NCBI RefSeq assembly: GCF_963676685.1
Contig: NC_092354.1
Location: forward strand, 74,462,001 to 74,526,000
Origin: Mytilus edulis
Lineage: Eukaryota
DNA: 64,000 bases
Reading direction: 5' to 3'
In this document: piece after piece, positions 1 through 64,000 of the stretch
Numbering within the stretch: the stretch's first letter is position 1
How the letters are laid out: each line of letters begins with the position of its first letter
The notes under the pieces: generated by a model
What the model was told of the DNA's origin: nothing
The model's database searches: none
Seen by the model: the letters and a program-made list of their open reading frames with translations, nothing else
Program-made: the position numbers and the translations under genes

Positions 1-475
1 TGTAAGCGAGATCCCAACCCTCCCTCTAACCCAGGACAGTGGTATAACAGTACAACATAAGCATGATAAGGTCAAACTATTAAAATCAGTTGAAAAGGTG
101 CAACTCATTATTATTTATCTATATTTATTAAACAATCAAAACCTATCATGTGTCAAAAATTTAATTACATCTTACAACATCTGCAAATGCGATTGCCTCT
201 AGAAATGTTGTTATAGTGACCGGTGTCTAAATATAATTTCTTCAAGCTTCCACTACGTTGTTTTGAAGTTATGCTTTAAAATAGTGACATATTGTCAACT
301 CATATTGCAAAGAACAACAAAACAATTGAGTCAAATATATGTTAATATTTAAAAATACTAAAAGTATAATTGGCTAGTTCATTCAAAGGCAGTATTTATT
401 AGCAAATATACAAATACTTATATGAAAAGCTAAGTAATGATATCTTGAACTGTGTCATTTTGGACCCTAAAAACA

Positions 476-789
476 TCAATCGACAAGAATAAGTTTGCAG
501 TAACTTTCACAATTTTCTAAAATTTCTGTAACCAGATGTGGATTCCTACCAGATCTTTCTAAAGCTTCGAGTAGTTCTCTCATTGTTGATTCATCGTCTC
601 TGTTTCTCCAGCAATATAGCATTTGCCTACTGATTTCACGGAGTACTTTTGACTTGTCGTATTCAATCTGTTCCAGACGTTCGATTTCAAGACCCAGTTC
701 TAAGCCAAGAACCATCCACTTAATACGAAGACACAATTTGTCAAGCATCTCATCACTTGGCCAGAGATTCAGAATCTTATCAGTCAAAT
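476..789 (-). CDS. Terminal death-domain exon of the ROCO pseudogene
   Basis: PSDEMLDKLCLRIKWMVLGLELGLEIERLEQIEYD...QMLYCWRNR...RELLEALERSGR is a typical death-domain pattern. AG acceptor at 790-791. In-frame 2-codon deletion relative to the paralog (RIGKEW > RIKW). Confidence 0.85.
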
Positions 790-1651
790 CTCAAACAAAT
801 ATTTACTTTAGATTTTCATACAGTATAAGCTAGTACATGTTATAGCAATTTGGTCAAACTATGTTTAGGAATTCCGTTAGATAATATGTGTGTGTACATT
901 TTAGAATGAAGTATCAACACCCTTAAAGATGGAGGTCTTTTTTTTGTGATTTTACTTTATTCTTCAAACATCAAAACACGTTGTTTTTTTTTTAAATAAA
1001 AACATATATTTTTAATAAATTACACTAGCAAGCATCAATATCATACTTTGAACTTACAATGTTTTTTTCAACATTCTGTCATTAGAGTTAATTTATTCGT
1101 TTCAACTTACCCCAGCAAAACATAAGTAATTCGCATCTATGATGCGATCAATTTTTAAATTCCTTGACACTTTGCCTGTTATATCACATCCTATATATAA
1201 TTGATATGCCTGTTTCTTTTCCTTTTTTTGGCATTCGTTTGCTGACTTACAATATAAGCTTGTGGAACAAAACATATTCTTTTCATTGTTAGAAAATTCC
1301 TTATCCGGTAGCAAATCAAGACAATACAACACAATTTTTAGAAATATTTTGAAACGGATTTTTTCACTTAAATATATTATATATATTATTCAATCAAATC
1401 GTATAGCTTTATGTTAATATTTCATATCCTCCTATAAAATAATGTTAATGTAACTTGATTTTCGAAATTTTATGTCTTGCAAACTTTTTTGTTAGGCGAC
1501 AGAAAATGGTCTTTATAATAAGCTACATACAAGGATATATTGTCGACGTGGTTAAACAAATGCATATATTGGTGAACCTATACAGTCTACCGTATGTATA
1601 ATGACTTGGTGCAATCATGGTAAAATTTGTTTTGGCATTCAAATACAAACA

Positions 1652-2008
1652 GTAGTAAAAGAGCCGTGGTGTAGTGGTTAGTGCATCGGACTACTAACAC
1701 AAAGGTTCCTGGTTCGATTCCCGTCTGGGATAAAAATTTCAGGAACTGAATTTTCGACTCTCCCTTGGCACCATTTGCGAGTATGGTCTCGAGGAAACGA
1801 TGATAGTCCGTCGGAAGGAAACGATAAATGGCTGACCCGTGTTAAGAGAGAGCCATATCTCTTGCACTTTAAAGACACCATTGTAGATTTCGAAAAAGAG
1901 CAGGCTAATGCCGCTACAAGGCAGCACTCGCACCCGCAAAGTGGAAAGGGATTAATATAAGTTGCTGAACTTGTTTCCCAATCCACTATAAATAAATATA
2001 TTTAAACT
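1652..2008 (+). mobile_element. tRNA-derived SINE (MetaSINE-like core)
   Basis: Pol III A box TGGTGTAGTGG and B box GGTTCGATTCC, AT-rich tail, 11-bp target-site duplication AAATACAAACA (1641-1651 and 2009-2019). Confidence 0.85.
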
Positions 2009-2509
2009 AAATACAAACACGTTACAAATAAATAGAATGTAGCACCTTGAACCTATTGTGAATTTTACTTTATGTCAGAGTGTTTGCTATCATAAATATA
2101 TATTATAACAAATCATACCAGTAGTCACTTCTTCTTGTCGTAGAATCTACAATTAAACAAATATTTAAGTTGTCTGAACCTAGGCCTTTGTAGTAAACTA
2201 AGTAAACATTTTAACCTCATTTTATCCTCGATTTCTGATTGGTTCGTAAGTTTTTTCATGAATACTTTTGTTAGTGTTGTTTGTATTATTGCGTTTTCTT
2301 GACGATTACTGATATTGGTTATTTGTTTCCACTTTTTTCTCTTTATTTGTAAACACCAACAACATTATTTAAATAAAAAATACAAATGGAAAACGAAAGC
2401 CGTCCTTGCATATTTCTGATTTCATCTAGAAAGTGTATTGTTCCTGATTTTCATTTTATAAAAGATATTTTGAAACAAGAAATAAAGATTATGAAAAAAA
2501 TTTAATTAG

Positions 2510-2700
2510 GATGAAGAATACCTAGTAGGAAACACCAACGCATTCAGGGTAAATGAAAAAGGTGTCATCATAGCGAATAACACAACATTCAACCACTTAA
2601 CGGATATTGAGTTGTATGTAAGTATTATAATATGTCAAAGAATACAAATGTTAATAGATGCAGGTAAAGCAAGGTTAGAATTGACATATTCATATACAAG
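2510..2700 (+). pseudogene. Orphan duplicated exon (plus downstream intron) of the cadherin-like gene
   Basis: 2510-2617 reads DEEYLVGNTNAFRVNEKGVIIANNTTFNHLTDIELY|gtaagt, homologous to 21311-21421. Similarity continues ~80 nt into the intron. Confidence 0.8.
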
Positions 2701-2738
2701 TATTTGATAATTGTAATATTCACAATGTTATGTAGTTT

Positions 2739-2990
2739 GATGCATATATGGGTACATCGACTTTACCACAAATTTAACCCATTTACCAGAGTAAAGATTC
2801 TCTCAGACAAGGTAAACGTTAGATGCATACATGGGTACATCGACTTTACCACAAATTTAACCCATTTACCAGAGTAAAGATTCTCTCAGACAAGGTAAAC
2901 GTTAGATGCATACATGGGTACATCGACTTTACCACAAATTTAACCCATTTACCAGAGTAAAGATTCTCTCAGACAAGGTAAACGTTGGAT
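2739..2990. repeat. 83-bp tandem repeat x3
   Basis: Unit GATGCATACATGGGTACATCGACTTTACC...AGGTAAACGTTA; the same motif ends at 2760, 2843 and 2926. Confidence 0.95.
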
Positions 2991-3733
2991 GGGTTTGGTT
3001 ATTATTCTTATAATATAAAGCTCTACACGTGTTCCGGAATTAATGCATCACTGGTTTTCAAACGTTTAGCTTTGAGCGTTTGACCGTTCTTGATTAAGGT
3101 TTCTCAGAAAACCGCATGGGACGAATATCAGTTAAAAAGTGTTATTTTCATTAAATTAAAAAAGTCATGTGATAACAAATATCTTGTATGTATTTGGTTT
3201 TCATGTTATATTTGTTATTCTCGTGGTGTTTTGTCTGATGCTTGGTCCGTTTCTGTGTGTGTTACGTTTCGGTGTTATGTCGTTGTTTTCCTCTTATATT
3301 TAATGCGTTTCCCTCGGTTTTAGTTTGTTACCCCGATTTTGTTTTTTGTCCATGGATTTATGAGTTTTGAACAGCGGTATACTACTGTTGCCTTTATTTT
3401 TGTATAATAACCAACGTATTTAGATTTTCTTTCTTTTCGATTTTTAAAATGAACGGTATTCCCTAATGCAACTTGTATCAGAAAAGGGCATACAGTACAG
3501 TTTTATTCGTGTTTTTTTTATAACTGGTACAAATAATCTTCTCACATGAAAAAAAAAAAATAAAACAGAGGGGTTCATGTACTCATTTTCCATCTAATGA
3601 TTAAAATCAGCCAAAAACATCTTTTTCTGAAATCTTATAGTTTTACATTAACGTTGAATGAATAACGTTTTACGTTAGCATTGTAATTACCTCCATACTA
3701 ACTGTATCATATGCCCTTACAGATTGATCGTAC

Positions 3734-3993
3734 CTGACACATGGTATGTCTGTTGATTTTAACAGCATCCATAGCCTTGACGAAATCTCTACATGATTTG
3801 TTCTTCTCTCTGCAGATACGAAGGCTATAAAATTTATTCATAGGAATAGAATCAGAACCAATGGCATCAATTTCAGTATTAGAGACTCCAAGGTGGAATG
3901 CCATTTTACGCACTTCATCCAAGGTCAAGCAGTTACTAATACGAAGCAGCTGTGCGTCGTTGAGTAGCATCGACAGAACGGCATCTAGTATAT
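3734..3993 (-). CDS. First death-fold exon of the ROCO pseudogene
   Basis: 260-nt phase 1-0 exon, LLNDAQLLRISNCLTLDEVRKMAFHLGVSNTEIDAI...MCQ|gt; same length as paralog exon 42288-42547. Confidence 0.8.
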
Positions 3994-4509
3994 CTGTATT
4001 AATTTATTTAAATGATAAAAAAAACCATAAGGGGATGAACATGTGTAGTACCCTTACTTAATATATCATTACATATCATCACCGATGCTTCTAACTGTTC
4101 TCGATTAACACTTATTGTACAAGAAAATTAAAAGGTTACAAATTGTACAGTTTAGTTTTTTTGTTTGTAAAATACAGTCTGAAGTTGTATATATAGTTTA
4201 TAGTGCATTTGCAGTTATTCAATTTAAAATATGTTTTGTACATGAATAACGCCGTTAGTTTTCTCGTTTGAACTGTTTTACATTGTCATTTCGGCTGACT
4301 CTGCGGTATGGGCTTTGCTTTGCTCATTGTTGAAGGAAGTACGGTGACTTATATAGTTGTTTACTTCTGTGTCTTTTTGTCGCATGTGGGGGTTGTCTCA
4401 TCGACAATCATATAACATCTTCTTTTTTATATTTGTATCTTGCTTAACTTCTGGACACACAGAAAATATATCAATATATTGCAATAACATCTTCATCCCT
4501 TATATATCA

Positions 4510-4860
4510 TGTACTGTAGTACGCCGCTAGATTAAAACTGACGAGGAAAGGTAACATACGGCCAGCGAAAGCTCTTTTTTTGAGAGCCCAGGTGGTCGTG
4601 TGGTCTAGCGGGACGGCTGCAGTGCAGGCGATTTGGTGTCACGATATCACAGTAGCATGGGTTCGAATCCCGGCGAGGGAAGAACCAAAAATTTGCGAAA
4701 GCAAATTTACAGAACTAACATTGTTGGGTTGATGTTTAGACGAGTTGTATATACATTATGTACACAGCCATGTATCACCATCATTGATGGCGATCCGATG
4801 GATACATCTGTTGTAGAGTTGTCACTGACTCAGACGTACTTATAAATATAATTATCATCT
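4510..4860 (+). mobile_element. Repeat with internal tRNA-like Pol III promoter (SINE-like)
   Basis: A-box-like TGGTCGTGTGG (~4593) and B box GGTTCGAATCC (4660-4670); GC-richer than the flanks. Boundaries are approximate. Confidence 0.6.
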
Positions 4861-5983
4861 GTGGTCCGATAAAAGTGTTTCTTAATTCTTAAAATGTGTG
4901 TCTGTTACTATAGTATGTAATTTTACATGTTTTATCATGACATATACAAAAAAAGTTACAAAAATACAAAAGAAGGACTCTTTGATATTGACTCAAATTG
5001 TGTTTACCTTGGCAGGAATCTGCACACTGTAAGATAGTCTGAAAGATTACAAAACATACAGGTGTGTTAAAAAATACAAATTGCCAAACAACAATCAAAA
5101 GAAAAAATGGTGGGTTGAATCTGGTTTTGTGGCATGCCAAACCTCGCACTTTTATGGCAATGTTAAATATAACATTAAAATGACAACATAATATTACAGG
5201 ACTACAGACAAATAAATAGAACATATTAGCCAAAGAAACACACGAATAATAGCTAACAAAGGCGTCAAGTTTAAATTTAATACGCCAGAAACGCGCATCG
5301 TGCACACAAGACAGACACAGCATACACATCACGGATATTAAGAAAGCCTGAAGGAATAACATAACAATAATAAAGAACTGGGAGCATGGACAATATACGC
5401 GTCTCAATTCTGCATCTCCTACCATTGACGGATTTTTTCTGCAAAAACATGTTATAAAATCTACAAAGGCTACGTTTTGGTTTACGGGCGCAAAAAGATG
5501 TTTGACCCCGCCTCATTATGTTTGTGGCTGTCCCAAAATTTTACTTTGAGTGGTCCTGATGAGGATTAAATCAGAAAATAGTTGAAGTCGCATGCAATGA
5601 CAAAGTTTTCTTTTTAGAAGTTTTCTTAGTTTACTAGTATACGATTAACTGAAAAGCATACTTGAAATGATCGAGATAAAAACGAGAAGAAGGAGAGACA
5701 ATCAAACCTTGACGTTCGCCACATTGTCACGTGCATATTCCAAATGAGGAATTTCGTCAATATTTAATTAATTAGCAAATCAAATATTTATTCACAGCTG
5801 TAAGACCTATATTCTTTTGTGAATATTAAGCTCGTTTCTTGTTTTTCAATCAAATTTTCGATAATGGAACAATCAACTAGGATTGAGTTATAATATCGAT
5901 AACAAAGTTGTGGTTTTAAATCCTATTTCTGCATGCAATCACTAAAGAAAACTGTTTTCTGTAATTTACTTATAAAAACTTAC

Positions 5984-7195
5984 CCTGTCAGTGTACCAAA
6001 TTTCTAGTTCAGATTTGGGGGTAATATATCCATGGTTATCACATACCCAACTGGTTTCGATGCTGTTTACATTCTTCGCATCTAGCAAGCAATTTGGTGA
6101 CAGACATCCAGATTTCAACTTTACATCAAATGGAACGTACCTCTGTGTAATGTTATCACTTGTGAATGACAGGGAGTAGACTTCCGAAATTCTAGCAAGG
6201 TTTTGTTCTAAACATTGGCGGACACAAGTCGCAAGATCTCTAGTTACCAACTCTTTTCTATCCTTGTGAACTATGTACACTGCAATAGTATTATGTTCAG
6301 TTTTCACTACTAAATTATGTTTCCTGTCCAAGACAACAGCAACAAATCCAGAGAAGAGCAGGTCTACATTTTCATAACTTTTGACATTTCAAATGCTTAG
6401 AATGCTTGCTATGAGTCTTCATGGTATTGCATCGGGAACATCTGAAGCGCTGAATTCAAATATAAAGCCAACACATTTGTCAGATGTTAAATGTTTTTCA
6501 ACAAAGGTTGTCGTATTTTGAGTCGTGATCATACAAGGTACAATATAACAATCCACATTTATCTTCTTTCCATTTTCTCTATCGTATCGTCTCATTTCTG
6601 ATAGAATGTCATAGTGAACTAAAAGTTGCTGGAAATATTCTTTATGTTTCAGAAAGTTGGAGAATTTGTTTGAACTCCAGATATTTGACAAATCAGATTT
6701 AGTAAGTCGTCCCTGACGTAAACTTGCTATAATTGGGACAGATGTGACGATAGACTTCAGGACATCAATTAAACAAGTTGAATCAATTACTATGTAGCTT
6801 TGGAGCTTTGGATCATCGATATATGTTATCTTGCCGCAAATATTCTGAACGCCTATGAATAATTCCAACTCTTTAGTAGAGAGTGGCTTTACACCGTTTT
6901 GTGTATACAGTTTTTTGACATCTTCAAAACTGATTATATGTTTTCCCTCCTCAACTAAAGCTGCAAACAGCATCTCAAGCATGAGAAACTGTTTTGGTAC
7001 CCTCTGTTCCTACTGTGGATTTTCAGTTATAGTCGTTGATATGCATGCTCTTAATTCTTCCATTTCAGGGTCGTTCTCATTTAAGGCATTAACAAAGAAA
7101 AGTTTTTGTAACATAAGATGGCTCTTGACATTCACATCAGTAAAACAAGCTGATAAAGTATTTAACAGTTGTGATCGTCTATTTGGTATGCCTCT
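5984..7195 (-). pseudogene. Roc C-terminus/COR exon of the ROCO pseudogene with three nonsense codons
   Basis: Colinear with 45997-47208. Changes: ENPQW>ENPQ*, DAIPR>DAIP*, LSIW>LSI*. These explain the split ORFs 6419-6982 and 5966-6331. Confidence 0.9.
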
Positions 7196-7667
7196 CTAAA
7201 AGTGAAATGTATAATATTATATAACTTGTCTTTGAAAATAAGTTGAAATGGGTTTCCACCAATGGATAAAAAACGACTTATGTAGATATTTGAGTAGGAT
7301 TCAAAATACGTTGCATCCATACGCGGTAAACATTTAAAAAGTTAGTTCAAAGATTTAACTTTCCCCTTATATAAAAATATCTGTATAACATGTAATGTGA
7401 ATAAAAACAAAACCAAATATAATGTGAGCATATTATTACCTGACAGACAAGGTCTTTGTGGGTTGCTACAAATATCAATCTTGGATAATCTTTATTTATA
7501 TCAGGATGGCTGTACAGAAGAATTGATGAAACCCATAGTCGGATATTTTCTGCAAAATCATGTAATAAATCCTAAAATTATTTCCCTTGGAAAAAGGCTT
7601 TCAATAAAAAAAAAATGATGACAACAGATTTAGAAGATTATTAGATAAGAAAATACGATAATTGATA

Positions 7668-7860
7668 TTAGACCGTTGGTTTTCCCGTTTGAATGGTTTT
7701 ACACTAGTAATTTGGGGGGCCTTTATAGCTTGTTGTTCGGTGTGAGCCAAGGCTTTGTGTTGAAGGCCGTACGTTGACATATAATGGTTTACTTTTATAA
7801 ATTGTTATTTGGATGGACAGTTGTCTCATTGGCACTAATACCACATCTTCCTTTATCTAT
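7668..7860 (+). repeat. Abundant short interspersed repeat ending ...GTCTCATTGGCA.T.ATACCACATCTT
   Basis: Related copies at ~4240-4432, ~13620-13660, ~24870-25012 and, reversed, ~22410-22580. Confidence 0.7.
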
Positions 7861-9361
7861 TAGTATTAATAAAAACAAAAACAAGTCTAGCAAGTAAGGT
7901 TGAAAGTTACAATTATAGAATAACTAATCGAAGAACTCAAATAGAAAAAAACATTCAACAAGTAACCGAACAACACATTAAATCTCGAATGCGCGTTTGT
8001 TGAATATTAGTTATTATTCTTTTTACATTGGCAATTTTTTTTTCATGAAATAAAAGTCGAAAATGTAAGGATTTTTTTTCTACACATACACAATTATCGA
8101 CAACGTCATGACAATGTATAGTGTTGTATTACGTCAGATATGTGATTTAACCACGTTTATTTCGCAGGTGAACTTATTGATTTTTATTTCACTTTTCAAC
8201 TTATTGTTTTTTTTTCCACATGTGAACTTATAGGTTTTTATTTCACTGCAATTCCTTGTGACCAATGAAATAATACATTTTAAGAAGCGCTCGAAATAAT
8301 AATTCTAATTTGAATACTACATTAAATGAAATGCATATGCTTCAGAAAATGACTCTGTGCTTGTTTGTTGCAGATTAATTTTTAAATTTAGCACAACCAT
8401 GAAAATCACTTGTCGATTAACAATTGTAAATGCTACAATAAAATCAAAATTGAAATTGTATTGCTGCTGTGCAAACATAATTTAAAAGAATGAAATAAAG
8501 ATTCTTTAAATGATTTGTTTATCATTATTCATTCAAATCTAGAAAATGTTTTGCACCACACATTTACAGTAGAACATATATAATTAATGGCCTATACAGA
8601 CCAGTGGTTCTATTCGGCAGCTTTGATTTTTAAAACCAACTAGAATAATCAATATATCAATCAAAGTACAGCTTACATAGTGTTGAAGAAATTTAGAGAT
8701 TGACATATTATGCAGATACGGGTAAACTGTTACACTATTTTGATCATGAGTGGTCGTTTCTTTTTTAATTTGTAATGCTTGTATTAGAACTGTATGTGCT
8801 GTCTTAGTGACGTATGCCAGATTTCTGTATTGGTATTATATAACCTAAAGCAAAAAATAAAACTTCTTTCTGATTAAATCCAACTGACACAGATTTCATG
8901 TTATAGACATACCAAGTATTGTTATCCTTCTTTCCTCTTCTTTGTCACTTTAAGCGTCATTCAACTCTCTGCTGCCATTAAATGGGATAAGATAAATTCC
9001 ATGTGAAGTGATAAATGTCTGATGGGTTGCATGGTATACTATTTGTCAAGCGAAATCTAAGACAGGAATTGGTATAACGTCTTGATCACTAGCATGGTCT
9101 GTTAAACTGTCATCTTCAAATACCTCTATTTTTTTAGAAAGTTTTTGTAATATATCATCATTTGGAATATCAGGTTGCGTTTTCCCTGGTAATGCACCCT
9201 TCTGTTGTATAACATTTTCTACTCTTACTGATTTAAGATATGATAAAACCTTTTGGTATATTGCTTTAGGAAAACTGTGAACACCTTAGGAAAAAAAATA
9301 AGCAGTGACTAGATGTCGTCGACAGTCATACCATAATGTTACAAGTAAGTTCTTCTATTAA

Positions 9362-9782
9362 GGGTGACTGGGGTATAGAAATATGGTCACTTGGTCTTCT
9401 CCCGACCGGCAGTAAAACGCTTGCCGAAGTGGGGCGTCCGTTTGGCTGTGCGGGATGTATCAAGTTCGCAGTCACGTCCGGTCAGAAGGGGGACGTTAAA
9501 TCCGATGCCTCGTGTAAAGAGAGTGCCACGCTCTTTGCACGTTGACAACCCTTTCAACAACTCTATGAGGGGTCCGTAGGTGGCCTGTTGCAAGGCAAAA
9601 TTTCTGTCCCTATCCAATATTCCCTCATTTTCCAGTGGCAGTCCAACTTTCCCCGACTATCATCCCAGATGGCCTCCATTGTATCAACCTACCTATTGTA
9701 TTTATTGTGAACTTGTTCTCGTCCTGAATATGCATGAAATATTTGCCACTGGACGTTAAGCAACCAACAATCAATCAATCAA
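9362..9782 (+). mobile_element. 5'-truncated SINE with MetaSINE-like core and (CAAT)n tail
   Basis: Core GGGGACGTTAAATCC...CGTGTAAAGAGAG...TTGCACGTT is shared with the SINE at 1652. Tail GGACGTTAAGCAACCAACAATCAATCAATC. 9-bp TSD TTCTATTAA (9353-9361 and 9783-9791). Confidence 0.8.
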
Positions 9783-12700
9783 TTCTATTAATTGGTATAT
9801 AAACATAATAATAGTTAAATACAATAAGAAAATATTCCAAGATGTTTTTTGAATGCGATCTTCTTTATATGGTCTGACTTAGAAATATCTTAAACATTGA
9901 AGGATTATAAACATAAACTGCCAGAACCTCAGGGCGAGACACATTACTATTAGATATTTTGTACATGTCTGAAATTTGCTTTGGTCTTATCAAAAAATGT
10001 ACGTAGCAGGGTATATCCATCAGCATAGCTTTACGGTATTGACTACCGCTTTGTAATGTCACGTGAATGATTTTTTTAAACGAAATCATTTGATGGGAGC
10101 AAGTGCTTGATTTTATATGTGTTAATTGACAATATATATTTCAAATTTTACACAGTTTAATATTCTTTATTGTAACACCCTTTTGTTTTGCACAAGTATG
10201 TTATAACTTTTTTTGTATATATATCAATTATACTTGTCTTGATTTTTATACAAATGATTTCATTCAACGGAGGACAAAATCAGGGAGAAACCTGAAAATC
10301 TAAAATGTATAGTCTGATAGTCTAACGAATACCAAGTCCTATAGCACTGTCTCCATGTTGATACTTTGCATCAACTCAAATGATAATTACTGCACGATAA
10401 CATGTTTATTTTAGATCCCGTGAAATAATTACTATTTACCCTTTGTCTTTTTCAGAAGTTTCTGTGTTTTCAGATCAAATAGTAATTTTCCGAAGTACAT
10501 ATATATACCATCAGTACTCTGTCTCTCTCTTGGGATGGTTTTACCGATTAAATTCGACACAAGCGTTGTTATACCAGCTTCGTAGGCTCCAACTACTAGA
10601 ATTCTGCTGTCAAACGATGGTACTAAATCCCCAGATAAAAGTTGTAGAAGATCATTTTTGTTATCTACAATTAAATATCATCCACAAAAATAACAACATG
10701 TTACCTGCAATAAAAATTATTACAGCCTCCACATAGGAAGCACTATAGTGGTAGTCGCTGGTGGCTGGCTACTAGAAATTTGTCTGGTTAACTTCTTTTT
10801 CATTTGAATTTGTTCATTATTTCAATTCATTTGAATAAAAACCATGGTTTTTATTACTTGTTAAATGTTTACCGAACAGTGTAAATCTTATTTTATATCT
10901 ATATATTTATTTCTCAACAAATAATTAACAGTGGTTTGTACAGTCAACATGGTATTAGCAACAAAACAAGATATATGATAGAGATATGAAAAAAATACGG
11001 ATCAATATCTGTACAATATAAGAGGAAAGGTTCTAATTCGTAATCAATTAAACTCACGTCTTGAGATTTTCCTTAATATTTCCCCTGGAAAAACAAAAAC
11101 AAATCAGTAGTATTGTACAACGTATTATTTAATGGTTAAAAACAGAACGTATTTCTACAGTTAAAAATATAAACTATAAGAGTGACACGAATAACAATAA
11201 TGCGCTAAGTACATTGATAATTATTGACACATCAGAATAATTATAAAAGGATTAATTGTGTTGAATGAAATGGACCAACATAAGTCTTGCTGATCATTTC
11301 GGCTGGGCTAAGTGGCTGTATATCTGTAATTATTTTAAAAGTGTTTGCCTAAATTTAAAATAAAGGTAGGACAAATATCTGTTAACTATTTGCGTCATTT
11401 CGAATAACTTTTACAACTTAGTTTGCTGAAATTTGTTGTGCTTCAATCTACTATACTTTCTGCAAATAATGCAAACATGGGGGAATATTCATTTTAACAA
11501 GAAATTAGTTGAAATTGTAATTCTTGATAAGATGTAGATCTTATTTTGCTAAAAGGTTTGGCTGCTTACTTTCTTCTATTTTTCTTTTTCTATCAAAGTC
11601 TAAAATAAATCTTATTTTAGTTTAGACCAGGCAAGTACTTGTAAAACAATGTACTTTATGATACAATAATATTTAACAAAAAAACTTTATTATAAATTCT
11701 GTTTTTAATAAAAGTGAAAATCGCTTCGCATTGATTTCTGTGATAGTAAATTAATTAACAGTATACATTTAGCCTATACAGTATTCTGTATGGTTGTCTT
11801 ATTTTACACGTTGTAGTTTTCCCCAGTTTTTGTCAAATCAGCAAGCTTCTTTTCTTCAGACCTCTCTTCTTTCCTTTCTATGTTGACTATTCTTCTGCCG
11901 TCTGATGACTGTAACAATCTGATCTAAATGCGGTATTGATGGAACCTGGCCAAATATTTGTAGCGTTTCATGAAAGTCGTGTTTGCCCAATCATGTCTGA
12001 CAATGTTCAATTGATCATGTGTCCTCTAAGCGCATAAAGTGTCCTCTAACTATTATTAAGCTCTGCAGATCTTTTAATTTGCCTCAAATTGTGAAGTCAA
12101 CTAATAACTAAGACCTCCAATTACAAGCGACAGATATAGTAATTAAACTGTGTCTGTTCAGCATCATATTTTAATTCGCTTAGATGTTTTAACTGATATC
12201 TTTCCCCGGTTTTCCGGTTGAAATCCGAATTACTTTCTTCTTTTCTTACATGTCTTAGATTTAAAAAGATGTGTGTTCTCTTTTCCGTTATTTTGTACTA
12301 TTTGTTTTTGGTTTTTTTCGGTCGTTTTCGCTTCTTTTCTGTAAATCGTGACTCTTTATGTAAATTATTGGACCGATCTTATGTTCTCATTTTCAGACAA
12401 TAGATTTGTTTGGTAATCTCAAATCTAACGCACTCTCAGAAAATTTCTTATTTAAAAAAACCCAGTTAAGACTTTAACCATTGAGATGATAATTAGATCA
12501 GTGGAATACATTGATGCAAAGATCGTTTGTCTTTGATGAAGTAATCTGGCAACTGTTTTGCATTGTTTCCTGTTAAGTTTTTGTGTGAAATGTATCAAAA
12601 ATATTAAAACAAAAATTAAATTGTAAGTCAATAAACCATCAAATACTCCCGCAGTTTTGTCCAACTCTCATCTAAAATGGGAAACTAAAATGTAACAAAA

Positions 12701-15700
12701 TGTGATACTGTTTTTCCAATGATATTCGATAACATTTGGTGTGGTTTCAACTATAATTCATTGAAACTAAAGCCTACGAATACAAAAACTTGCTTGAACA
12801 TTAAATAAATTACATGCTTTGCTAGTGATCAGGATATGATGTTTCGAATGTAATTTCTAAATGCCAATATGAGCACTTCGCACATTAGGGAATTATGCAT
12901 CGAATTTTCTTGGAGGTTTTAATTCAAATAGTGAACCAACTATTAGTTAACAATAGTAACAATAATAGTCTTATGCTATTATGCAACAATAAAGTTTACT
13001 TCTTTATTTTGTCAACTTGAAAATAAGTTAAATAGAGAAACTCAATCGTTAAGCCAGAGACATCAAATGAAATCGGGGGAACACTGAGAGTGACCCAGGA
13101 TGGCTTGTAGATTTGTCATGACTTTCACTTTAAATCGCATGTGCACGTTTTAACTGTTTTGATAAGAGGTGTCATTACATTTGTAGAAAAACAATAACAA
13201 AACACTATTGATGAACAAAAGACAGAGTTTTGCATCATGACAGTTATGCAAATAAACTCATATAACAAGATATAAAGAGTGTCGACTTTTTACGTTTACA
13301 AGATGAGACCAACCGTGCTCGCAGTTTTATATTTGTTGGTTTTCTTTTAGACAGAATTCACGTCACAGGATTGATTTTAATATTTTTCTAAGTTAAGACC
13401 TGCAATACATTGTAACTTATACAGTGATGGGCATGGTAATTATTATTCATTTTATCTATAATAATACATGTATCCTTTCACGAATGTATAGTGTCTGTGC
13501 TGTGTAGTTTTTAAACAGTGATTGAGATATCACTGATGTTGAAACACGTACTACATGTATTGGTGAAGGCGATATTATAAACTTTTGTTGCTAATTTCTA
13601 TGTCATATACTCTCTGGTAAGAAATAGTGTCACTGCAATCATACCACATCTTTTTATTATTGTATAACAAAAACAAATGGGGAATACGATTTAAAACACT
13701 TTTATTTCATCAACAATATTAAATTCTATAATTCAGTATTCCTATAATGAAGACTTCCATCAGCTTTGAACAGAATAGTTTCGAGAAAATCGAGGAATTT
13801 CTCATTATAAAGTATTTTATTATTGTTGCATATTCAATTTAATAGTTCAATTATGTTTTAGTTATCTTCAACTTCACAGAATCTAAAAATGCTAATTATT
13901 TTAACGTCTTAGTCTCGGATGTTTGTAATTGATTTTGAAATATATCAATGTAATGTAATGCTGTAGCATGCAGTTAAGTAACTATAACTGATAAATGATT
14001 AATCAATGATTGCTTGATTGGTTTATCAAGTATGTTGAAGATGTTCCAATATACCGATAACCTTTTAGAATAGCATGTATTCATTATTACTGGTTGGATA
14101 TAACATCGTGAACATAACATTTAAACAACTGTAGCGGAAATTAAGTTTAGATTTGTTAAGCGATAAATGTGTAGCTGCATCAGTTAGTGATTTGATGGTC
14201 GCAAATTCAGTTCACTTGAAAGGCGGTAGCGGAGGAATTAAACGGGTATTCGCAACCATAAAATCACTATTTGATACCATATGAGCTTAACATAAAAAAA
14301 AATATTGTTATCTCAATTTTAATGAAACTTATAGATAAGAGCGTCAAATTGAACATTTTTAATCCTGCATATAATGTCTGCGCTTGCGCATACGTTTTCA
14401 TATCATCAATTGTGAATTTTATTCATGAAAATTGATGACGTTTTCTAATCAAAACGAACGTTACAAACAATATTACATTATAATCATTGAATACAACTGA
14501 TAAAAGCAAAACAGATCATGTTCTTCTCTCAAAGTTATTCTCACTCCTAAACGTTGAAACGCTCAAATTGTCAACAGTTACTACAGTACTAATATGTTCG
14601 TTTTTAATACACATTTTATGTGGTTATAGTATGTGCTAAATAGTTCATACTCCACAATATATTTAAAAGTAACCATGATATGTTTTCATTTCAAGTCAAA
14701 ATATGTGTTTTGTAATTTCAAATCTTGCGGACTCACTGATATTTCCTAATTTTGAAAATTACATTCAAGACTGCGAACATACGGATTATTGTTTAGATAA
14801 GTGTATCACACGACAATAACGTAAGATTTGTCGTCTTTGCTGAAGTGTTTACACGCATGTTTTGCATCTTTTACGTTTAATCGTTATCTCAAGATAACAA
14901 TAATATTACAAAAAAAAAAGGAAATCAAATTGTTAGTCAGTAATCAATAAAGTACTCACCGTATTCCATCTTGAGCGTTTCTGAAAAAAAATTGAAAAAT
15001 TTAAATTTATTTCATACCGATTATTATAAGGCATTTGACATTTGACATTTGGGTTGATTACTTTTAGTTTCGTTAAAATTCATTGAGAGTAAAGTTGAAG
15101 AATATGAACTTACATGACACTTATACGTCATGTGCATTTCAGAAAAGAGTTGTAAATGACCAAATAATTCATTGCTCAGCTATAGATCAGATTAAATGAT
15201 TTACACCTGTACTCAGCCACGTAAAAATAACTTTATTTGAAGTTTATTTTAAGTATTAAATGAATTAAGAATCGTAAGATTATTTAATTTCATAGATTAT
15301 AAACTTAAAAAATAAATTTTGGAAAACTGAAATAGGTTTCTATATGCTAAAGTTTGTCCTGTGTGCAGAATCAAAAGGTTGAGAAGCGATCGTTTTAAGT
15401 TTGACGGTACATAGTGTAAAAGGGTAAAGTATTTGTAACTGGTTTCTAATAATGTTTCATTGCGTAAATGAAATATAGAGAGTCAACAGAAAGGTACAGA
15501 TATTTTTTTTACACATTTGGTGATAATTTGGTTATAATTTGTAAAGGATGTTTAGTTGTGCGTGATCAGGAGGACTTTAGTTATTTATAATTATAATTGA
15601 TTTCTTATCACCTATCAGTGTCATCAACAGAATTTACAAATGAATTATTGGACACTGCATTGATTCGTTTATCCCAAAACATCTATGTATAGATGGACTT

Positions 15701-16015
15701 GTTTATGATAAGCGAACCGGTTATACCCCGCCCAGTCAAGTGATAAAACATAAAGTAATACATATATGTCCATTTTCTGGATCATAATTTATTCAATTTA
15801 AAATAATGTCGTCAATATAAACATGTAGCTGATTCTTGCCAAATAGTGAAGGTTATATACTTGTATGTGTTTAGGTTAAATAAAACGAACCCTTGTTAAC
15901 TCATAAAGAGAAAACCTTAAACAATATAATTATCTTTTTGTTTTGAATTAAAGAATGGAACTAAGAAGAAGGAGAAAAAAACACCACCAAGTGGGATATT
16001 AGTGTCAAACCAACA

Positions 16016-19000
16016 ATGCTGTCATACTATTTACCTCGTTATTTGCTTGGTTTACTCATTTGGATTTCGTTGCTCAGCTGCAGATCAGGTTTGATGTTGC
16101 AAGTCCGAATTGGAAGTTAGTTATGAAATTTCAACCTTTTTCTGGTCGACATCGGAAGTTATAAAACGGGTTTACCTATTTGCTATAAATAGATGTTACA
16201 ATTATATTTCAACATGTAAATACCTTTTAAAAAAATAACATTACAATCAACAAAAAATTAACTGAATGGGTTTTGTTTTTACACATAATACATCTTTATC
16301 CGGATGTATGAATCATGATTTGAAAAGTATTCTTATAACTGTTTGTAGAAGTTTGTTTAATTCTACATGAAAAAACATAACTTATGCTGATGAAATAAAA
16401 TCATTATAAAAACAACTGATATAACATTGGCGAAACATTTGTTTTTATCTTCAGTATGGAATCTTTTATTTTGAACATCAGCATAATCAGTTTGGAAGAG
16501 AGTTCTTTTAATTGAAAATCGTACTTCATTTTCTTCTGTTTATATCATAAGCCATTTTTTGGTAATCTTTCTTATTTGCTGTTATCAGATTTATTAAACA
16601 AATGATTGCTTGTGATGAACACCACATATATTTATATATATATGTTGTGGCAACACTTGCTTTATTAGTATAGTTATCTGGAGTGCCGTTAGAGAAAAGG
16701 CGACCTTTAAAAGGAAAACTGGCAAACCTAGGCGTGTGTGTTGACAAGGAAGTACGAAAATACTTGGAACAAAACCCAAGGAATATGACCACAAACAAAA
16801 ACATATAAAAATAATATAAAAAACATTAAGTTTTCAATAAATAATAATTTTCGTAAAATTGTCATTGAATTCTATATCTATAAACAAACTTCTACAAACA
16901 GTCTAAATTTTTCTGGATATGATCGCGATCTTAATAAATTTTAATAAGATTGATTTGTATATGCCTTATAGTGCTAAACTAATTGAACCATGTTCTGAAT
17001 TAAATGTCACTTGATGTCATTTGAAACCAATAATGTAATAACTAAGAGAACCAATGAATCATTCCTATATAACTTACATTTAGGTTACAATAAAGAAAAA
17101 TACCATGTTTAAGTATTAATTGAATTACATTGATACTGCGATATATTATAATCAAATTTACTTAAATTATCGTCTTCATAAATTAAGAAGTTAAACTAAG
17201 TAAATGCGTACATGTAAATTTAAATTAACATGCGTAGTACAAACATAACAGTCAGGTCCTCCGTTTCCTTAAACATTTCCTACCTCGTGGTATACACAGA
17301 TACAAAGTGTGATCTGTATAGTTTAAAACTTAAATAATCTAGTAAAGGCGACTGAAAGGAAACGCAAAATAACTGAAGCTAGAATCGTGTAGAGGAATAT
17401 CAGAGTTTAGTGGGAAAAACATAATTGGTTAGTTGTTTTTTACTATTTTATATCTTTTTGGATGTGTCTTTTAATCAGTGAAACACTCCTTCAATCGCAA
17501 TAAACTGTTTGATTTTCGTCCGAATTTCTTACTTTTCAATAGAAAACTTAACGTGTTAATGGAATGCATTGGAATATCAATATGTATTTGACTTTTTTGA
17601 GCAACTATTATTTTAAGATAAGCATCATTGTACTACACTGTATTAATAACCTACAAACTTCATCATTATTTCAGACTGTCTAATCTGTGATAACATTAAT
17701 GGATAGAAATATAGTGAGTTACTGCTGTCTGTCTGTCATCATCCTGTTGGCATCACAATGTTCTTGTTGTAAGTTTCATTATTTGACGTATAATATAGAT
17801 ACATCATAATTTTAGAAGTTTTTTTCTAACGTTAATAATTCTGCATAGTTATACTAAACGTCATGTTTCTCACATTCAAATAATGTCATCACACAAACCA
17901 TCAGAATTGACTGTTTTTGTGTTTCCGCCAGGTACGTTTTCGTTCACAAAAGACTCATCAGTTATCTTCCAAATAAAAAAAAACGTAAAAAGGGCCAAGC
18001 AAGTACGGATTTGAATAGCACAGGACCGTACAACTATATGGTAAACTATTCCTGAAGTAAGAAAGACTTTTAAACATTTCAAAAATTCAAAGTTGTGTAA
18101 ATGTTCCGGACCATATGAGTATTTGGACCATATGCGTATGGTCATGACCATATGGATATATAATCATATGGTCGAGGTTACTCACACGTTTACTTTAAAT
18201 ACTCTTCATAATGTATGACCCTTCTAGTTTTCATGGCATGTCAAAGGTAATTCATTATATATTTAAAAAGTTAAATTTTTTTTTAACTAATTAAAAGAAT
18301 AAGCAGTTTGATACAATTATTTTTACTCATAATTTGTACGTACAATAAGAAGATGTCAAAATCAAATGCACATATTGTAAAAGGAAGTTTTGTAACTTTT
18401 TACTCAACGTATTTTCCACGTAAATTGTGCATAGTAGACGACAAGGACCATAGTTTATCTAAGTTATCCCGTAAATATGGTGTACTGCAGCCATGTAACG
18501 ATATTGGAGATCTAGAGATTCTTAAAAAACACCATAGACACATCGAAATGACCCAAGACCTCTGTATCACTGCACACAGCTGCAAAGAAATCTAGCTTTT
18601 CACTCGCAAGCAAAATGTGAAACTGAAAATGATCATGCACAATCAAGACATGCAAATGCAGAAAAGCTATGGTACCGTGTGGAAGTAAATGTCACCCTTA
18701 TCATACGTACAAGAATACAATTAGCGATGAAAACTAATATCAACTGACTGTGGCATCTATATTTAATGTTTATGTAGCCTTTGAATTATAAAATTAATAC
18801 ATTCTCATGTAACCATCAATTTTTTAAGATAAAGTGTATCGTATTATTAAAACGTTTCAAATGCATATTTGAAAAAAATATGGTCCAAATACTCATATGG
18901 TCCGTCCCGTTAATGACCAAATGACCATACGCGTATGGTCGGACCATATTGGTATTCGCATATGGTCATGGCCATACGCGTATGATCCAAATACTCTTAT

Positions 19001-22000
19001 AGTCTGGAACATAAACAGTTAATTTACAATTATAACCATATCAATGATAACTCATGTAAACACAGAGATGCTGGCTTATCCATTTTGCAATTATTTCAGA
19101 GAAAGCATATTTCCCGTCGAACTTCAAATTTCTCTCAGATAAATCTGTCAGTGACAGTAAAATGATAACGATTTTTAAGTTATAATAAAGCGATCGATAG
19201 AAGTAATAATAAAAGTTGCGAAGTAGAAGTAGTCTGGGTACTGTTTCATAAGTTACGAGTTTTATTGTTGATAAAAATAGAGTAACACAAATATAATGTG
19301 TTTGTTAGAAAGGATTTTAACGGCTGACCGTGATTGGACTAGAATAAGATTGATGTAACTTCACAATTTAAGCTATCATCGAACGATAGGCATCAAGGGC
19401 ACGCTATTCTTTGAAAGTAAAATAACACTTTATATAAGTTGGATGATATCCCTTTTCTATAAATTTCTAATTTCCTGCATGTATCGAAAGCATAGATAGT
19501 ATCGTGTTTAATTATAAGGGATAATATACTAATAAAGGTGACATTTTCACGCCTTTTAATACGACACCGGACTCGAACTTCTCTTGAACTGAATTTTAAT
19601 GTGCATATTGTTATGCGTTTACTTTTCTACATTTGCTAGAGGTATAGGGGAGGGTTGAGATCTCATTAACATGTTTCACAACGCCGCATCTTTGCACCTG
19701 TCCTAAGTGTGGAGCCTCTGGCCTTTATTAGTCTTGTATTATTTTTATTTTAGTTTCTTGTGTACAATTTAGAGTTAAGTATGGCGTTTATTATCACTGA
19801 ATTAGTATAAAGATTTGTTTAGGGGCCAGCTAAAGGACGGCTCCGGGTGCGGGAATTTCTCGCTGCATTGAAGACCTGTTGGTGACCTGCTGCTGTTGTT
19901 TGTTCTATGGTCGGGTGGTTGTCTCTTTAACACATTCCGCATTTCCATTCTCAATTTTATATGAACAGCCGCGTGTATAATACAGAACTCAAGGGTGCAT
20001 CTGTACTTGTAGACAAATATGACATGTAACATACTTGTCTTCCTTCGTTACAAACCCGCATGTAATCGGCGAATGATATTTTTTAACAGGTGAACATAGA
20101 GTATAGTCTGACAGGTGAACATAGAGTATATTTTGACAGGTGAACATAGAGTATTATTTAACAGGTGAACAAAGAGTATATTTTAACAGGTGAACATAGA
20201 GTATATTTTAACAGGTGAACATAGAGTATATTTTGACAAACAATAGTCGACCTAAGATAATAACATTTAACACATCTTTAATAACACTTAACATTGACAT
20301 GCATTAAGATATCTCTGCTCTGATACTGGAACAAAGCATTTTGAATACCAAGTTATAGAAATGATAAATCAATTTCGTATAAACTACCAATATTACCAAT
20401 GTTAGTTAACCGATCGGGCGGACCTTATGTTTTAATTTGCATAAGGACAGTCTATTTGAAGATGTGTGTGATAAGGATGATTGTCGTTATAACTGTTATT
20501 GAATTATAATCACCTATCATTGACACCAAAGCATATACAAAAGAAACGAGTGTATGATATGGTACGAATAACTGAACAGTTCATTGATGAGTTTATCCCA
20601 AAACTCCTGTCTATAGATGGACTGATCTTAACTAAGCGAACTTCTTTAACCCCGTCAAGTAAAGTGAAATAAATCTAGTGATACAATATACATGAAATTT
20701 TAAATTGTCTTTTAAGACCACAACTTCCAAAAACCTGAATATGCATTTGATTTAGACAATGCAGGAAATGCAATTGAAGGCTTTGTTGATTCCGGAGTAA
20801 AAGAAGGATCTAAAGTTCATGTTAAACCTGTTGAAGGCTACCAGTTCTTAGAAGACGGAGAGGTAGTGGAATACCTACAAGTAAAAGTTCGATCAGGAAA
20901 CTTTACTGGGGTAGGTTTTGTTTCTAATGTTAAGTTATATCAGTGAAATATTGATATAACACTCGGTTATGAATCTGGGGCAATTCACTTATAGAATGGT
21001 ACAGTACCACTAAAGCTAACCTTTAAACCAAAATTGTAAAGTTGTTGCACAGAGCCAAATCAACACAGACAAAAATCAACTGAAAAATGACCACTTGAAA
21101 CCCAAAACATTAAGAAAAAGAAACTTTAAAAGCTGTTAATCGTAAATCAAAAAACAAACCTCTGGAAAAAAAAACTATTGTAATGGAGACTTTGGTTACT
21201 TCAATTTATTACCAAAGAGGAATCCAGGTAATTGATGTCTTGAAAATCACTTAAAGACAGCAATAGATGTATTCTAAATTTAAATGGATTTGCTGAAATT
21301 TTCCTTGCAGGATGAAGAATATGTATTAGAAAACACCAACGCATTCAGAGTAAATGAAAAGGGTTACATCATAGTGAATAACACCGAAGCATTCAACCAC
21401 TTTAAGGTTATTGAATTTTATGTAAGTATTGTAAATATGCCAAAGAGAAAAAAACTATTTATTGATGCAGGAAAAGCATGTATAAAGTGGACATATTCTT
21501 ACATAAACAATGAAAAAATTATCCTAGAAAACGGCTCTGCGCAAAACGAAATCAAATTTAAACCAGTTTAAACATAAGTAGTTTACATGCTATGGTACTA
21601 AATGATAACAAATAGTTAGAGAAAAAACTACATAACATTTTTAGTTGAAAACGTCCAGCAAACATGTTAATTGGCGATATTTATCTATCTATCTATAGTA
21701 AATAAGGAGATTTGGTATGATTATCAATGAAACAACGTTTCTGAACTAAATGAAAATAATTACAACGAAAAAACAAAAAGATAAAAATATTATAAAAAAA
21801 CCAAACAAACACAAATGATATATATATATATATATAATATATAGCAACGATCGACAACCATTGAGTTGTAGGCTTTTTTAATTGGACAGATTAATACAGA
21901 AGGAGGTGGATTAAACATACTTTTAATGGGACAGATTAATACAGAAGGAGGTGGATTAAACATACTTTTGACCGACCAATCCTTAATTGACCTTTGATAT

Positions 22001-22207
22001 TTGTTTTTGTATATTTTTGTTTTTAAATACCTGTAAATTATATATATATAGACGTATTCCCTATCAATGATCAAAAAGAAAAAAAAAGGTTACTCCTTCA
22101 AGAGAAAACATTGTTATACTGTAACTTTGTTATTTATACAGGTTGTAATGTTCAGACTTGCTGATGTAGTCTCGGATCCAGTACCGTTTATTGTTGGGGT
22201 CATTTAA
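16016..22207 (+). CDS. Secreted ~147-aa protein with one atypical cadherin-like (beta-sandwich) domain
   Basis: Phase-compatible exons: 16016-16088 (MLSYYLPRYLLGLLIWISLLSCRS, signal peptide), 20717-20910 (HNFQKPEYAFDL...GVKEGSKVHV...), 21311-21421 (DEEYVLENTNAFRVNEKGYIIVNN...IEFY) and 22142-22207 (VVMFRLADVVSDPVPFIVGVI*). All junctions are GT-AG; 444 nt in total with no internal stop. Confidence 0.7.
16338..16902. mobile_element. MITE-like element with perfect 22-bp terminal inverted repeats
   Basis: ACTGTTTGTAGAAGTTTGTTTA (16338-16359) and TAAACAAACTTCTACAAACAGT (16881-16902). TSD unclear. Confidence 0.65.
18102..19011 (+). mobile_element. Non-autonomous Ginger2/TDD-like DNA transposon
   Basis: TIRs TGTTCCGGACCATATGAGTATTTGG... 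and ...CCAAATACTCTTATAGTCTGGAACA; 4-bp TSD TAAA (18098-18101 and 19012-19015). The internal decayed frame VSLHTAAKK...*N*K*SCTIKTCKCRKAMVPCGSKCHP resembles the Cys-rich C-terminus of Ginger2/KRAB-A2-like integrases. Confidence 0.7.
20078..20238. repeat. 25-bp minisatellite x6
   Basis: ACAGGTGAACATAGAGTATATTTT(A/G) starting at 20086, 20111, 20136, 20161, 20186 and 20211. Confidence 0.95.
21876..21970. repeat. 45-bp direct repeat x2
   Basis: GGACAGATTAATACAGAAGGAGGTGGATTAAACATACTTTT is duplicated. Confidence 0.9.
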
Positions 22208-23027
22208 ACAATTAAACCATTTATTTTTTATCTTAAATCAAAATATGTGTTTTGAATGTAATACACTTTGACCTTAACTCAAAGTTTGTTACCAATATTA
22301 TGTCATTGGTATTTATTCATCCATTACAGTCAACAAACACACGAGAAATTCACATTTATTTTACAGGTACTAGTAATATTAAATTCTGTTTAACAGCAAT
22401 GTTCTTATAAAAAAGAAGATGTGGTATTATTGTCCATGCGATAACTCTCCATAAGACACTAAAATAACACTAAAATTAACAGCTTTAGGTCACTATACGG
22501 CCCTCAAACATGAACAAAGCATGCACCGCATAGTCGGCTATAAAATTAAAAGGCCCCGAAATGACAAATGTAAAACAGAGTTGTTTTTAATTTTATGTAG
22601 GTGTTTTTCCTGTTTTTGTTGGGTGGTCGACAAAAAGTCTTCGAAATCAAAGGACATCTTTATGACGAAGCTGTCATACAAATTTACATATAAATGAATT
22701 TGTATTGTCTAATTATGTGTTTCGTCTTGACAAGTAACGTTGTTAACTTACTCCTTCAATCACATCTTAACGATTAATGGACGAATTATTGATGGTTGTT
22801 TGGATCCGTTTGGCTAGTCAGAATGCGGACGTTAAATTATTTTTTCGGGAAAATGGGTGCTACGATATATGCACGTTGAATAGCATATCAGCAACTCTTT
22901 AAGCTTACTAAGGCGGACTTGACTGTTTCGGGGCTACACTTAGCCCTTCCCGTCTTTGGGTTTTCTTTTCATGGTTATGTATGGATGAAATTGTTTGTCT
23001 TCATATCTTGATATTTTCTTGCAAAAC

Positions 23028-23340
23028 TTTACGACAAAAGAGATGAATTCAGCTTTTCATTTCGTTATTCCAATGCTTTTATATCCTATCATGATTTTCT
23101 TGATAGAGGGTTGCTGCTCACAAGGAAGCTATTAAACCAAAGTGTTCCAAAGTTGAAATCATCCCTTCGTAAATTTTAGGGATGCCATCACGAGTTGGTT
23201 GACAGTTATGGAATAACCTTTCCACAGATGATATCGGATATGTTCCTCACGTCGTAATTACATTCCCCTTCCCTTTATGATTGTGACCTACCGAATTAGG
23301 GTATTTACTGGATTTGTTATAACATGATCAACAGGATGGG
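23028..23340 (+). mobile_element. Penelope-like retroelement RT C-terminal remnant
   Basis: Fragmented frames YDKRDEFSF / IRYSNAFISYHDFLDRGLLLTRKLLNQ / KLKSSLRKF*GCHHELVDSYG resemble the C-terminal RT region of Penelope-like elements. Confidence 0.7.
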
Positions 23341-23577
23341 TGCCACATGTGGAGCAGAATCACCCCTAGTTTTTGCTGGTGTTCCTGTTGCTTTTCTTTA
23401 GTTTTATATGTTGTGTCATGGGTACAATTATTTGTCTGTTTGTCTTTTTCATTTTCGACCGTGGCGTATTCGGTTTATTTTCGATTTATGAGTTTGACTT
23501 TCCCTAAGGAATCTTTCGTCCCTATTTTAAGTACAATTCATGTAAATGTCTATGCAAGCTTATTTTCAATTTTATTT

Positions 23578-26500
23578 TCAACCAATGATGTTGCCGCCTG
23601 TATTCATCTCTTCTTCCTCACATATGAATAAATCATGGTCGTCGCAGTCCACATCATGCCATCGATAATGATCGTTTGCATAAAGAAAAACGCAGTGCTC
23701 ATCGTTGCCTTGATGATCTGGCTGATTATCACCCCAATTTGTAAAGTTAGGTTTTGTAGCGCTTTGCACCCATTCCCATTCATCAAGAGCCGCCTCGTCA
23801 GTTAGGCCAATGAAATAATTATAATTGTTGTCTATGAAAAATAAAAATAAATTTCTTTAAGCAAAATAAAAGGTGTTATATTTACTGAATCAGTAGTGAT
23901 ATTTATCTATAAATCGGATATTCAAGACACCAACCAAGAATAATAAACAATGCAAAGAAGATGATTTGTGTACTGTGACCACATCGCTTCGTTTATCGAA
24001 AACAAAAAGTTGTAGAGCATGTTTAATTTTTGGAAAGGAATTCATATTACTATTAAGTCAAACGTATTTAACACATATTTGATGATTTCAAGTATCTTCA
24101 CGAATTGTTAGGGTGTGGGTTGATAAATATTATACCATAGCCGTGCACTTAACTTGATGTATTCATTTTCCAAATTGGTTAAAAACACGTTTTAGTTTAA
24201 GAACGATTACCTTAGCTGTATTTGGCACAACTTTTTGGAATTTTGGGTCCTCAATGCTTTTCAACTTTGTACTTGTTTGGCTTTTTAACTATTTGGATGT
24301 GAGCGTCACTGATTAGTTTTGTGTAGACGAAACGCGCGTCTGGCGTATTGAATTATGATCCTGGTACCTTTGATAACGGTTTTACTGATTTAATTAAGGA
24401 ATTCAAGTCATAATTTGAGGTATGAAATATATTAAATTGAACTACCCGAAGAAAACTCTGTAAATCAAACAATATTTAATTCGTATATTAGACTTCCAAT
24501 AAGCAAAATCCCAGTTGCTATGTAGAAATTGGAAAATATTGGTGTCTAGCTACAGACAAGTGCAAGGATAGAATAAGCAAAATACCATTTGCATGCCTCA
24601 ATCGGGCGTTTTCCTGTAAAAATCTGTTTGTCTCAGCATCTTGTATTTCCGCCAAATGTCCACCAAAAACACGGCATCGAAACTGAAATAAGTAATGAGA
24701 CTTTCTCGTTGAATCATATTTGCACTTCAAGTTTTTTAAGTCTTTACTGAACATTTAAAATAGTCTTGATCATGTTATAAAGAGTCTAAGTCACTTTATA
24801 CATATTGTCGTTTGTTAGGTCAAAACTGTTTAAACATATTGAAGGATCCGGATGAAATTTAAAAACAAGGCCTTTAATAGCTGACTATGCGGTATGGGCT
24901 TTGCTAATTGTCGAAGGCGGTACAGGAACCAGTAGTTGTTAAATTCTGTGTCATCTTGGTCTCTTGTGAAAAGCTGTTTTATTTAAAATCATACCACATC
25001 TTCTTTTTTATGTAAAATAAATATTAACCCAACTGTGTACATGACCCACACGCTATATATGGCAACAGGTATACCGTTGTGCGAAAATCATAAATCGATT
25101 GAGAAAAAAAAAACAATTCAGGGTTACAAATTAAAACTAAGGGAAACACAGCAAGTATAAGAAAAGAACAACGTCACAACAGAAATACAACAATAAAATG
25201 TAACACACAGAGAAATGAACTATAATTTAACAATGACTATTTCCTGACTTGGTACAGGAAATTTTAATATATAAAAAAAATGGTGGGTCGAACCTGTTTT
25301 GTATTTTTTTGGCATTCCACACCTCCTGCTTTTATGGCAATGTTACACATGTTAAATATAACATTAAAATGACAGTACATGTATTACATGATAGGACTAC
25401 ATTACTAATAAATAGCATAACATATAGGACAGAGAAACACACGAATAATAGCTAACAAAATGTGCCAGGTTTATTATTTAATACGCTAGACGCGCGTTTC
25501 GTCCATACAAGACCAACCAGTGACGCTCCGATTAAAAAAGTTCGAAAGTCAAAAAAAGTACAAAGCTGACAAGCATTGAGGACCAAAAGTTCCAAAAAAG
25601 TTGTGCCTAATACGGCTAGGAAACATCCCATTTTTGCAAACAGTAAGTCTTTATAAAAGGACTATACAATAGATATAAATGATAACACCGGTGACTAACT
25701 ACAAAATAAAACGGATTGATAGATAACCTACACCAGCATATAAAAATTCACAGCCGCGTTAACCAAATCGATAAACGCACAAATCTAAGTGACGTGACAT
25801 TTCAATTTCTAAAAAGGATAGAATCAGAATAGAATTCAAGATAAGTTTTGTAATGTTGATATAACATTTATCAATAACAGTGAAAATTACAATTCTAATC
25901 AATATCAAATTGTGGTAGTAATTATATAATTGTTTTATAATCTAGCTATGTCGGTATTTCTACTAAATCAAGCTGTAAACCAAATATATCGTATAATGTT
26001 AAAGAAACCAAACTAAAATCTAATAAATGAACTGGATGATTAATTATCTTTACCACAACACACGCGTCGGATTTTAAATATGCTATTTAACAAGGTTGAT
26101 TTAGCAGTCTGCAGAGAGACATGTAACCTTACCCAGACACATCCGAGTCGACCAGTTATTAAGTTTGCTTTTACTATTAAATGTTGCGTGCTTAGCGGAA
26201 AAGCAGCAAATACCAATTGTAAAGTATTTGGTAACCCCAGTAATGTATAATGCACATAAAACGTGCTAAATTGCTAATTCAAACCTTCTTAAACACATGT
26301 TAAAAATAGATTATATCATGAAAATTGCTTTAAAGTCTATACAGGTATTTTATATAGATTATTGTAAGCAGATCTTGTCTATAATTCCTGTCAAGTATTC
26401 ATTAATGTCTCTTTCGACAAAACAGCCGTTTCAAATTGGTAGTGAGGAATTTCTATTGTGAAGCGACAGATTACCACCATTTAATACTTACGAACATGCC

Positions 26501-27810
26501 TATTTCAAGTAAGGAATATGAAAGTAGTAGTCCATTCGTTTGATGTGTTTGAGCTTTTGATATTGTAATTTGATTATGGGCTTTCCGTTTTGAATTTTCC
26601 TCGGAGTTCAGCATGTTTGTGATTTTTTTTTCTCACATGATTGTTATAATTGAACCATCAGAATTTAATAACATTTTTTATATTGTTCTCAATAAATCAT
26701 AAGACCGTCGTTATTATTCGAAACCATTGCATTACCTCTGCATTTGTCCAACTTTCCTCTTCTGTAGAAAACATATAACATCTATCCCGGAAATGCATCC
26801 AACCATGTCGGCATCCTTCATCCAGTAAAACTGAAGAAAAGGACATGTCTACTTAAGGATGTTCGCTGCTCAGTTTCAAAATAATTAACTTTCTATAAAA
26901 CTAGTATATATTGATAGGGGATTCATTGAGGATCCAAAAAAGCTAAAAAAAAAAAATAGGGGTCAATGTGCTTGTTTTCGAGATATAAGCCATAAAAATG
27001 TTGGCGGGAAAATGTTCTCTCTTGATTTTTCTTAGCTCTATCAATGACCAGTTAAAGTTCTCAAAAACTATTAAGAAATAAATAAAATGTTATAAAACTT
27101 AAAGAAACGGCTTATAATCATACATGTAAAAGATTTATGAAAAGAAAAATAGAGGTTCATGGGCAAAATATTTTAAGGCATTCGAATGGATAAAACCAGA
27201 GGATTTCGAAAATCTGACAAAAATTCCAAAACAAATTTTAGGTAAAATGAATCATAATAGGAGATATTAACAATATATAAGAAAAGTCAAACTGCAGAAT
27301 GTTAGTTATTTATACTTCCAATCCATAAGTCCAAAACTATTGAAAAATTGTGAGATTGAATATAAGGAGAGTATTTAAATATTTGTTTAAATAGACATCG
27401 AATAAATGTTGAATATTATCATGGCGGTTTGATTAACAATTATAGTGAATACGTTCTTCTTATAAAAAAGCTCTACACTCTAAATTTATACCGAGGAGCT
27501 AACATGCAGTCAAAGGTGACATCATAAATCTAAGATCAACATAGAATGAATCTGTGGGAGTTGTTTTGATAACTATAACGCTTATTAACCAAAACTGTCC
27601 AAAAACACTATCAAACTGAAAAAAACGAAATTCCTTAACTTACGTTCTGCAACTACTTCTTTAAAGGAATTTTTACTCTAACGAATCCAATAATACCATT
27701 ATCCACTTATAAGATTTGTGTACAACTTGATAAATTTCTGATGATTTTTACTCACGTGCAGATGAAAAGGAGAAAACACAGAGCCTTAGGAATTTAAATA
27801 ATTGAGACAT
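23578..27810 (-). CDS. Secreted C-type lectin (perlucin-like), QPD/WHD, copy 1
   Basis: Exons 27756-27810 (MSQLFKFLRLCVFSFSSA, signal), possible microexon 27644-27658, 26736-26830 (CRHGWMHFRDRCY...W..A), 24586-24682 (CRVFGGHLAEI) and 23578-23831 (FIGLTD...WEW...W...QPD...EHC...WHDVDC...FICE). GT-AG junctions with compatible phases. Confidence 0.92.
24301..24350 (+). ncRNA. Hammerhead-ribozyme-like motif (probably inactive copy)
   Basis: CTGATTA-GTTT(TGTGT)AGAC-GAAA-CGC(GCGTCTG)GCG-TA has the HHR core order, stems II and III and a GUA triplet. G8>U change in the CUGAUGA box. Stem I is not evident. Confidence 0.55.
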
Positions 27811-29311
27811 GTCCAAATGATCCAGAGATAACCGCAATAGGAATAGGTTCAATATATAGTAGTACAAACAACACAGAACTAGATCACATATACAGAAATA
27901 CCTGACATATTAGATATTTATCAAATCCTTGAGATGAAAAGTCCTTGAACTTGTGCCACTTGGTATTGTCTTCTTATAATATATAATGGCTGAAGATGAA
28001 TTGCATATCAAATTATATGGTTTCAATGTTTATAAACGCATCTAATATGTACTTTACATGGTTCACATTATTCTATTGTTTTAATCCAACTATATGCTGA
28101 CAAACAAGGATTAACGACCATGTTTACGTAAACACCGTATGTCTCTCTACAATTTACAACATGCAAATCGAATCCGTGTACGGGGTACTAGCTCAATGAA
28201 GATTAACTGGTTGACAAATAAGATGTAACTATTAATTTTATAACATATTTAGCTTCTATTTTCTAAATCGTATAACACAAAAGGTTGATTGAAATAGAAA
28301 AATATGTTTTTTCTGCATTTATCCAGGCCATCAAACTAAATGATACATATTAAACACATAGAGACAATACGCAATCTTTTGAACGCGACATATGAACAAT
28401 GTTGAATGCATAGCTATTGAAAAAGGACAGTATACATTTAGATAGAACAAAAAATGAAATGTACAAAGAAAAAAAAAATCATATTTACGCCAGCAATGCA
28501 CTGGAGTCACTTTATTTTGAAATGTAACGGATATTGCTACGGGCAAAGCCTACACCCCTCCCCTAATATAAATAACAAACAAACAAAAAACGGCCACCAT
28601 GTATGCATAATTGGAGTTAAAATCGAGCATGTTTTCAACTGTCTTGGTTTTAATTGATTTAGCATTTAAACAAAATTTCATCCTCACGTACATTCTTTAT
28701 GAATTTACAATGATATAAATTTTTCTGCATCGTGTGTGGTACAATATTTCTTTTTCTTTCGGGACAGTTGAATTTGGGAATATGAAACGGTAGGCTTGTC
28801 TAGCACTTAAAATATTCAAACTGACATATCGTGATATACGTGGAATTCTATATAATGTTGGAATTGGTTTTCTAACGGTAAATAAGTGATATCCATCCGA
28901 ACAATGTATATTTCCTTTTCACTTATCTGTAGCATTGCTAAACGGTGTCATCAGTTTTTAATAGCTCAAATAAGGAAAAAAACAAGAACACTATGATAAT
29001 AAAATTAAGAAAGGAAATAGGGAATGTGTCAAAGCAAAAACAATCTGACCATAGAGCAGACAACAGCCGAAGGCCACCAATGGGTCTGCAATGTAGCGAG
29101 AAACTCCCGCACCCGTAAGCGTCCTTCAGCTGGCACCTTAAAAATATGCATACTAGTACAGTGATAAGAATTGAATGACATTTTAAAACACATTCCACGT
29201 AATACAGTACTTTTTTATTCAAGCATATCAACCATTTAATAATGTAAACAACATCTGTTTGACTACATTGCTAAAAACACAATCCATACTTATATCAAAT
29301 CATATTTATTA

Positions 29312-32300
29312 TCAACCAATGATACTTCCGCCTGAGTTCACTTCTTCCTCCTCACAGATAAAATAATTATGGTCGTCACAATCGGCGTCATGCCATCGAT
29401 AATGATCACGTGCATAAAATAAAACGCAGTGTTCATCGTTTCCATTGTGATCTGGCTGGTGATTACCCCAATCTGTAAAGTTCGGTTTGGTAGCACTTTC
29501 AACCCATTCCCACTCGTCCAATAAAGCTTCGTCAGTCAAACCAATGAAGTAATGGTGTCTTTGATCTGAAAATAAATATGATCGAAAATACGTCAGCATT
29601 TACAAATATAAAACGAGACATTAACACGTCTGTATTATATATGAAAATCACGAAAGCAGTCAAAAATATAGAACTCTAGTTTTCTATGGTGTGTATATAA
29701 TTCTATTATTTTCCTGTTTGTCTATTTATTTTTAGCCATTGATTTATGAGTTTGACTGTCCCCTCTGGTATCTTTTGCCCCTCTTTTACACAAGGTGCAA
29801 ATCTATTTAAAGTTAGGGAACAAGTAACACACTGAACATTTACACTTTTTTATTCTTATTTTTATTCTGCGAAAACAAGTATATATTTTACTTTTTGTCT
29901 ACTCATTTAGTTTTTTTACTATTGATTTTGTTGATTATGTTAAAGTCTTGTTGAATCTGTTTTAAAACATTTTGATATTGAAACATCACTAGATTGGACG
30001 TTCTGAATGGTCCTATATCATATATTAAGACGTTGAAAACATGAAGTGTAATTATGGAAGATAACTTGTGTCTATACATTTTAAACCAGACTTTTAATGG
30101 GCCTGACATTTACACTCGATCTATACCTCTGCTGGTGGACTATCAGTCCCCGAGGGTTTCACCAGCTCTGTAGTCAGTGCTGTGGCATTGCCATGATTTA
30201 ACAAACTTTACTAAATTTGTCCGTTAATTAATTTTGAAATTATCATGAAACTAAGGTTCCAACTCCCTCAGGCAAAGTTGGCTTTTGATGAATTTGGCTA
30301 TTTATACCTATCTATCTTCGGATTTCAAATCTTTGGCTTTGAGCGTTCCTGATAAAGGTAAATCCAGAAAAGCGCTTCGGCGGAAAGAAATTAATAAACG
30401 TGTTGTTTTCAATTTTACACTTTATATTTGATAGCCTAAGGCTGATTTATTGATTGGTTAAGTTTTTAAATTCTAACGTTAAATATTTGATGTGTAATCA
30501 AGAACTCACACATTAGGATCTGCAGAATATGCCGACCAGGTGGAGGTCTCGATTATTAACTTTCACATGACAATTTCAAAACATGTTTTATGAGACAAAC
30601 TTTTAGCGTTAAATCAGGATAATCTACAGGGACACCTTAAATTCTGCCAAGTTTTTTTCTGATAAGAGCACATTTTACATGCTCTATCATATATAAGAAC
30701 GCACATACAATGTAAGAGCCTTTTGAAGGTAAAACCCAATTCTTTCATAGTGGATTGGGAAACAAGTGTTGCAATTTATATCAATCGCTTTCCACTTTGT
30801 TGGTGCCTGTTGAATAACACTCTTTCCAAATGTGTATTAAAATAAAAACCAGTATTTTTATGATGTTGTTCTTGTACAAAAGGTTAATACTTTTAAAGTA
30901 ATACATCTCCGGGGAAAAAAACTAGTATCGCTTGAATCACATTGACGAATAAATTTGTGTGACCAAATTTAATCTAAATATTACTTCCACAAAGACGATT
31001 ATGTCAAGTCGTTGAGTACAGATATAACTTAATATACCATTTCCATTCCTCATTTGTGCTGTATCTTTCAGGAACTTGTTTGTCTCAGCATCCTCAATTT
31101 CCGCTAGATGTCCTCCAAAAACACGGCATCGAAACTGAAAAAGACAGCGATGAATTACAAGGTTCCTGTTATAACAACACAAACAACAACGATCTTTAAA
31201 CAATGCAATTATATTTGTACTAAGTTAAAAAAAGTCAAGGGTAAAATTACAACAACTTTATATACTAGTATACATTGTACACACAGAAGTTAACCATACA
31301 ATATTATTGGATATAAAGTGTATTATTGGACAATAAAGATATCGTGTAGTCTGAGTGCTGATTAGTATTTACTTATCTAAAATGTTGGGTTTTGTTTGTT
31401 TTCTTTTGTTGCTCACCTCAGCATTTGTCCAAGTTTCTTTCTCTGTAGCAAACATGTAACATCTATCCCGAAAGTGCACCCACCCATGTCTGCATACATC
31501 GTCTAATAAAACTAGATAAGACAGAATGTACATTTTCAAATTTCAATTTTAAAGGGAATGTGATTACAGAATTAGTTGTTATTTTTTTAACGTATAGTGG
31601 TATATATTCCAATAACTCATTTCATTGCAAACAGGAGTTTCAAATACACCAGATATATAAATTCAAACGGGTATCGACGGAGTGAATAGTGGTCATCTTG
31701 GAATCCTAAAGCACAAAAAAAGGTAACATGTAAAAGGAGAGGGCTCATAATCAGAGAGGACATCAGATTTCCTCTGGGTTTTTTTAAAAGGGGATCTCAA
31801 TGTTAAGTAAACAAGTTGAAGTGAAATAGTTTGCAGAGTGGTGTTGCTCTTTTTGACGTTTTTCTTGTTTGGTCATGTGAAATATCTGTATAGATCATAA
31901 AGATTATTGGTCATATTTTTGTTATATTATAATATGTCTGCCCATATTGATAAACCTCATAGCAGGGTAGCTACGGTTCCCTCAGTTGTTACAACACATC
32001 TTATGCACTTAATGTGTATCTACAGGCGGACGTGGATGTGTACTTATGTTCACGGGGAATGTTAATTTTCTGGTAGTAAGACCGGTCACGGCCAGGCAAG
32101 ACAACAGGGTAGGCAAATTCGCCATATTAAATCCGTACCGATACAGTGTGTTAAATGTCTAACTTTACACCATAACCCATGTTGGTGCTCCTACAAAAGG
32201 AGGAAGATACAGGACATACATACATCCCACCCTGAATGATGGGTGTTTCCGCTGTGTCGGGCCTTACAACAAAATGAACAACACTGTTTAAGTTAAAAAA

Positions 32301-32653
32301 AAAAGTGTTATCCATCTGTACAGTACACACAAAACAAAACAATTTACATTACATATTAGGTATGTAATACGAATTACCAACTTCTGAGGTAAAATAATTA
32401 TTCTTGAGATATCCTTGATCTCAATTTGTTTGTCGTATTCTCTTTAAACCCTCAGGCTGCTATCTGAGTTGAATAAAAGTAATTTAAATCGAATTCGCCT
32501 GAAAGACATTTTTATTTTTTTTTATATTTTTCTCTGCATAAAAAATCAAAATGTATTTATTAAACTACTTAATGTTTTTCTCAAAATTTACTTACGTGCA
32601 GACGTAAATGAGAAACCACACAAAAATATTCCGATCTTGACTAATTGTAACAT
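29312..32653 (-). CDS. Secreted C-type lectin (perlucin-like), QPD/WHD, copy 2
   Basis: Exons 32596-32653 (MLQLVKIGIFLCGFSFTSA), 31417-31511, 31038-31134 and 29312-29565. The 95, 97 and 254-nt exon sizes match copy 1. CTL cysteines, FIGL and QPD are conserved. Confidence 0.92.
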
Positions 32654-32749
32654 TTTCAAATGTTGTGAAGATAAAATAAATACGGACAAGTTTAATATAT
32701 AGAATAGGTAATGATAAGACCATACATAATTAAATATAACCTAATGAAT

Positions 32750-33200
32750 AATACCTGACCTATTAAGAAGTTATGTAGTAAAATATCCAACAGCATGAAA
32801 GTTACTTGTACTATACTTAGGTAAATACCTCCTGACCTAATGAGAAGTTATGAAGGTATAATGTCTATAAACATGAGAGGTACCTGTTCTACTTTGTGAT
32901 GTATTATACCTGACTTAATGAGAAGTTATGAAGGTATAGTACATATGAACATGAAAGGTACTTGTACTATACATGGGTGAAGATGCCAGACCTAATGAGA
33001 AGTTATGACAGTATCGTATCTATGAACATGAGATGTACTTGTACTGCACTGTTGTGCATTAAATCTGACCAAATGAGAAGTTATGAAGGTATAGTACATA
33101 TGAACATGAAAGGTACTTGTACTATACATGGGTAAAGATGCCAGACCTAATGAGAAGTTATGACAGTATCGTATCTATCAACATGAAAGGTACTTGTACT
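32750..33200. repeat. ~77/78-bp tandem repeat x6 with dimeric higher-order structure, upstream of lectin 2
   Basis: GAAGTTATG recurs at ~32767, 32844, 32922, 32999, 33077 and 33154. Units 3/5 and units 4/6 are each near-identical pairs. Confidence 0.9.
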
Positions 33201-36200
33201 ACACCACGTTAATGAATGATTTATTAATGTTCGTAATAATCTGAAAGACTATTGTAGTTTTCTGTAATACATTAAAATCGAGTTGATCAAATAGCGCTAT
33301 AATAAAATTGAGATAACTCATATCCAAGTCATATGTTTTCATATGTTGCTCGTTGTTGCTGTCTGTGCGTTTGTTGTTGGTCTTTGTCAATCGATTGCGA
33401 CATTTTTGATATCGCCTAAATCCTGATTGTCTTTGATTTCACTTAAAAAAAAACTGGCCGTGACAACCACGTGTATAAACCTACTGAATTGTAATCCTGG
33501 TGAATTGGCATGTGTTGCAAACATTATTATGATGTGCTCATTGAACTATATTTTCTAATGTATGGTTAGTTATTATCATAATGTCAAATTTATCATTGTA
33601 AAACGATGACGAATTGTTTAACAAAGACATAATGTTTTTCCTCAACTTCAACTGGACTTCAGAAAACATTAACCTCAGGTTAATCGACAGCGGATCATCT
33701 CATGAAAGACAGTCATATTGATAAACAGTTATGTGGACAGCCATCTGCGTGACTTCCTTTACTGATATTTTTCATTCTTCTTTTTATTTGGCGGGGCTCT
33801 CATTTTCAGATTGTTGAAATGTTCTTCAGTTTAAATCTACAAATCTTAAGTGTACTTTGGGAGATGCAACAGTATTCGTATAATAACAAATTCATTTCAA
33901 CTGTAAAAGATTGACACAAACGCATTTTCAAATACATGTACATGTATGAACTATAGAACTCAAACTTAGAACTTCGAACTTAGTTCTTAGAAGTATCCGC
34001 GTCTGTTTAATTTCACACGTCAATGTTTCCGATCTTTTAAAAAGAGAAGAGAAGGAAACGGTTCATACTCATGAGCTAGCAATGATATTTCTCTAAATGA
34101 AAGGATAAATCATAATCAAACTCGTGACAATATTACAATACAAGTACAAGTAGTGAAAAACATCACGAAGTCACAATTGTTCTTCACTATTTACACTTTT
34201 GGTATTTAGATGTATTTTGCCTCCGAATGACCTTATATCACCTCCAAATAACCCATTGACGTCAAGCAACAATCACTTTTTAGTTATGACGTCAAATGTT
34301 TTGAATTATGATGTCAAAGTTCACGGGAATCTGTGTGATTATATGTAATAGCGAAAAAATTTGCATACAAGTGTAAATACGTCTATATTACAGAGAGTTG
34401 ACCATTTGTGGATTCTTATAAATTCTATATAACTTTTTAAAATTAATTCTGACATACTTTTGATTTTTAACCCTGTATGCTAACATTGCCCATGTGAAAT
34501 TTTAAAATTGTTGGTATAAACATTGAATGACAAAAATGTGTGACGTATAAATATTCTGACGTCAGTCACACGAAGCAATGAGTGTGTTTTTAATTTGATA
34601 GATGCTTTTGTGTTCTGTTAAATTGTTTCTTTTAAAATTGTAACACGATAATGACTGCTGTACCCATATTTTACTTTTTTTATCATGTCTGTTTAGTTCA
34701 CGCATCATTGTAAATATCACAGAATTTGACGAGACTGTTGTACATTTGAAAATGCCTGTACCAAGTCCGGAATATGACAGTTCTTGTCCATTCGTTTTTG
34801 ATGTGTGTTGTCGTTTGAGTTTGCCATGTGATTAGGGACTTTTCGATTCGATTTTCCTCTGAGTTCAGTGTTTTTGTGATTTTACTTTTTACAGGGAATT
34901 AACTACCAATCAAGGTCTGAACATAGCGAATCAGAAACAAATTGACATGAAGTTTCAAAACCAGAGTAACCTGAATAGAAACACCAAACACTGTGACCGT
35001 AGCAGTGATCGATAATTCAACACATATTTTCTCATTTAAATGCATATTTCTTTGCGAACCAATTCTGTGTTGACGTGATTTCACGTGCAATGGAACATTT
35101 GGAAGCGGGATAAACTTTGAAATCATGCATTTTATAACACAGTTATTTCTGTATTCCATTATTAAGCTTTGTACGAGAATTCCCAAAATCATATGATAGG
35201 TTTGGTAATAAAATCCTATTCGACAAATCTCACATCCTAGGGTGAAATCCCATACGATTTCCATACCACAACAATATGTTGGAGATTGTGACAGAAATTT
35301 AACAACAATAAAACGTCTATCTTTTTGACACATTCCACATTTCCATGATTCTTAATTCTATCAGGCTATTTTAAAAATTATGAAATCAATGCTCGTATGA
35401 ATTTCTTTATTCGTCTCTATGACAACTTCCATCAAAAATGCTAGTTCACTAAATAAATACTGAACAATGGTGTTGTGTTTGCAAGTATTGCATAGAAATA
35501 AAGCTAACATAGGGTCTAGCATATTTCAAATTGACAGCATATTTTTTTTCCAAATAGCAAGTACTGTTTTTGTATTTTTCATGTTTTTATCAGAATACAT
35601 TTGACAACTCTGGTACCTGTCCAAATAAAACTGAATAATAAAACTGTTATACGGACTTTGTTTCATTAGGCCTAATTCATAGCTTGATTTGCTATTTGAT
35701 ATAACAAGATTGAAAAGAGAAAATCATTTATTCAAAATCATAAAATGCAAAAATACATTTTGCGAAACATTTGACATAGAATTTCATCATCAATATTACA
35801 TTATTAATGTAATGTATGCAAAATGAAATCAACTAAAATCATATCAATTGAATAAATAACAACACTTCAAATATGAGAATAAAAGTCTGACCCACTAAAA
35901 AAAATACACAAATCTGCTTTAAAAAAAAATGAAATTAAGGGAGGCATGCGATTGTTTTTTTTAAGTTTACCACGCATTTAATTAACATTTTAATTCAATG
36001 AAGCACACATATGGAACACACATGTGAACAAGTCCCTCCAAGACCATAGAGCTATCATAAATTTACTATGTAATTAACTGTTTTAATAGGTCCCTGTTCA
36101 GTTCAGTCTAAGTAATAAATACTACAGAATAATTCTTCCCTGTTGTATCACATTATTGTATTCATTTATTATATAAACAATTAAAACTGAATATGTGTTA

Positions 36201-36565
36201 GTCTTATCTAATTGATGAATTTGAATAAAACATCGATATGAACTCGTATGTTTTCTCAATAAACGTATATTTTTACATCTAATTGGACATTCAACTTTAA
36301 TTGTATCTAAATCTGCATCATTAAAAAGAAAGTTATCAATATCCCTTGCAAACCAAGTAGTTGTGTTGAACTTCATTTTAACAAATATGATTGTTGCAGT
36401 GAAAATAGGACTGCCTATATCTTAACACAATAATTATCAGGATACACATATTGATATTATAAAATCCACATGATATAATTTGACATCATAATCTATTTAC
36501 AAATATATACATATACTCATATGTATTTTATTTCTTTCAAGAAATTGTCATAGAATCTAGAAATC

Positions 36566-36885
36566 TCAATCAATAGGAATTAATTTGGGAAAGCTTTCAC
36601 AATTTTCTAAAATTTCTGTAATCAAATGTGGATTTCTACCAGATCTTTCCAAAGCATGGAGTAGCTCTCTGATTGTTGAGTTATCTTCTCTGTTTCTCCA
36701 GCAATATAACATTTGTCTACTGACTTCCCGGAGTACTTTCGGATTGTCGTATTCTATTTGTTCCAGGCGTTCGATTTCAATACCGAGTTCTAAGCCAAGA
36801 ACCATCCACTCCTTACCAATTCGAAGACACAATTTGTCAAGCATCTCATCACTTGGCGACAGATTCAAAATCTTATCAGGCAAAT
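36566..36885 (-). CDS. Terminal death-domain exon of the intact ROCO gene
   Basis: PSDEMLDKLCLRIGKEWMVLGLELGIEIERLEQIEYDNP...QMLYCWR...TIRELLHALERSGR. Confidence 0.9.
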
Positions 36886-39800
36886 CTAAAACAAATATTT
36901 GTAGACTATTAAATAGTATAAGCTAGTAGGGGCAAATCTTATAAAACTATGTAAAGAAATGCTCTGTTATAATATGTTTCTTGTGTTTGAGCTGTTGATA
37001 TTTCGATTTGATTCGGGACTTTCGTTTAGAATTATTCTCGGAATTAAGTATTTGTGTTATTATATTTTTCTGGTTTGTTAATATTTTAATTAGGACACTA
37101 CAATATTTTCTTTCCGGAAACATGTTTTCTAGTGTATTACTCTTAGGTGGATAGATTTCACACTTAGACTGAACAGTGTCTTGATATAAAAGTTGTATGA
37201 TATCATTATGAACAGATATATCATGTTAGGGAGGGGTATTTGTGAAAAATACCAGTCGAGAGAATGTTAAATTTCACGAGCCGTAAGGCGAGGGAAATTC
37301 ATTCTCAAGACTGGTATTTTTCGCAAATACCCCTCAATAACATGATATATCTGTTTAATTACACCGAATGTTAATGTACTAAAACGCATTGATGATCGTG
37401 ACGTTACAAGCGTCCAGTCGGATAGAGTATTTTTTGGCAAATACCACGGCAGAGAGGGTAAAAAAGGCATATCCTTTTAGCAAATACCCCGGCGGCGTTA
37501 AAAATGAACGATATTCATTTGATAATAATAAATTGGTGAAAAATACACTGGCTATTAACCAATCAAAACCCCGGATTCTTACATAAGGTGTAATTATAAT
37601 TAAAATAATTGGTTCTTTGGGTCGGTTAAAAAATGATATATCAGCTTACTAGTTTTGATAACGTAGGAAAATATCACTGTAACAAACATGACAAAAGAAA
37701 AACAAAAACAAAAACAAAGAAAAGAAAAATGGGTTCTATAAATCATATGTGAGAAACTTTAAACACATGGTTGTTTCAGTATCTCAGGGAAAGTTTAAAA
37801 TATCACTTAATGGAGAGAGCAATATTTTTCTATACTGAATATGATTTAAAATATATCATACCGGTCTCCACTTCTTCCTGTCTCAGAATCTACAATAAAT
37901 ACGCAGATTTGAGTCGTCTTCACAAATGGATTTGTAATAAATGAGGTAAAAAAAATTGATATCAGTTTCTAATCGGTTCGTAAGTTTGTCCATAAAAGTA
38001 TTTGTTATTGCTGTTTTTCTTTTCGTTATTTTCTTTTTTTTGCTATTTTTTACTTAAAATTGTATCTTGTAACTACTTTTTTCCGCTCACGTTATATTAA
38101 AAAATTAAATTATATATATATAAAGATATAAAACACAAGCTGTCCATGAAAATGCATACACACACTGTTTTAATGTGTTGTTTTATACAGTCAACGTCAA
38201 TATATCATAACACGATTTTTTTGTTGCTTGATCATGTTGATATGGGCCATGTTATCCATTTAATAAATTAACAACTCGTTTAAGGAAAGTTAAACAAAGT
38301 TGGATTTAAAAGGGTCTCATTTGGTAATAAAGCATCCCACTTGGTTCAGTACTTTTTGCATTCTTGGTTTTTACATAATTTCGTGATGAAGATTAACCAA
38401 GAAAACTATTTCTCCCACATACGAATATATAATTGTTACTTTATGTTTTAGATAGTAAGTGATAGTATAGTTGTTGGAGAATAACGATTTTTTTTGGCAT
38501 ATAACCAATCACACTTATTGTCGATTTTATTGATAAAACATCCGTTATTGTGAAACCTGGAACAACTCAAGTTTCACCGATAAATCCAAATACGTACCTG
38601 ACACATGGCATGTCTGTTGATTTCAGCAGCTTCCATGGCCTTGACGAAATCTTTACATGATTTGTTCTGCTCTCTGCAGATACGAAGGCTATAAAATTTG
38701 TGCATAGGAATCGAATCAACATCAATGGCATCAAGTTTAGTAATCGAGACCCCAAGGTTGAATGCCAAGCTGCGTACTTCTTCTTTTGTTAAGCTATTAC
38801 AAATGCGAAGAAGCTGCGAGTCGTTGAGTAACATCGACAGAACGGCATATAGTATACCTAAATGAACATTAGAAATACAAAATATGATTTGTTTATTGAA
38901 TGTCTAAATTTTAAGAGAATACCATATGGCTTTTTCGATATCCCATCAGCATTAACCCGATACACCAAGAATCCCAAGATGTCTGCTTAAGGAATCATAT
39001 TGACTGAGTTTTGAAACAGAATGTAATATTGAAACAACCATATCATATATACCTTATCATTTACTTCACTAAGTAGATGTGTCTTTTTTTGTTGTGGCAT
39101 ACATATTAAATGCTTGAGTTTGCAATTGCAATTAGTCACTGATATCGATATCATCACGGATAGCTGATACAGTACTACTGCCGGTGATTCTTTCGAACAT
39201 ACAATTTATCTGTATTTACTACTTTCTTTATTCTAAAAAGTATTGTACTACAATAGTTTTTGAAATATTTTCCTCAATTAAAACCAGGTACTATCTGATT
39301 TTGTATACGAGTGTCGTCCTAACAAGACTCGTTAGTGTCGTTAAAATACACAAAATTGAAAGTTAAAATCACATATGAAATTGTATAGCATTAAATGAAA
39401 AACGTTTCAAACCGTTGTTTTCAAAACAAATGATGACCACAGGACTTTAATTATATGTTCATACGCGACTTGGTTCAGGTTGCACACCAATAAATTCCTT
39501 TAAAATTGTGTTTAATTCGTTGACATATAATGATTCTTTGAAATAACTCACTCGTTACCTCTATCACACAAAAATTGTATATTTTTGTCATTTTTAAATT
39601 TGCTGTCATATCACAAATAAACAACTAAAATATCCTTGTATCATTTAAATGAACTTTTCGATGGGTTGATATTTTCTACGTTTGTATGACTAACACCTTT
39701 ACGAATTTACCTCGGAGTCATGTTTTTATATTGGACATTTTTGCATATATATCCCTATGCAAACTAAATTATGGCCCAATGCCTTCCTTATAATGCGTAC

Positions 39801-42800
39801 ATCATATCACTAGACTTAAACTGTAAATATATTATATTTCATGAAATTTTCCCCTGTCACATATTTTTTTAGATTTTAAAGTAATTTCTTGCCTCAGCTT
39901 ACGTTCTATCCATTTGTTCTTTCTGGTAAGCGCGACAAAACATTAAAAAATTGACACCCTTCAACAAATGTCAGCCGGGTAAAGCATAATAGAAACTCGT
40001 TTCAAGACAATACATTTGTTTCATTTGAATTGAACATTACCTTGACATGAATCTGTACACTGTAAGATAGTCTGAAAGTATACAATGATACCACTTTGTT
40101 TAATTAATGCAAATTGCAAATGACAAATAATTCAAAACTTGTCATTTGTAACTATTATGTTTGTATGTTTTGTGTTACATTTAACATTGTGACTAAGCGG
40201 GAGGTTTGGCTAACCACAAATCAGGTCATACCGGCAAACTGCTAGTGTTATCTTATAGGTCATTTCTGGTATTATACCACCAAATCATGGTACGTCAAAT
40301 CTGGTTGTTTACGAAAATAGGTCGAAAAAAATATTGCCTTGAATTTTACAGTTGTTGGTAAATAAACCTACATTTTATTGCAGTAAAACAGTTCTTTGTA
40401 ATAAACGTATGTCCTGGGTCTTCAAAGCCCCATTTTTTTACTAAACCTTTGTACCCCGATTAAATAAAAGGAGACATTTGATTGGTTAACTTCCAGAGAT
40501 GGTTATTTTTTTTTATATGCAACGACATGTTATTTGAATTTTTTTCTATAGTATTGGACAGGATAAAAAATTACCCATGCCAAGTATATCTTTATTTGAA
40601 ACAAAGATAAATTCCGCACATTTTTTGGAAAATGCAAATTCAACAATGACTAATAGGGGAAGATAAATTGTGGCATTACACCTAATATGGGAAGCTGTAC
40701 ATGCACCTTTGACCTGGTGAGTAATCTCATGTGTTAAAATATCTTGCTATTTAAGTGAAATATTACAAAAAATGAAATATTCTGAGTGGGTTGACTCTCC
40801 AAAACACATTTTATGAGAACATTTTCTTGAAATAGGACTCTACCATGAATATCACAAAATGAACTTTATTTTTGGTTTTGTAGAAGAAAACATTTTTTTT
40901 AAATTGTCTTGTAATTTTTGCCCAAAAATACATATATAAAAAAACCTAGAAGAAAAGCTTCCAAATGCCTTACGGCTCGTGAAATTTAACATTCTCTCGA
41001 CTGGTATTTTTCGCAAATACCCCTCAATAACATGATATATCTGTTTAATTACACCGAATGTTAATGTACTAAAACGCATTGATGATCGTGACGTTACAAG
41101 CGTCCAGTCGGATAGAGTATTTTTTGGCAAATACCACGGCAGAGAGGGTAAAAAAGGCATATCCTTTTAGCAAATACCCCGGCGGCGTTAAAAATGAACG
41201 ATATTCATTTGATAATAATAAATTGGTGAAAAATACACTGGCTATTAACCAATCAAAACCCCGGATTCTTACATAAGGTGTAATTATAATTAAAATAATT
41301 GGTTCTTTGGGTCGGTTAAAAAATGATATATCAGCTTACTAGTTTTGATAACGTAGGAAAATATCACTGTAACAAACATGACAAAAGAAAAACAAAAACA
41401 AAAACAAAGAAAAGAAAAATGGGTTCTATAAATCATATGTGAGAAACTTTAAACACATGGTTGTTTCAGTATCTCAGGGAAAGTTTAAAATATCACTTAA
41501 TGGAGAGAGCAATATTTTTCTATACTGAATATGATTTAAAATATATCATACCGGTCTCCACTTCTTCCTGTCTCAGAATCTACAATAAATACGCAGATTT
41601 GAGTCGTCTTCACAAATGGATTTGTAATAAATGAGGTAAAAAAAATTGATATCAGTTTCTAATCGGTTCGTAAGTTTGTCCATAAAAGTATTTGTTATTG
41701 CTGTTTTTCTTTTCGTTATTTTCTTTTTTTTGCTATTTTTTACTTAAAATTGTATCTTGTAACTACTTTTTTCCGCTCACGTTATATTAAAAAATTAAAT
41801 TATATATATATAAAGATATAAAACACAAGCTGTCCATGAAAATGCATACACACACTGTTTTAATGTGTTGTTTTATACAGTCAACGTCAATATATCATAA
41901 CACGATTTTTTTGTTGCTTGATCATGTTGATATGGGCCATGTTATCCATTTAATAAATTAACAACTCGTTTAAGGAAAGTTAAACAAAGTTGGATTTAAA
42001 AGGGTCTCATTTGGTAATAAAGCATCCCACTTGGTTCAGTACTTTTTGCATTCTTGGTTTTTACATAATTTCGTGATGAAGATTAACCAAGAAAACTATT
42101 TCTCCCACATACGAATATATAATTGTTACTTTATGTTTTAGATAGTAAGTGATAGTATAGTTGTTGGAGAATAACGATTTTTTTTGGCATATAACCAATC
42201 ACACTTATTGTCGATTTTATTGATAAAACATCCGTTATTGTGAAACCTGGAACAACTCAAGTTTCACCGATAAATCCAAATACGTACCTGACACATGGCA
42301 TGTCTGTTGATTTCAGCAGCTTCCATGGCCTTGACGAAATCTTTACATGATTTGTTCTGCTCTCTGCAGATACGAAGGCTATAAAATTTGTGCATAGGAA
42401 TCGAATCAACATCAATGGCATCAAGTTTAGTAATCGAGACCCCAAGGTTGAATGCCAAGCTGCGTACTTCTTCTTTTGTTAAGCTATTACAAATGCGAAG
42501 AAGCTGCGAGTCGTTGAGTAACATCGACAGAACGGCATATAGTATACCTAAATGAACATTAGAAATACAAAATATGATTTGTTTATTGAATGTCTAAATT
42601 TTAAGAGAATACCATATGGCTTTTTCGATATCCCATCAGCATTAACCCGATACACCAAGAATCCCAAGATGTCTGCTTAAGGAATCATATTGACTGAGTT
42701 TTGAAACAGAATGTAATATTGAAACAACCATATCATATATACCTTATCATTTACTTCACTAAGTAGATGTGTCTTTTTTTGTTGTGGCATACATATTAAA

Positions 42801-45800
42801 TGCTTGAGTTTGCAATTGCAATTAGTCACTGATATCGATATCATCACGGATAGCTGATACAGTACTACTGCCGGTGATTCTTTCGAACATACAATTTATC
42901 TGTATTTACTACTTTCTTTATTCTAAAAAGTATTGTACTACAATAGTTTTTGAAATATTTTCCTCAATTAAAACCAGGTACTATCTGATTTTGTATACGA
43001 GTGTCGTCCTAACAAGACTCGTTAGTGTCGTTAAAATACACAAAATTGAAAGTTAAAATCACATATGAAATTGTATAGCATTAAATGAAAAACGTTTCAA
43101 ACCGTTGTTTTCAAAACAAATGATGACCACAGGACTTTAATTATATGTTCATACGCGACTTGGTTCAGGTTGCACACCAATAAATTCCTTTAAAATTGTG
43201 TTTAATTCGTTGACATATAATGATTCTTTGAAATAACTCACTCGTTACCTCTATCACACAAAAATTGTATATTTTTGTCATTTTTAAATTTGCTGTCATA
43301 TCACAAATAAACAACTAAAATATCCTTGTATCATTTAAATGAACTTTTCGATGGGTTGATATTTTCTACGTTTGTATGACTAACACCTTTACGAATTTAC
43401 CTCGGAGTCATGTTTTTATATTGGACATTTTTGCATATATATCCCTATGCAAACTAAATTATGGCCCAATGCCTTCCTTATAATGCGTACATCATATCAC
43501 TAGACTTAAACTGTAAATATATTATATTTCATGAAATTTTCCCCTGTCACATATTTTTTTAGATTTTAAAGTAATTTCTTGCCTCAGCTTACGTTCTATC
43601 CATTTGTTCTTTCTGGTAAGCGCGACAAAACATTAAAAAATTGACACCCTTCAACAAATGTCAGCCGGGTAAAGCATAATAGAAACTCGTTTCAAGACAA
43701 TACATTTGTTTCATTTGAATTGAACATTACCTTGACATGAATCTGTACACTGTAAGATAGTCTGAAAGTATACAATGATACCACTTTGTTTAATTAATGC
43801 AAATTGCAAATGACAAATAATTCAAAACTTGTCATTTGTAACTATTATGTTTGTATGTTTTGTGTTACATTTAACATTGTGACTAAGCGGGAGGTTTGGC
43901 TAACCACAAATCAGGTCATACCGGCAAACTGCTAGTGTTATCTTATAGGTCATTTCTGGTATTATACCACCAAATCATGGTACGTCAAATCTGGTTGTTT
44001 ACGAAAATAGGTCGAAAAAAATATTGCCTTGAATTTTACAGTTGTTGGTAAATAAACCTACATTTTATTGCAGTAAAACAGTTCTTTGTAATAAACGTAT
44101 GTCCTGGGTCTTCAAAGCCCCATTTTTTTACTAAACCTTTGTACCCCGATTAAATAAAAGGAGACATTTGATTGGTTAACTTCCAGAGATGGTTATTTTT
44201 TTTTATATGCAACGACATATTATTTGAATTTTTTTCTATAGTATTGGACAGGATAAAAAATTACCCATGCCAAGTATATCTTTATTTGAAACAAAGATAA
44301 ATTCCGCACATTTTTTGGAAAATGCAAATTCAACAATGACTAATAGGGGAAGATAAATTGTGGCATTACACCTAATATGGGAAGCTGTACATGCACCTTT
44401 GACCTGGTGAGTAATCTCATGTGTTAAAATATCTTGCTATTTAAGTGAAATATTACAAAAAATGAAATATTCTGAGTGGGTTGACTCTCCAAAACACATT
44501 TTATGAGAACATTTTCTTGAAATAGGACTCTACCATGAATATCACAAAATGAACTTTATTTTTGGTTTTGTAGAAGAAAACATTTTTTTTAAATTGTCTT
44601 GTAATTTTTGCCCAAAAATACATATATAAAAAAACCTAGAAGAAAAGCTTCCAAATGCAATTAAATTAAAAAATAGACTGACAAACTTTTATATCTGATA
44701 GCTTTATACAGCAAGAAAATACAAGAAAGTTTTTGAACTTGAAAAACTTTGTGCCCCTATGTTTATTATTTATCCTGAATGGTAATCTAACAACCATATT
44801 TGTATCATTTTATATCTTTTTGACCTATATATGGAACAGAGCAAACAACATGTAATATATGCATAGCACATGTAAACTTTTTTTTTCTATTAAATAATCT
44901 ATAGATATTTCTATNNNNNNNNNNNNNNNNNNNNNNNNNNNNNNNNNNNNNNNNNNNNNNNNNNNNNNNNNNNNNNNNNNNNNNNNNNNNNNNNNNNNNN
45001 NNNNNNNNNNNNNNNNNNNNNNNNNNNNNNNNNNNNNNNNNNNNNNNNGATCGACAAAAATATTCCTTTTAATTTGACAGTTGTATGTAATTAATCCTAC
45101 ATTTAATTGCAGTAAAACATTTTCTGTCTCATAATCATATGTCTTGGTTAATTCAAAGGACCATTATTTTTTTTTTGAAAAGTTCAAATTTAACAAAGAC
45201 TAATAGGGGAAAAGCAATGGCTGTATTACACCTTATGTGTGTATTGCATTTTAGTGTTTCTGTTGTGCCTTGTTCTCCTCTGATAGTTGATGTGTGTCCC
45301 TCAGTTTTAGTTGGTAACCCAGATTTTTTTTCTTAATCGATTGATGAATTTCGAACAGCAGTATACTACTGTTCACACATCGATATCAATATACTAGACT
45401 TTTATGTGACTATCATAAATGGACACATTATACAACATTTTTCTTCAAATAAACATTCGAGACATAAAGATAAAAATAACAGTAATAGCAAACCTGAATT
45501 TGCATTTTGAATACAACATAACTTTTCTTAAACAAGTGAACTGTCTGAAAAAATTTGGTATATTAGCCACTTTTCTATAATGTCTGTGACAGTACCAATA
45601 TTTTGATTCCATAGACTTCTTGCAATTAGAGCTAGTGGGAAATTATTTGCATCAGGCATTTTTGTGGTCTAGGTGTTCCTCCATTGATATATGAAACAGG
45701 AGATACTACGAGAGCAATCAAACACACTATTGACTGATCAAAGAATTAGAATATCGAAAAATATTCAACTCGAGACCGAACATCATTGACAATTTACGAA

Positions 45801-48800
45801 TGGGCTCCAGCATCCGTGAATTAATACGTTGTTCGGCCACTCGTTAAATATTTCGCATTATTTGAATTCTTCAATAAGTTATTCAATAAATGTTTCATCA
45901 GAGATATAATTACATTGATTGCAGAACAAAACAGTTAAAACTTAATCATTAAGAATAGAGAAAACTTGTCAACTTTAAATCAAAATCAAAACTTACCCTG
46001 TCAGTATACCAAATTTCTAGTTCAGATTTGGGTGTAATATATCCATGGTTGTCACACACCCAGCTGGTCCCAATGCTGTTTACATTCTGCGCATCTAGCA
46101 AGCAATTTGGGGACAGACATCCAGATTTCAACCTAATATGAAATGGAACGTATCTCTGTGTAATGTTATCACTAGTGAAGGCAAGGGAGTAGACTTCTGA
46201 AATTTTAGCAAGGTTTTGTTCTAAACATTCTCGTACACACGAGGCAAGATCTTTAATTATTAACTCTTTTCTTTTTTTGTGAACTATATACACTGCCACA
46301 GTGTTAAGTTCAGTTTTTACTACTAAATCATGTTTCCTATCCAAGACGACAGCAACACATCCAGAAAAGAGCAAATCTACATTTTCATATTGTTTTACAT
46401 TCCAAATGCTTAGAATGCTTGCTATGAGTCTGCGTGGTATTGCATCCGGAACATATGTAGCGCTGAATTCAAATACAAAGCCAACACATTTGTCAGATGT
46501 TAGATGTTTTGCAAAAAAAGTTGTCGTATTGTGAGCCGTGATCATGCAAGGTACAAGATAACAATCCACAGATATCTTCTTTCCACTTTCTCTATCGTAA
46601 CGTCTTACTTCTGACAGTATATCATAGTGAACCAACAGCTGCCGGAAATATTCCTCATGTTGCAGAAAGTGGGAGAACTTTTCAGAACTCCAAATATTTG
46701 CCAAGTCAGAGTTGGTAAGTCGTCCTTGACGTAAACTAGCTATTATGGGCACAGATGTTACAATGGACTTCAAGACATCAATTAGACAAGTTGGGTCAAT
46801 AACTATGTAGTTTCGGAGCTTGGGATAATCGATATATGTCATTTTGCCGCAAATATGTTGTACGACTAGGAACAGTCCTAATTCTGCCATAGAGAGGGGT
46901 TTCACACCCATTTGTGTATTCATTTTTTCTGCATCTTCGAGACTGATTATTTTTGTTCCCTCTTCAACTAATGCTGCAAACATCATCTCAAGGATGAGAA
47001 ACTGTTTTGGTACCTTTTGTCCCCATTGTGGATTTTCAATCATAGTCTTTGATATGCAATCTCTTAATTCTTCTATTTCAGGGTCATTCTTACTTGTACC
47101 ATTTACAAAGAACAATTCTTGTAGCATTATATGGCTCTTAATACTCTCATCAGTAAAGCATGCTGATAAAGTATTTAACAGTTGAGCTCGCTTATTTTGA
47201 ACGTCTTGCTACAAGTAAAATAGGACGACTATTACATGTGTATTATATAACTTGTCTTTGAACAATACAATGAAATGTGTGATCAGCAGCAGAATACTAC
47301 AACTCATATAAATGCGACCACATGGTGTTTGAATATTGCACGTTAAATGTTGACTAAATCCGCGAGTTACATTTAAGAGATAAACGTTAAGGAACTTCTT
47401 ATAATTTCTATAGTTTTACGGTTTCCACATCTTATTGTAAATAATAATTGTTGAAAAAAATCAAGATTACGTCTTGTTATATAAATGTCATTTTTTGTTC
47501 ATGCATTCTTATAGATTTACATTGTATGACATTTTTTTGTGTATATGGTGCTGATGACATTTCATTATTTATGAATTCAATAAAATAGGTTTAAGACTCA
47601 ATTCTTAAAAATTTCGTGACAAAATGTTTTTCTGCTCAACCCTTGTATACGAGTGCCGAATTACAGCCAAAGATTATGTCTACACATATGACGTTTTACT
47701 AGCATAACCTTACCTGACAGACAAGGTCTTTGTGTGTAGCTACAAACATCAGTTTTGGATAATCTTTATTATCAGGGTGGCTGTATAGTAGAATTGATGA
47801 AACCCATTGTCTGATATTTTCTGCAAAATGTAAAACCATAAAACGAACGGCAATTAATACGGGAAGTCCTATATCAAATGTCAAAAACTCCTTTATAATT
47901 TATAGTACAGCCCGAAGAATGCCCTCAGGTTTTCGGGGTTCATACATTAAAAACAGTTTTTTTCCCCTATTTTTGGACAATAACACTTAAATTATTTCAC
48001 AAGTTTACAAGAGACTTTTGTGAATTATTTGTATCTATTGAAATGAGGTCCCTTTCGATTTTATATATGTAGGACTCTGAACCGCGATGGTGAAGTTGAG
48101 GTGCGATGGTTTGGCGCTGAAGTGAGTTTTTCATCACGCCGAAGTGCGATGGTGTCGTTGTGTTGCTATCTTGTTGGATATCGATGGTCTACTCATTTGC
48201 TAAGCTGTTTTAGTTGATGTATAAGCCGTCAATGTAAAATAGAGACTGAAAAGGGCAAGGTGTCTACCAAAGAGTAAAAAAACCCAACCAAGGACCAGCA
48301 AAGGGTCAACACAGGAAAAAAAAAACAACAACAACAATGGCCAGATAGGCGCAACAATGTAGCGGGTTTAAACATGATAAGTGATAAGTGGTGGATCCAG
48401 AAATTTTCATAAGTAGGGGCCCACTGACTGCCTAAGAAGGGGCCGGTCCAGTCATGCTTCATTGATTCCCTATATAATCAACCATTTTCCACAGAAAAGG
48501 CGCCCTCCTCTAAATCCGCCTATCCGGAAATCAACTCCGCCCCTATACATTACGCCAATTTGTATTAAACAACAAAAACACATCAATACACACAGTAATA
48601 CTCAGTAAAAAAGAAGTTAGAGTCCGATGTCAGAATAGGTAACAAAATACACAAATTGTATCAGCAAAATGACAATGATAAACTAAAAACAAAAAGATTA
48701 CTAGCAGATAAAGGTCTTATAAACTTTTAATACTACACGAAAAGTGGAGGAATTTTTGGTGGATAGGGGAAATCTATAAACGATTCTGTTTAATGTACGA

Positions 48801-51800
48801 TGGTGCGTGATATTCCCTTAATACATTCAGGTCTCAGACGAACTCTCTTCATTACATTATTATAAACGATGCACTCATGAGAGAAACCTTTAGGCCTAGA
48901 TAAAATGATAATCCAGAATTATGTCCACATGTAGCTAACCGAAGAGTACAATCTCTTATTAAAAATGTAACTGGATTAAAAACAGTTATAGACAAAAATG
49001 AATGTAAATTAAAAACAAATATTAAAAAATCTACTTCTAATGATAATTGAACGTCTATAAAAAAAAACAGGATGTTAACTAGCAATCATGAGTCAAACAG
49101 ACCATCGCATCTCAGCGTATGGACCATCGCACTTCGGCGTAGACCATCTCACTTCAGCGTCCCCATCACACCTCCGAATCCTACATATATTTTAGATTTT
49201 CGGTTCCGAGTTACGGGATTTTATTCCTTAAAAAACTGGGGAGAGTTTCCAGTTCGCGCAAAATACCTTTGGATTGTTTTGAGCAGTTTCCATTAAACTT
49301 GAATGCTTGGCTTACATCTATTAGGATAACTTCTTTGTATTTTTCATAAATTTCTGATTGGCATTGAGAAGTTTTTGAGCTCTATTCTTCAAAAACGTGA
49401 CAAACGTATCGTGCGCTCATGGAGCAGCTGTTGTTTGTTACTTTTGTGTATAATTTTTATTTCAGTTGACGAGTAGGCAAAGGCATTTCGTGTTTATGAT
49501 ATCAACAGAAGGTAAAAACGCCTCACAAAAAACTATAAACAAATAAACAAACAAACATGTGACAATTTTGCTGCTATTGATATCTGAATTGACCTAATAA
49601 TAACGTTTTGAAAATCCGTAGTTTAGAACGAAAAACACACAATAGTCAGTACTTACTTAAATATTTAGGTTACGAATTAATGAGACATGTGATTTAATGG
49701 ATGAATTGAAAAAAAGATCGTGAGATGTCTTTTTTTGTAAAACTAAAAATTTTAAGACATGATTTATATAGACTATATTCATCTAAAAGTAAAACGATAC
49801 CAAGAGAATTATCTGAACAACAGTGCAACACTTTCAAGTTGGAAGAAAAAAGACGGAAATAAAAAATGATTAAGCCCACAAAAAAAATACTCAAAAACTA
49901 AAGAGTAATCACTCAAACATCTTAGAAGAAGTAAAAACAATGTGATGCAACTCCCAGTGTTTACATTTTTCCATATGTGCAGAAAAAAAACCAAGTGTGT
50001 TCTATTCCGTCCTCAATTTATAGGAAAACTATTTCTAAATTTAGAACCAAATTGAAATTGAACGTATACATGTAAGATAAAAATATAACATGCCATTTCT
50101 TCTTTATCATATTTCAGTTTCGAAGGAATAGCCAAATTGTTTTTTTTATCGGTTATAATATTTGGATTTGGTATATTTTGGAAACTTTGAAGTTGATGCT
50201 AGTTGTAATACAGTTAAGTCGAATAATATGCTCGATTGTTTTATAACTGGCTTACTTCTTCAATGCAAAATCACCACCACGATACAGTCAATAATGTAAA
50301 AAGAACATTTAACACCAACGAATCATTCAATAAAGCAAAATACAGCTTATCTGGTATTCAATGGTCAGATCTCATCGACATATGCCCAATTTCTGTGTTG
50401 ATGAATGAGTTTTACCTGCAGCTAACATTAAATTTGACAATTCATATTTGATCCTTCTGATAATGATTTCCTTACTATACTTACCAAGTATTGTTGTCTT
50501 TTTGTCGTCTTCTCTGTCACTAAGAGAGTCGTCCAACTCTTTGCTGCCATTAAATGTGATAAGATAAATGCCATGTGAAGTGATGAATGTTTGATGGGTT
50601 GCGTGATAAATTATTTGCCCAGCAAAATCTAAAACAGGAATTGGAATAACTTCCTGGTCCCCATACCATTCCGTGGAATCGGCTTTTTCATACTCATCTA
50701 TTTTTTTAGAAAGTTGTTGTAAAACACCATCATTTGGAATATCGGGCTGTGTATTCCCTGGTATGACACCTTCTTTTTCAACTGATTGAAGATATGATAA
50801 AATCTTTCGGTAAATTGCTTGAGGGAAACTGTGGATACCTTCAAAAACATATATAGACAAACACGTGTCATAATTGTTGGAATGTATATATATATATTTA
50901 TAAGGTTTTAAATAATTACAACCAGACCCTCAATAAGAAAAAAAACCTTTACTATTTAAATCAGTTTGTTGCGCCTCCCTAACATACCTATTTGCGAAAC
51001 GATTCACAGAGTATAGTTCATTATAAATGCTATAAGGTTAACAGTACCGCTTGTTATTATTAGACTGCATTATACTTTATTCCGAATTGACCAATCGCTA
51101 AATTGTAATTGACACAATATCTTTGTATTACAGTTTAGCACAACTATTTATTATCTTCACTATTTATCTTAACATCCTTTTGTGTAGTCAAAGTGTGTAC
51201 TTTTCAATAACTTAAACAAATATAATCTTATAATTGTCCTGATTGTAATACAAATGAAATACTCCAGGGTGTAATAAAATCAGGGCTATATTGATATGCT
51301 CTGGCTTATCTGGCAGTTTACAAATCACTGATTGCAAGAAATTATTTTTGTCTACGACACCTATCTGCAACAGAAAACCCCATGTGTTGCATGGACCAAG
51401 CTTCAAATCCAATGAGATTGTCTCTATTGTTATACAAAATAAATAAATAAGTCTATTTCAGTTATCAGTGTCAGTCTAACATTTTTTAAAACGGAAACTA
51501 GTATCGTCCTTGGCAACTTACTAATGTAACTTCATGTGCCGGTTTCCAATGTCAAATGTAAACATTATGTCTGTTTCTTTTGCGCATCAGAGTGTAATAC
51601 AATTAGATAAAAGATCATATTCATGTAAAATATTGAGTCTTTTTTTGTTTATGTGATAGTTTTATACTATTATATGTGTGTAAAAGGAAATAACAAAAGC
51701 AGTATCATGTGTGTATAGCTTCAATGGTGATTTAATTACCATATTTGTCCTATTAGAATCGAAAGATTTCATGGCATCTAGGGATAACGAAAAATAGAAA

Positions 51801-54800
51801 TGTTCAATCCATAGATAAATGAAACATATTTTTGGCTGTTATGAATATTTTTTAATAACTATTTACCATTTGTTTGTTCTAGAAGTTTCTGTGTCTTCAT
51901 ATCAAACAACAATTTTCCAAAGTACACGTCTATTCCATCAGTACTCTGTCTCTCTATAGGGATGTCTTTACCGATTAAATTCGACACAAGCGTTGTTTTT
52001 CCAGCTTCATAAGCTCCGACTACTAAAATTCGACTATCAAACGATGGTACTAAATCATTAGATAAAAGTTGAAAAAATTCAGCTCTGTCAGCTACAATGA
52101 AATATAAACAAAATGAAGTAACAAAACACTACTCGAAGAAAAATTAATCATCATAACCGCTGAATAGTTAACATTATGTAGGCTGTTATTTGTTGCTAAT
52201 AAAAAAGTGTTCTTATTTACTCTCATAGTTAAAGCTATGATTGTTTTGTTTTGTTTATAAGATATTGTCCAGTTTATCTTCGGCTTTAATAATAATATCA
52301 TATATTTTTTTTTAAATTAGAAGTAATTTATTTATCTCTTAATTACATCTTCTCCTTAACAGAAAACAACTATACTTGATATATTATTGTGCAACATTTA
52401 CATTTTAATGAGCAATGTTATAATTAATTTGTGTTTCAACTGTTCCAATTGTCCAACAAGGACTAGATGAAACACTCGCTTTGTATACTTACTTACTAGC
52501 ATGTCATCTAACAAGACTCTGATAACACTCTATATATGTGTAATTGTCAAAACGTAATCATTATAAATGCTTAAATAATTGATGTTTTTTTTAAATGAAA
52601 GTATTTGATTATCGTCTTGGTAGCGATGACACATAGAGCAAATATTTGAATATTTATTTTGAATATTTATACACGCTGTGGAATTCAGAGTGAAGCAACA
52701 TATTTATAATATTTTTAAAGAAAACCATCCCATGTTCATTTCTCATATACCCCCTCCTTTCCATGATGCATGTGTTCGATAATATTTTTTTTAACCTCAC
52801 CTCAATGTGTAATATTTCAATGGTTTTTAAACATCGGTGAACTACAAATGACTCTTATTTTGTCTATATTCTTTTAGTTTGAATCATATTTATAAATGTG
52901 ATATAAATCAATATAGTCTACCGTGTCAACTTCTGGTTGGGTATTAAACGTACAAAACTTGTTAGCGCTCTTGGAGTATTTTTTATATAATTCCGTATTT
53001 AATTCACTTGAACTTGACTATTGCATGCACTGTTGCAATTGACACGTTTGCTTTTTCGGTCAAACTCGACTTTTTTTTAAAACGGTTATTGTTTTTTTGT
53101 GCTGTTGAGACGCGAAACTCGTTTTTTTAAAGCTAGATTAGACCGTTGGTATTCATGTTTGAAGTATTTTAGTATTTAAGTACCATTTATAGCTTACTGT
53201 TCGATGTGAGCCAATGATTATCATTAATTTTATTTGTCAGAGTCGGAAACGAGACTTTCCGTTAATCTCTATTGTAAGTAATCAATTTACTACTTTCCTT
53301 CATATTGACGAGTTTGTACATCTTATTTTGCAGATGATTTTAAGATTCATTTGAATTTACCTGTATCTGTTATTATTTCTGCAGAAATGCAAACATAGAG
53401 AAAGTTCATCCTTGAAAAATTCAACTCTTAAAAGAAATATTGAAGCGCTTAGCCTTTTTTATTTAATTTATCATGTTCGGCTTATCATTTTGACTTTTAA
53501 CAGTTTTCCGCTTTATAGCAAAGTCGCTGCAAATTCTGAAATCGTCTATCTTTTTAACGTTCATATTACATTAATTGTTCCTACCAAATTATCAGAGCTC
53601 AATGAGAAAATCAAAAACTTCAATAATCAACTTTACAATCCTCTCTACTATGTAGATAGTATACACTTTTGTTCACACGATAATTTCTTCCGTCACGAAC
53701 AGGTGCTTCCTCATCTTATGCAAGACTGCTTCCTCCTGTCACGAGATCAAGGTATACAGGGAGCAAGTAATATTAGACACATCCTCTTTCCCGGTTCATC
53801 ACTAAGATCTGTGAAAAATCACAATAGGGGCACAACACAAAAACTAAAAGTCTTAATAAGGACAAGTATGTAGGAAGTGAGGCAATGGGAAATCACTAGA
53901 ACTATAGGTATAATAAGATAGGGAATACAAATAATAACAGTTGGTCAGTTCAGGCACAGCTGGGATAGGATCAGAGGAATAATACATATGTTAACAATCG
54001 TTCCATTCAAGGAAGAATGGTCGTCATTCCAGTGAACCAGTTTATACAGAAGAACACAAGAGACATGACTAAAATCAACGCATTAATGATCTTGCATCCA
54101 CTGTTGCATCAGCAGTTGCTGGTGCGTTCAGGGATTTTGTGTAAACTTATAACTGAAATGTTATACCCCAATAAAATTGAAATCTATAGTTATCACCATG
54201 CCACAATAAGTCGTTTTGTGAATGAAATGCAGGAAGAAATTCATATTAAAGACCTACCGAGATCAGACGGTTTCCTTTTGACCTCAGGGAAAACCAAGCC
54301 TTGTAAAGTTTGGTCAAAAGGAAACCGTTTGCAAACAGTATTATCATAAACAAGTTGTTGCCAAACAGGAGACTTCAAACAAGAATTGGTCGAAATCAAC
54401 TCATTGCTACTGGTTATCGTGCGAGAAGACGATTTCGGAGATTTTTGTCTACAAACAGACTTGAAGTGGCCAATGGTGCAGAGCTCGCCAACGTCGGAAA
54501 TTAGCATCTTGGAGGAATATCGATTGGTGCAATGAAAGTCGGTTTATCTTCCTTGGCCTGATCGTAGACCGGATTTGAACCATATCGAGCACATATAGAA
54601 CATAATTGGGTGTAAAATGTCCGAAAGGAACCCCCTGTTTAAAATCTTCATGGAATAAACAATGCCCTTCATCTGAAATAGTTGTGGGTAACTCAGCAAC
54701 AAATTCGTCGGTTGATGGCAGGTGTGATAATAAGTGTAGAGGTGGTTATCCGTGTAAATGACAGCTACATCAAAATAGTGATTCTTTGGCCTATAACGAT

Positions 54801-57800
54801 CAACCATGATGTGGACAATTATCTTAAGATTTATTTTGAAGTGTCTGACATTCCATTGTTTGATTACAGTAAACGATGTAAAATTATTATTTTTGTACAA
54901 AAATCTTTTTATTTTTTTTTTATCAAAATAGTGGTGAATTCAAATATTTGTTGTCATTCATTTTTTGATTTGATGTAATACCAATGTTATCATTAACAAT
55001 GTTTCAATATTAGTATACAAATACATTCTATCCAAGAAAGGAGGCTGATTTTCCGAGGTTAAAAAATCAAGATGTTGCAAAACTTTTTTTCCATTGGTAT
55101 ATATATAATTTTGTACGATGTTATACAACATCTTTTTTGGGGGGAATTTCAACAATGTTTTCAGAAAAACAAAAGGATTGTGAATAACAATCTTTAGATT
55201 TTTTACCTAGCAATATTTAAACAGAATTGTTTATGCTGTCTAAGTATGTCAGGTCTTTGCATTTTCTTTTGTTTTGGGGCTTTTGTCATGTGTTTTAAAG
55301 TGTGAAAAAATAAACATTTCCATTTGGAATGTAAATGGTTTGTTTAGAAGGTTAAATAGTGGTCTTAGCATTTCAAAATTCGATGATGAAAAATTTAAAA
55401 AATATTATAACTCGGGTAAAGATGAAAACCGTACCTGTTTCATCGTCATCCCAAGATGGCAGATGAAAAATTATGTATTGTTTGTTAAAGTGTTTCTATA
55501 TAAAAAAAATTACAAAATATACATTGGTACGATGTAAATTTATTAAAGTTTCACACGGAAATCACAAATTACTACGGTAACCGTGAAATATGCAGGAAAC
55601 AGGAAAATCGATTTGAAAAAAAATCGCTAAGATGACCTTAAATCATTATAAAAATATTTTCAAGATGACCGTATCATATAACAAGTATGACTGTGGTTGG
55701 TAAAAAGATTACCATAATTTGTAAAAGATGACCATTATTTGTAAAGGATAACTGTTATTTATAAAGGATAACATTACTGTAATTTATAAAAGATGACAGT
55801 AACTTTTAAAGGATGACCGTCAATTCTAAGAAATATCCGTATTTGTATTCATAGCCTTTTTTTTAGTTCGTCTCAGTATGGGCTCGGTTAACTATTTGCC
55901 GTATTTTGACAATGATAGTAAATTGCATATTTCTCGTAGGAAATATTTATTTATTTATAACGAGGTTAACATTTTTATATTTGGCAATAGTTCATAAAGT
56001 TCATTGTTTAATTCCGTTTGACACCCTTCTGCGACATAACCGTCAGAGGCGGATTTTGGAATAGAGGCCTGGTCCCCTTTTTCTTGGAAAAAAATGGTTG
56101 ATTATATAGGAATCACTGAAGCATGACCGGAGTGGCCCCTCTTATTCAGTCAGTGAGCCCCCACCTATGAAAATAAGTGGATCTGTCACTGACTTTCAAA
56201 TTTGAAGAACATCTTTTGAATGATATAGTATGTTCCCAAAATAAATATATTTGGCTTATAACCTTATCCTAACATCATGTTAAGCTTTGTTACTTCAACT
56301 CTGAAATGTACGAACCGATAGGTAGAATGGCCAGTGTTTTCATCCAAAATTTTCTTTAATAAAGAACATTTACAATGGTAGTTGATACGATATCATATCA
56401 ATTGGTGTACACGCATTAGCATTTTTAAGAAGGTGTATTTATTATCTGACATTAAAAAGAATCCCATAAATTAAAAAAATATTTCGTCTTGAAGTTGAAT
56501 GCTACATATGGTGAACTATGTATTTGAAGCACGTCGTATTGTCTTCTACCTTTAAAATAATAATCTCTAACAAATACGTTTTATTCCAACACGATTAATT
56601 ATTTTAAACAAAAAAAGGTTATACAAATACAGATGTTTCTTAGAATTGAAGGTCATCTTTTAAAAGTTACTGTCACCCTTTATAAATTACGGTCATCCTT
56701 TACAAATTAAGATCATTTTTTAACCAATTAAAGTAACCCTTTTTATGAATTGCTTATCCTGTTACGGTCATCTCGATTATGATTTACGGTCATCTTAGCG
56801 ATTTTTTTTCAAATCCAATTTCCTGTTTCATACACATTTATCGGTAGTGGTTTGTGATTTCCGTGTTAATCTTTATAAATTTACATCGTACCAATATATG
56901 CTTTGTAAAGAAAACGATATAGAAACCCTTTAACAGACGATACAGATACTGACCTTCGTTTTCATCCGCCATCTTGGGATGACCATGAATCTAGTTACGG
57001 TCATCAGCTTTACCCAGTGATTATACATGTAAGACTGTCAGAACCTCATGCTTCTTCTAAAGAAATTTTGGCATTAGATGAATACAAATGTCATGTCAAT
57101 TGTAGATCTGATTTAAATAAAAGTAGGGATGGATTGGCAGTATGAGTTAGAAAAGAAATGTTGACGAGAATTAAATTGATTGATAAATTTGTTAATGAGA
57201 TCATGTGGTGGAAGCTTGAAAAACATTATTTCGGTTTGACAAGGGATTATTTATTTTTATATATATATATATATATATTTCACCGGCAAACTTATTTCAT
57301 ACTGTTCGTACCAATTGTGACAAACACATTTTTGACAAATTATACAATGATGGAGGCAAATATGGTATTTCAGGGAAAGTAATGCTATTAAGAGGACCTA
57401 AATGCGCATGCAAAATGTGATAAGTTAGATTTTATTACAAATGAGTGACGATACTTTTGATAATTTTCAACCTGTCAATTATGAAGCTGATTGTATTCAT
57501 AAATTGAAAAATACGGAAATTCCACAAGTACTAACAATTATGAGAAATCAGTAATCGAGTCACAGCTAGGAAGTTAAAAATGGAGATTCTAAAAGGAAAA
57601 TAACTATTTACAACCATTGTTTCCATTGTTGACTATTGCATCTGCAGTGCATCATTGCTATCCAATATTATTAATTTTACAGTTGGACAATACTGCCCTA
57701 CACTGTCTGATCATAGTTCAATATCAGTCCAGATTTTATCTAAGTCAGTACAAACTAAAAGACCATATTCACAGAAAAATAACATGAAAAGAATTAACAT

Positions 57801-58193
57801 AAATGGAGCTCGAGAAAGAGCATCTTCGTTAGCCACGGGTTACGATCCACACCCCTTCATTTTTGGCAGATTGAGATATAATTTCGGAGACACAAGGGAA
57901 TAATTTTCATTGATTGCAGTCGAAACTAAGTGCGTCCAATCAAACAGCGCCTATAACATGATCACGTGTAAATGTAGACAGTGTATGTAAACAGTTGTCA
58001 TGCGCTTATTGTGCAACAAGTCTTTACATCCCTAAACATACGACTATATTTAGCAACAATTTGAATGATTTTTAATCGACTAATATAAGTTCCTATGTAT
58101 ATTTTCGTTTACTGCTTAACCAAGTATGTAGAATCTAGACGCCACCGTGTTTTTGTGTATTTAAAACTAATCTTTCATCCTATGATTTTATTT

Positions 58194-58229
<36 letters not shown>

Positions 58230-61200
58230 GAAGGAGGAGGAGGAGGAGGAGGAGGAGGAGGAGGACGATGACGAGGAGGAGGTGGAGGAGGAGGAAACAT
58301 TTTTATTTTTAATGACAGTTTTTATCTCTTTTTATCATAGTTTATGCAGAAAAATAATAAAAAGTGCATAAAAAAATACTAATTTAGTGTTTAACTGAAA
58401 GTAACCGTTAGGAGTACGATAGCATTTGATGAAATCTATAATATTAAACATCACTACATCTATACACGTGTTTTGTATTATACTGACGATAACATCTAAC
58501 CAGAAGTATACAAGATATAAAAAGGGACACTTAAACTCATAAGTCGAAAACAAACTGACAAATGACATTGTTAAAATTCAAGAAACAGACAAACATACAA
58601 ATAACAGTTCATTTAACATGACATACAAAAAATCTAAACTAATTCTACAAAGAAATAGGGGTGATCTTACAGGAGGACTCAACACTTTAAGTAAATTAAA
58701 TTTGACTTGTTTGATTTTCATACATTTTTTTCTTCAACATGTAGTTTGACCTGTTTTTTTGAAAATATGAAAATTTCCAGAAATTTAAACAACACAATTT
58801 ACAGTAATACTTTCGTTGGATATATATCAGTTTGACAGACACCAATCGTTTTGCTGAAAAGTTTCATAAATTTTCACAAAAAAACTACGATTGACATGGA
58901 TAGCATAAACAAGCCCCTTTGGAAGTAGGTTTCATTTAGTTTCAATTTTTAAAACAGCATAATAAAGTACTAAGACCACACATAACTGTTTTGTACAGGT
59001 TATTATTATAAAAAGTCGTTAATCTAGAAAATGTTAGTATTGTCGCCTATGAAAGAATACATAGTACCGTTTTCCCTATAAATCCGACATATTTAGTGTC
59101 ATAAATATACATTTCAACAAGCACACATAATTCAATCTGTTCTTTCATTTAGTTTAGGATTCATATGACCAAAAAAAGTTCAAATCCTAGAAGTCATCCA
59201 AAACTGCACACATGTAAATGATGGTTGCGGGCACGATTGTAAATTATATCACGAATAAAAGATTTTTGGAAAACGGTATATCGAGCTAGAATTTTCTTCA
59301 AGCAATTAAGAAGAAAAAATATAAATAAGATGCAGTTAAATATATATATATGGAACTCAAAATACATTTTAAGACAACGATTTGCACAATTCTATTTTAT
59401 CGATTTCACCGAGAGTCTTCTAAATATTGTCATACAAGTGAGAGAAGTGGCTAGCTTTAAAACCAGGTTTAGGGAAATTTTGTAGCAAGAAAAAAGATCG
59501 GTGACATCATTTTTAATAAAAAAAAAACTAAAACATATTATAAAACCTGTCTTCTTACTTCATTCAAAATTATATCTAATAGATTTCTTTTGTGTACGGA
59601 AATGTATTTTTTCATGAACAATTTATGCATATTAAGTAAATAAAATTTTGAACGACTCATAGCCTGACAAATAGCACGGTGACCCTTTTTTTTTATAAGA
59701 GCATAGTAAAATCTTCATTTATGGCAAAGTCTAAGAACATTCTATTTCGGGAAATATATACCGATAATTTGCCTTAAGGGGGATCGGGTCTCTCAGTCAT
59801 AAAACATTACTCAGTACTCCGAGTACAAAATAAGTGCTCGAAACACAAATCCAGTATTTTGAATGGTTGATTCTTGATTCTGATTACAAAAATTGTGCTC
59901 GAAAGTTTTATGACCGCAAGGCCTGGACTATTCGACTGCGCATAATTTCACGCATGAAATACCATGCACACGAAAAGTTCCTGTCGTAAATTCACATTTA
60001 TCTTTTTTAATATTTTGATTGATTAAAAATAATATATTATTGTATTTTTGTCACTAAAAAAATATTAACGTTATTATGTGTATTATATTATATCAGTGAC
60101 TTATATTTTGTATTTGTTTATTCTTTGAAGAAATATTTCAGCTTTTTATATTACGGTTTTGTAACTAGTGATAGTCCGATAAAAATATGTCAACACCTCT
60201 ATTTTCCCTATCGTTTCTTTGAAAAACGGTCCCTTTTACATACATGTTTAAAAGTAATACTTTTAGCTTAAATGGTCTGGGACCCCCTATTGTGTTCGAC
60301 CAATTTGATTCACTCTCTGTAAAGATTAAAAAACAAAACATACGGCACTTCTGACAGAAACTTCGAATAGACCCTAACCACCTTAAGATTCTGATTTGTT
60401 CCTAATGTGAAGCACAAAACGATTGACGCCAGAGGCTTGGAAAGGAGTCAATTGTAAAGGTATACAGTATGCCTGACAGCAATTGTATTCTAAAAACACT
60501 TGTTTACAGTACAGATAGTGTTTTTATCTATGATATGAGTCGACAAAATACTTGAGAACTGAATTTGTTTCAATACGTTCATTCATTAGTTATTTTTCAA
60601 CTTTGACTAGCCAAAAAACCTTCCATGGTCTGTAGGTGCCATGTATGGATTCTGAATATATAACACTTTTATAAGGCCTTAAGGGCGTACGATACAGTTT
60701 TGTTAAATGAGGTCGAAATTTTGTATATTTGCTCAAAATGTGGATTTTGGGCCGTATTTTTCCTTTCGAAAGAAAGACATAACTATTTTGTTTTAAAAGA
60801 TAAACACAAATTGTTTTTTGTTAAATAATGTGTAGTTTCTTTTTTATAAGTTTCCTAAAATTTAATGCATTTTTATTCAGGATTATCTCATATTTGTCAA
60901 ATGCTCATGAATTGGAAAAAAAAAAGTCATTTTTTGCTGTATATTTATCAAAATTAAAAAAAATGCACTATTTACAGATTTATAAAATTTGATCCACATT
61001 ATCTCCCCGCAAAATGACACAAAATGTCGTTTTAGAAAATAGGGGTCCATGCACTCGTTTTCAAATTACATCAGTTTGAATGATAAAAATCAGTCGAAAA
61101 ATGCTTCTCCTCCCGATATGTCACAGTTTGACGTCGCGAAAATAACATTTTACGTTAGCAACGTCATTACCTCTACTGAAACTGTATCGTATGCACTTAA

Positions 61201-62588
61201 AAAGGCCTTCCAGTTATATATAAATTCATTTACTAATTATATATTGTAGATGTGTTGGTTAACAAATATTTATTGTAATTTTCAATTATATCAGTTGATA
61301 ATGAAAATCTTTATTGCCAGTATTGGCAGTTGATCATCACTTTCATGGGAAAATGAAATCGATGTTAAAATCAACGATTATAAGACTAAATATATGTCTT
61401 TCACGGACAATCCAAAGGGCTGAGGCCCTACATTACATTTCCCCCCGTTTTTGGATAAAATATATTCTATAACCCTTTACCAGTTTTCTGTATACTATAA
61501 ACCAATAAGAATAAGACACACAGGCTAAGTCACATGTTAAAACAATTATTTTTTCTACATTCGTATTTTTTGAAATATAGATGAAAGGTTCACTTAAACA
61601 CTTGATATATATAATGGACATTTTTTTTAATACTATTTATTTCTATGAATTATTGTGTTTGCCTTAATTTAAATATTAAAAGTATGACACAACACTTGTA
61701 TGCCGACTTAATCATTTTTTTCATAATACACAACAACAATTATTGAATGAACCATTCATGTATTCTGCAGGCCATTTGTAGACTTGATGTACAAAACTTT
61801 GACGAAAACAATTGTACAGATTTCAAATACATATCGCTTAACATTCAGACATCATATGATTTTAAATAAAGGCAAGAGTAGTATATCGATGTTCAAAAGT
61901 CCTAAATCGAATGAGAGAAAAACGAATTCAGGTTTTTGACTAAAACCGAGGGAACTATCAGAGGAAAACATGGAAACTACAGAAACACTGAAGTGCAACA
62001 AAAAAAAAAAAATGTCAACACACATAGAACCGAACTATTTGATAAAAACTTAGAAAGATCCGAACTATTTGATAAAAACTTAGAAAGAACCGAACTATTT
62101 GATAAAAACTTAGAAAGAACCGAACTATTTGATAAAAGCTTAGAAAGAACCGAACTATTTGATGAGAAACATGTCTGAAATATTTTAAAACCCAATTACC
62201 AAGCCCTGACAACTTATGAGTCTTTGTTTGAATATTTAAAACATGATCCCGGTTCAAATTTCATTGAATTCAATCTACATTTGTGTGTACCTTTCTACCA
62301 ATTATCATCCCGAAAACTACTACTCAAAACAAAACGCCATGATTATAAAATGTCATAGTTTTTGTGAAGTCATCAACTCTATACATAACGTCCGATTGAG
62401 GCATGTCAAAAATTATACAACGCCGAAAGCCCGCGCTTCCTATATCGTTTCTTAGATATGGTTGAAGTGTGAATTCGTTAATATTTTAATGAATTCTCAA
62501 AGACACAATAAATGTATGTAAATACGTAAAGACTTTAGAGTTACAAGACAAAACATGATAAAATACTCACCCGTATCTACATCAAACA
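36566..62588 (-). CDS. ROCO-family GTPase, Roc-COR-death domain-death domain, no kinase; 5' end not established
   Basis: Exons: 62571-62588 (tentative), 53361-53378, 51867-52091 (G1 GAYEAGKT, G2 STDGID), 50485-50838 (G3 DFAGQ..YH.THQ.F), 47714-47820 (G4 ATHKD), 45997-47208 (COR), 43731-43761, 42288-42547 (DD1), 41552-41579 and 36566-36885 (DD2). Duplicate exon set at 40041-40071, 38598-38857 and 37862-37889. About 850 aa, open throughout. Confidence 0.88.
37211..37600. mobile_element. Fold-back element with a long internal hairpin
   Basis: Imperfect inverted arms 37211-~37277 and ~37293-37355 around the loop GAGCCGTAAGGCGAG. Confidence 0.75.
38598..38857 (-). CDS. Duplicated first death-fold exon of the ROCO gene
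   Basis: Identical to 42288-42547 (LLNDSQLLRICNSLTKEEVRSLAFNLGVS...MCQ). Confidence 0.75.
42288..42547 (-). CDS. First death-fold exon of the ROCO gene
   Basis: 260-nt GT-AG exon with the helical death-fold pattern D.QL..I...L......LA..LG.S...LD.I. Confidence 0.8.
44915..45048. other. Assembly gap (134 N)
   Basis: Run of N characters. Confidence 1.
45997..47208 (-). CDS. Roc C-terminus/COR exon of the intact ROCO gene
   Basis: Open 404-codon exon with COR-like motifs WGQKVPKQF..LE, L.FL...G...Y, IVIDP..L.DVL..I and YLVP.M. Confidence 0.9.
48063..49189. mobile_element. MITE with TATATGTAGGA termini and subterminal GATGGT/ACCATC repeats; contains nested repeats
   Basis: TATATGTAGGA...(GCGATGGT)n on the left and (ACCATCGC)n...TCCTACATATA on the right. 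A nested ~140-bp element at 48388-48525 is related to 56043-56192. Confidence 0.65.
50485..50838 (-). CDS. Roc G3-motif exon of the intact ROCO gene
   Basis: IPVLDFAGQIIYHATHQTFITSHGIYLITFN, the Roc switch II consensus. Confidence 0.9.
51867..52091 (-). CDS. Roc P-loop exon of the intact ROCO gene (not in the ORF track)
   Basis: SRILVVGAYEAGKTTLVSNLIG...STDGIDV; 225-nt phase 1-1 exon. Confidence 0.9.
54190..55105 (+). mobile_element. Decayed Tc1/mariner transposase
   Basis: Fragments HATISRFV...IKDLPRS (HTH-GRP region), RNQLIATGYRARR, LPWPDRRPDLNHIEHI* (WPxxSPDLNPIE motif) and QQQIRRL...EVVIR, with frameshifts and an internal deletion. Confidence 0.8.
55300..57800 (+). mobile_element. Non-LTR retrotransposon APE endonuclease remnant interrupted by a MITE
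   Basis: ISIWNVNGL before the insert. After it: LSE, RDGLAV*VRK, W.KL.K..FG...D, EDLNA (GDFNA), SIVDY and SDH. Confidence 0.75.
55409..57019. mobile_element. Non-autonomous DNA transposon with ~400-bp TIRs, CAC-type end and 5-bp TSD (Transib-like)
   Basis: Right end ...CTTTACCCAGTG, left end AACTCGGGTAAAG. ATTAT is duplicated (55404-55408 and 57020-57024). Subterminal GATGACCGT/ACGGTCATC repeats. Confidence 0.7.
58197..58295. repeat. (GAT)n(GAG)n compound microsatellite
   Basis: Directly visible in the sequence. Confidence 0.97.
59778..60382. mobile_element. TTAA-flanked MITE (Kolobok-like)
   Basis: TTAA|GGGGGATCGGGTCT ... AGACCCTAACCACC|TTAA; 14-bp TIR with 3 mismatches. Confidence 0.55.
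60683..61196. mobile_element. TTAA-flanked MITE (Kolobok-like)
   Basis: TTAA|GGGCGTACGATACAGTTT ... AAACTGTATCGTATGCAC|TTAA; 18-bp TIR with 2 mismatches. Confidence 0.75.
62026..62170. repeat. 30-bp minisatellite x~5
   Basis: AGAACCGAACTATTTGATAAAAACTTAGAA repeated. It generates the spurious repeat ORFs at 61936-62257. Confidence 0.95.
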
Positions 62589-64000
62589 CTGAAAAAAAAA
62601 CTTACATCATTCATTCTCTACTTTGAGTGATACATAAATTGTCTGGGATAGCTGTAATTATTACGATTAAGTTAAAAATTAAAATGTATATGGCTTATAG
62701 TAATAAACATTTCTTGTTTAACAAGCATATGAAAAATACGTATTAGAATTATGCACATTTAAATAAATGTGTCCAGTTGTGTGACATCATTTACTTTTAC
62801 TGATGGTTAACACTTAATGGCAAGTATTTCTGTTCAACAGTAATTAGTACATTTAGTTACAACGTCATCTTACTGTTTAAGCTTTGGATAGCAGTGTCCT
62901 CGAAACCAAACACAATTAGCAATCACAATCAATTATTTTCACAAGAATCTTACAATTATTTGGAGGATGAATGAGTGGAAGTAGTATCATTTACGATGAT
63001 TTCTGTCATTTACACATCGGTTATGATTGGTTACTCTTCTTAGTATTCTAACGATATATCATATCATATGAAGCAACATACTACAATTAACCTAACGCGT
63101 ATGAATATTGACAACCTTGTTTCGCATAATGAGTTATGAGTGACTTTTCAGACGATTGATGTTGTTACTTTAGCTCCAACATTTAGAAACTGTTGTGACA
63201 CTTTTTGAATCCGCGATGGTGAATGAAACAAAATTATACTCATAATAAAGTAACTCTTGAACAATTTAGAGGTTTTCCATATTTATTTTGTAAAATATGC
63301 ACACATAGAGATTCAGAGTTCTTTAAAAAGCTTTACATAGGGTTCAAACTAAGTTAAACATGATTCCTTATCATTAACTTCACTTTTGAAGGAATATTTT
63401 ATCTTAAATGCAAGGTCGCTCATCCACCATTTTTGACATAGGAAAATCCTTTATCAAGTCATGACAGTTGTTATGCATTCCTTTGATGTGATTGATGTGT
63501 TTGGGCTTTTGATTTTGTCATTTTGATTGGGGACTTTCCTTTTTAAATTTTTCTCGGAGTTCAGTATTTTTCTGATTTTATCTTTTAAATTACGTTGCAC
63601 AAGTATGAATTAGAAATAATTTTTTGATAAGAAAATGTACTTGTGTGGCACTATTTCAACATCGTTTAATTTCGTATATTCCTTCCAAAATGTTTACCTT
63701 AATACATATGATCATGTGTCCCTGTTGTTAAAATTGTGACACTTTAATTACACAATAGTATCGTCTTTCCTTCGTTATTTCTTTTTTTTTTTTGACAACT
63801 CGATTTTTTAAACAAGACAAGTTTAAAACTTTAATCAATAAGCATTCGAGAAAATTGTATTACAATGTATAGTCCCCTACCAATAGACATCTTATTATAC
63901 AGGAACAAAATGCTAAAATTGATCTATAACTTGTCATTGTTTTAGCTATATCGATAATATTTTGAAGCATGATGAGAAAAGGTGTTGAAACTGAATAATA

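Follow-up and report, generated by a model that had tools for sequence, protein, structure and literature searches.

We identified a minus-strand spliced gene, designated gene A, that encodes a kinase-less ROCO GTPase with the order Roc-COR-Death-Death. It occupies 36566..52091 of the window, the 64,000-nucleotide stretch of Mytilus edulis DNA analyzed here, and continues beyond it. The model comprises 874 codons, and its spliced frame is open to a stop codon at 36566. Features of the gene and its surroundings are as follows (window positions unless the contig is named; (-), minus strand).

Contig 74556734-74556710 (-): putative start exon of gene A, 25 nt, 43 kb upstream, joined on the basis of homology
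Contig 74554687-74554664 (-): putative microexon, 24 nt
Contig 74551973-74551953 (-): putative microexon, 21 nt
Contig 74548332-74548315 (-): microexon, 18 nt, outside the window, spliced to Roc exon 1 in RNA contigs
Contig 74528024-74528004 (-): putative microexon, 21 nt
52092..64000 (-): portion of the 5' intron region that falls inside the window; gene A runs on past the window
62571..62588 (-): microexon cassette, 18 nt, frame-compatible, sister of the exon at contig 74548332-74548315
51867..52091 (-): Roc exon 1, with the alpha-0 helix, P-loop (G1) and switch I (G2)
50485..50838 (-): Roc exon 2, a variable helical insert followed by G3 (DFAGQ)
47714..47820 (-): Roc exon 3, with G4 (ATHKD)
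45997..47208 (-): large exon, 1212 nt (404 codons), AG/GT ends, with the end of Roc, N-COR and C-COR
43731..43761 (-): linker microexon, 31 nt, CxxxC, identical peptide in annotated homologs; duplicate at 40071-40041
42288..42547 (-): DD1, divergent death domain; duplicate at 38857-38598
41552..41579 (-): linker microexon between DD1 and DD2, 28 nt; duplicate at 37889-37862
36566..36885 (-): DD2, canonical death domain, and stop codon
37280..44658: 3.69-kb tandem duplication (37280-40968 and 40967-44658, 99.7% identical, one interior substitution) that doubles DD1 and its two flanking microexons
479..16059 (-): copy B, a complete tandem paralog with start exon (16059-16035), microexons (14980, 12671, 11084), Roc, COR, DD1 and DD2

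The four Roc motifs read in the initial annotation were all recovered on the minus strand in this open frame: GAYEAGKT (52017-51994), STDGID (51945-51928), DFAGQ (50629-50615) and ATHKD (47740-47726). G1 to G4 are intact in the window, and gene A has the Roc GTPase of a ROCO protein. Among 89 aligned relatives, the Asp of G3 was conserved in 88 and the Gly in all 89. The Pfam Roc match (E 7e-10) was measured on protein P0001, which is 97.8% identical to the gene A product, and the COR-A match of gene A (E 1.3e-9) was above the cut-off, placing COR directly after Roc. The 404-codon exon assigned to COR in the initial annotation was confirmed in length and splice ends; it is not COR alone, as it includes the end of Roc.

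After COR, gene A encodes two death domains and then stops, so that the position of the kinase in LRRK1/2-type (group 2) proteins holds none. The claimed absence of a kinase also held upstream of Roc: the catalytic-loop motif was found neither in six frames of the region window+36000-131100 nor in 188 proteins, and between the start exon and Roc there was no kinase and no long frame except a reverse transcriptase (RT) remnant. No LRR match was obtained in close homologs, and gene A itself encodes only some 29 residues ahead of Roc exon 1. No NACHT or NB-ARC ATPase was detected, as the domain search returned Roc and Ras matches only.

The structure model of the gene A product (pLDDT 84, pTM 0.81) was used for the fold assignments, excluding an earlier model built from 11 close sequences (pLDDT 44). 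Its Roc-COR part matched LRRK1, CtRoco RocCOR and LRRK2, including 3dpu and 6hlu (best E 4e-18); among the Foldseek matches listed, all were Roc-COR proteins or GTPases and none was a solved death domain. The last exon matched Pfam Death (E 2.1e-12), and the closest solved relatives of DD2 are the death domains of CRADD and FADD. A direct Pfam search with DD1 gave no Death match, only DED (E 0.011). DD1 forms six helices at residues 659-735 of the model, and its profile matches that of DD2 (E 5e-21, aligned at 99.4%). Judged by this predicted fold and the profile match, DD1 is a death domain, in agreement with the divergent and canonical death folds proposed from the sequence.

Transcript contigs were examined for splicing, and their status as RNA rests on intron-skipping joins. 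The joins 51864/50835 and 47714/47208 were present in runs X1, X2 and X3, and 50485/47820 in run X1 only, all with CT..AC ends. RNA-supported joins thus cover the Roc and COR exons and one microexon-Roc junction, and those from COR to DD1 and DD2 are predicted from the open frame. In raw-read run X24, no exon joins occurred in the 6% that was read, with depth below 2 in the exon-bearing bins. None of the three outcomes that the initial annotation had set against its claim, namely no spliced transcript, an upstream kinase or a DD1 that is not a death fold, was observed.

Four runs yielded three different 5' neighbors of Roc exon 1, an exon that itself shows 0-1 differences from the window over 229 letters. 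The partner was the 18-nt exon 34 kb upstream in two of four contigs (runs X1 and X2; 17/17 letters, a single match in the genome), a variant of it in one, and something else in one. Two different neighbors occur under one organism label, and the sequences next upstream of these neighbors were not found as exons in this genome. The different joins between runs may be alleles rather than isoforms.

The microexons noted upstream of Roc within the window were partly upheld. That at 62588-62571 is a cassette; the candidate at 53378-53361 (18 nt) has neither cassette flanks nor RNA support and was rejected, and none of the four contigs joins either to Roc, two of them going instead to the exon 34 kb upstream. 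Gene A appears to start 30.7 kb beyond the end of the window, with no more than some 29 residues ahead of Roc exon 1. Its start exon has homologs ahead of all three tandem copies (A, B and C) and gives the same start as annotated proteins P0007 and P0037. The initial annotation placed any sensor domain beyond base 64000, where no folded one was found; the 5' end outside the window is likely built from tiny, fast-changing exons. Short symmetric phase-1 exons (18-27 nt) are arrayed ahead of A, B, C and one further paralog. The array of sister gene C is a charged heptad repeat (65% E/D/K/R) whose 14 pieces are free of stops, which arose by chance in 2 of 5000 shuffles. No such array was found in the 32 kb scanned upstream of the paralog on contig C8 (P0011 group), whose short basic start is conserved, so the array is dispensable for the Roc-COR-Death-Death architecture.

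We compared the rates of change of cassettes and core. Cassettes differed at 24% of sites and held-out flanking intron at 10-11%, a 2-2.5-fold excess seen in 8 of 8 pairs in both designs, with pN of 0.27-0.29 against pS of 0.12-0.16; 12 of the 16 cassettes come from the array of sister gene C, which is without RNA support, the counts are small and the pairs are not fully independent. The held-out designs replaced a choice of pairs by flank identity, which was biased. Between A and C, dN/dS was 0.16 in COR, 0.16 in DD1, 0.03 in DD2 and 0.02-0.41 in Roc, and 1.15 in the variable Roc insert; DD2 was almost identical (pN 0.008). As judged from these ratios, purifying selection acts on COR and the death domains.

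Tandem duplications and retroelements are abundant in the region. A, B and C form a birth-and-death cluster, adjoined by C-type lectin genes, in which copy B is a pseudogene with at least 5 internal stops and a Lys-to-Ile change in the P-loop. The 3.69-kb duplication within gene A is either a recent event or an assembly artefact. Using all duplicated exons shifts the frame, and a three-death-domain frame is open only when the second 31-nt exon is skipped.

Counting paralogs as the initial annotation had suggested, we obtained 102 genome-wide matches to the COR exon and 150 to the Roc exon. Roc, COR and Death-like domains are enriched among dispensable mussel genes, and Table S52 of that study counts 273 COR domains (PMC7653742). 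Two death-like repeats occurred in 32 of 146 distant representatives; by this count the Roc-COR-Death-Death architecture is common, not rare. None of 48 long relatives matched a kinase or LRR, whereas many of them have exchangeable domains of sensor or effector type; in bivalve relatives ankyrin, SH2, Macro, Med25, caspase or STAND domains occupy the N-terminal slot. Family members are annotated as uncharacterized or even as serine/threonine protein kinase despite the absent kinase. Invertebrate Roc-COR proteins with death-fold domains were already in print, as was the COR count in mussel; newly seen are the 5' end beyond the window, its 18-24-nt phase-1 microexons, the splicing of one of them to Roc, and cassettes outpacing introns.

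Gene A resembles several known systems in part. DAPK1 (ROCO group 3), as described in PMC6337361, likewise has Roc-COR followed by a C-terminal death domain and no LRR. However, gene A lacks its N-terminal kinase, calmodulin region and ankyrins, has two death domains and belongs to a family of more than 100, whereas DAPK1 is a single conserved gene. MFHAS1 and other LRR-Roc-COR proteins (group 1) differ in their N-terminal LRRs. The 17 ROCO genes of Trichoplax are a similar expansion amid CARD, death, TPR, LRR and AAA domains, and kinase is not among the domains listed in that account (PMC4104024); the mussel family is far larger and has tandem death domains, and a microexon N-terminus is not mentioned for Trichoplax in the same account. 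Bacterial LRR-AP-GTPase-COR-effector conflict proteins are described with a Roc-COR switch, a variable C-terminal effector (TIR, caspase or adaptor) and a fast-evolving N-terminus (PMC8195603), but the fast part there is LRRs, found in 0 of 48 mussel relatives, rather than short microexon helices. Brown algal LRR-ROCO candidate immune receptors are likewise clustered, expanded and diversified at the N-terminus by one repeat per exon, although their LRR exons are of 72 nt against heptad exons of 18-27 nt in mussel, and they have no tandem death domains in these descriptions (PMC11378527, PMC4104024). ROCO-TIR/Death proteins of Aplysia and sea anemone also fuse Roc-COR to immune signaling domains and were proposed as novel signaling components, but as reported they are few, TIR-centered and often with LRR (PMC9334734, PMC5094078). 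Schistosome micro-exon genes share microexons and high dN/dS at a host-parasite interface; those described are secreted parasite proteins (PMC4350168), whereas the mussel cassettes tip an intracellular host GTPase. NLR/STAND receptors would work alike, with a sensor slot, nucleotide switch, death-fold effector, lineage expansion and integrated domains, but the mussel protein has a Ras-like GTPase with COR as its switch instead of a NACHT/NB-ARC ATPase, and its effector is C-terminal.

Gene A may encode an NLR-like intracellular immune switch in which Roc-COR, changing with its bound nucleotide, would cluster the death domains and the short, fast-evolving N-terminal helix, likely assembled from microexons, would act as specificity or bait, a proposal we regard as evenly poised. 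Roc would bind and hydrolyze GTP and COR would mediate a monomer-dimer cycle, as in CtRoco. The microexon peptides would extend the alpha-0 helix, which joins Roc to the LRR domain in other ROCOs; the cycle would therefore be shifted by a ligand or pathogen effector that engages this extension or the variable switch-I insert. The clustered death domains would then recruit an adaptor of the CRADD/FADD/MyD88 type and activate caspase or NF-kB. An immune or cell-death switch is plausible, with indirect support from family size, enrichment in dispensable genes and the fast N-terminus; against it, some 29 residues are small for a sensor, a single microexon join was seen in RNA, and the C8 paralog has no array. 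More tentatively, bivalves may possess a large unrecognized receptor system that parallels NLRs but is built on a Roc-COR chassis, each genome having hundreds of genes that combine exchangeable bait domains with death-fold effectors; the bait of this subfamily would be heptad-sized microexon cassettes under diversifying selection and varying between individuals, a programmable helix replacing LRRs. If these are immune switches, well over 100 genes per mussel genome could be studied as a receptor class in farmed bivalves. It would be unusual for recognition to be diversified through fast-evolving heptad microexons on a host signaling protein. Gene A is also a natural minimal ROCO in which to ask what the Roc-COR cycle delivers when no kinase is attached, a question still standing for LRRK2 and DAPK1.

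Other readings were weighed against the immune switch. The very short N-terminus, the ankyrin, SH2, Macro or Med25 domains of many relatives, the nearly unchanged DD2 and the charged heptads of sister C would fit a sensor-less helper, which signals through its death domains only after COR pairing with sensor-bearing ROCO paralogs and whose microexon helix determines which partner is chosen or how it is spaced and does not bind foreign ligands. In plant NRC pairs, helpers are usually the conserved members; the cassettes change fast and differ between runs, unlike such helpers, and we consider this reading unlikely. Unlikely, too, is a non-immune role in trafficking, cytoskeleton or stress signaling like that of LRRK2 or DAPK1, with the array a product of neutral turnover. 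Studied ROCOs do have such roles (PMC6337361, PMC4104024) and the region is prone to duplication and retroelements, but neutral turnover predicts neither exons outpacing their own introns with pN above pS nor domain-swapping families this large.

Allelic N-terminal helices might instead be compared between ROCO molecules, with a mismatch triggering death-domain signaling, for example against foreign mussel cells; fungal heterokaryon incompatibility is the model for such allele matching. The varying 5' neighbors of Roc, two under one organism label and with upstream sequences absent as exons here, and the heptad size of the cassettes suit helix-helix matching. However, foreign alleles have no demonstrated route into one cytoplasm and a pathogen bait predicts polymorphism equally; this self/non-self reading is very improbable. 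That the window covers the 3' end of a DAPK-like kinase gene, or else a dead gene fragment, is hardly credible and already largely refuted: DAPK1 does end in Roc-COR-Death, using every exon of the DD1 duplication shifts the frame and copy B is dead, but a start exon lies ahead of all three copies, the kinase motif is missing from the frames and proteins searched, spliced contigs exist and the core is under apparent purifying selection.

Several further candidates were considered. A Pro-rich match at 58294-58226 proved to be trinucleotide repeat sequence. In P0002, P0003 and P0004, the annotated N-terminus corresponds to sequence immediately preceding a Roc acceptor and probably reflects an error in the gene model. 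Upstream of sister C, a DZIP3-type HEPN exon and an 86-codon exon of compatible phase were taken as a nested fragment of another family, as none of the 4 longer homologs contained Roc, COR or Death, but they may belong to gene C. A kB-like 10-mer (by the general kB consensus) lies about 95 nt before the ATG; although such a match also arises in 42 of 200 shuffles of that 10-kb locus, it is preserved in genes A and C but has decayed in pseudogene B, a weak hint.

We re-read the four Roc motifs of the initial annotation in the window and found them on the minus strand. The coding core of this gene (gene A) consists of the following exons, all with AG/GT ends. The window spans C11:74462001-74526000. 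Coordinates above 64000 extend the window numbering into neighbouring DNA, and the place on contig C11 is the value plus 74462000.

52091-51867, minus strand, exon 1 of the coding core
50838-50485, minus strand, exon
47820-47714, minus strand, exon
47208-45997, minus strand, exon of 404 codons
43761-43731, minus strand, exon
42547-42288, minus strand, exon
41579-41552, minus strand, exon
36885-36566, minus strand, exon

Contigs from three sequencing runs (X1, X2 and X3) skipped two of the three introns among the first four exons, and that of X1 also skipped the third, confirming a spliced transcript. The raw-read run X24, of low depth and about 6% read, gave no such exon joins. The joins predicted after the fourth exon gave the same junction peptides as annotated homologs and were also backed by Logan proteins of a paralog. 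The gene A model was 97.8% identical to the protein P0001 over 847 residues, and the close relatives bearing names were all from Mytilus species.

The structure of P0001 was predicted from 114 sequences with a pLDDT of 84, and the best Foldseek matches of the model were LRRK1, CtRoco RocCOR and LRRK2. The second death domain (DD2) scored above the Pfam Death cut-off, and its nearest solved structures were CRADD and FADD. The first (DD1) had no Pfam Death match and showed six helices in the predicted model. Profiles of the first and second repeats, built separately from 53 proteins, aligned at 99.4% (E 5e-21). DD1 of P0001 alone matched the second-repeat HMM at no better than E 0.29, and we therefore regard DD1 as divergent. 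Near the end of C-COR, the cysteine at position 617 of P0001 is invariant in 103/103 aligned relatives and is possibly part of a metal site.

The assembled window contains an apparent 3.69-kb tandem duplication that doubles DD1 and both linker microexons, with one interior substitution, which is intronic. Either block used alone gives 874 residues. Use of all exons of both blocks leads to a stop at codon 799; if the second 31-nt exon is left out, the frame stays open for 970 residues and encodes three death domains. A palindromic element of about 145 nt (37211-37355), possibly a MITE, lies at the edge of the duplication.

We located two further copies and the predicted 5′ ends as follows.

16059-479, minus strand, copy B, a full second copy whose frame is interrupted by five or more stops and whose P-loop is broken
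about 131100-245500, copy C, a third copy and sister gene beyond the window
94734, start exon of A, 25 nt, ATG and phase-1 donor, matching the annotated starts of proteins P0007/P0037, in-frame stop upstream
245513, start exon of C, 25 nt, ATG and phase-1 donor, matching the same annotated starts, in-frame stop upstream
16059, decayed start-exon homolog before B

As the start exon is present before A and C and decayed before B, all three share one plan of start exon, microexons and Roc-COR-DD-DD. We infer the start-to-microexon joins; in A, the start exon and microexons would encode about 29 residues ahead of the Roc exons. Some 95 nt upstream of the start codon of A (L035:830-839, window+94839-94830) and of C (L050:1615-1624) lies a 10-mer that fits the kB consensus and is decayed before pseudogene B, a weak hint.

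Four runs supplied sequence ends that extend past the 5′ side of the first Roc exon. The X1 and X2 ends agreed in 17/17 letters with an exon of 18 nt at 86332-86315, their sole match in the genome, and the X3 end was a variant of it with two amino-acid-changing differences. X7 carried a different neighbour. In these contigs the Roc exon itself departed from the window sequence by 0-1 of 229 letters, and a search of the genome gave no exon for the letters next upstream. The initial annotation had placed a microexon upstream of Roc at 62588, which none of the four runs used.

A splice-site scan upstream of A and C gave 17 gene-strand microexons of 18-24 nt, and under relaxed settings over 264 kb the numbers were 24 for the gene strand and 6 for the opposite strand. 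They lie within tandemly duplicated intron units, are read in phase 1 and mostly measure 21 nt, one heptad. The C start exon, read together with 13 cassettes, is free of stops over 99 codons (2/5000 shuffles); this array is 65% charged, with heptad periodicity and likeness to the helical repeat of the protein P0016. A paralog 12 Mb away (C11:62628478-62663332, L061-L065) had nine upstream candidates of 21-27 nt, mostly Pro/Phe/Gly-rich and unlike A and C in peptide chemistry. Another paralog in that region had three, and none were found upstream of the paralog on contig C8.

For 16 cassettes (four of A and 12 of C), one flank served to form the pairs and the other for the measurement. Differences affected 39-40 of 165 exon sites (24%) versus 10-11% in flanks, and exon divergence exceeded flank divergence in 8/8 pairs in both designs and in 89/92 of all pairs. 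Cassette pN was 0.27-0.29 and pS 0.12-0.16, the latter near the intron rate; CpG transitions accounted for 4-6 differences. In view of the small counts and the common history of the pairs, we gave the nominal p-values no weight. Between A and C, the core exons had dN/dS of 0.02-0.41. The exception was the helical insert that separates switch I from G3, with 1.15 for this pair and 0.48-0.72 in comparisons with three other paralogs.

The 1.37-Gb genome contained at least 102 COR-exon matches (468 candidates, 102 scored) and at least 150 first-Roc-exon matches (307 candidates, 150 scored), clustered and on many contigs. A profile search reached 2990 representatives with an E value of 0.001 or better, and what follows concerns 150 of these. 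Among the matches listed, 0/48 longer representatives scanned had a kinase or LRR match at E 1e-5. Extra domains in these 48 included ankyrin (7), SH2, HEPN and CARD (3 each), Macro and EH (2 each), and nSTAND3, Med25, caspase, TIR, OTU, SH3 and RVT (one each); part of these fusions may be gene-model errors. In the bivalve ROCOs P0087, P0122, P0131 and P0049, predicted fusions place Med25, caspase, EH-Macro-SH2-EF-hand or nSTAND3 before Roc, like the integrated domains of plant NLRs. Among 146 new representatives of the matches listed, many of them fragments, death-like repeats numbered two in 32, one in 54 and none in 60. Named clusters (18/20 looked up) were all bivalves: Mytilus, Saccostrea, Mizuhopecten, Argopecten, Mercenaria, Sinanodonta and Potamilus. 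The kinase-less Roc-COR-death-death gene is real and, as an architecture, one of very many.

Published passages describe Roc-COR proteins with CARD/death domains in Trichoplax (PMC4104024) and LRR-ROCO immune candidates with exon shuffling in brown algae (PMC11378527). In Aplysia as well as anemones, ROCO-TIR/Death proteins are on record (PMC9334734, PMC5094078), as are LRR-GTPase-COR-effector systems in bacteria (PMC8195603). Table S52 of the mussel pan-genome lists COR 273, Roc 226 and Death-like 529, in excess in dispensable genes (FDR 2.6e-5, 4.4e-5 and 1.3e-6, respectively); a main-text passage names DEATH, BIR and IMAP GTPases and not Roc (PMC7653742). The tables of PMC10776947 hold one COR gene. 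A term search gave no Roc mention in PMC8382680, PMC12373286, PMC6321704 or bioRxiv 2020.09.15.298695, whose supplements may list Roc. No paper on bivalve ROCO expansion or microexon-tipped ROCOs was found, a weak negative covering top search results and few subscription journals. The interest lies in the so far unexamined bivalve ROCO family and in the fast-evolving microexon tip.

In ROCO proteins, C-COR dimerises, CtRoco is mainly a monomer with GTP and a dimer without nucleotide, and an extra N-terminal helix, alpha-0, joins Roc to LRRs, according to passages of PMC6337361. The P0001 model has a helix at the alpha-0 place, at low confidence. The microexon peptides may extend this helix; the variable surfaces (N-terminal helix and Roc insert) would meet a changing ligand, and the conserved output would be clustering of death domains. 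We give about an even chance to gene A encoding such a switch. That it acts as a helper to sensor-bearing paralogs seems fairly unlikely, a non-immune role is unlikely, and self/non-self matching is quite improbable. A DAPK-like or dead gene is very improbable; between the A start exon and Roc no kinase catalytic-loop motif was found, in agreement with the absence of a kinase proposed initially, and a reverse-transcriptase remnant was the sole minus-strand frame longer than 131 codons there.

The surrounding DNA holds the following features.

20716-20943 and 21284-21568, plus strand, a pair of open frames resembling exons, no Pfam match, flanked by a lectin gene on one side and copy B on the other
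31224-29315, minus strand, C-type lectin gene 1, between A and B, last exon Pfam Lectin_C E ~1e-12
24754-23581, minus strand, C-type lectin gene 2, paralog of gene 1, between A and B, last exon Lectin_C E ~1e-12
L046:7380-7937 (window+211937-211380), minus strand, DZIP3-type HEPN exon, phase 1-1, in the 5′ intron region of C
L046:365-622 (window+204622-204365), minus strand, 86-codon exon, phase 1-1, in the 5′ intron region of C

The homologs of the last two form a HEPN family without Roc, and the two exons may represent a nested relic, or else a domain that was captured. A minus-strand LINE-like element (L035:2961-7046, window+96961-101046) with a coiled-coil ORF1, endonuclease and reverse transcriptase lies 2 kb upstream of the A start exon. 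Between the C start exon and its first microexon, about 10 copies of a tandem unit of about 2 kb (L048-L049, window+225900-243400) were recognised as recurring short matches.

Follow-up and report, generated by a model that had tools for sequence, protein, structure and literature searches.

A repeated death-domain exon module with a palindrome-templated junction in a Roc-COR gene of Mytilus edulis

Domains bordered by exons multiply by intronic duplication according to the symmetric-module rule of exon shuffling, and exon copies that break the frame survive only via alternative splicing or decay. The closest rearrangement described is the class named DUP-NML-INV/DUP (PMC6902434), where an inverted copy of a proximal segment lies between two direct copies of a distal segment, a single-copy stretch separates the sources, and the switches fall in opposite-oriented repeats on one side and at microhomology on the other. 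Small inverted triplications (PMC13334657) likewise arise by replication error and have short inverted copies, with junctions of a few bases. At the RNA level, pairing of inverted Alus across flanking introns competes with pairing inside one intron (PMC11263572). As for the genes, DEATH-domain genes are named among the functions enriched in dispensable mussel genes (PMC7653742), and a survey of Aplysia mentions ROCO domains in TIR proteins (PMC9334734); our literature search, with most subscription journals outside its coverage, found no paper on the Mytilus Roc-COR-DD-DD family.

We analysed a window of 64,000 nucleotides from Mytilus edulis (contig NC_092354.1, positions 74,462,001 to 74,526,000), which carries a Mytilus Roc-COR-DD-DD gene on the minus strand. 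Its single-copy exons and an older relative are listed below, in window positions.

52493..52502, minus strand: candidate 10-nt start-codon exon, in agreement with the predicted start of protein P0001
51867..52091, minus strand: Roc exon 1 with the P-loop, 225 nt
50485..50838, minus strand: Roc exon 2, 354 nt
47714..47820, minus strand: Roc exon 3, 107 nt
45997..47208, minus strand: COR exon, 1,212 nt (Pfam COR-A above cut-off)
36566..36885, minus strand: terminal coding exon, DD2 (Pfam Death), beginning in phase 1, single copy
476..10677, minus strand: older paralogue with one set of the exons (31, 260 and 28 nt) and DD2, its Roc-COR part broken by 5 stops

A gene model with one set of the repeated exons is colinear with P0001 of M. 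galloprovincialis, from which 16 of 848 residues differ (98% identity). An extra small exon near 51776 was dropped, the model being colinear with P0001 without it. Since the start exon is a prediction, further exons may lie upstream. The earlier assignment of the gene as Roc-COR-DD-DD holds, with Pfam Roc, COR-A and Death above cut-off and DD1 assigned by fold. Roc was recognized on P0001 (PF08477, 39.6 bits, cut-off 27), the P-loop is intact in the window, and COR follows directly (PF16095, 38.6 bits, cut-off 35.3, on window exon 47205-45997). DAPK1, LRRK and MFHAS1 carry a kinase, LRR or ankyrin region before Roc; Pfam detected none of these before Roc in P0001, so the gene as modelled is not one of the three. 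Members of the family (P0001-P0011 and P0020-P0022) share the tandem of Roc and COR, two death-fold domains and the same microexon linkers, and have ankyrin-bearing relatives (P0013-P0015). Compared with them, the window allele repeats three middle exons. The paralogue at 476..10677 serves as an outgroup for the ancestral exon layout.

DD2 scores 47.9 bits with Pfam Death (cut-off 22.6), and its best PDB sequence matches are RAIDD and FADD. DD1 has no Pfam Death match, only DED at 17.4 bits, under the cut-off of 35.9. In a structural aligner, its structure model (pLDDT 84) best matches the RAIDD death domain 2of5_A (Z 13.6, rmsd 1.2, 82 aligned), the top 9 rows being all death domains; Foldseek also ranked death domains at the top for this model, yet none at E<=0.001. 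As modelled, the duplicated domain has the death-domain helical fold. DD1 and DD2 are homologous (HHalign probability 96% over trimmed alignment columns), and their alignment starts at the first codon of both; either domain follows a phase-1 intron, and the two lie 96 codons apart. They look like the outcome of an older duplication of a phase-1 exon module, and the route to more death domains would thus have been used once already.

Sequence comparison within the window revealed a direct repeat between the COR and DD2 exons, 37309-40968 recurring as 40999-44658. Each copy of 3,660 bp contains three exons, and the sole mismatch is 40529 G / 44219 A.

37309..40968, plus strand: first copy of the 3,660-bp direct repeat, the 3′ copy with respect to the minus-strand transcript
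40999..44658, plus strand: second copy of the unit, the 5′ copy in the transcript, mismatch at 44219 against 40529
44915..45048, unstranded: assembly gap of 134 N, 256 bp away from the unit in the intron between COR and the microexon
43731..43761, minus strand: 31-nt microexon, phase 0-1, 5′ copy, AG/GT ends
42288..42547, minus strand: 260-nt DD1 exon, phase 1-0, 5′ copy, AG/GT ends, death-domain fold (modelled)
41552..41579, minus strand: 28-nt microexon, phase 0-1, 5′ copy, AG/GT ends; its skipping is the second in-frame route to three death domains
40041..40071, minus strand: 31-nt microexon, 3′ copy, AG/GT ends; its inclusion shifts the frame
38598..38857, minus strand: 260-nt DD1 exon, 3′ copy, AG/GT ends, identical to the 5′ copy
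37862..37889, minus strand: 28-nt microexon, 3′ copy, AG/GT ends

The repeat is real in the sequence. The first-pass annotation had described a very recent 3,690-bp duplication of exactly three exons; the exon content is correct and a very recent date is supported, but 3,690 is the period (beyond the reach of Tandem Repeats Finder), made up of the 3,660-bp unit and a 30-bp junction insert. The assembly gap lies away from the junction and no exon is required there; an exon hidden inside it was considered and set aside, as the model needs none.

The duplicated module of 319 nt runs from phase 0 to phase 1, in contrast with a symmetric module, which has the same phase at both ends; its symmetric sub-modules are 260+28 (1-1) and 31+260 (0-0). 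Because of this asymmetry, inclusion of all six exons shifts the frame and stops early, after ...SSHL as had been reported, and the predicted default product of 772 aa would lose DD2. Enumeration of exon subsets placed 13 of 64 in frame, and 2 of these 13 encode three death domains. One is the proposed skip of the second 31-nt microexon (40071-40041; 944 aa, +96 codons), which is in frame as proposed but is not the sole such route, since skipping 41579-41552 also works (945 aa, +97 codons). A single exon set gives, as had been expected, the ancestral protein with two death domains (848 aa), and as its frame is fully open the gene is without sign of decay yet. The copies share identical splice context, for 897 nt on the upstream side of the repeated acceptor and for 553 nt beyond the repeated donor, so no local signal favours the required microexon skip. 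Either skip frameshifts the ancestral gene and should therefore be kept rare. A simple model of independent skipping puts three-DD mRNA at 2-9% of transcripts for skipping rates of 1-5%, and at 21% for a rate of 25%. With an asymmetric module and identical splice context, the idea that splicing would set the number of death domains is not supported.

The left breakpoint of the repeat lies inside a palindrome, and the two copies are separated by a short segment derived from it.

37211..37355, unstranded: imperfect DNA palindrome, 145 bp, 56-nt arms 91% complementary, 33-nt spacer; the left breakpoint falls within the palindrome
37244..37289, minus strand: junction template, palindrome left arm and apex, with an inverted copy at 40967-41012 (46/46 nt)
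40969..40998, unstranded: junction insert, 30 bp, exact reverse complement of 37258-37287
40967..41045, unstranded: new inverted arm, 79 nt, 96% complementary to 37211-37289

The palindrome folds at -58.2 kcal/mol (z -17.8, 0/200 shuffles) and has a small apical stem-loop, 37280-37289, within its spacer. The junction is a templated inverted insert and not a plain head-to-tail join. It is bounded by a 2-nt microhomology at 40967-40968, which fails to extend to a third base (two bases can match by chance), and by a 14-nt arm homology at 40999-41012, after which the next base matches the right arm and not the left. Any 15-mer of the insert occurs at just two places in the window, the insert and its palindrome template, and a pattern search gave 2 sites against 0 in 100 shuffles. 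As to a dispersed copy of the palindromic element as source of the insert, no other copy was present within the window, where Rfam also gave 0 matches. The inverted copy (of 37258-37287) lies between the direct copies (of 37309-40968), with a single-copy stretch (37290-37308) between the sources, one junction in opposite-oriented repeats and the other with microhomology, as in DUP-NML-INV/DUP. This anatomy and the junction are shown by the analysis, as are the frames and folds above.

We consider it somewhat better than an even bet that this is a real, very recent intragenic duplication made by template switching at the palindrome, and that it created a loss-of-function or hypomorphic allele through a default frameshift. 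In a single event at the intronic palindrome, the replicating end at 40968 would have jumped 3.7 kb back via the 2-nt microhomology to the palindrome apex, copied 46 nt of the left arm backwards, and switched to the right arm across the 14-nt arm homology before copying the unit again. Such a course would be of the FoSTeS/MMBIR type, a DUP-NML-INV/DUP in miniature. We infer the replication steps, and the existence of this DNA in the animal, from the assembled sequence.

Another DNA chemistry could have made the same real duplication, which we regard as possible though unlikely. A cruciform may have been cut to a hairpin-capped end, opened beside the apex and end-joined to a sister break at 40968; or a plain tandem duplication may have come first, one of its copies later having its hairpin loop flipped. 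Opening of hairpins yields palindromic junction bases in V(D)J recombination and hAT excision, the inverted segment starts at 37289, the very border of the apical stem-loop, and a 2-nt microhomology fits end joining equally. A second break would be needed, however, and the loop-flip version requires two events within about one substitution's time. Since template switching would yield an identical product, the sequence cannot tell these routes apart.

Less likely still, the repeat would be an assembly or library artefact in which one unit was written twice, either from a chimeric molecule strand-switched at the hairpin or from two haplotypes with opposite hairpin-loop orientation, joined end to end and polished to identity. 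Palindromes are known to cause trouble when DNA is sequenced or amplified. The 134-N gap lies 256 bp away in a repeat-rich intron, no database protein among the 30 homologues discussed below has the duplicated exon, and the copies differ at only 1 position in 3,660 bp. Assembling mussel genomes is difficult and tends to yield duplicated haplotype blocks (PMC7653742). At the species' mean heterozygosity of 1.73% given in the same work, ~63 differences would be expected between two haplotypes, which favours a real duplication; at ten-fold lower local heterozygosity one difference or fewer has P = 0.013. Near-identity may, however, stem in part from the assembler (collapsed consensus or polishing), and can then neither date the event nor rule out merged haplotypes. 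On the other hand, the junction contains no N, two switches would be needed for an artefact, the sequences on either side of the gap have no overlap (they share words of at most 10-11 nt), and the database allele differs from both copies at 5 residues of the DD1 and 28-nt exons where the copies are identical. The 2-nt and 14-nt homologies are far below overlap or k-mer lengths, which suggests that the junction was present in the sequenced molecules. The templated junction argues against simple misassembly, and the caveat attached to near-identity and to the gap at 44915 is thereby weakened but not removed; the gap lies 256 bp outside the unit and not at the junction.

The new arm and the palindrome left arm (40967-41045 and 37211-37289) bracket exactly the three exons of the 3′ copy. 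On folding predictions, the duplication could therefore buffer itself, a reading we hold to be distinctly unlikely: the insert would pair with the left arm in the pre-mRNA, the 3′ exon set would be looped out, and splicing of 41552 to 36885 would bring back the two-DD protein of 848 aa, releasing a circular RNA of 319 nt. When the 3,951-nt region is folded at minimum energy, 80 nt pair across the copy. The insert makes the distal stem more stable than separate local folds by 39 kcal/mol (~4 less after loop penalty), whereas without it zero bases pair distally. The distances from the arms to the splice sites that would be joined are 507 and 326 nt. However, these folds describe equilibrium only. 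The local hairpin (-84.8 kcal/mol) can form once transcribed, and it appears, with 58 pairs, in a fold restricted to spans of 300 nt. Transcription reaches the second arm 3.7 kb later, by which time the upstream splice sites may already be committed. The predicted stem is also shorter than an Alu pair, and back-splicing is usually less efficient than linear splicing (review PMC11263572). More speculative, and to our minds very improbable, is the broader proposal that the duplication was born silenced, its junction piece pairing with its own template to loop out the copied exons and restore two-DD mRNA. A frame-breaking exon copy could then persist as hidden raw material, with three-DD and circular forms as leaks, until drift turns it into a usable module. 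Since the mechanism itself dictates the geometry, such silencing would hold for any intragenic duplication made in this way; our literature search, with the coverage given above, found no account of a duplication looped out by its own junction.

Searches returning 19, 13, 7 and 14 matches (30 distinct homologous proteins) contained no repeated DD1 and no protein with three death domains (0/30). These homologues are mostly automatic gene models from a few individuals, word-based searches are insensitive, and the profiles used for counting death domains were built from many of the same 30 proteins. Both DD1 copies carry three residues found in 0 of 23-25 aligned relatives, and the domain may already be drifting. 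That the number of death domains has been caught expanding, with a regulated microexon skip giving functional Roc-COR-DD-DD-DD as a substantial product, is in our judgement the least credible reading, for although there are two in-frame routes, the alignment and phase-1 introns of DD1 and DD2 suggest that the family once gained a domain by such a module, and decay of the frameshifted form would enrich in-frame forms, no local signal tells the copies apart, the 30 homologues give no support and the unique residues may mean drift.

Under the template-switch explanation, then, ordinary exon recognition would take all six exons, the frame would shift, and the stop would fall 230 nt before the last junction; a 50-55-nt rule for decay is known from mammals. 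The main output would be decayed mRNA or the 772-aa Roc-COR-DD1 protein lacking the terminal DD2, and in-frame two-DD and three-DD mRNAs would be minor skipped forms; both splicing and decay are what we infer from the exon structure. We would thus have a structural allele, loss-of-function or hypomorphic, in a gene family of fast turnover, which is supported by the decay of the neighbouring paralogue (5 stops) and by the listing of DEATH-domain genes among functions enriched in dispensable mussel genes (PMC7653742). Most likely the allele is recent, damaging or neutral, and made by a known mechanism, and is not an expansion under splicing control.

Some counterpoints touch this explanation. 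Decay of the frameshifted mRNA would enrich three-DD forms among the survivors, the predicted long-range RNA stem could make single-set mRNA the main product, and a scaffold gap lies 256 bp away.

The most likely reading is modest: through a known repair mechanism, a genome already noted for structural alleles has gained another. Even so, it offers a clean case, resolved to the base, of an exon-module duplication started by a palindrome in a death-domain gene of an invertebrate, beside evidence that the two death domains of this gene came from an earlier, in-phase event of that type. A working RNA stem would tie the way in which a duplication arises to its being tolerated or not.

Compared with the rule for tandem exon duplication, the mussel unit is asymmetric (0 to 1), comprises three exons and has no evident mutually exclusive arrangement. 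DUP-NML-INV/DUP (PMC6902434) involves LINE/Alu pairs and megabase spacers; the mussel case is smaller, with a 30-bp inverted piece, a ~20-bp single-copy stretch and a 14-nt homology in one 145-bp palindrome, and could equally be a tandem duplication with a short templated insertion, a class also found in that work. The small inverted triplications are DUP/INV/DUP with segments of ~150 bp each (PMC13334657), whereas the mussel case has no triplicated segment and a direct part of 3,660 bp. Finally, as in the inverted intronic repeats that drive back-splicing (PMC11263572), complementary arms flank an exon block and a local hairpin competes, but the mussel arm arose in the very event that duplicated the exons and encloses exactly these, with a predicted effect.

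The Roc-COR-DD-DD gene on the minus strand carries the only near-perfect long repeat that self-comparison of the window reveals. Positions 37309-40968 are matched at an offset of 3,690 with a single mismatch (G at 40529, A at 44219), so the duplicated unit is 3,660 bp and its copies are separated by 30 extra bases (40969-40998). Within each copy lie three exons on the minus strand, all bounded by AG/GT: 31 nt (phase 0-1), 260 nt encoding the death domain DD1 (phase 1-0) and 28 nt (phase 0-1); the mismatch lies deep within an intron. The first-pass annotation had reported a long duplication holding three exons, which we confirm, and had proposed that splicing sets the death-domain number; its interpretation is partly supported, the exception being this splicing control. 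The most likely reading is a genuine duplication of recent origin, triggered by the palindrome and disruptive to the reading frame. The near-identity of the copies is not, by itself, a basis for dating it.

The 30-base insert is the reverse complement of 37258-37287, and the wider stretch 40967-41012 equals the reverse complement of 37244-37289 at 46 of 46 positions. This template lies in an imperfect palindrome of 145 bp (37211-37355), of which it represents the left arm and the apex, and the unit starts within the right arm. The palindrome folds at −58.2 kcal/mol (z −17.8), a stability that none of 200 shuffles reached. To the left of the insert, 2 bases are common to the unit end and the template, with no extension to 3; to the right, 14 bases common to both arms are followed by right-arm sequence. 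No 15-mer of the insert occurs elsewhere in the window. The resulting layout is 37258-37287 duplicated inverted, 37290-37308 single and 37309-40968 duplicated direct. The proposed template-switch mechanism is already known, and the present case is very small. The identical letters would also result from cruciform cutting followed by end joining of a hairpin opened off-centre, or from a plain duplication with a subsequent flip of the loop.

Other features of the window
476-10677, minus strand: Roc-COR-DD paralogue that has a single 31/260/28 exon set and whose Roc-COR exons contain 5 stops
23581-31500, minus strand: C-type lectin gene pair in tandem (last exons at 29315-29599 and 23581-23856, scoring above the Pfam Lectin_C cut-off)
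37357-37595 (copy 41047-41285): ~240 bp enclosed by a 9-nt inverted pair, adjoining the palindrome on its right
45051-45239: older repeat copy just right of the N-gap, ~80% identical to 44012-44379 inside the unit, partly deleted
55403-57025, 54267-54328, 18926-18984, 22540-22596: further inverted repeats or short hairpins
2735-2991, 32751-33204, 62026-62163, 20077-20238: short tandem arrays (periods 83, 77-78, 30 and 25 bp, respectively)

Taken together, the palindrome and the segment at 37357-37595 resemble a non-autonomous mobile element, of which no other full copy was found within the window. The lectin pair sits between the two Roc-COR-DD genes.

We consider it probable that the duplication is real and not an assembly artefact. 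The junction is free of N, and an assembler could not have made the join on homologies as short as 2 and 14 nt, from which we infer that the junction was present in sequenced molecules. At the species mean heterozygosity of 1.73% (PMC7653742), two haplotypes would be expected to differ at ~63 sites, against 1 observed. The N-gap (134 N, 44915-45048) lies 256 bp beyond the unit and its flanks share no overlap. On the side of an artefact, copies can become identical through polishing or the collapse of a graph node, low-diversity regions do exist (at a tenth of the mean heterozygosity, 1 or fewer differences has P = 0.013), chimeric molecules can arise at hairpins, and the duplicated exon is absent from every database protein found.

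Every one of the 19 database matches to the COR exon is a named Mytilus protein. A predicted M. galloprovincialis protein (P0001, 848 aa) is colinear with the single-set model: the two differ at 16 residues and align without a gap, and therefore the N-gap conceals no exon. Roc and COR-A score above their Pfam cut-offs and DD2, the terminal domain, is a Pfam Death domain; DD1 was not called as one when scored against Pfam. Despite failing the profile, DD1 has a death-domain fold according to a structure model built from a 26-row alignment (pLDDT 84). Structural alignment places this model closest to the RAIDD death domain (Z 13.6, rmsd 1.2 over 82 residues), and the top 9 rows are all death domains; with Foldseek, death domains rank first, none at E ≤ 0.001. 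DD1 and DD2 are homologous, their alignment running first codon to first codon. Each of their exons (42288-42547 and 36566-36885) begins in phase 1, the two starts being 96 codons apart, which points to an origin of the pair in an ancient duplication of a phase-1 module. Both DD1 copies (42288-42547 and 38598-38857) have three residues, at positions 3, 38 and 63 of the exon's translation, that no aligned relative with a residue at that place shares (0/23, 0/25 and 0/24); these are older than the duplication and may reflect drift or diversification.

None of the 30 database homologues (mostly automatic models from few individuals) carries DD1 in duplicate or a third death domain. This, together with the one-set paralogue, agrees with the two-domain ancestral state previously suggested: by sequence comparison, two is the ancestral number and, as far as sampled, the sole one. 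The paralogue has a changed P-loop lysine and open DD1, 28-nt and DD2 exons; its spliced DD exons, translated from the first Met, match P0024 (192 aa) exactly, and it may be a pseudogene or may encode twin DDs only. P0013-P0015, distant Mytilus relatives, are DAPK-like in carrying ankyrin repeats ahead of Roc-COR-DD-DD; no kinase family is listed for them. The domains suggest a role in immune or cell-death signalling, and our search found no paper on this Mytilus family.

The 319-nt unit runs from phase 0 to phase 1 and thus does not preserve the frame. The reading frames described in the first-pass annotation hold. By our translation, a single set gives 848 aa, all six exons 772 aa (ending ...SSHL, the stop 230 nt upstream of the last junction) and skipping of 40071-40041 944 aa. 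Thirteen of the 64 exon subsets are in frame, two with three death domains; the latter include a route that had been missed, skipping of 41579-41552 (945 aa). Since native context is kept (897 nt at the repeated acceptor, 553 nt at the repeated donor) and the mismatch is intronic, no local cue distinguishes the copies for the spliceosome, so six exons would be the default. The frameshift would lead to mRNA decay or a one-death-domain protein: the default outcome would be loss, not gain. Under independent microexon skipping at 1, 5, 10 and 25%, three-DD mRNA would reach 1.9%, 8.6%, 14.6% and 21.1%; high rates are unlikely because such skips break the ancestral frame. Arithmetic is what speaks for splicing control, and nothing else does. 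Should the frameshifted form be destroyed, the surviving mRNA would be richer in three-DD forms, which is the residue of that idea.

By extending the duplicated right-arm piece, the insert also creates an arm of 79 nt with 96% complementarity to 37211-37289, and the two flank all three exons of the 3′ copy. In the minimum-energy fold of the minus-strand RNA (3,951 nt), 80 bases are paired across the copy. When the insert is present, the distal stem has an advantage of 39 kcal/mol over separate local folds (~4 less after loop penalty), and with the right-arm copy alone the fold has no distal base pairs. On this model, bracketing of the 3′ copy would allow 41552-to-36885 splicing to bring back the protein of 848 aa, possibly with a circular RNA of 319 nt as by-product. 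We regard such a rescue as unlikely; against it stands the local hairpin, which is strong (−84.8 kcal/mol), forms under a span limit of 300 nt (58 pairs) and has the advantage of time. A literature search found no paper on a duplication rescued by its own junction, a weak negative. According to PMC11263572, competition between local and distal pairing governs back-splicing at inverted Alus; in the mussel locus, the corresponding contest would be between a predicted distal stem and a local hairpin.
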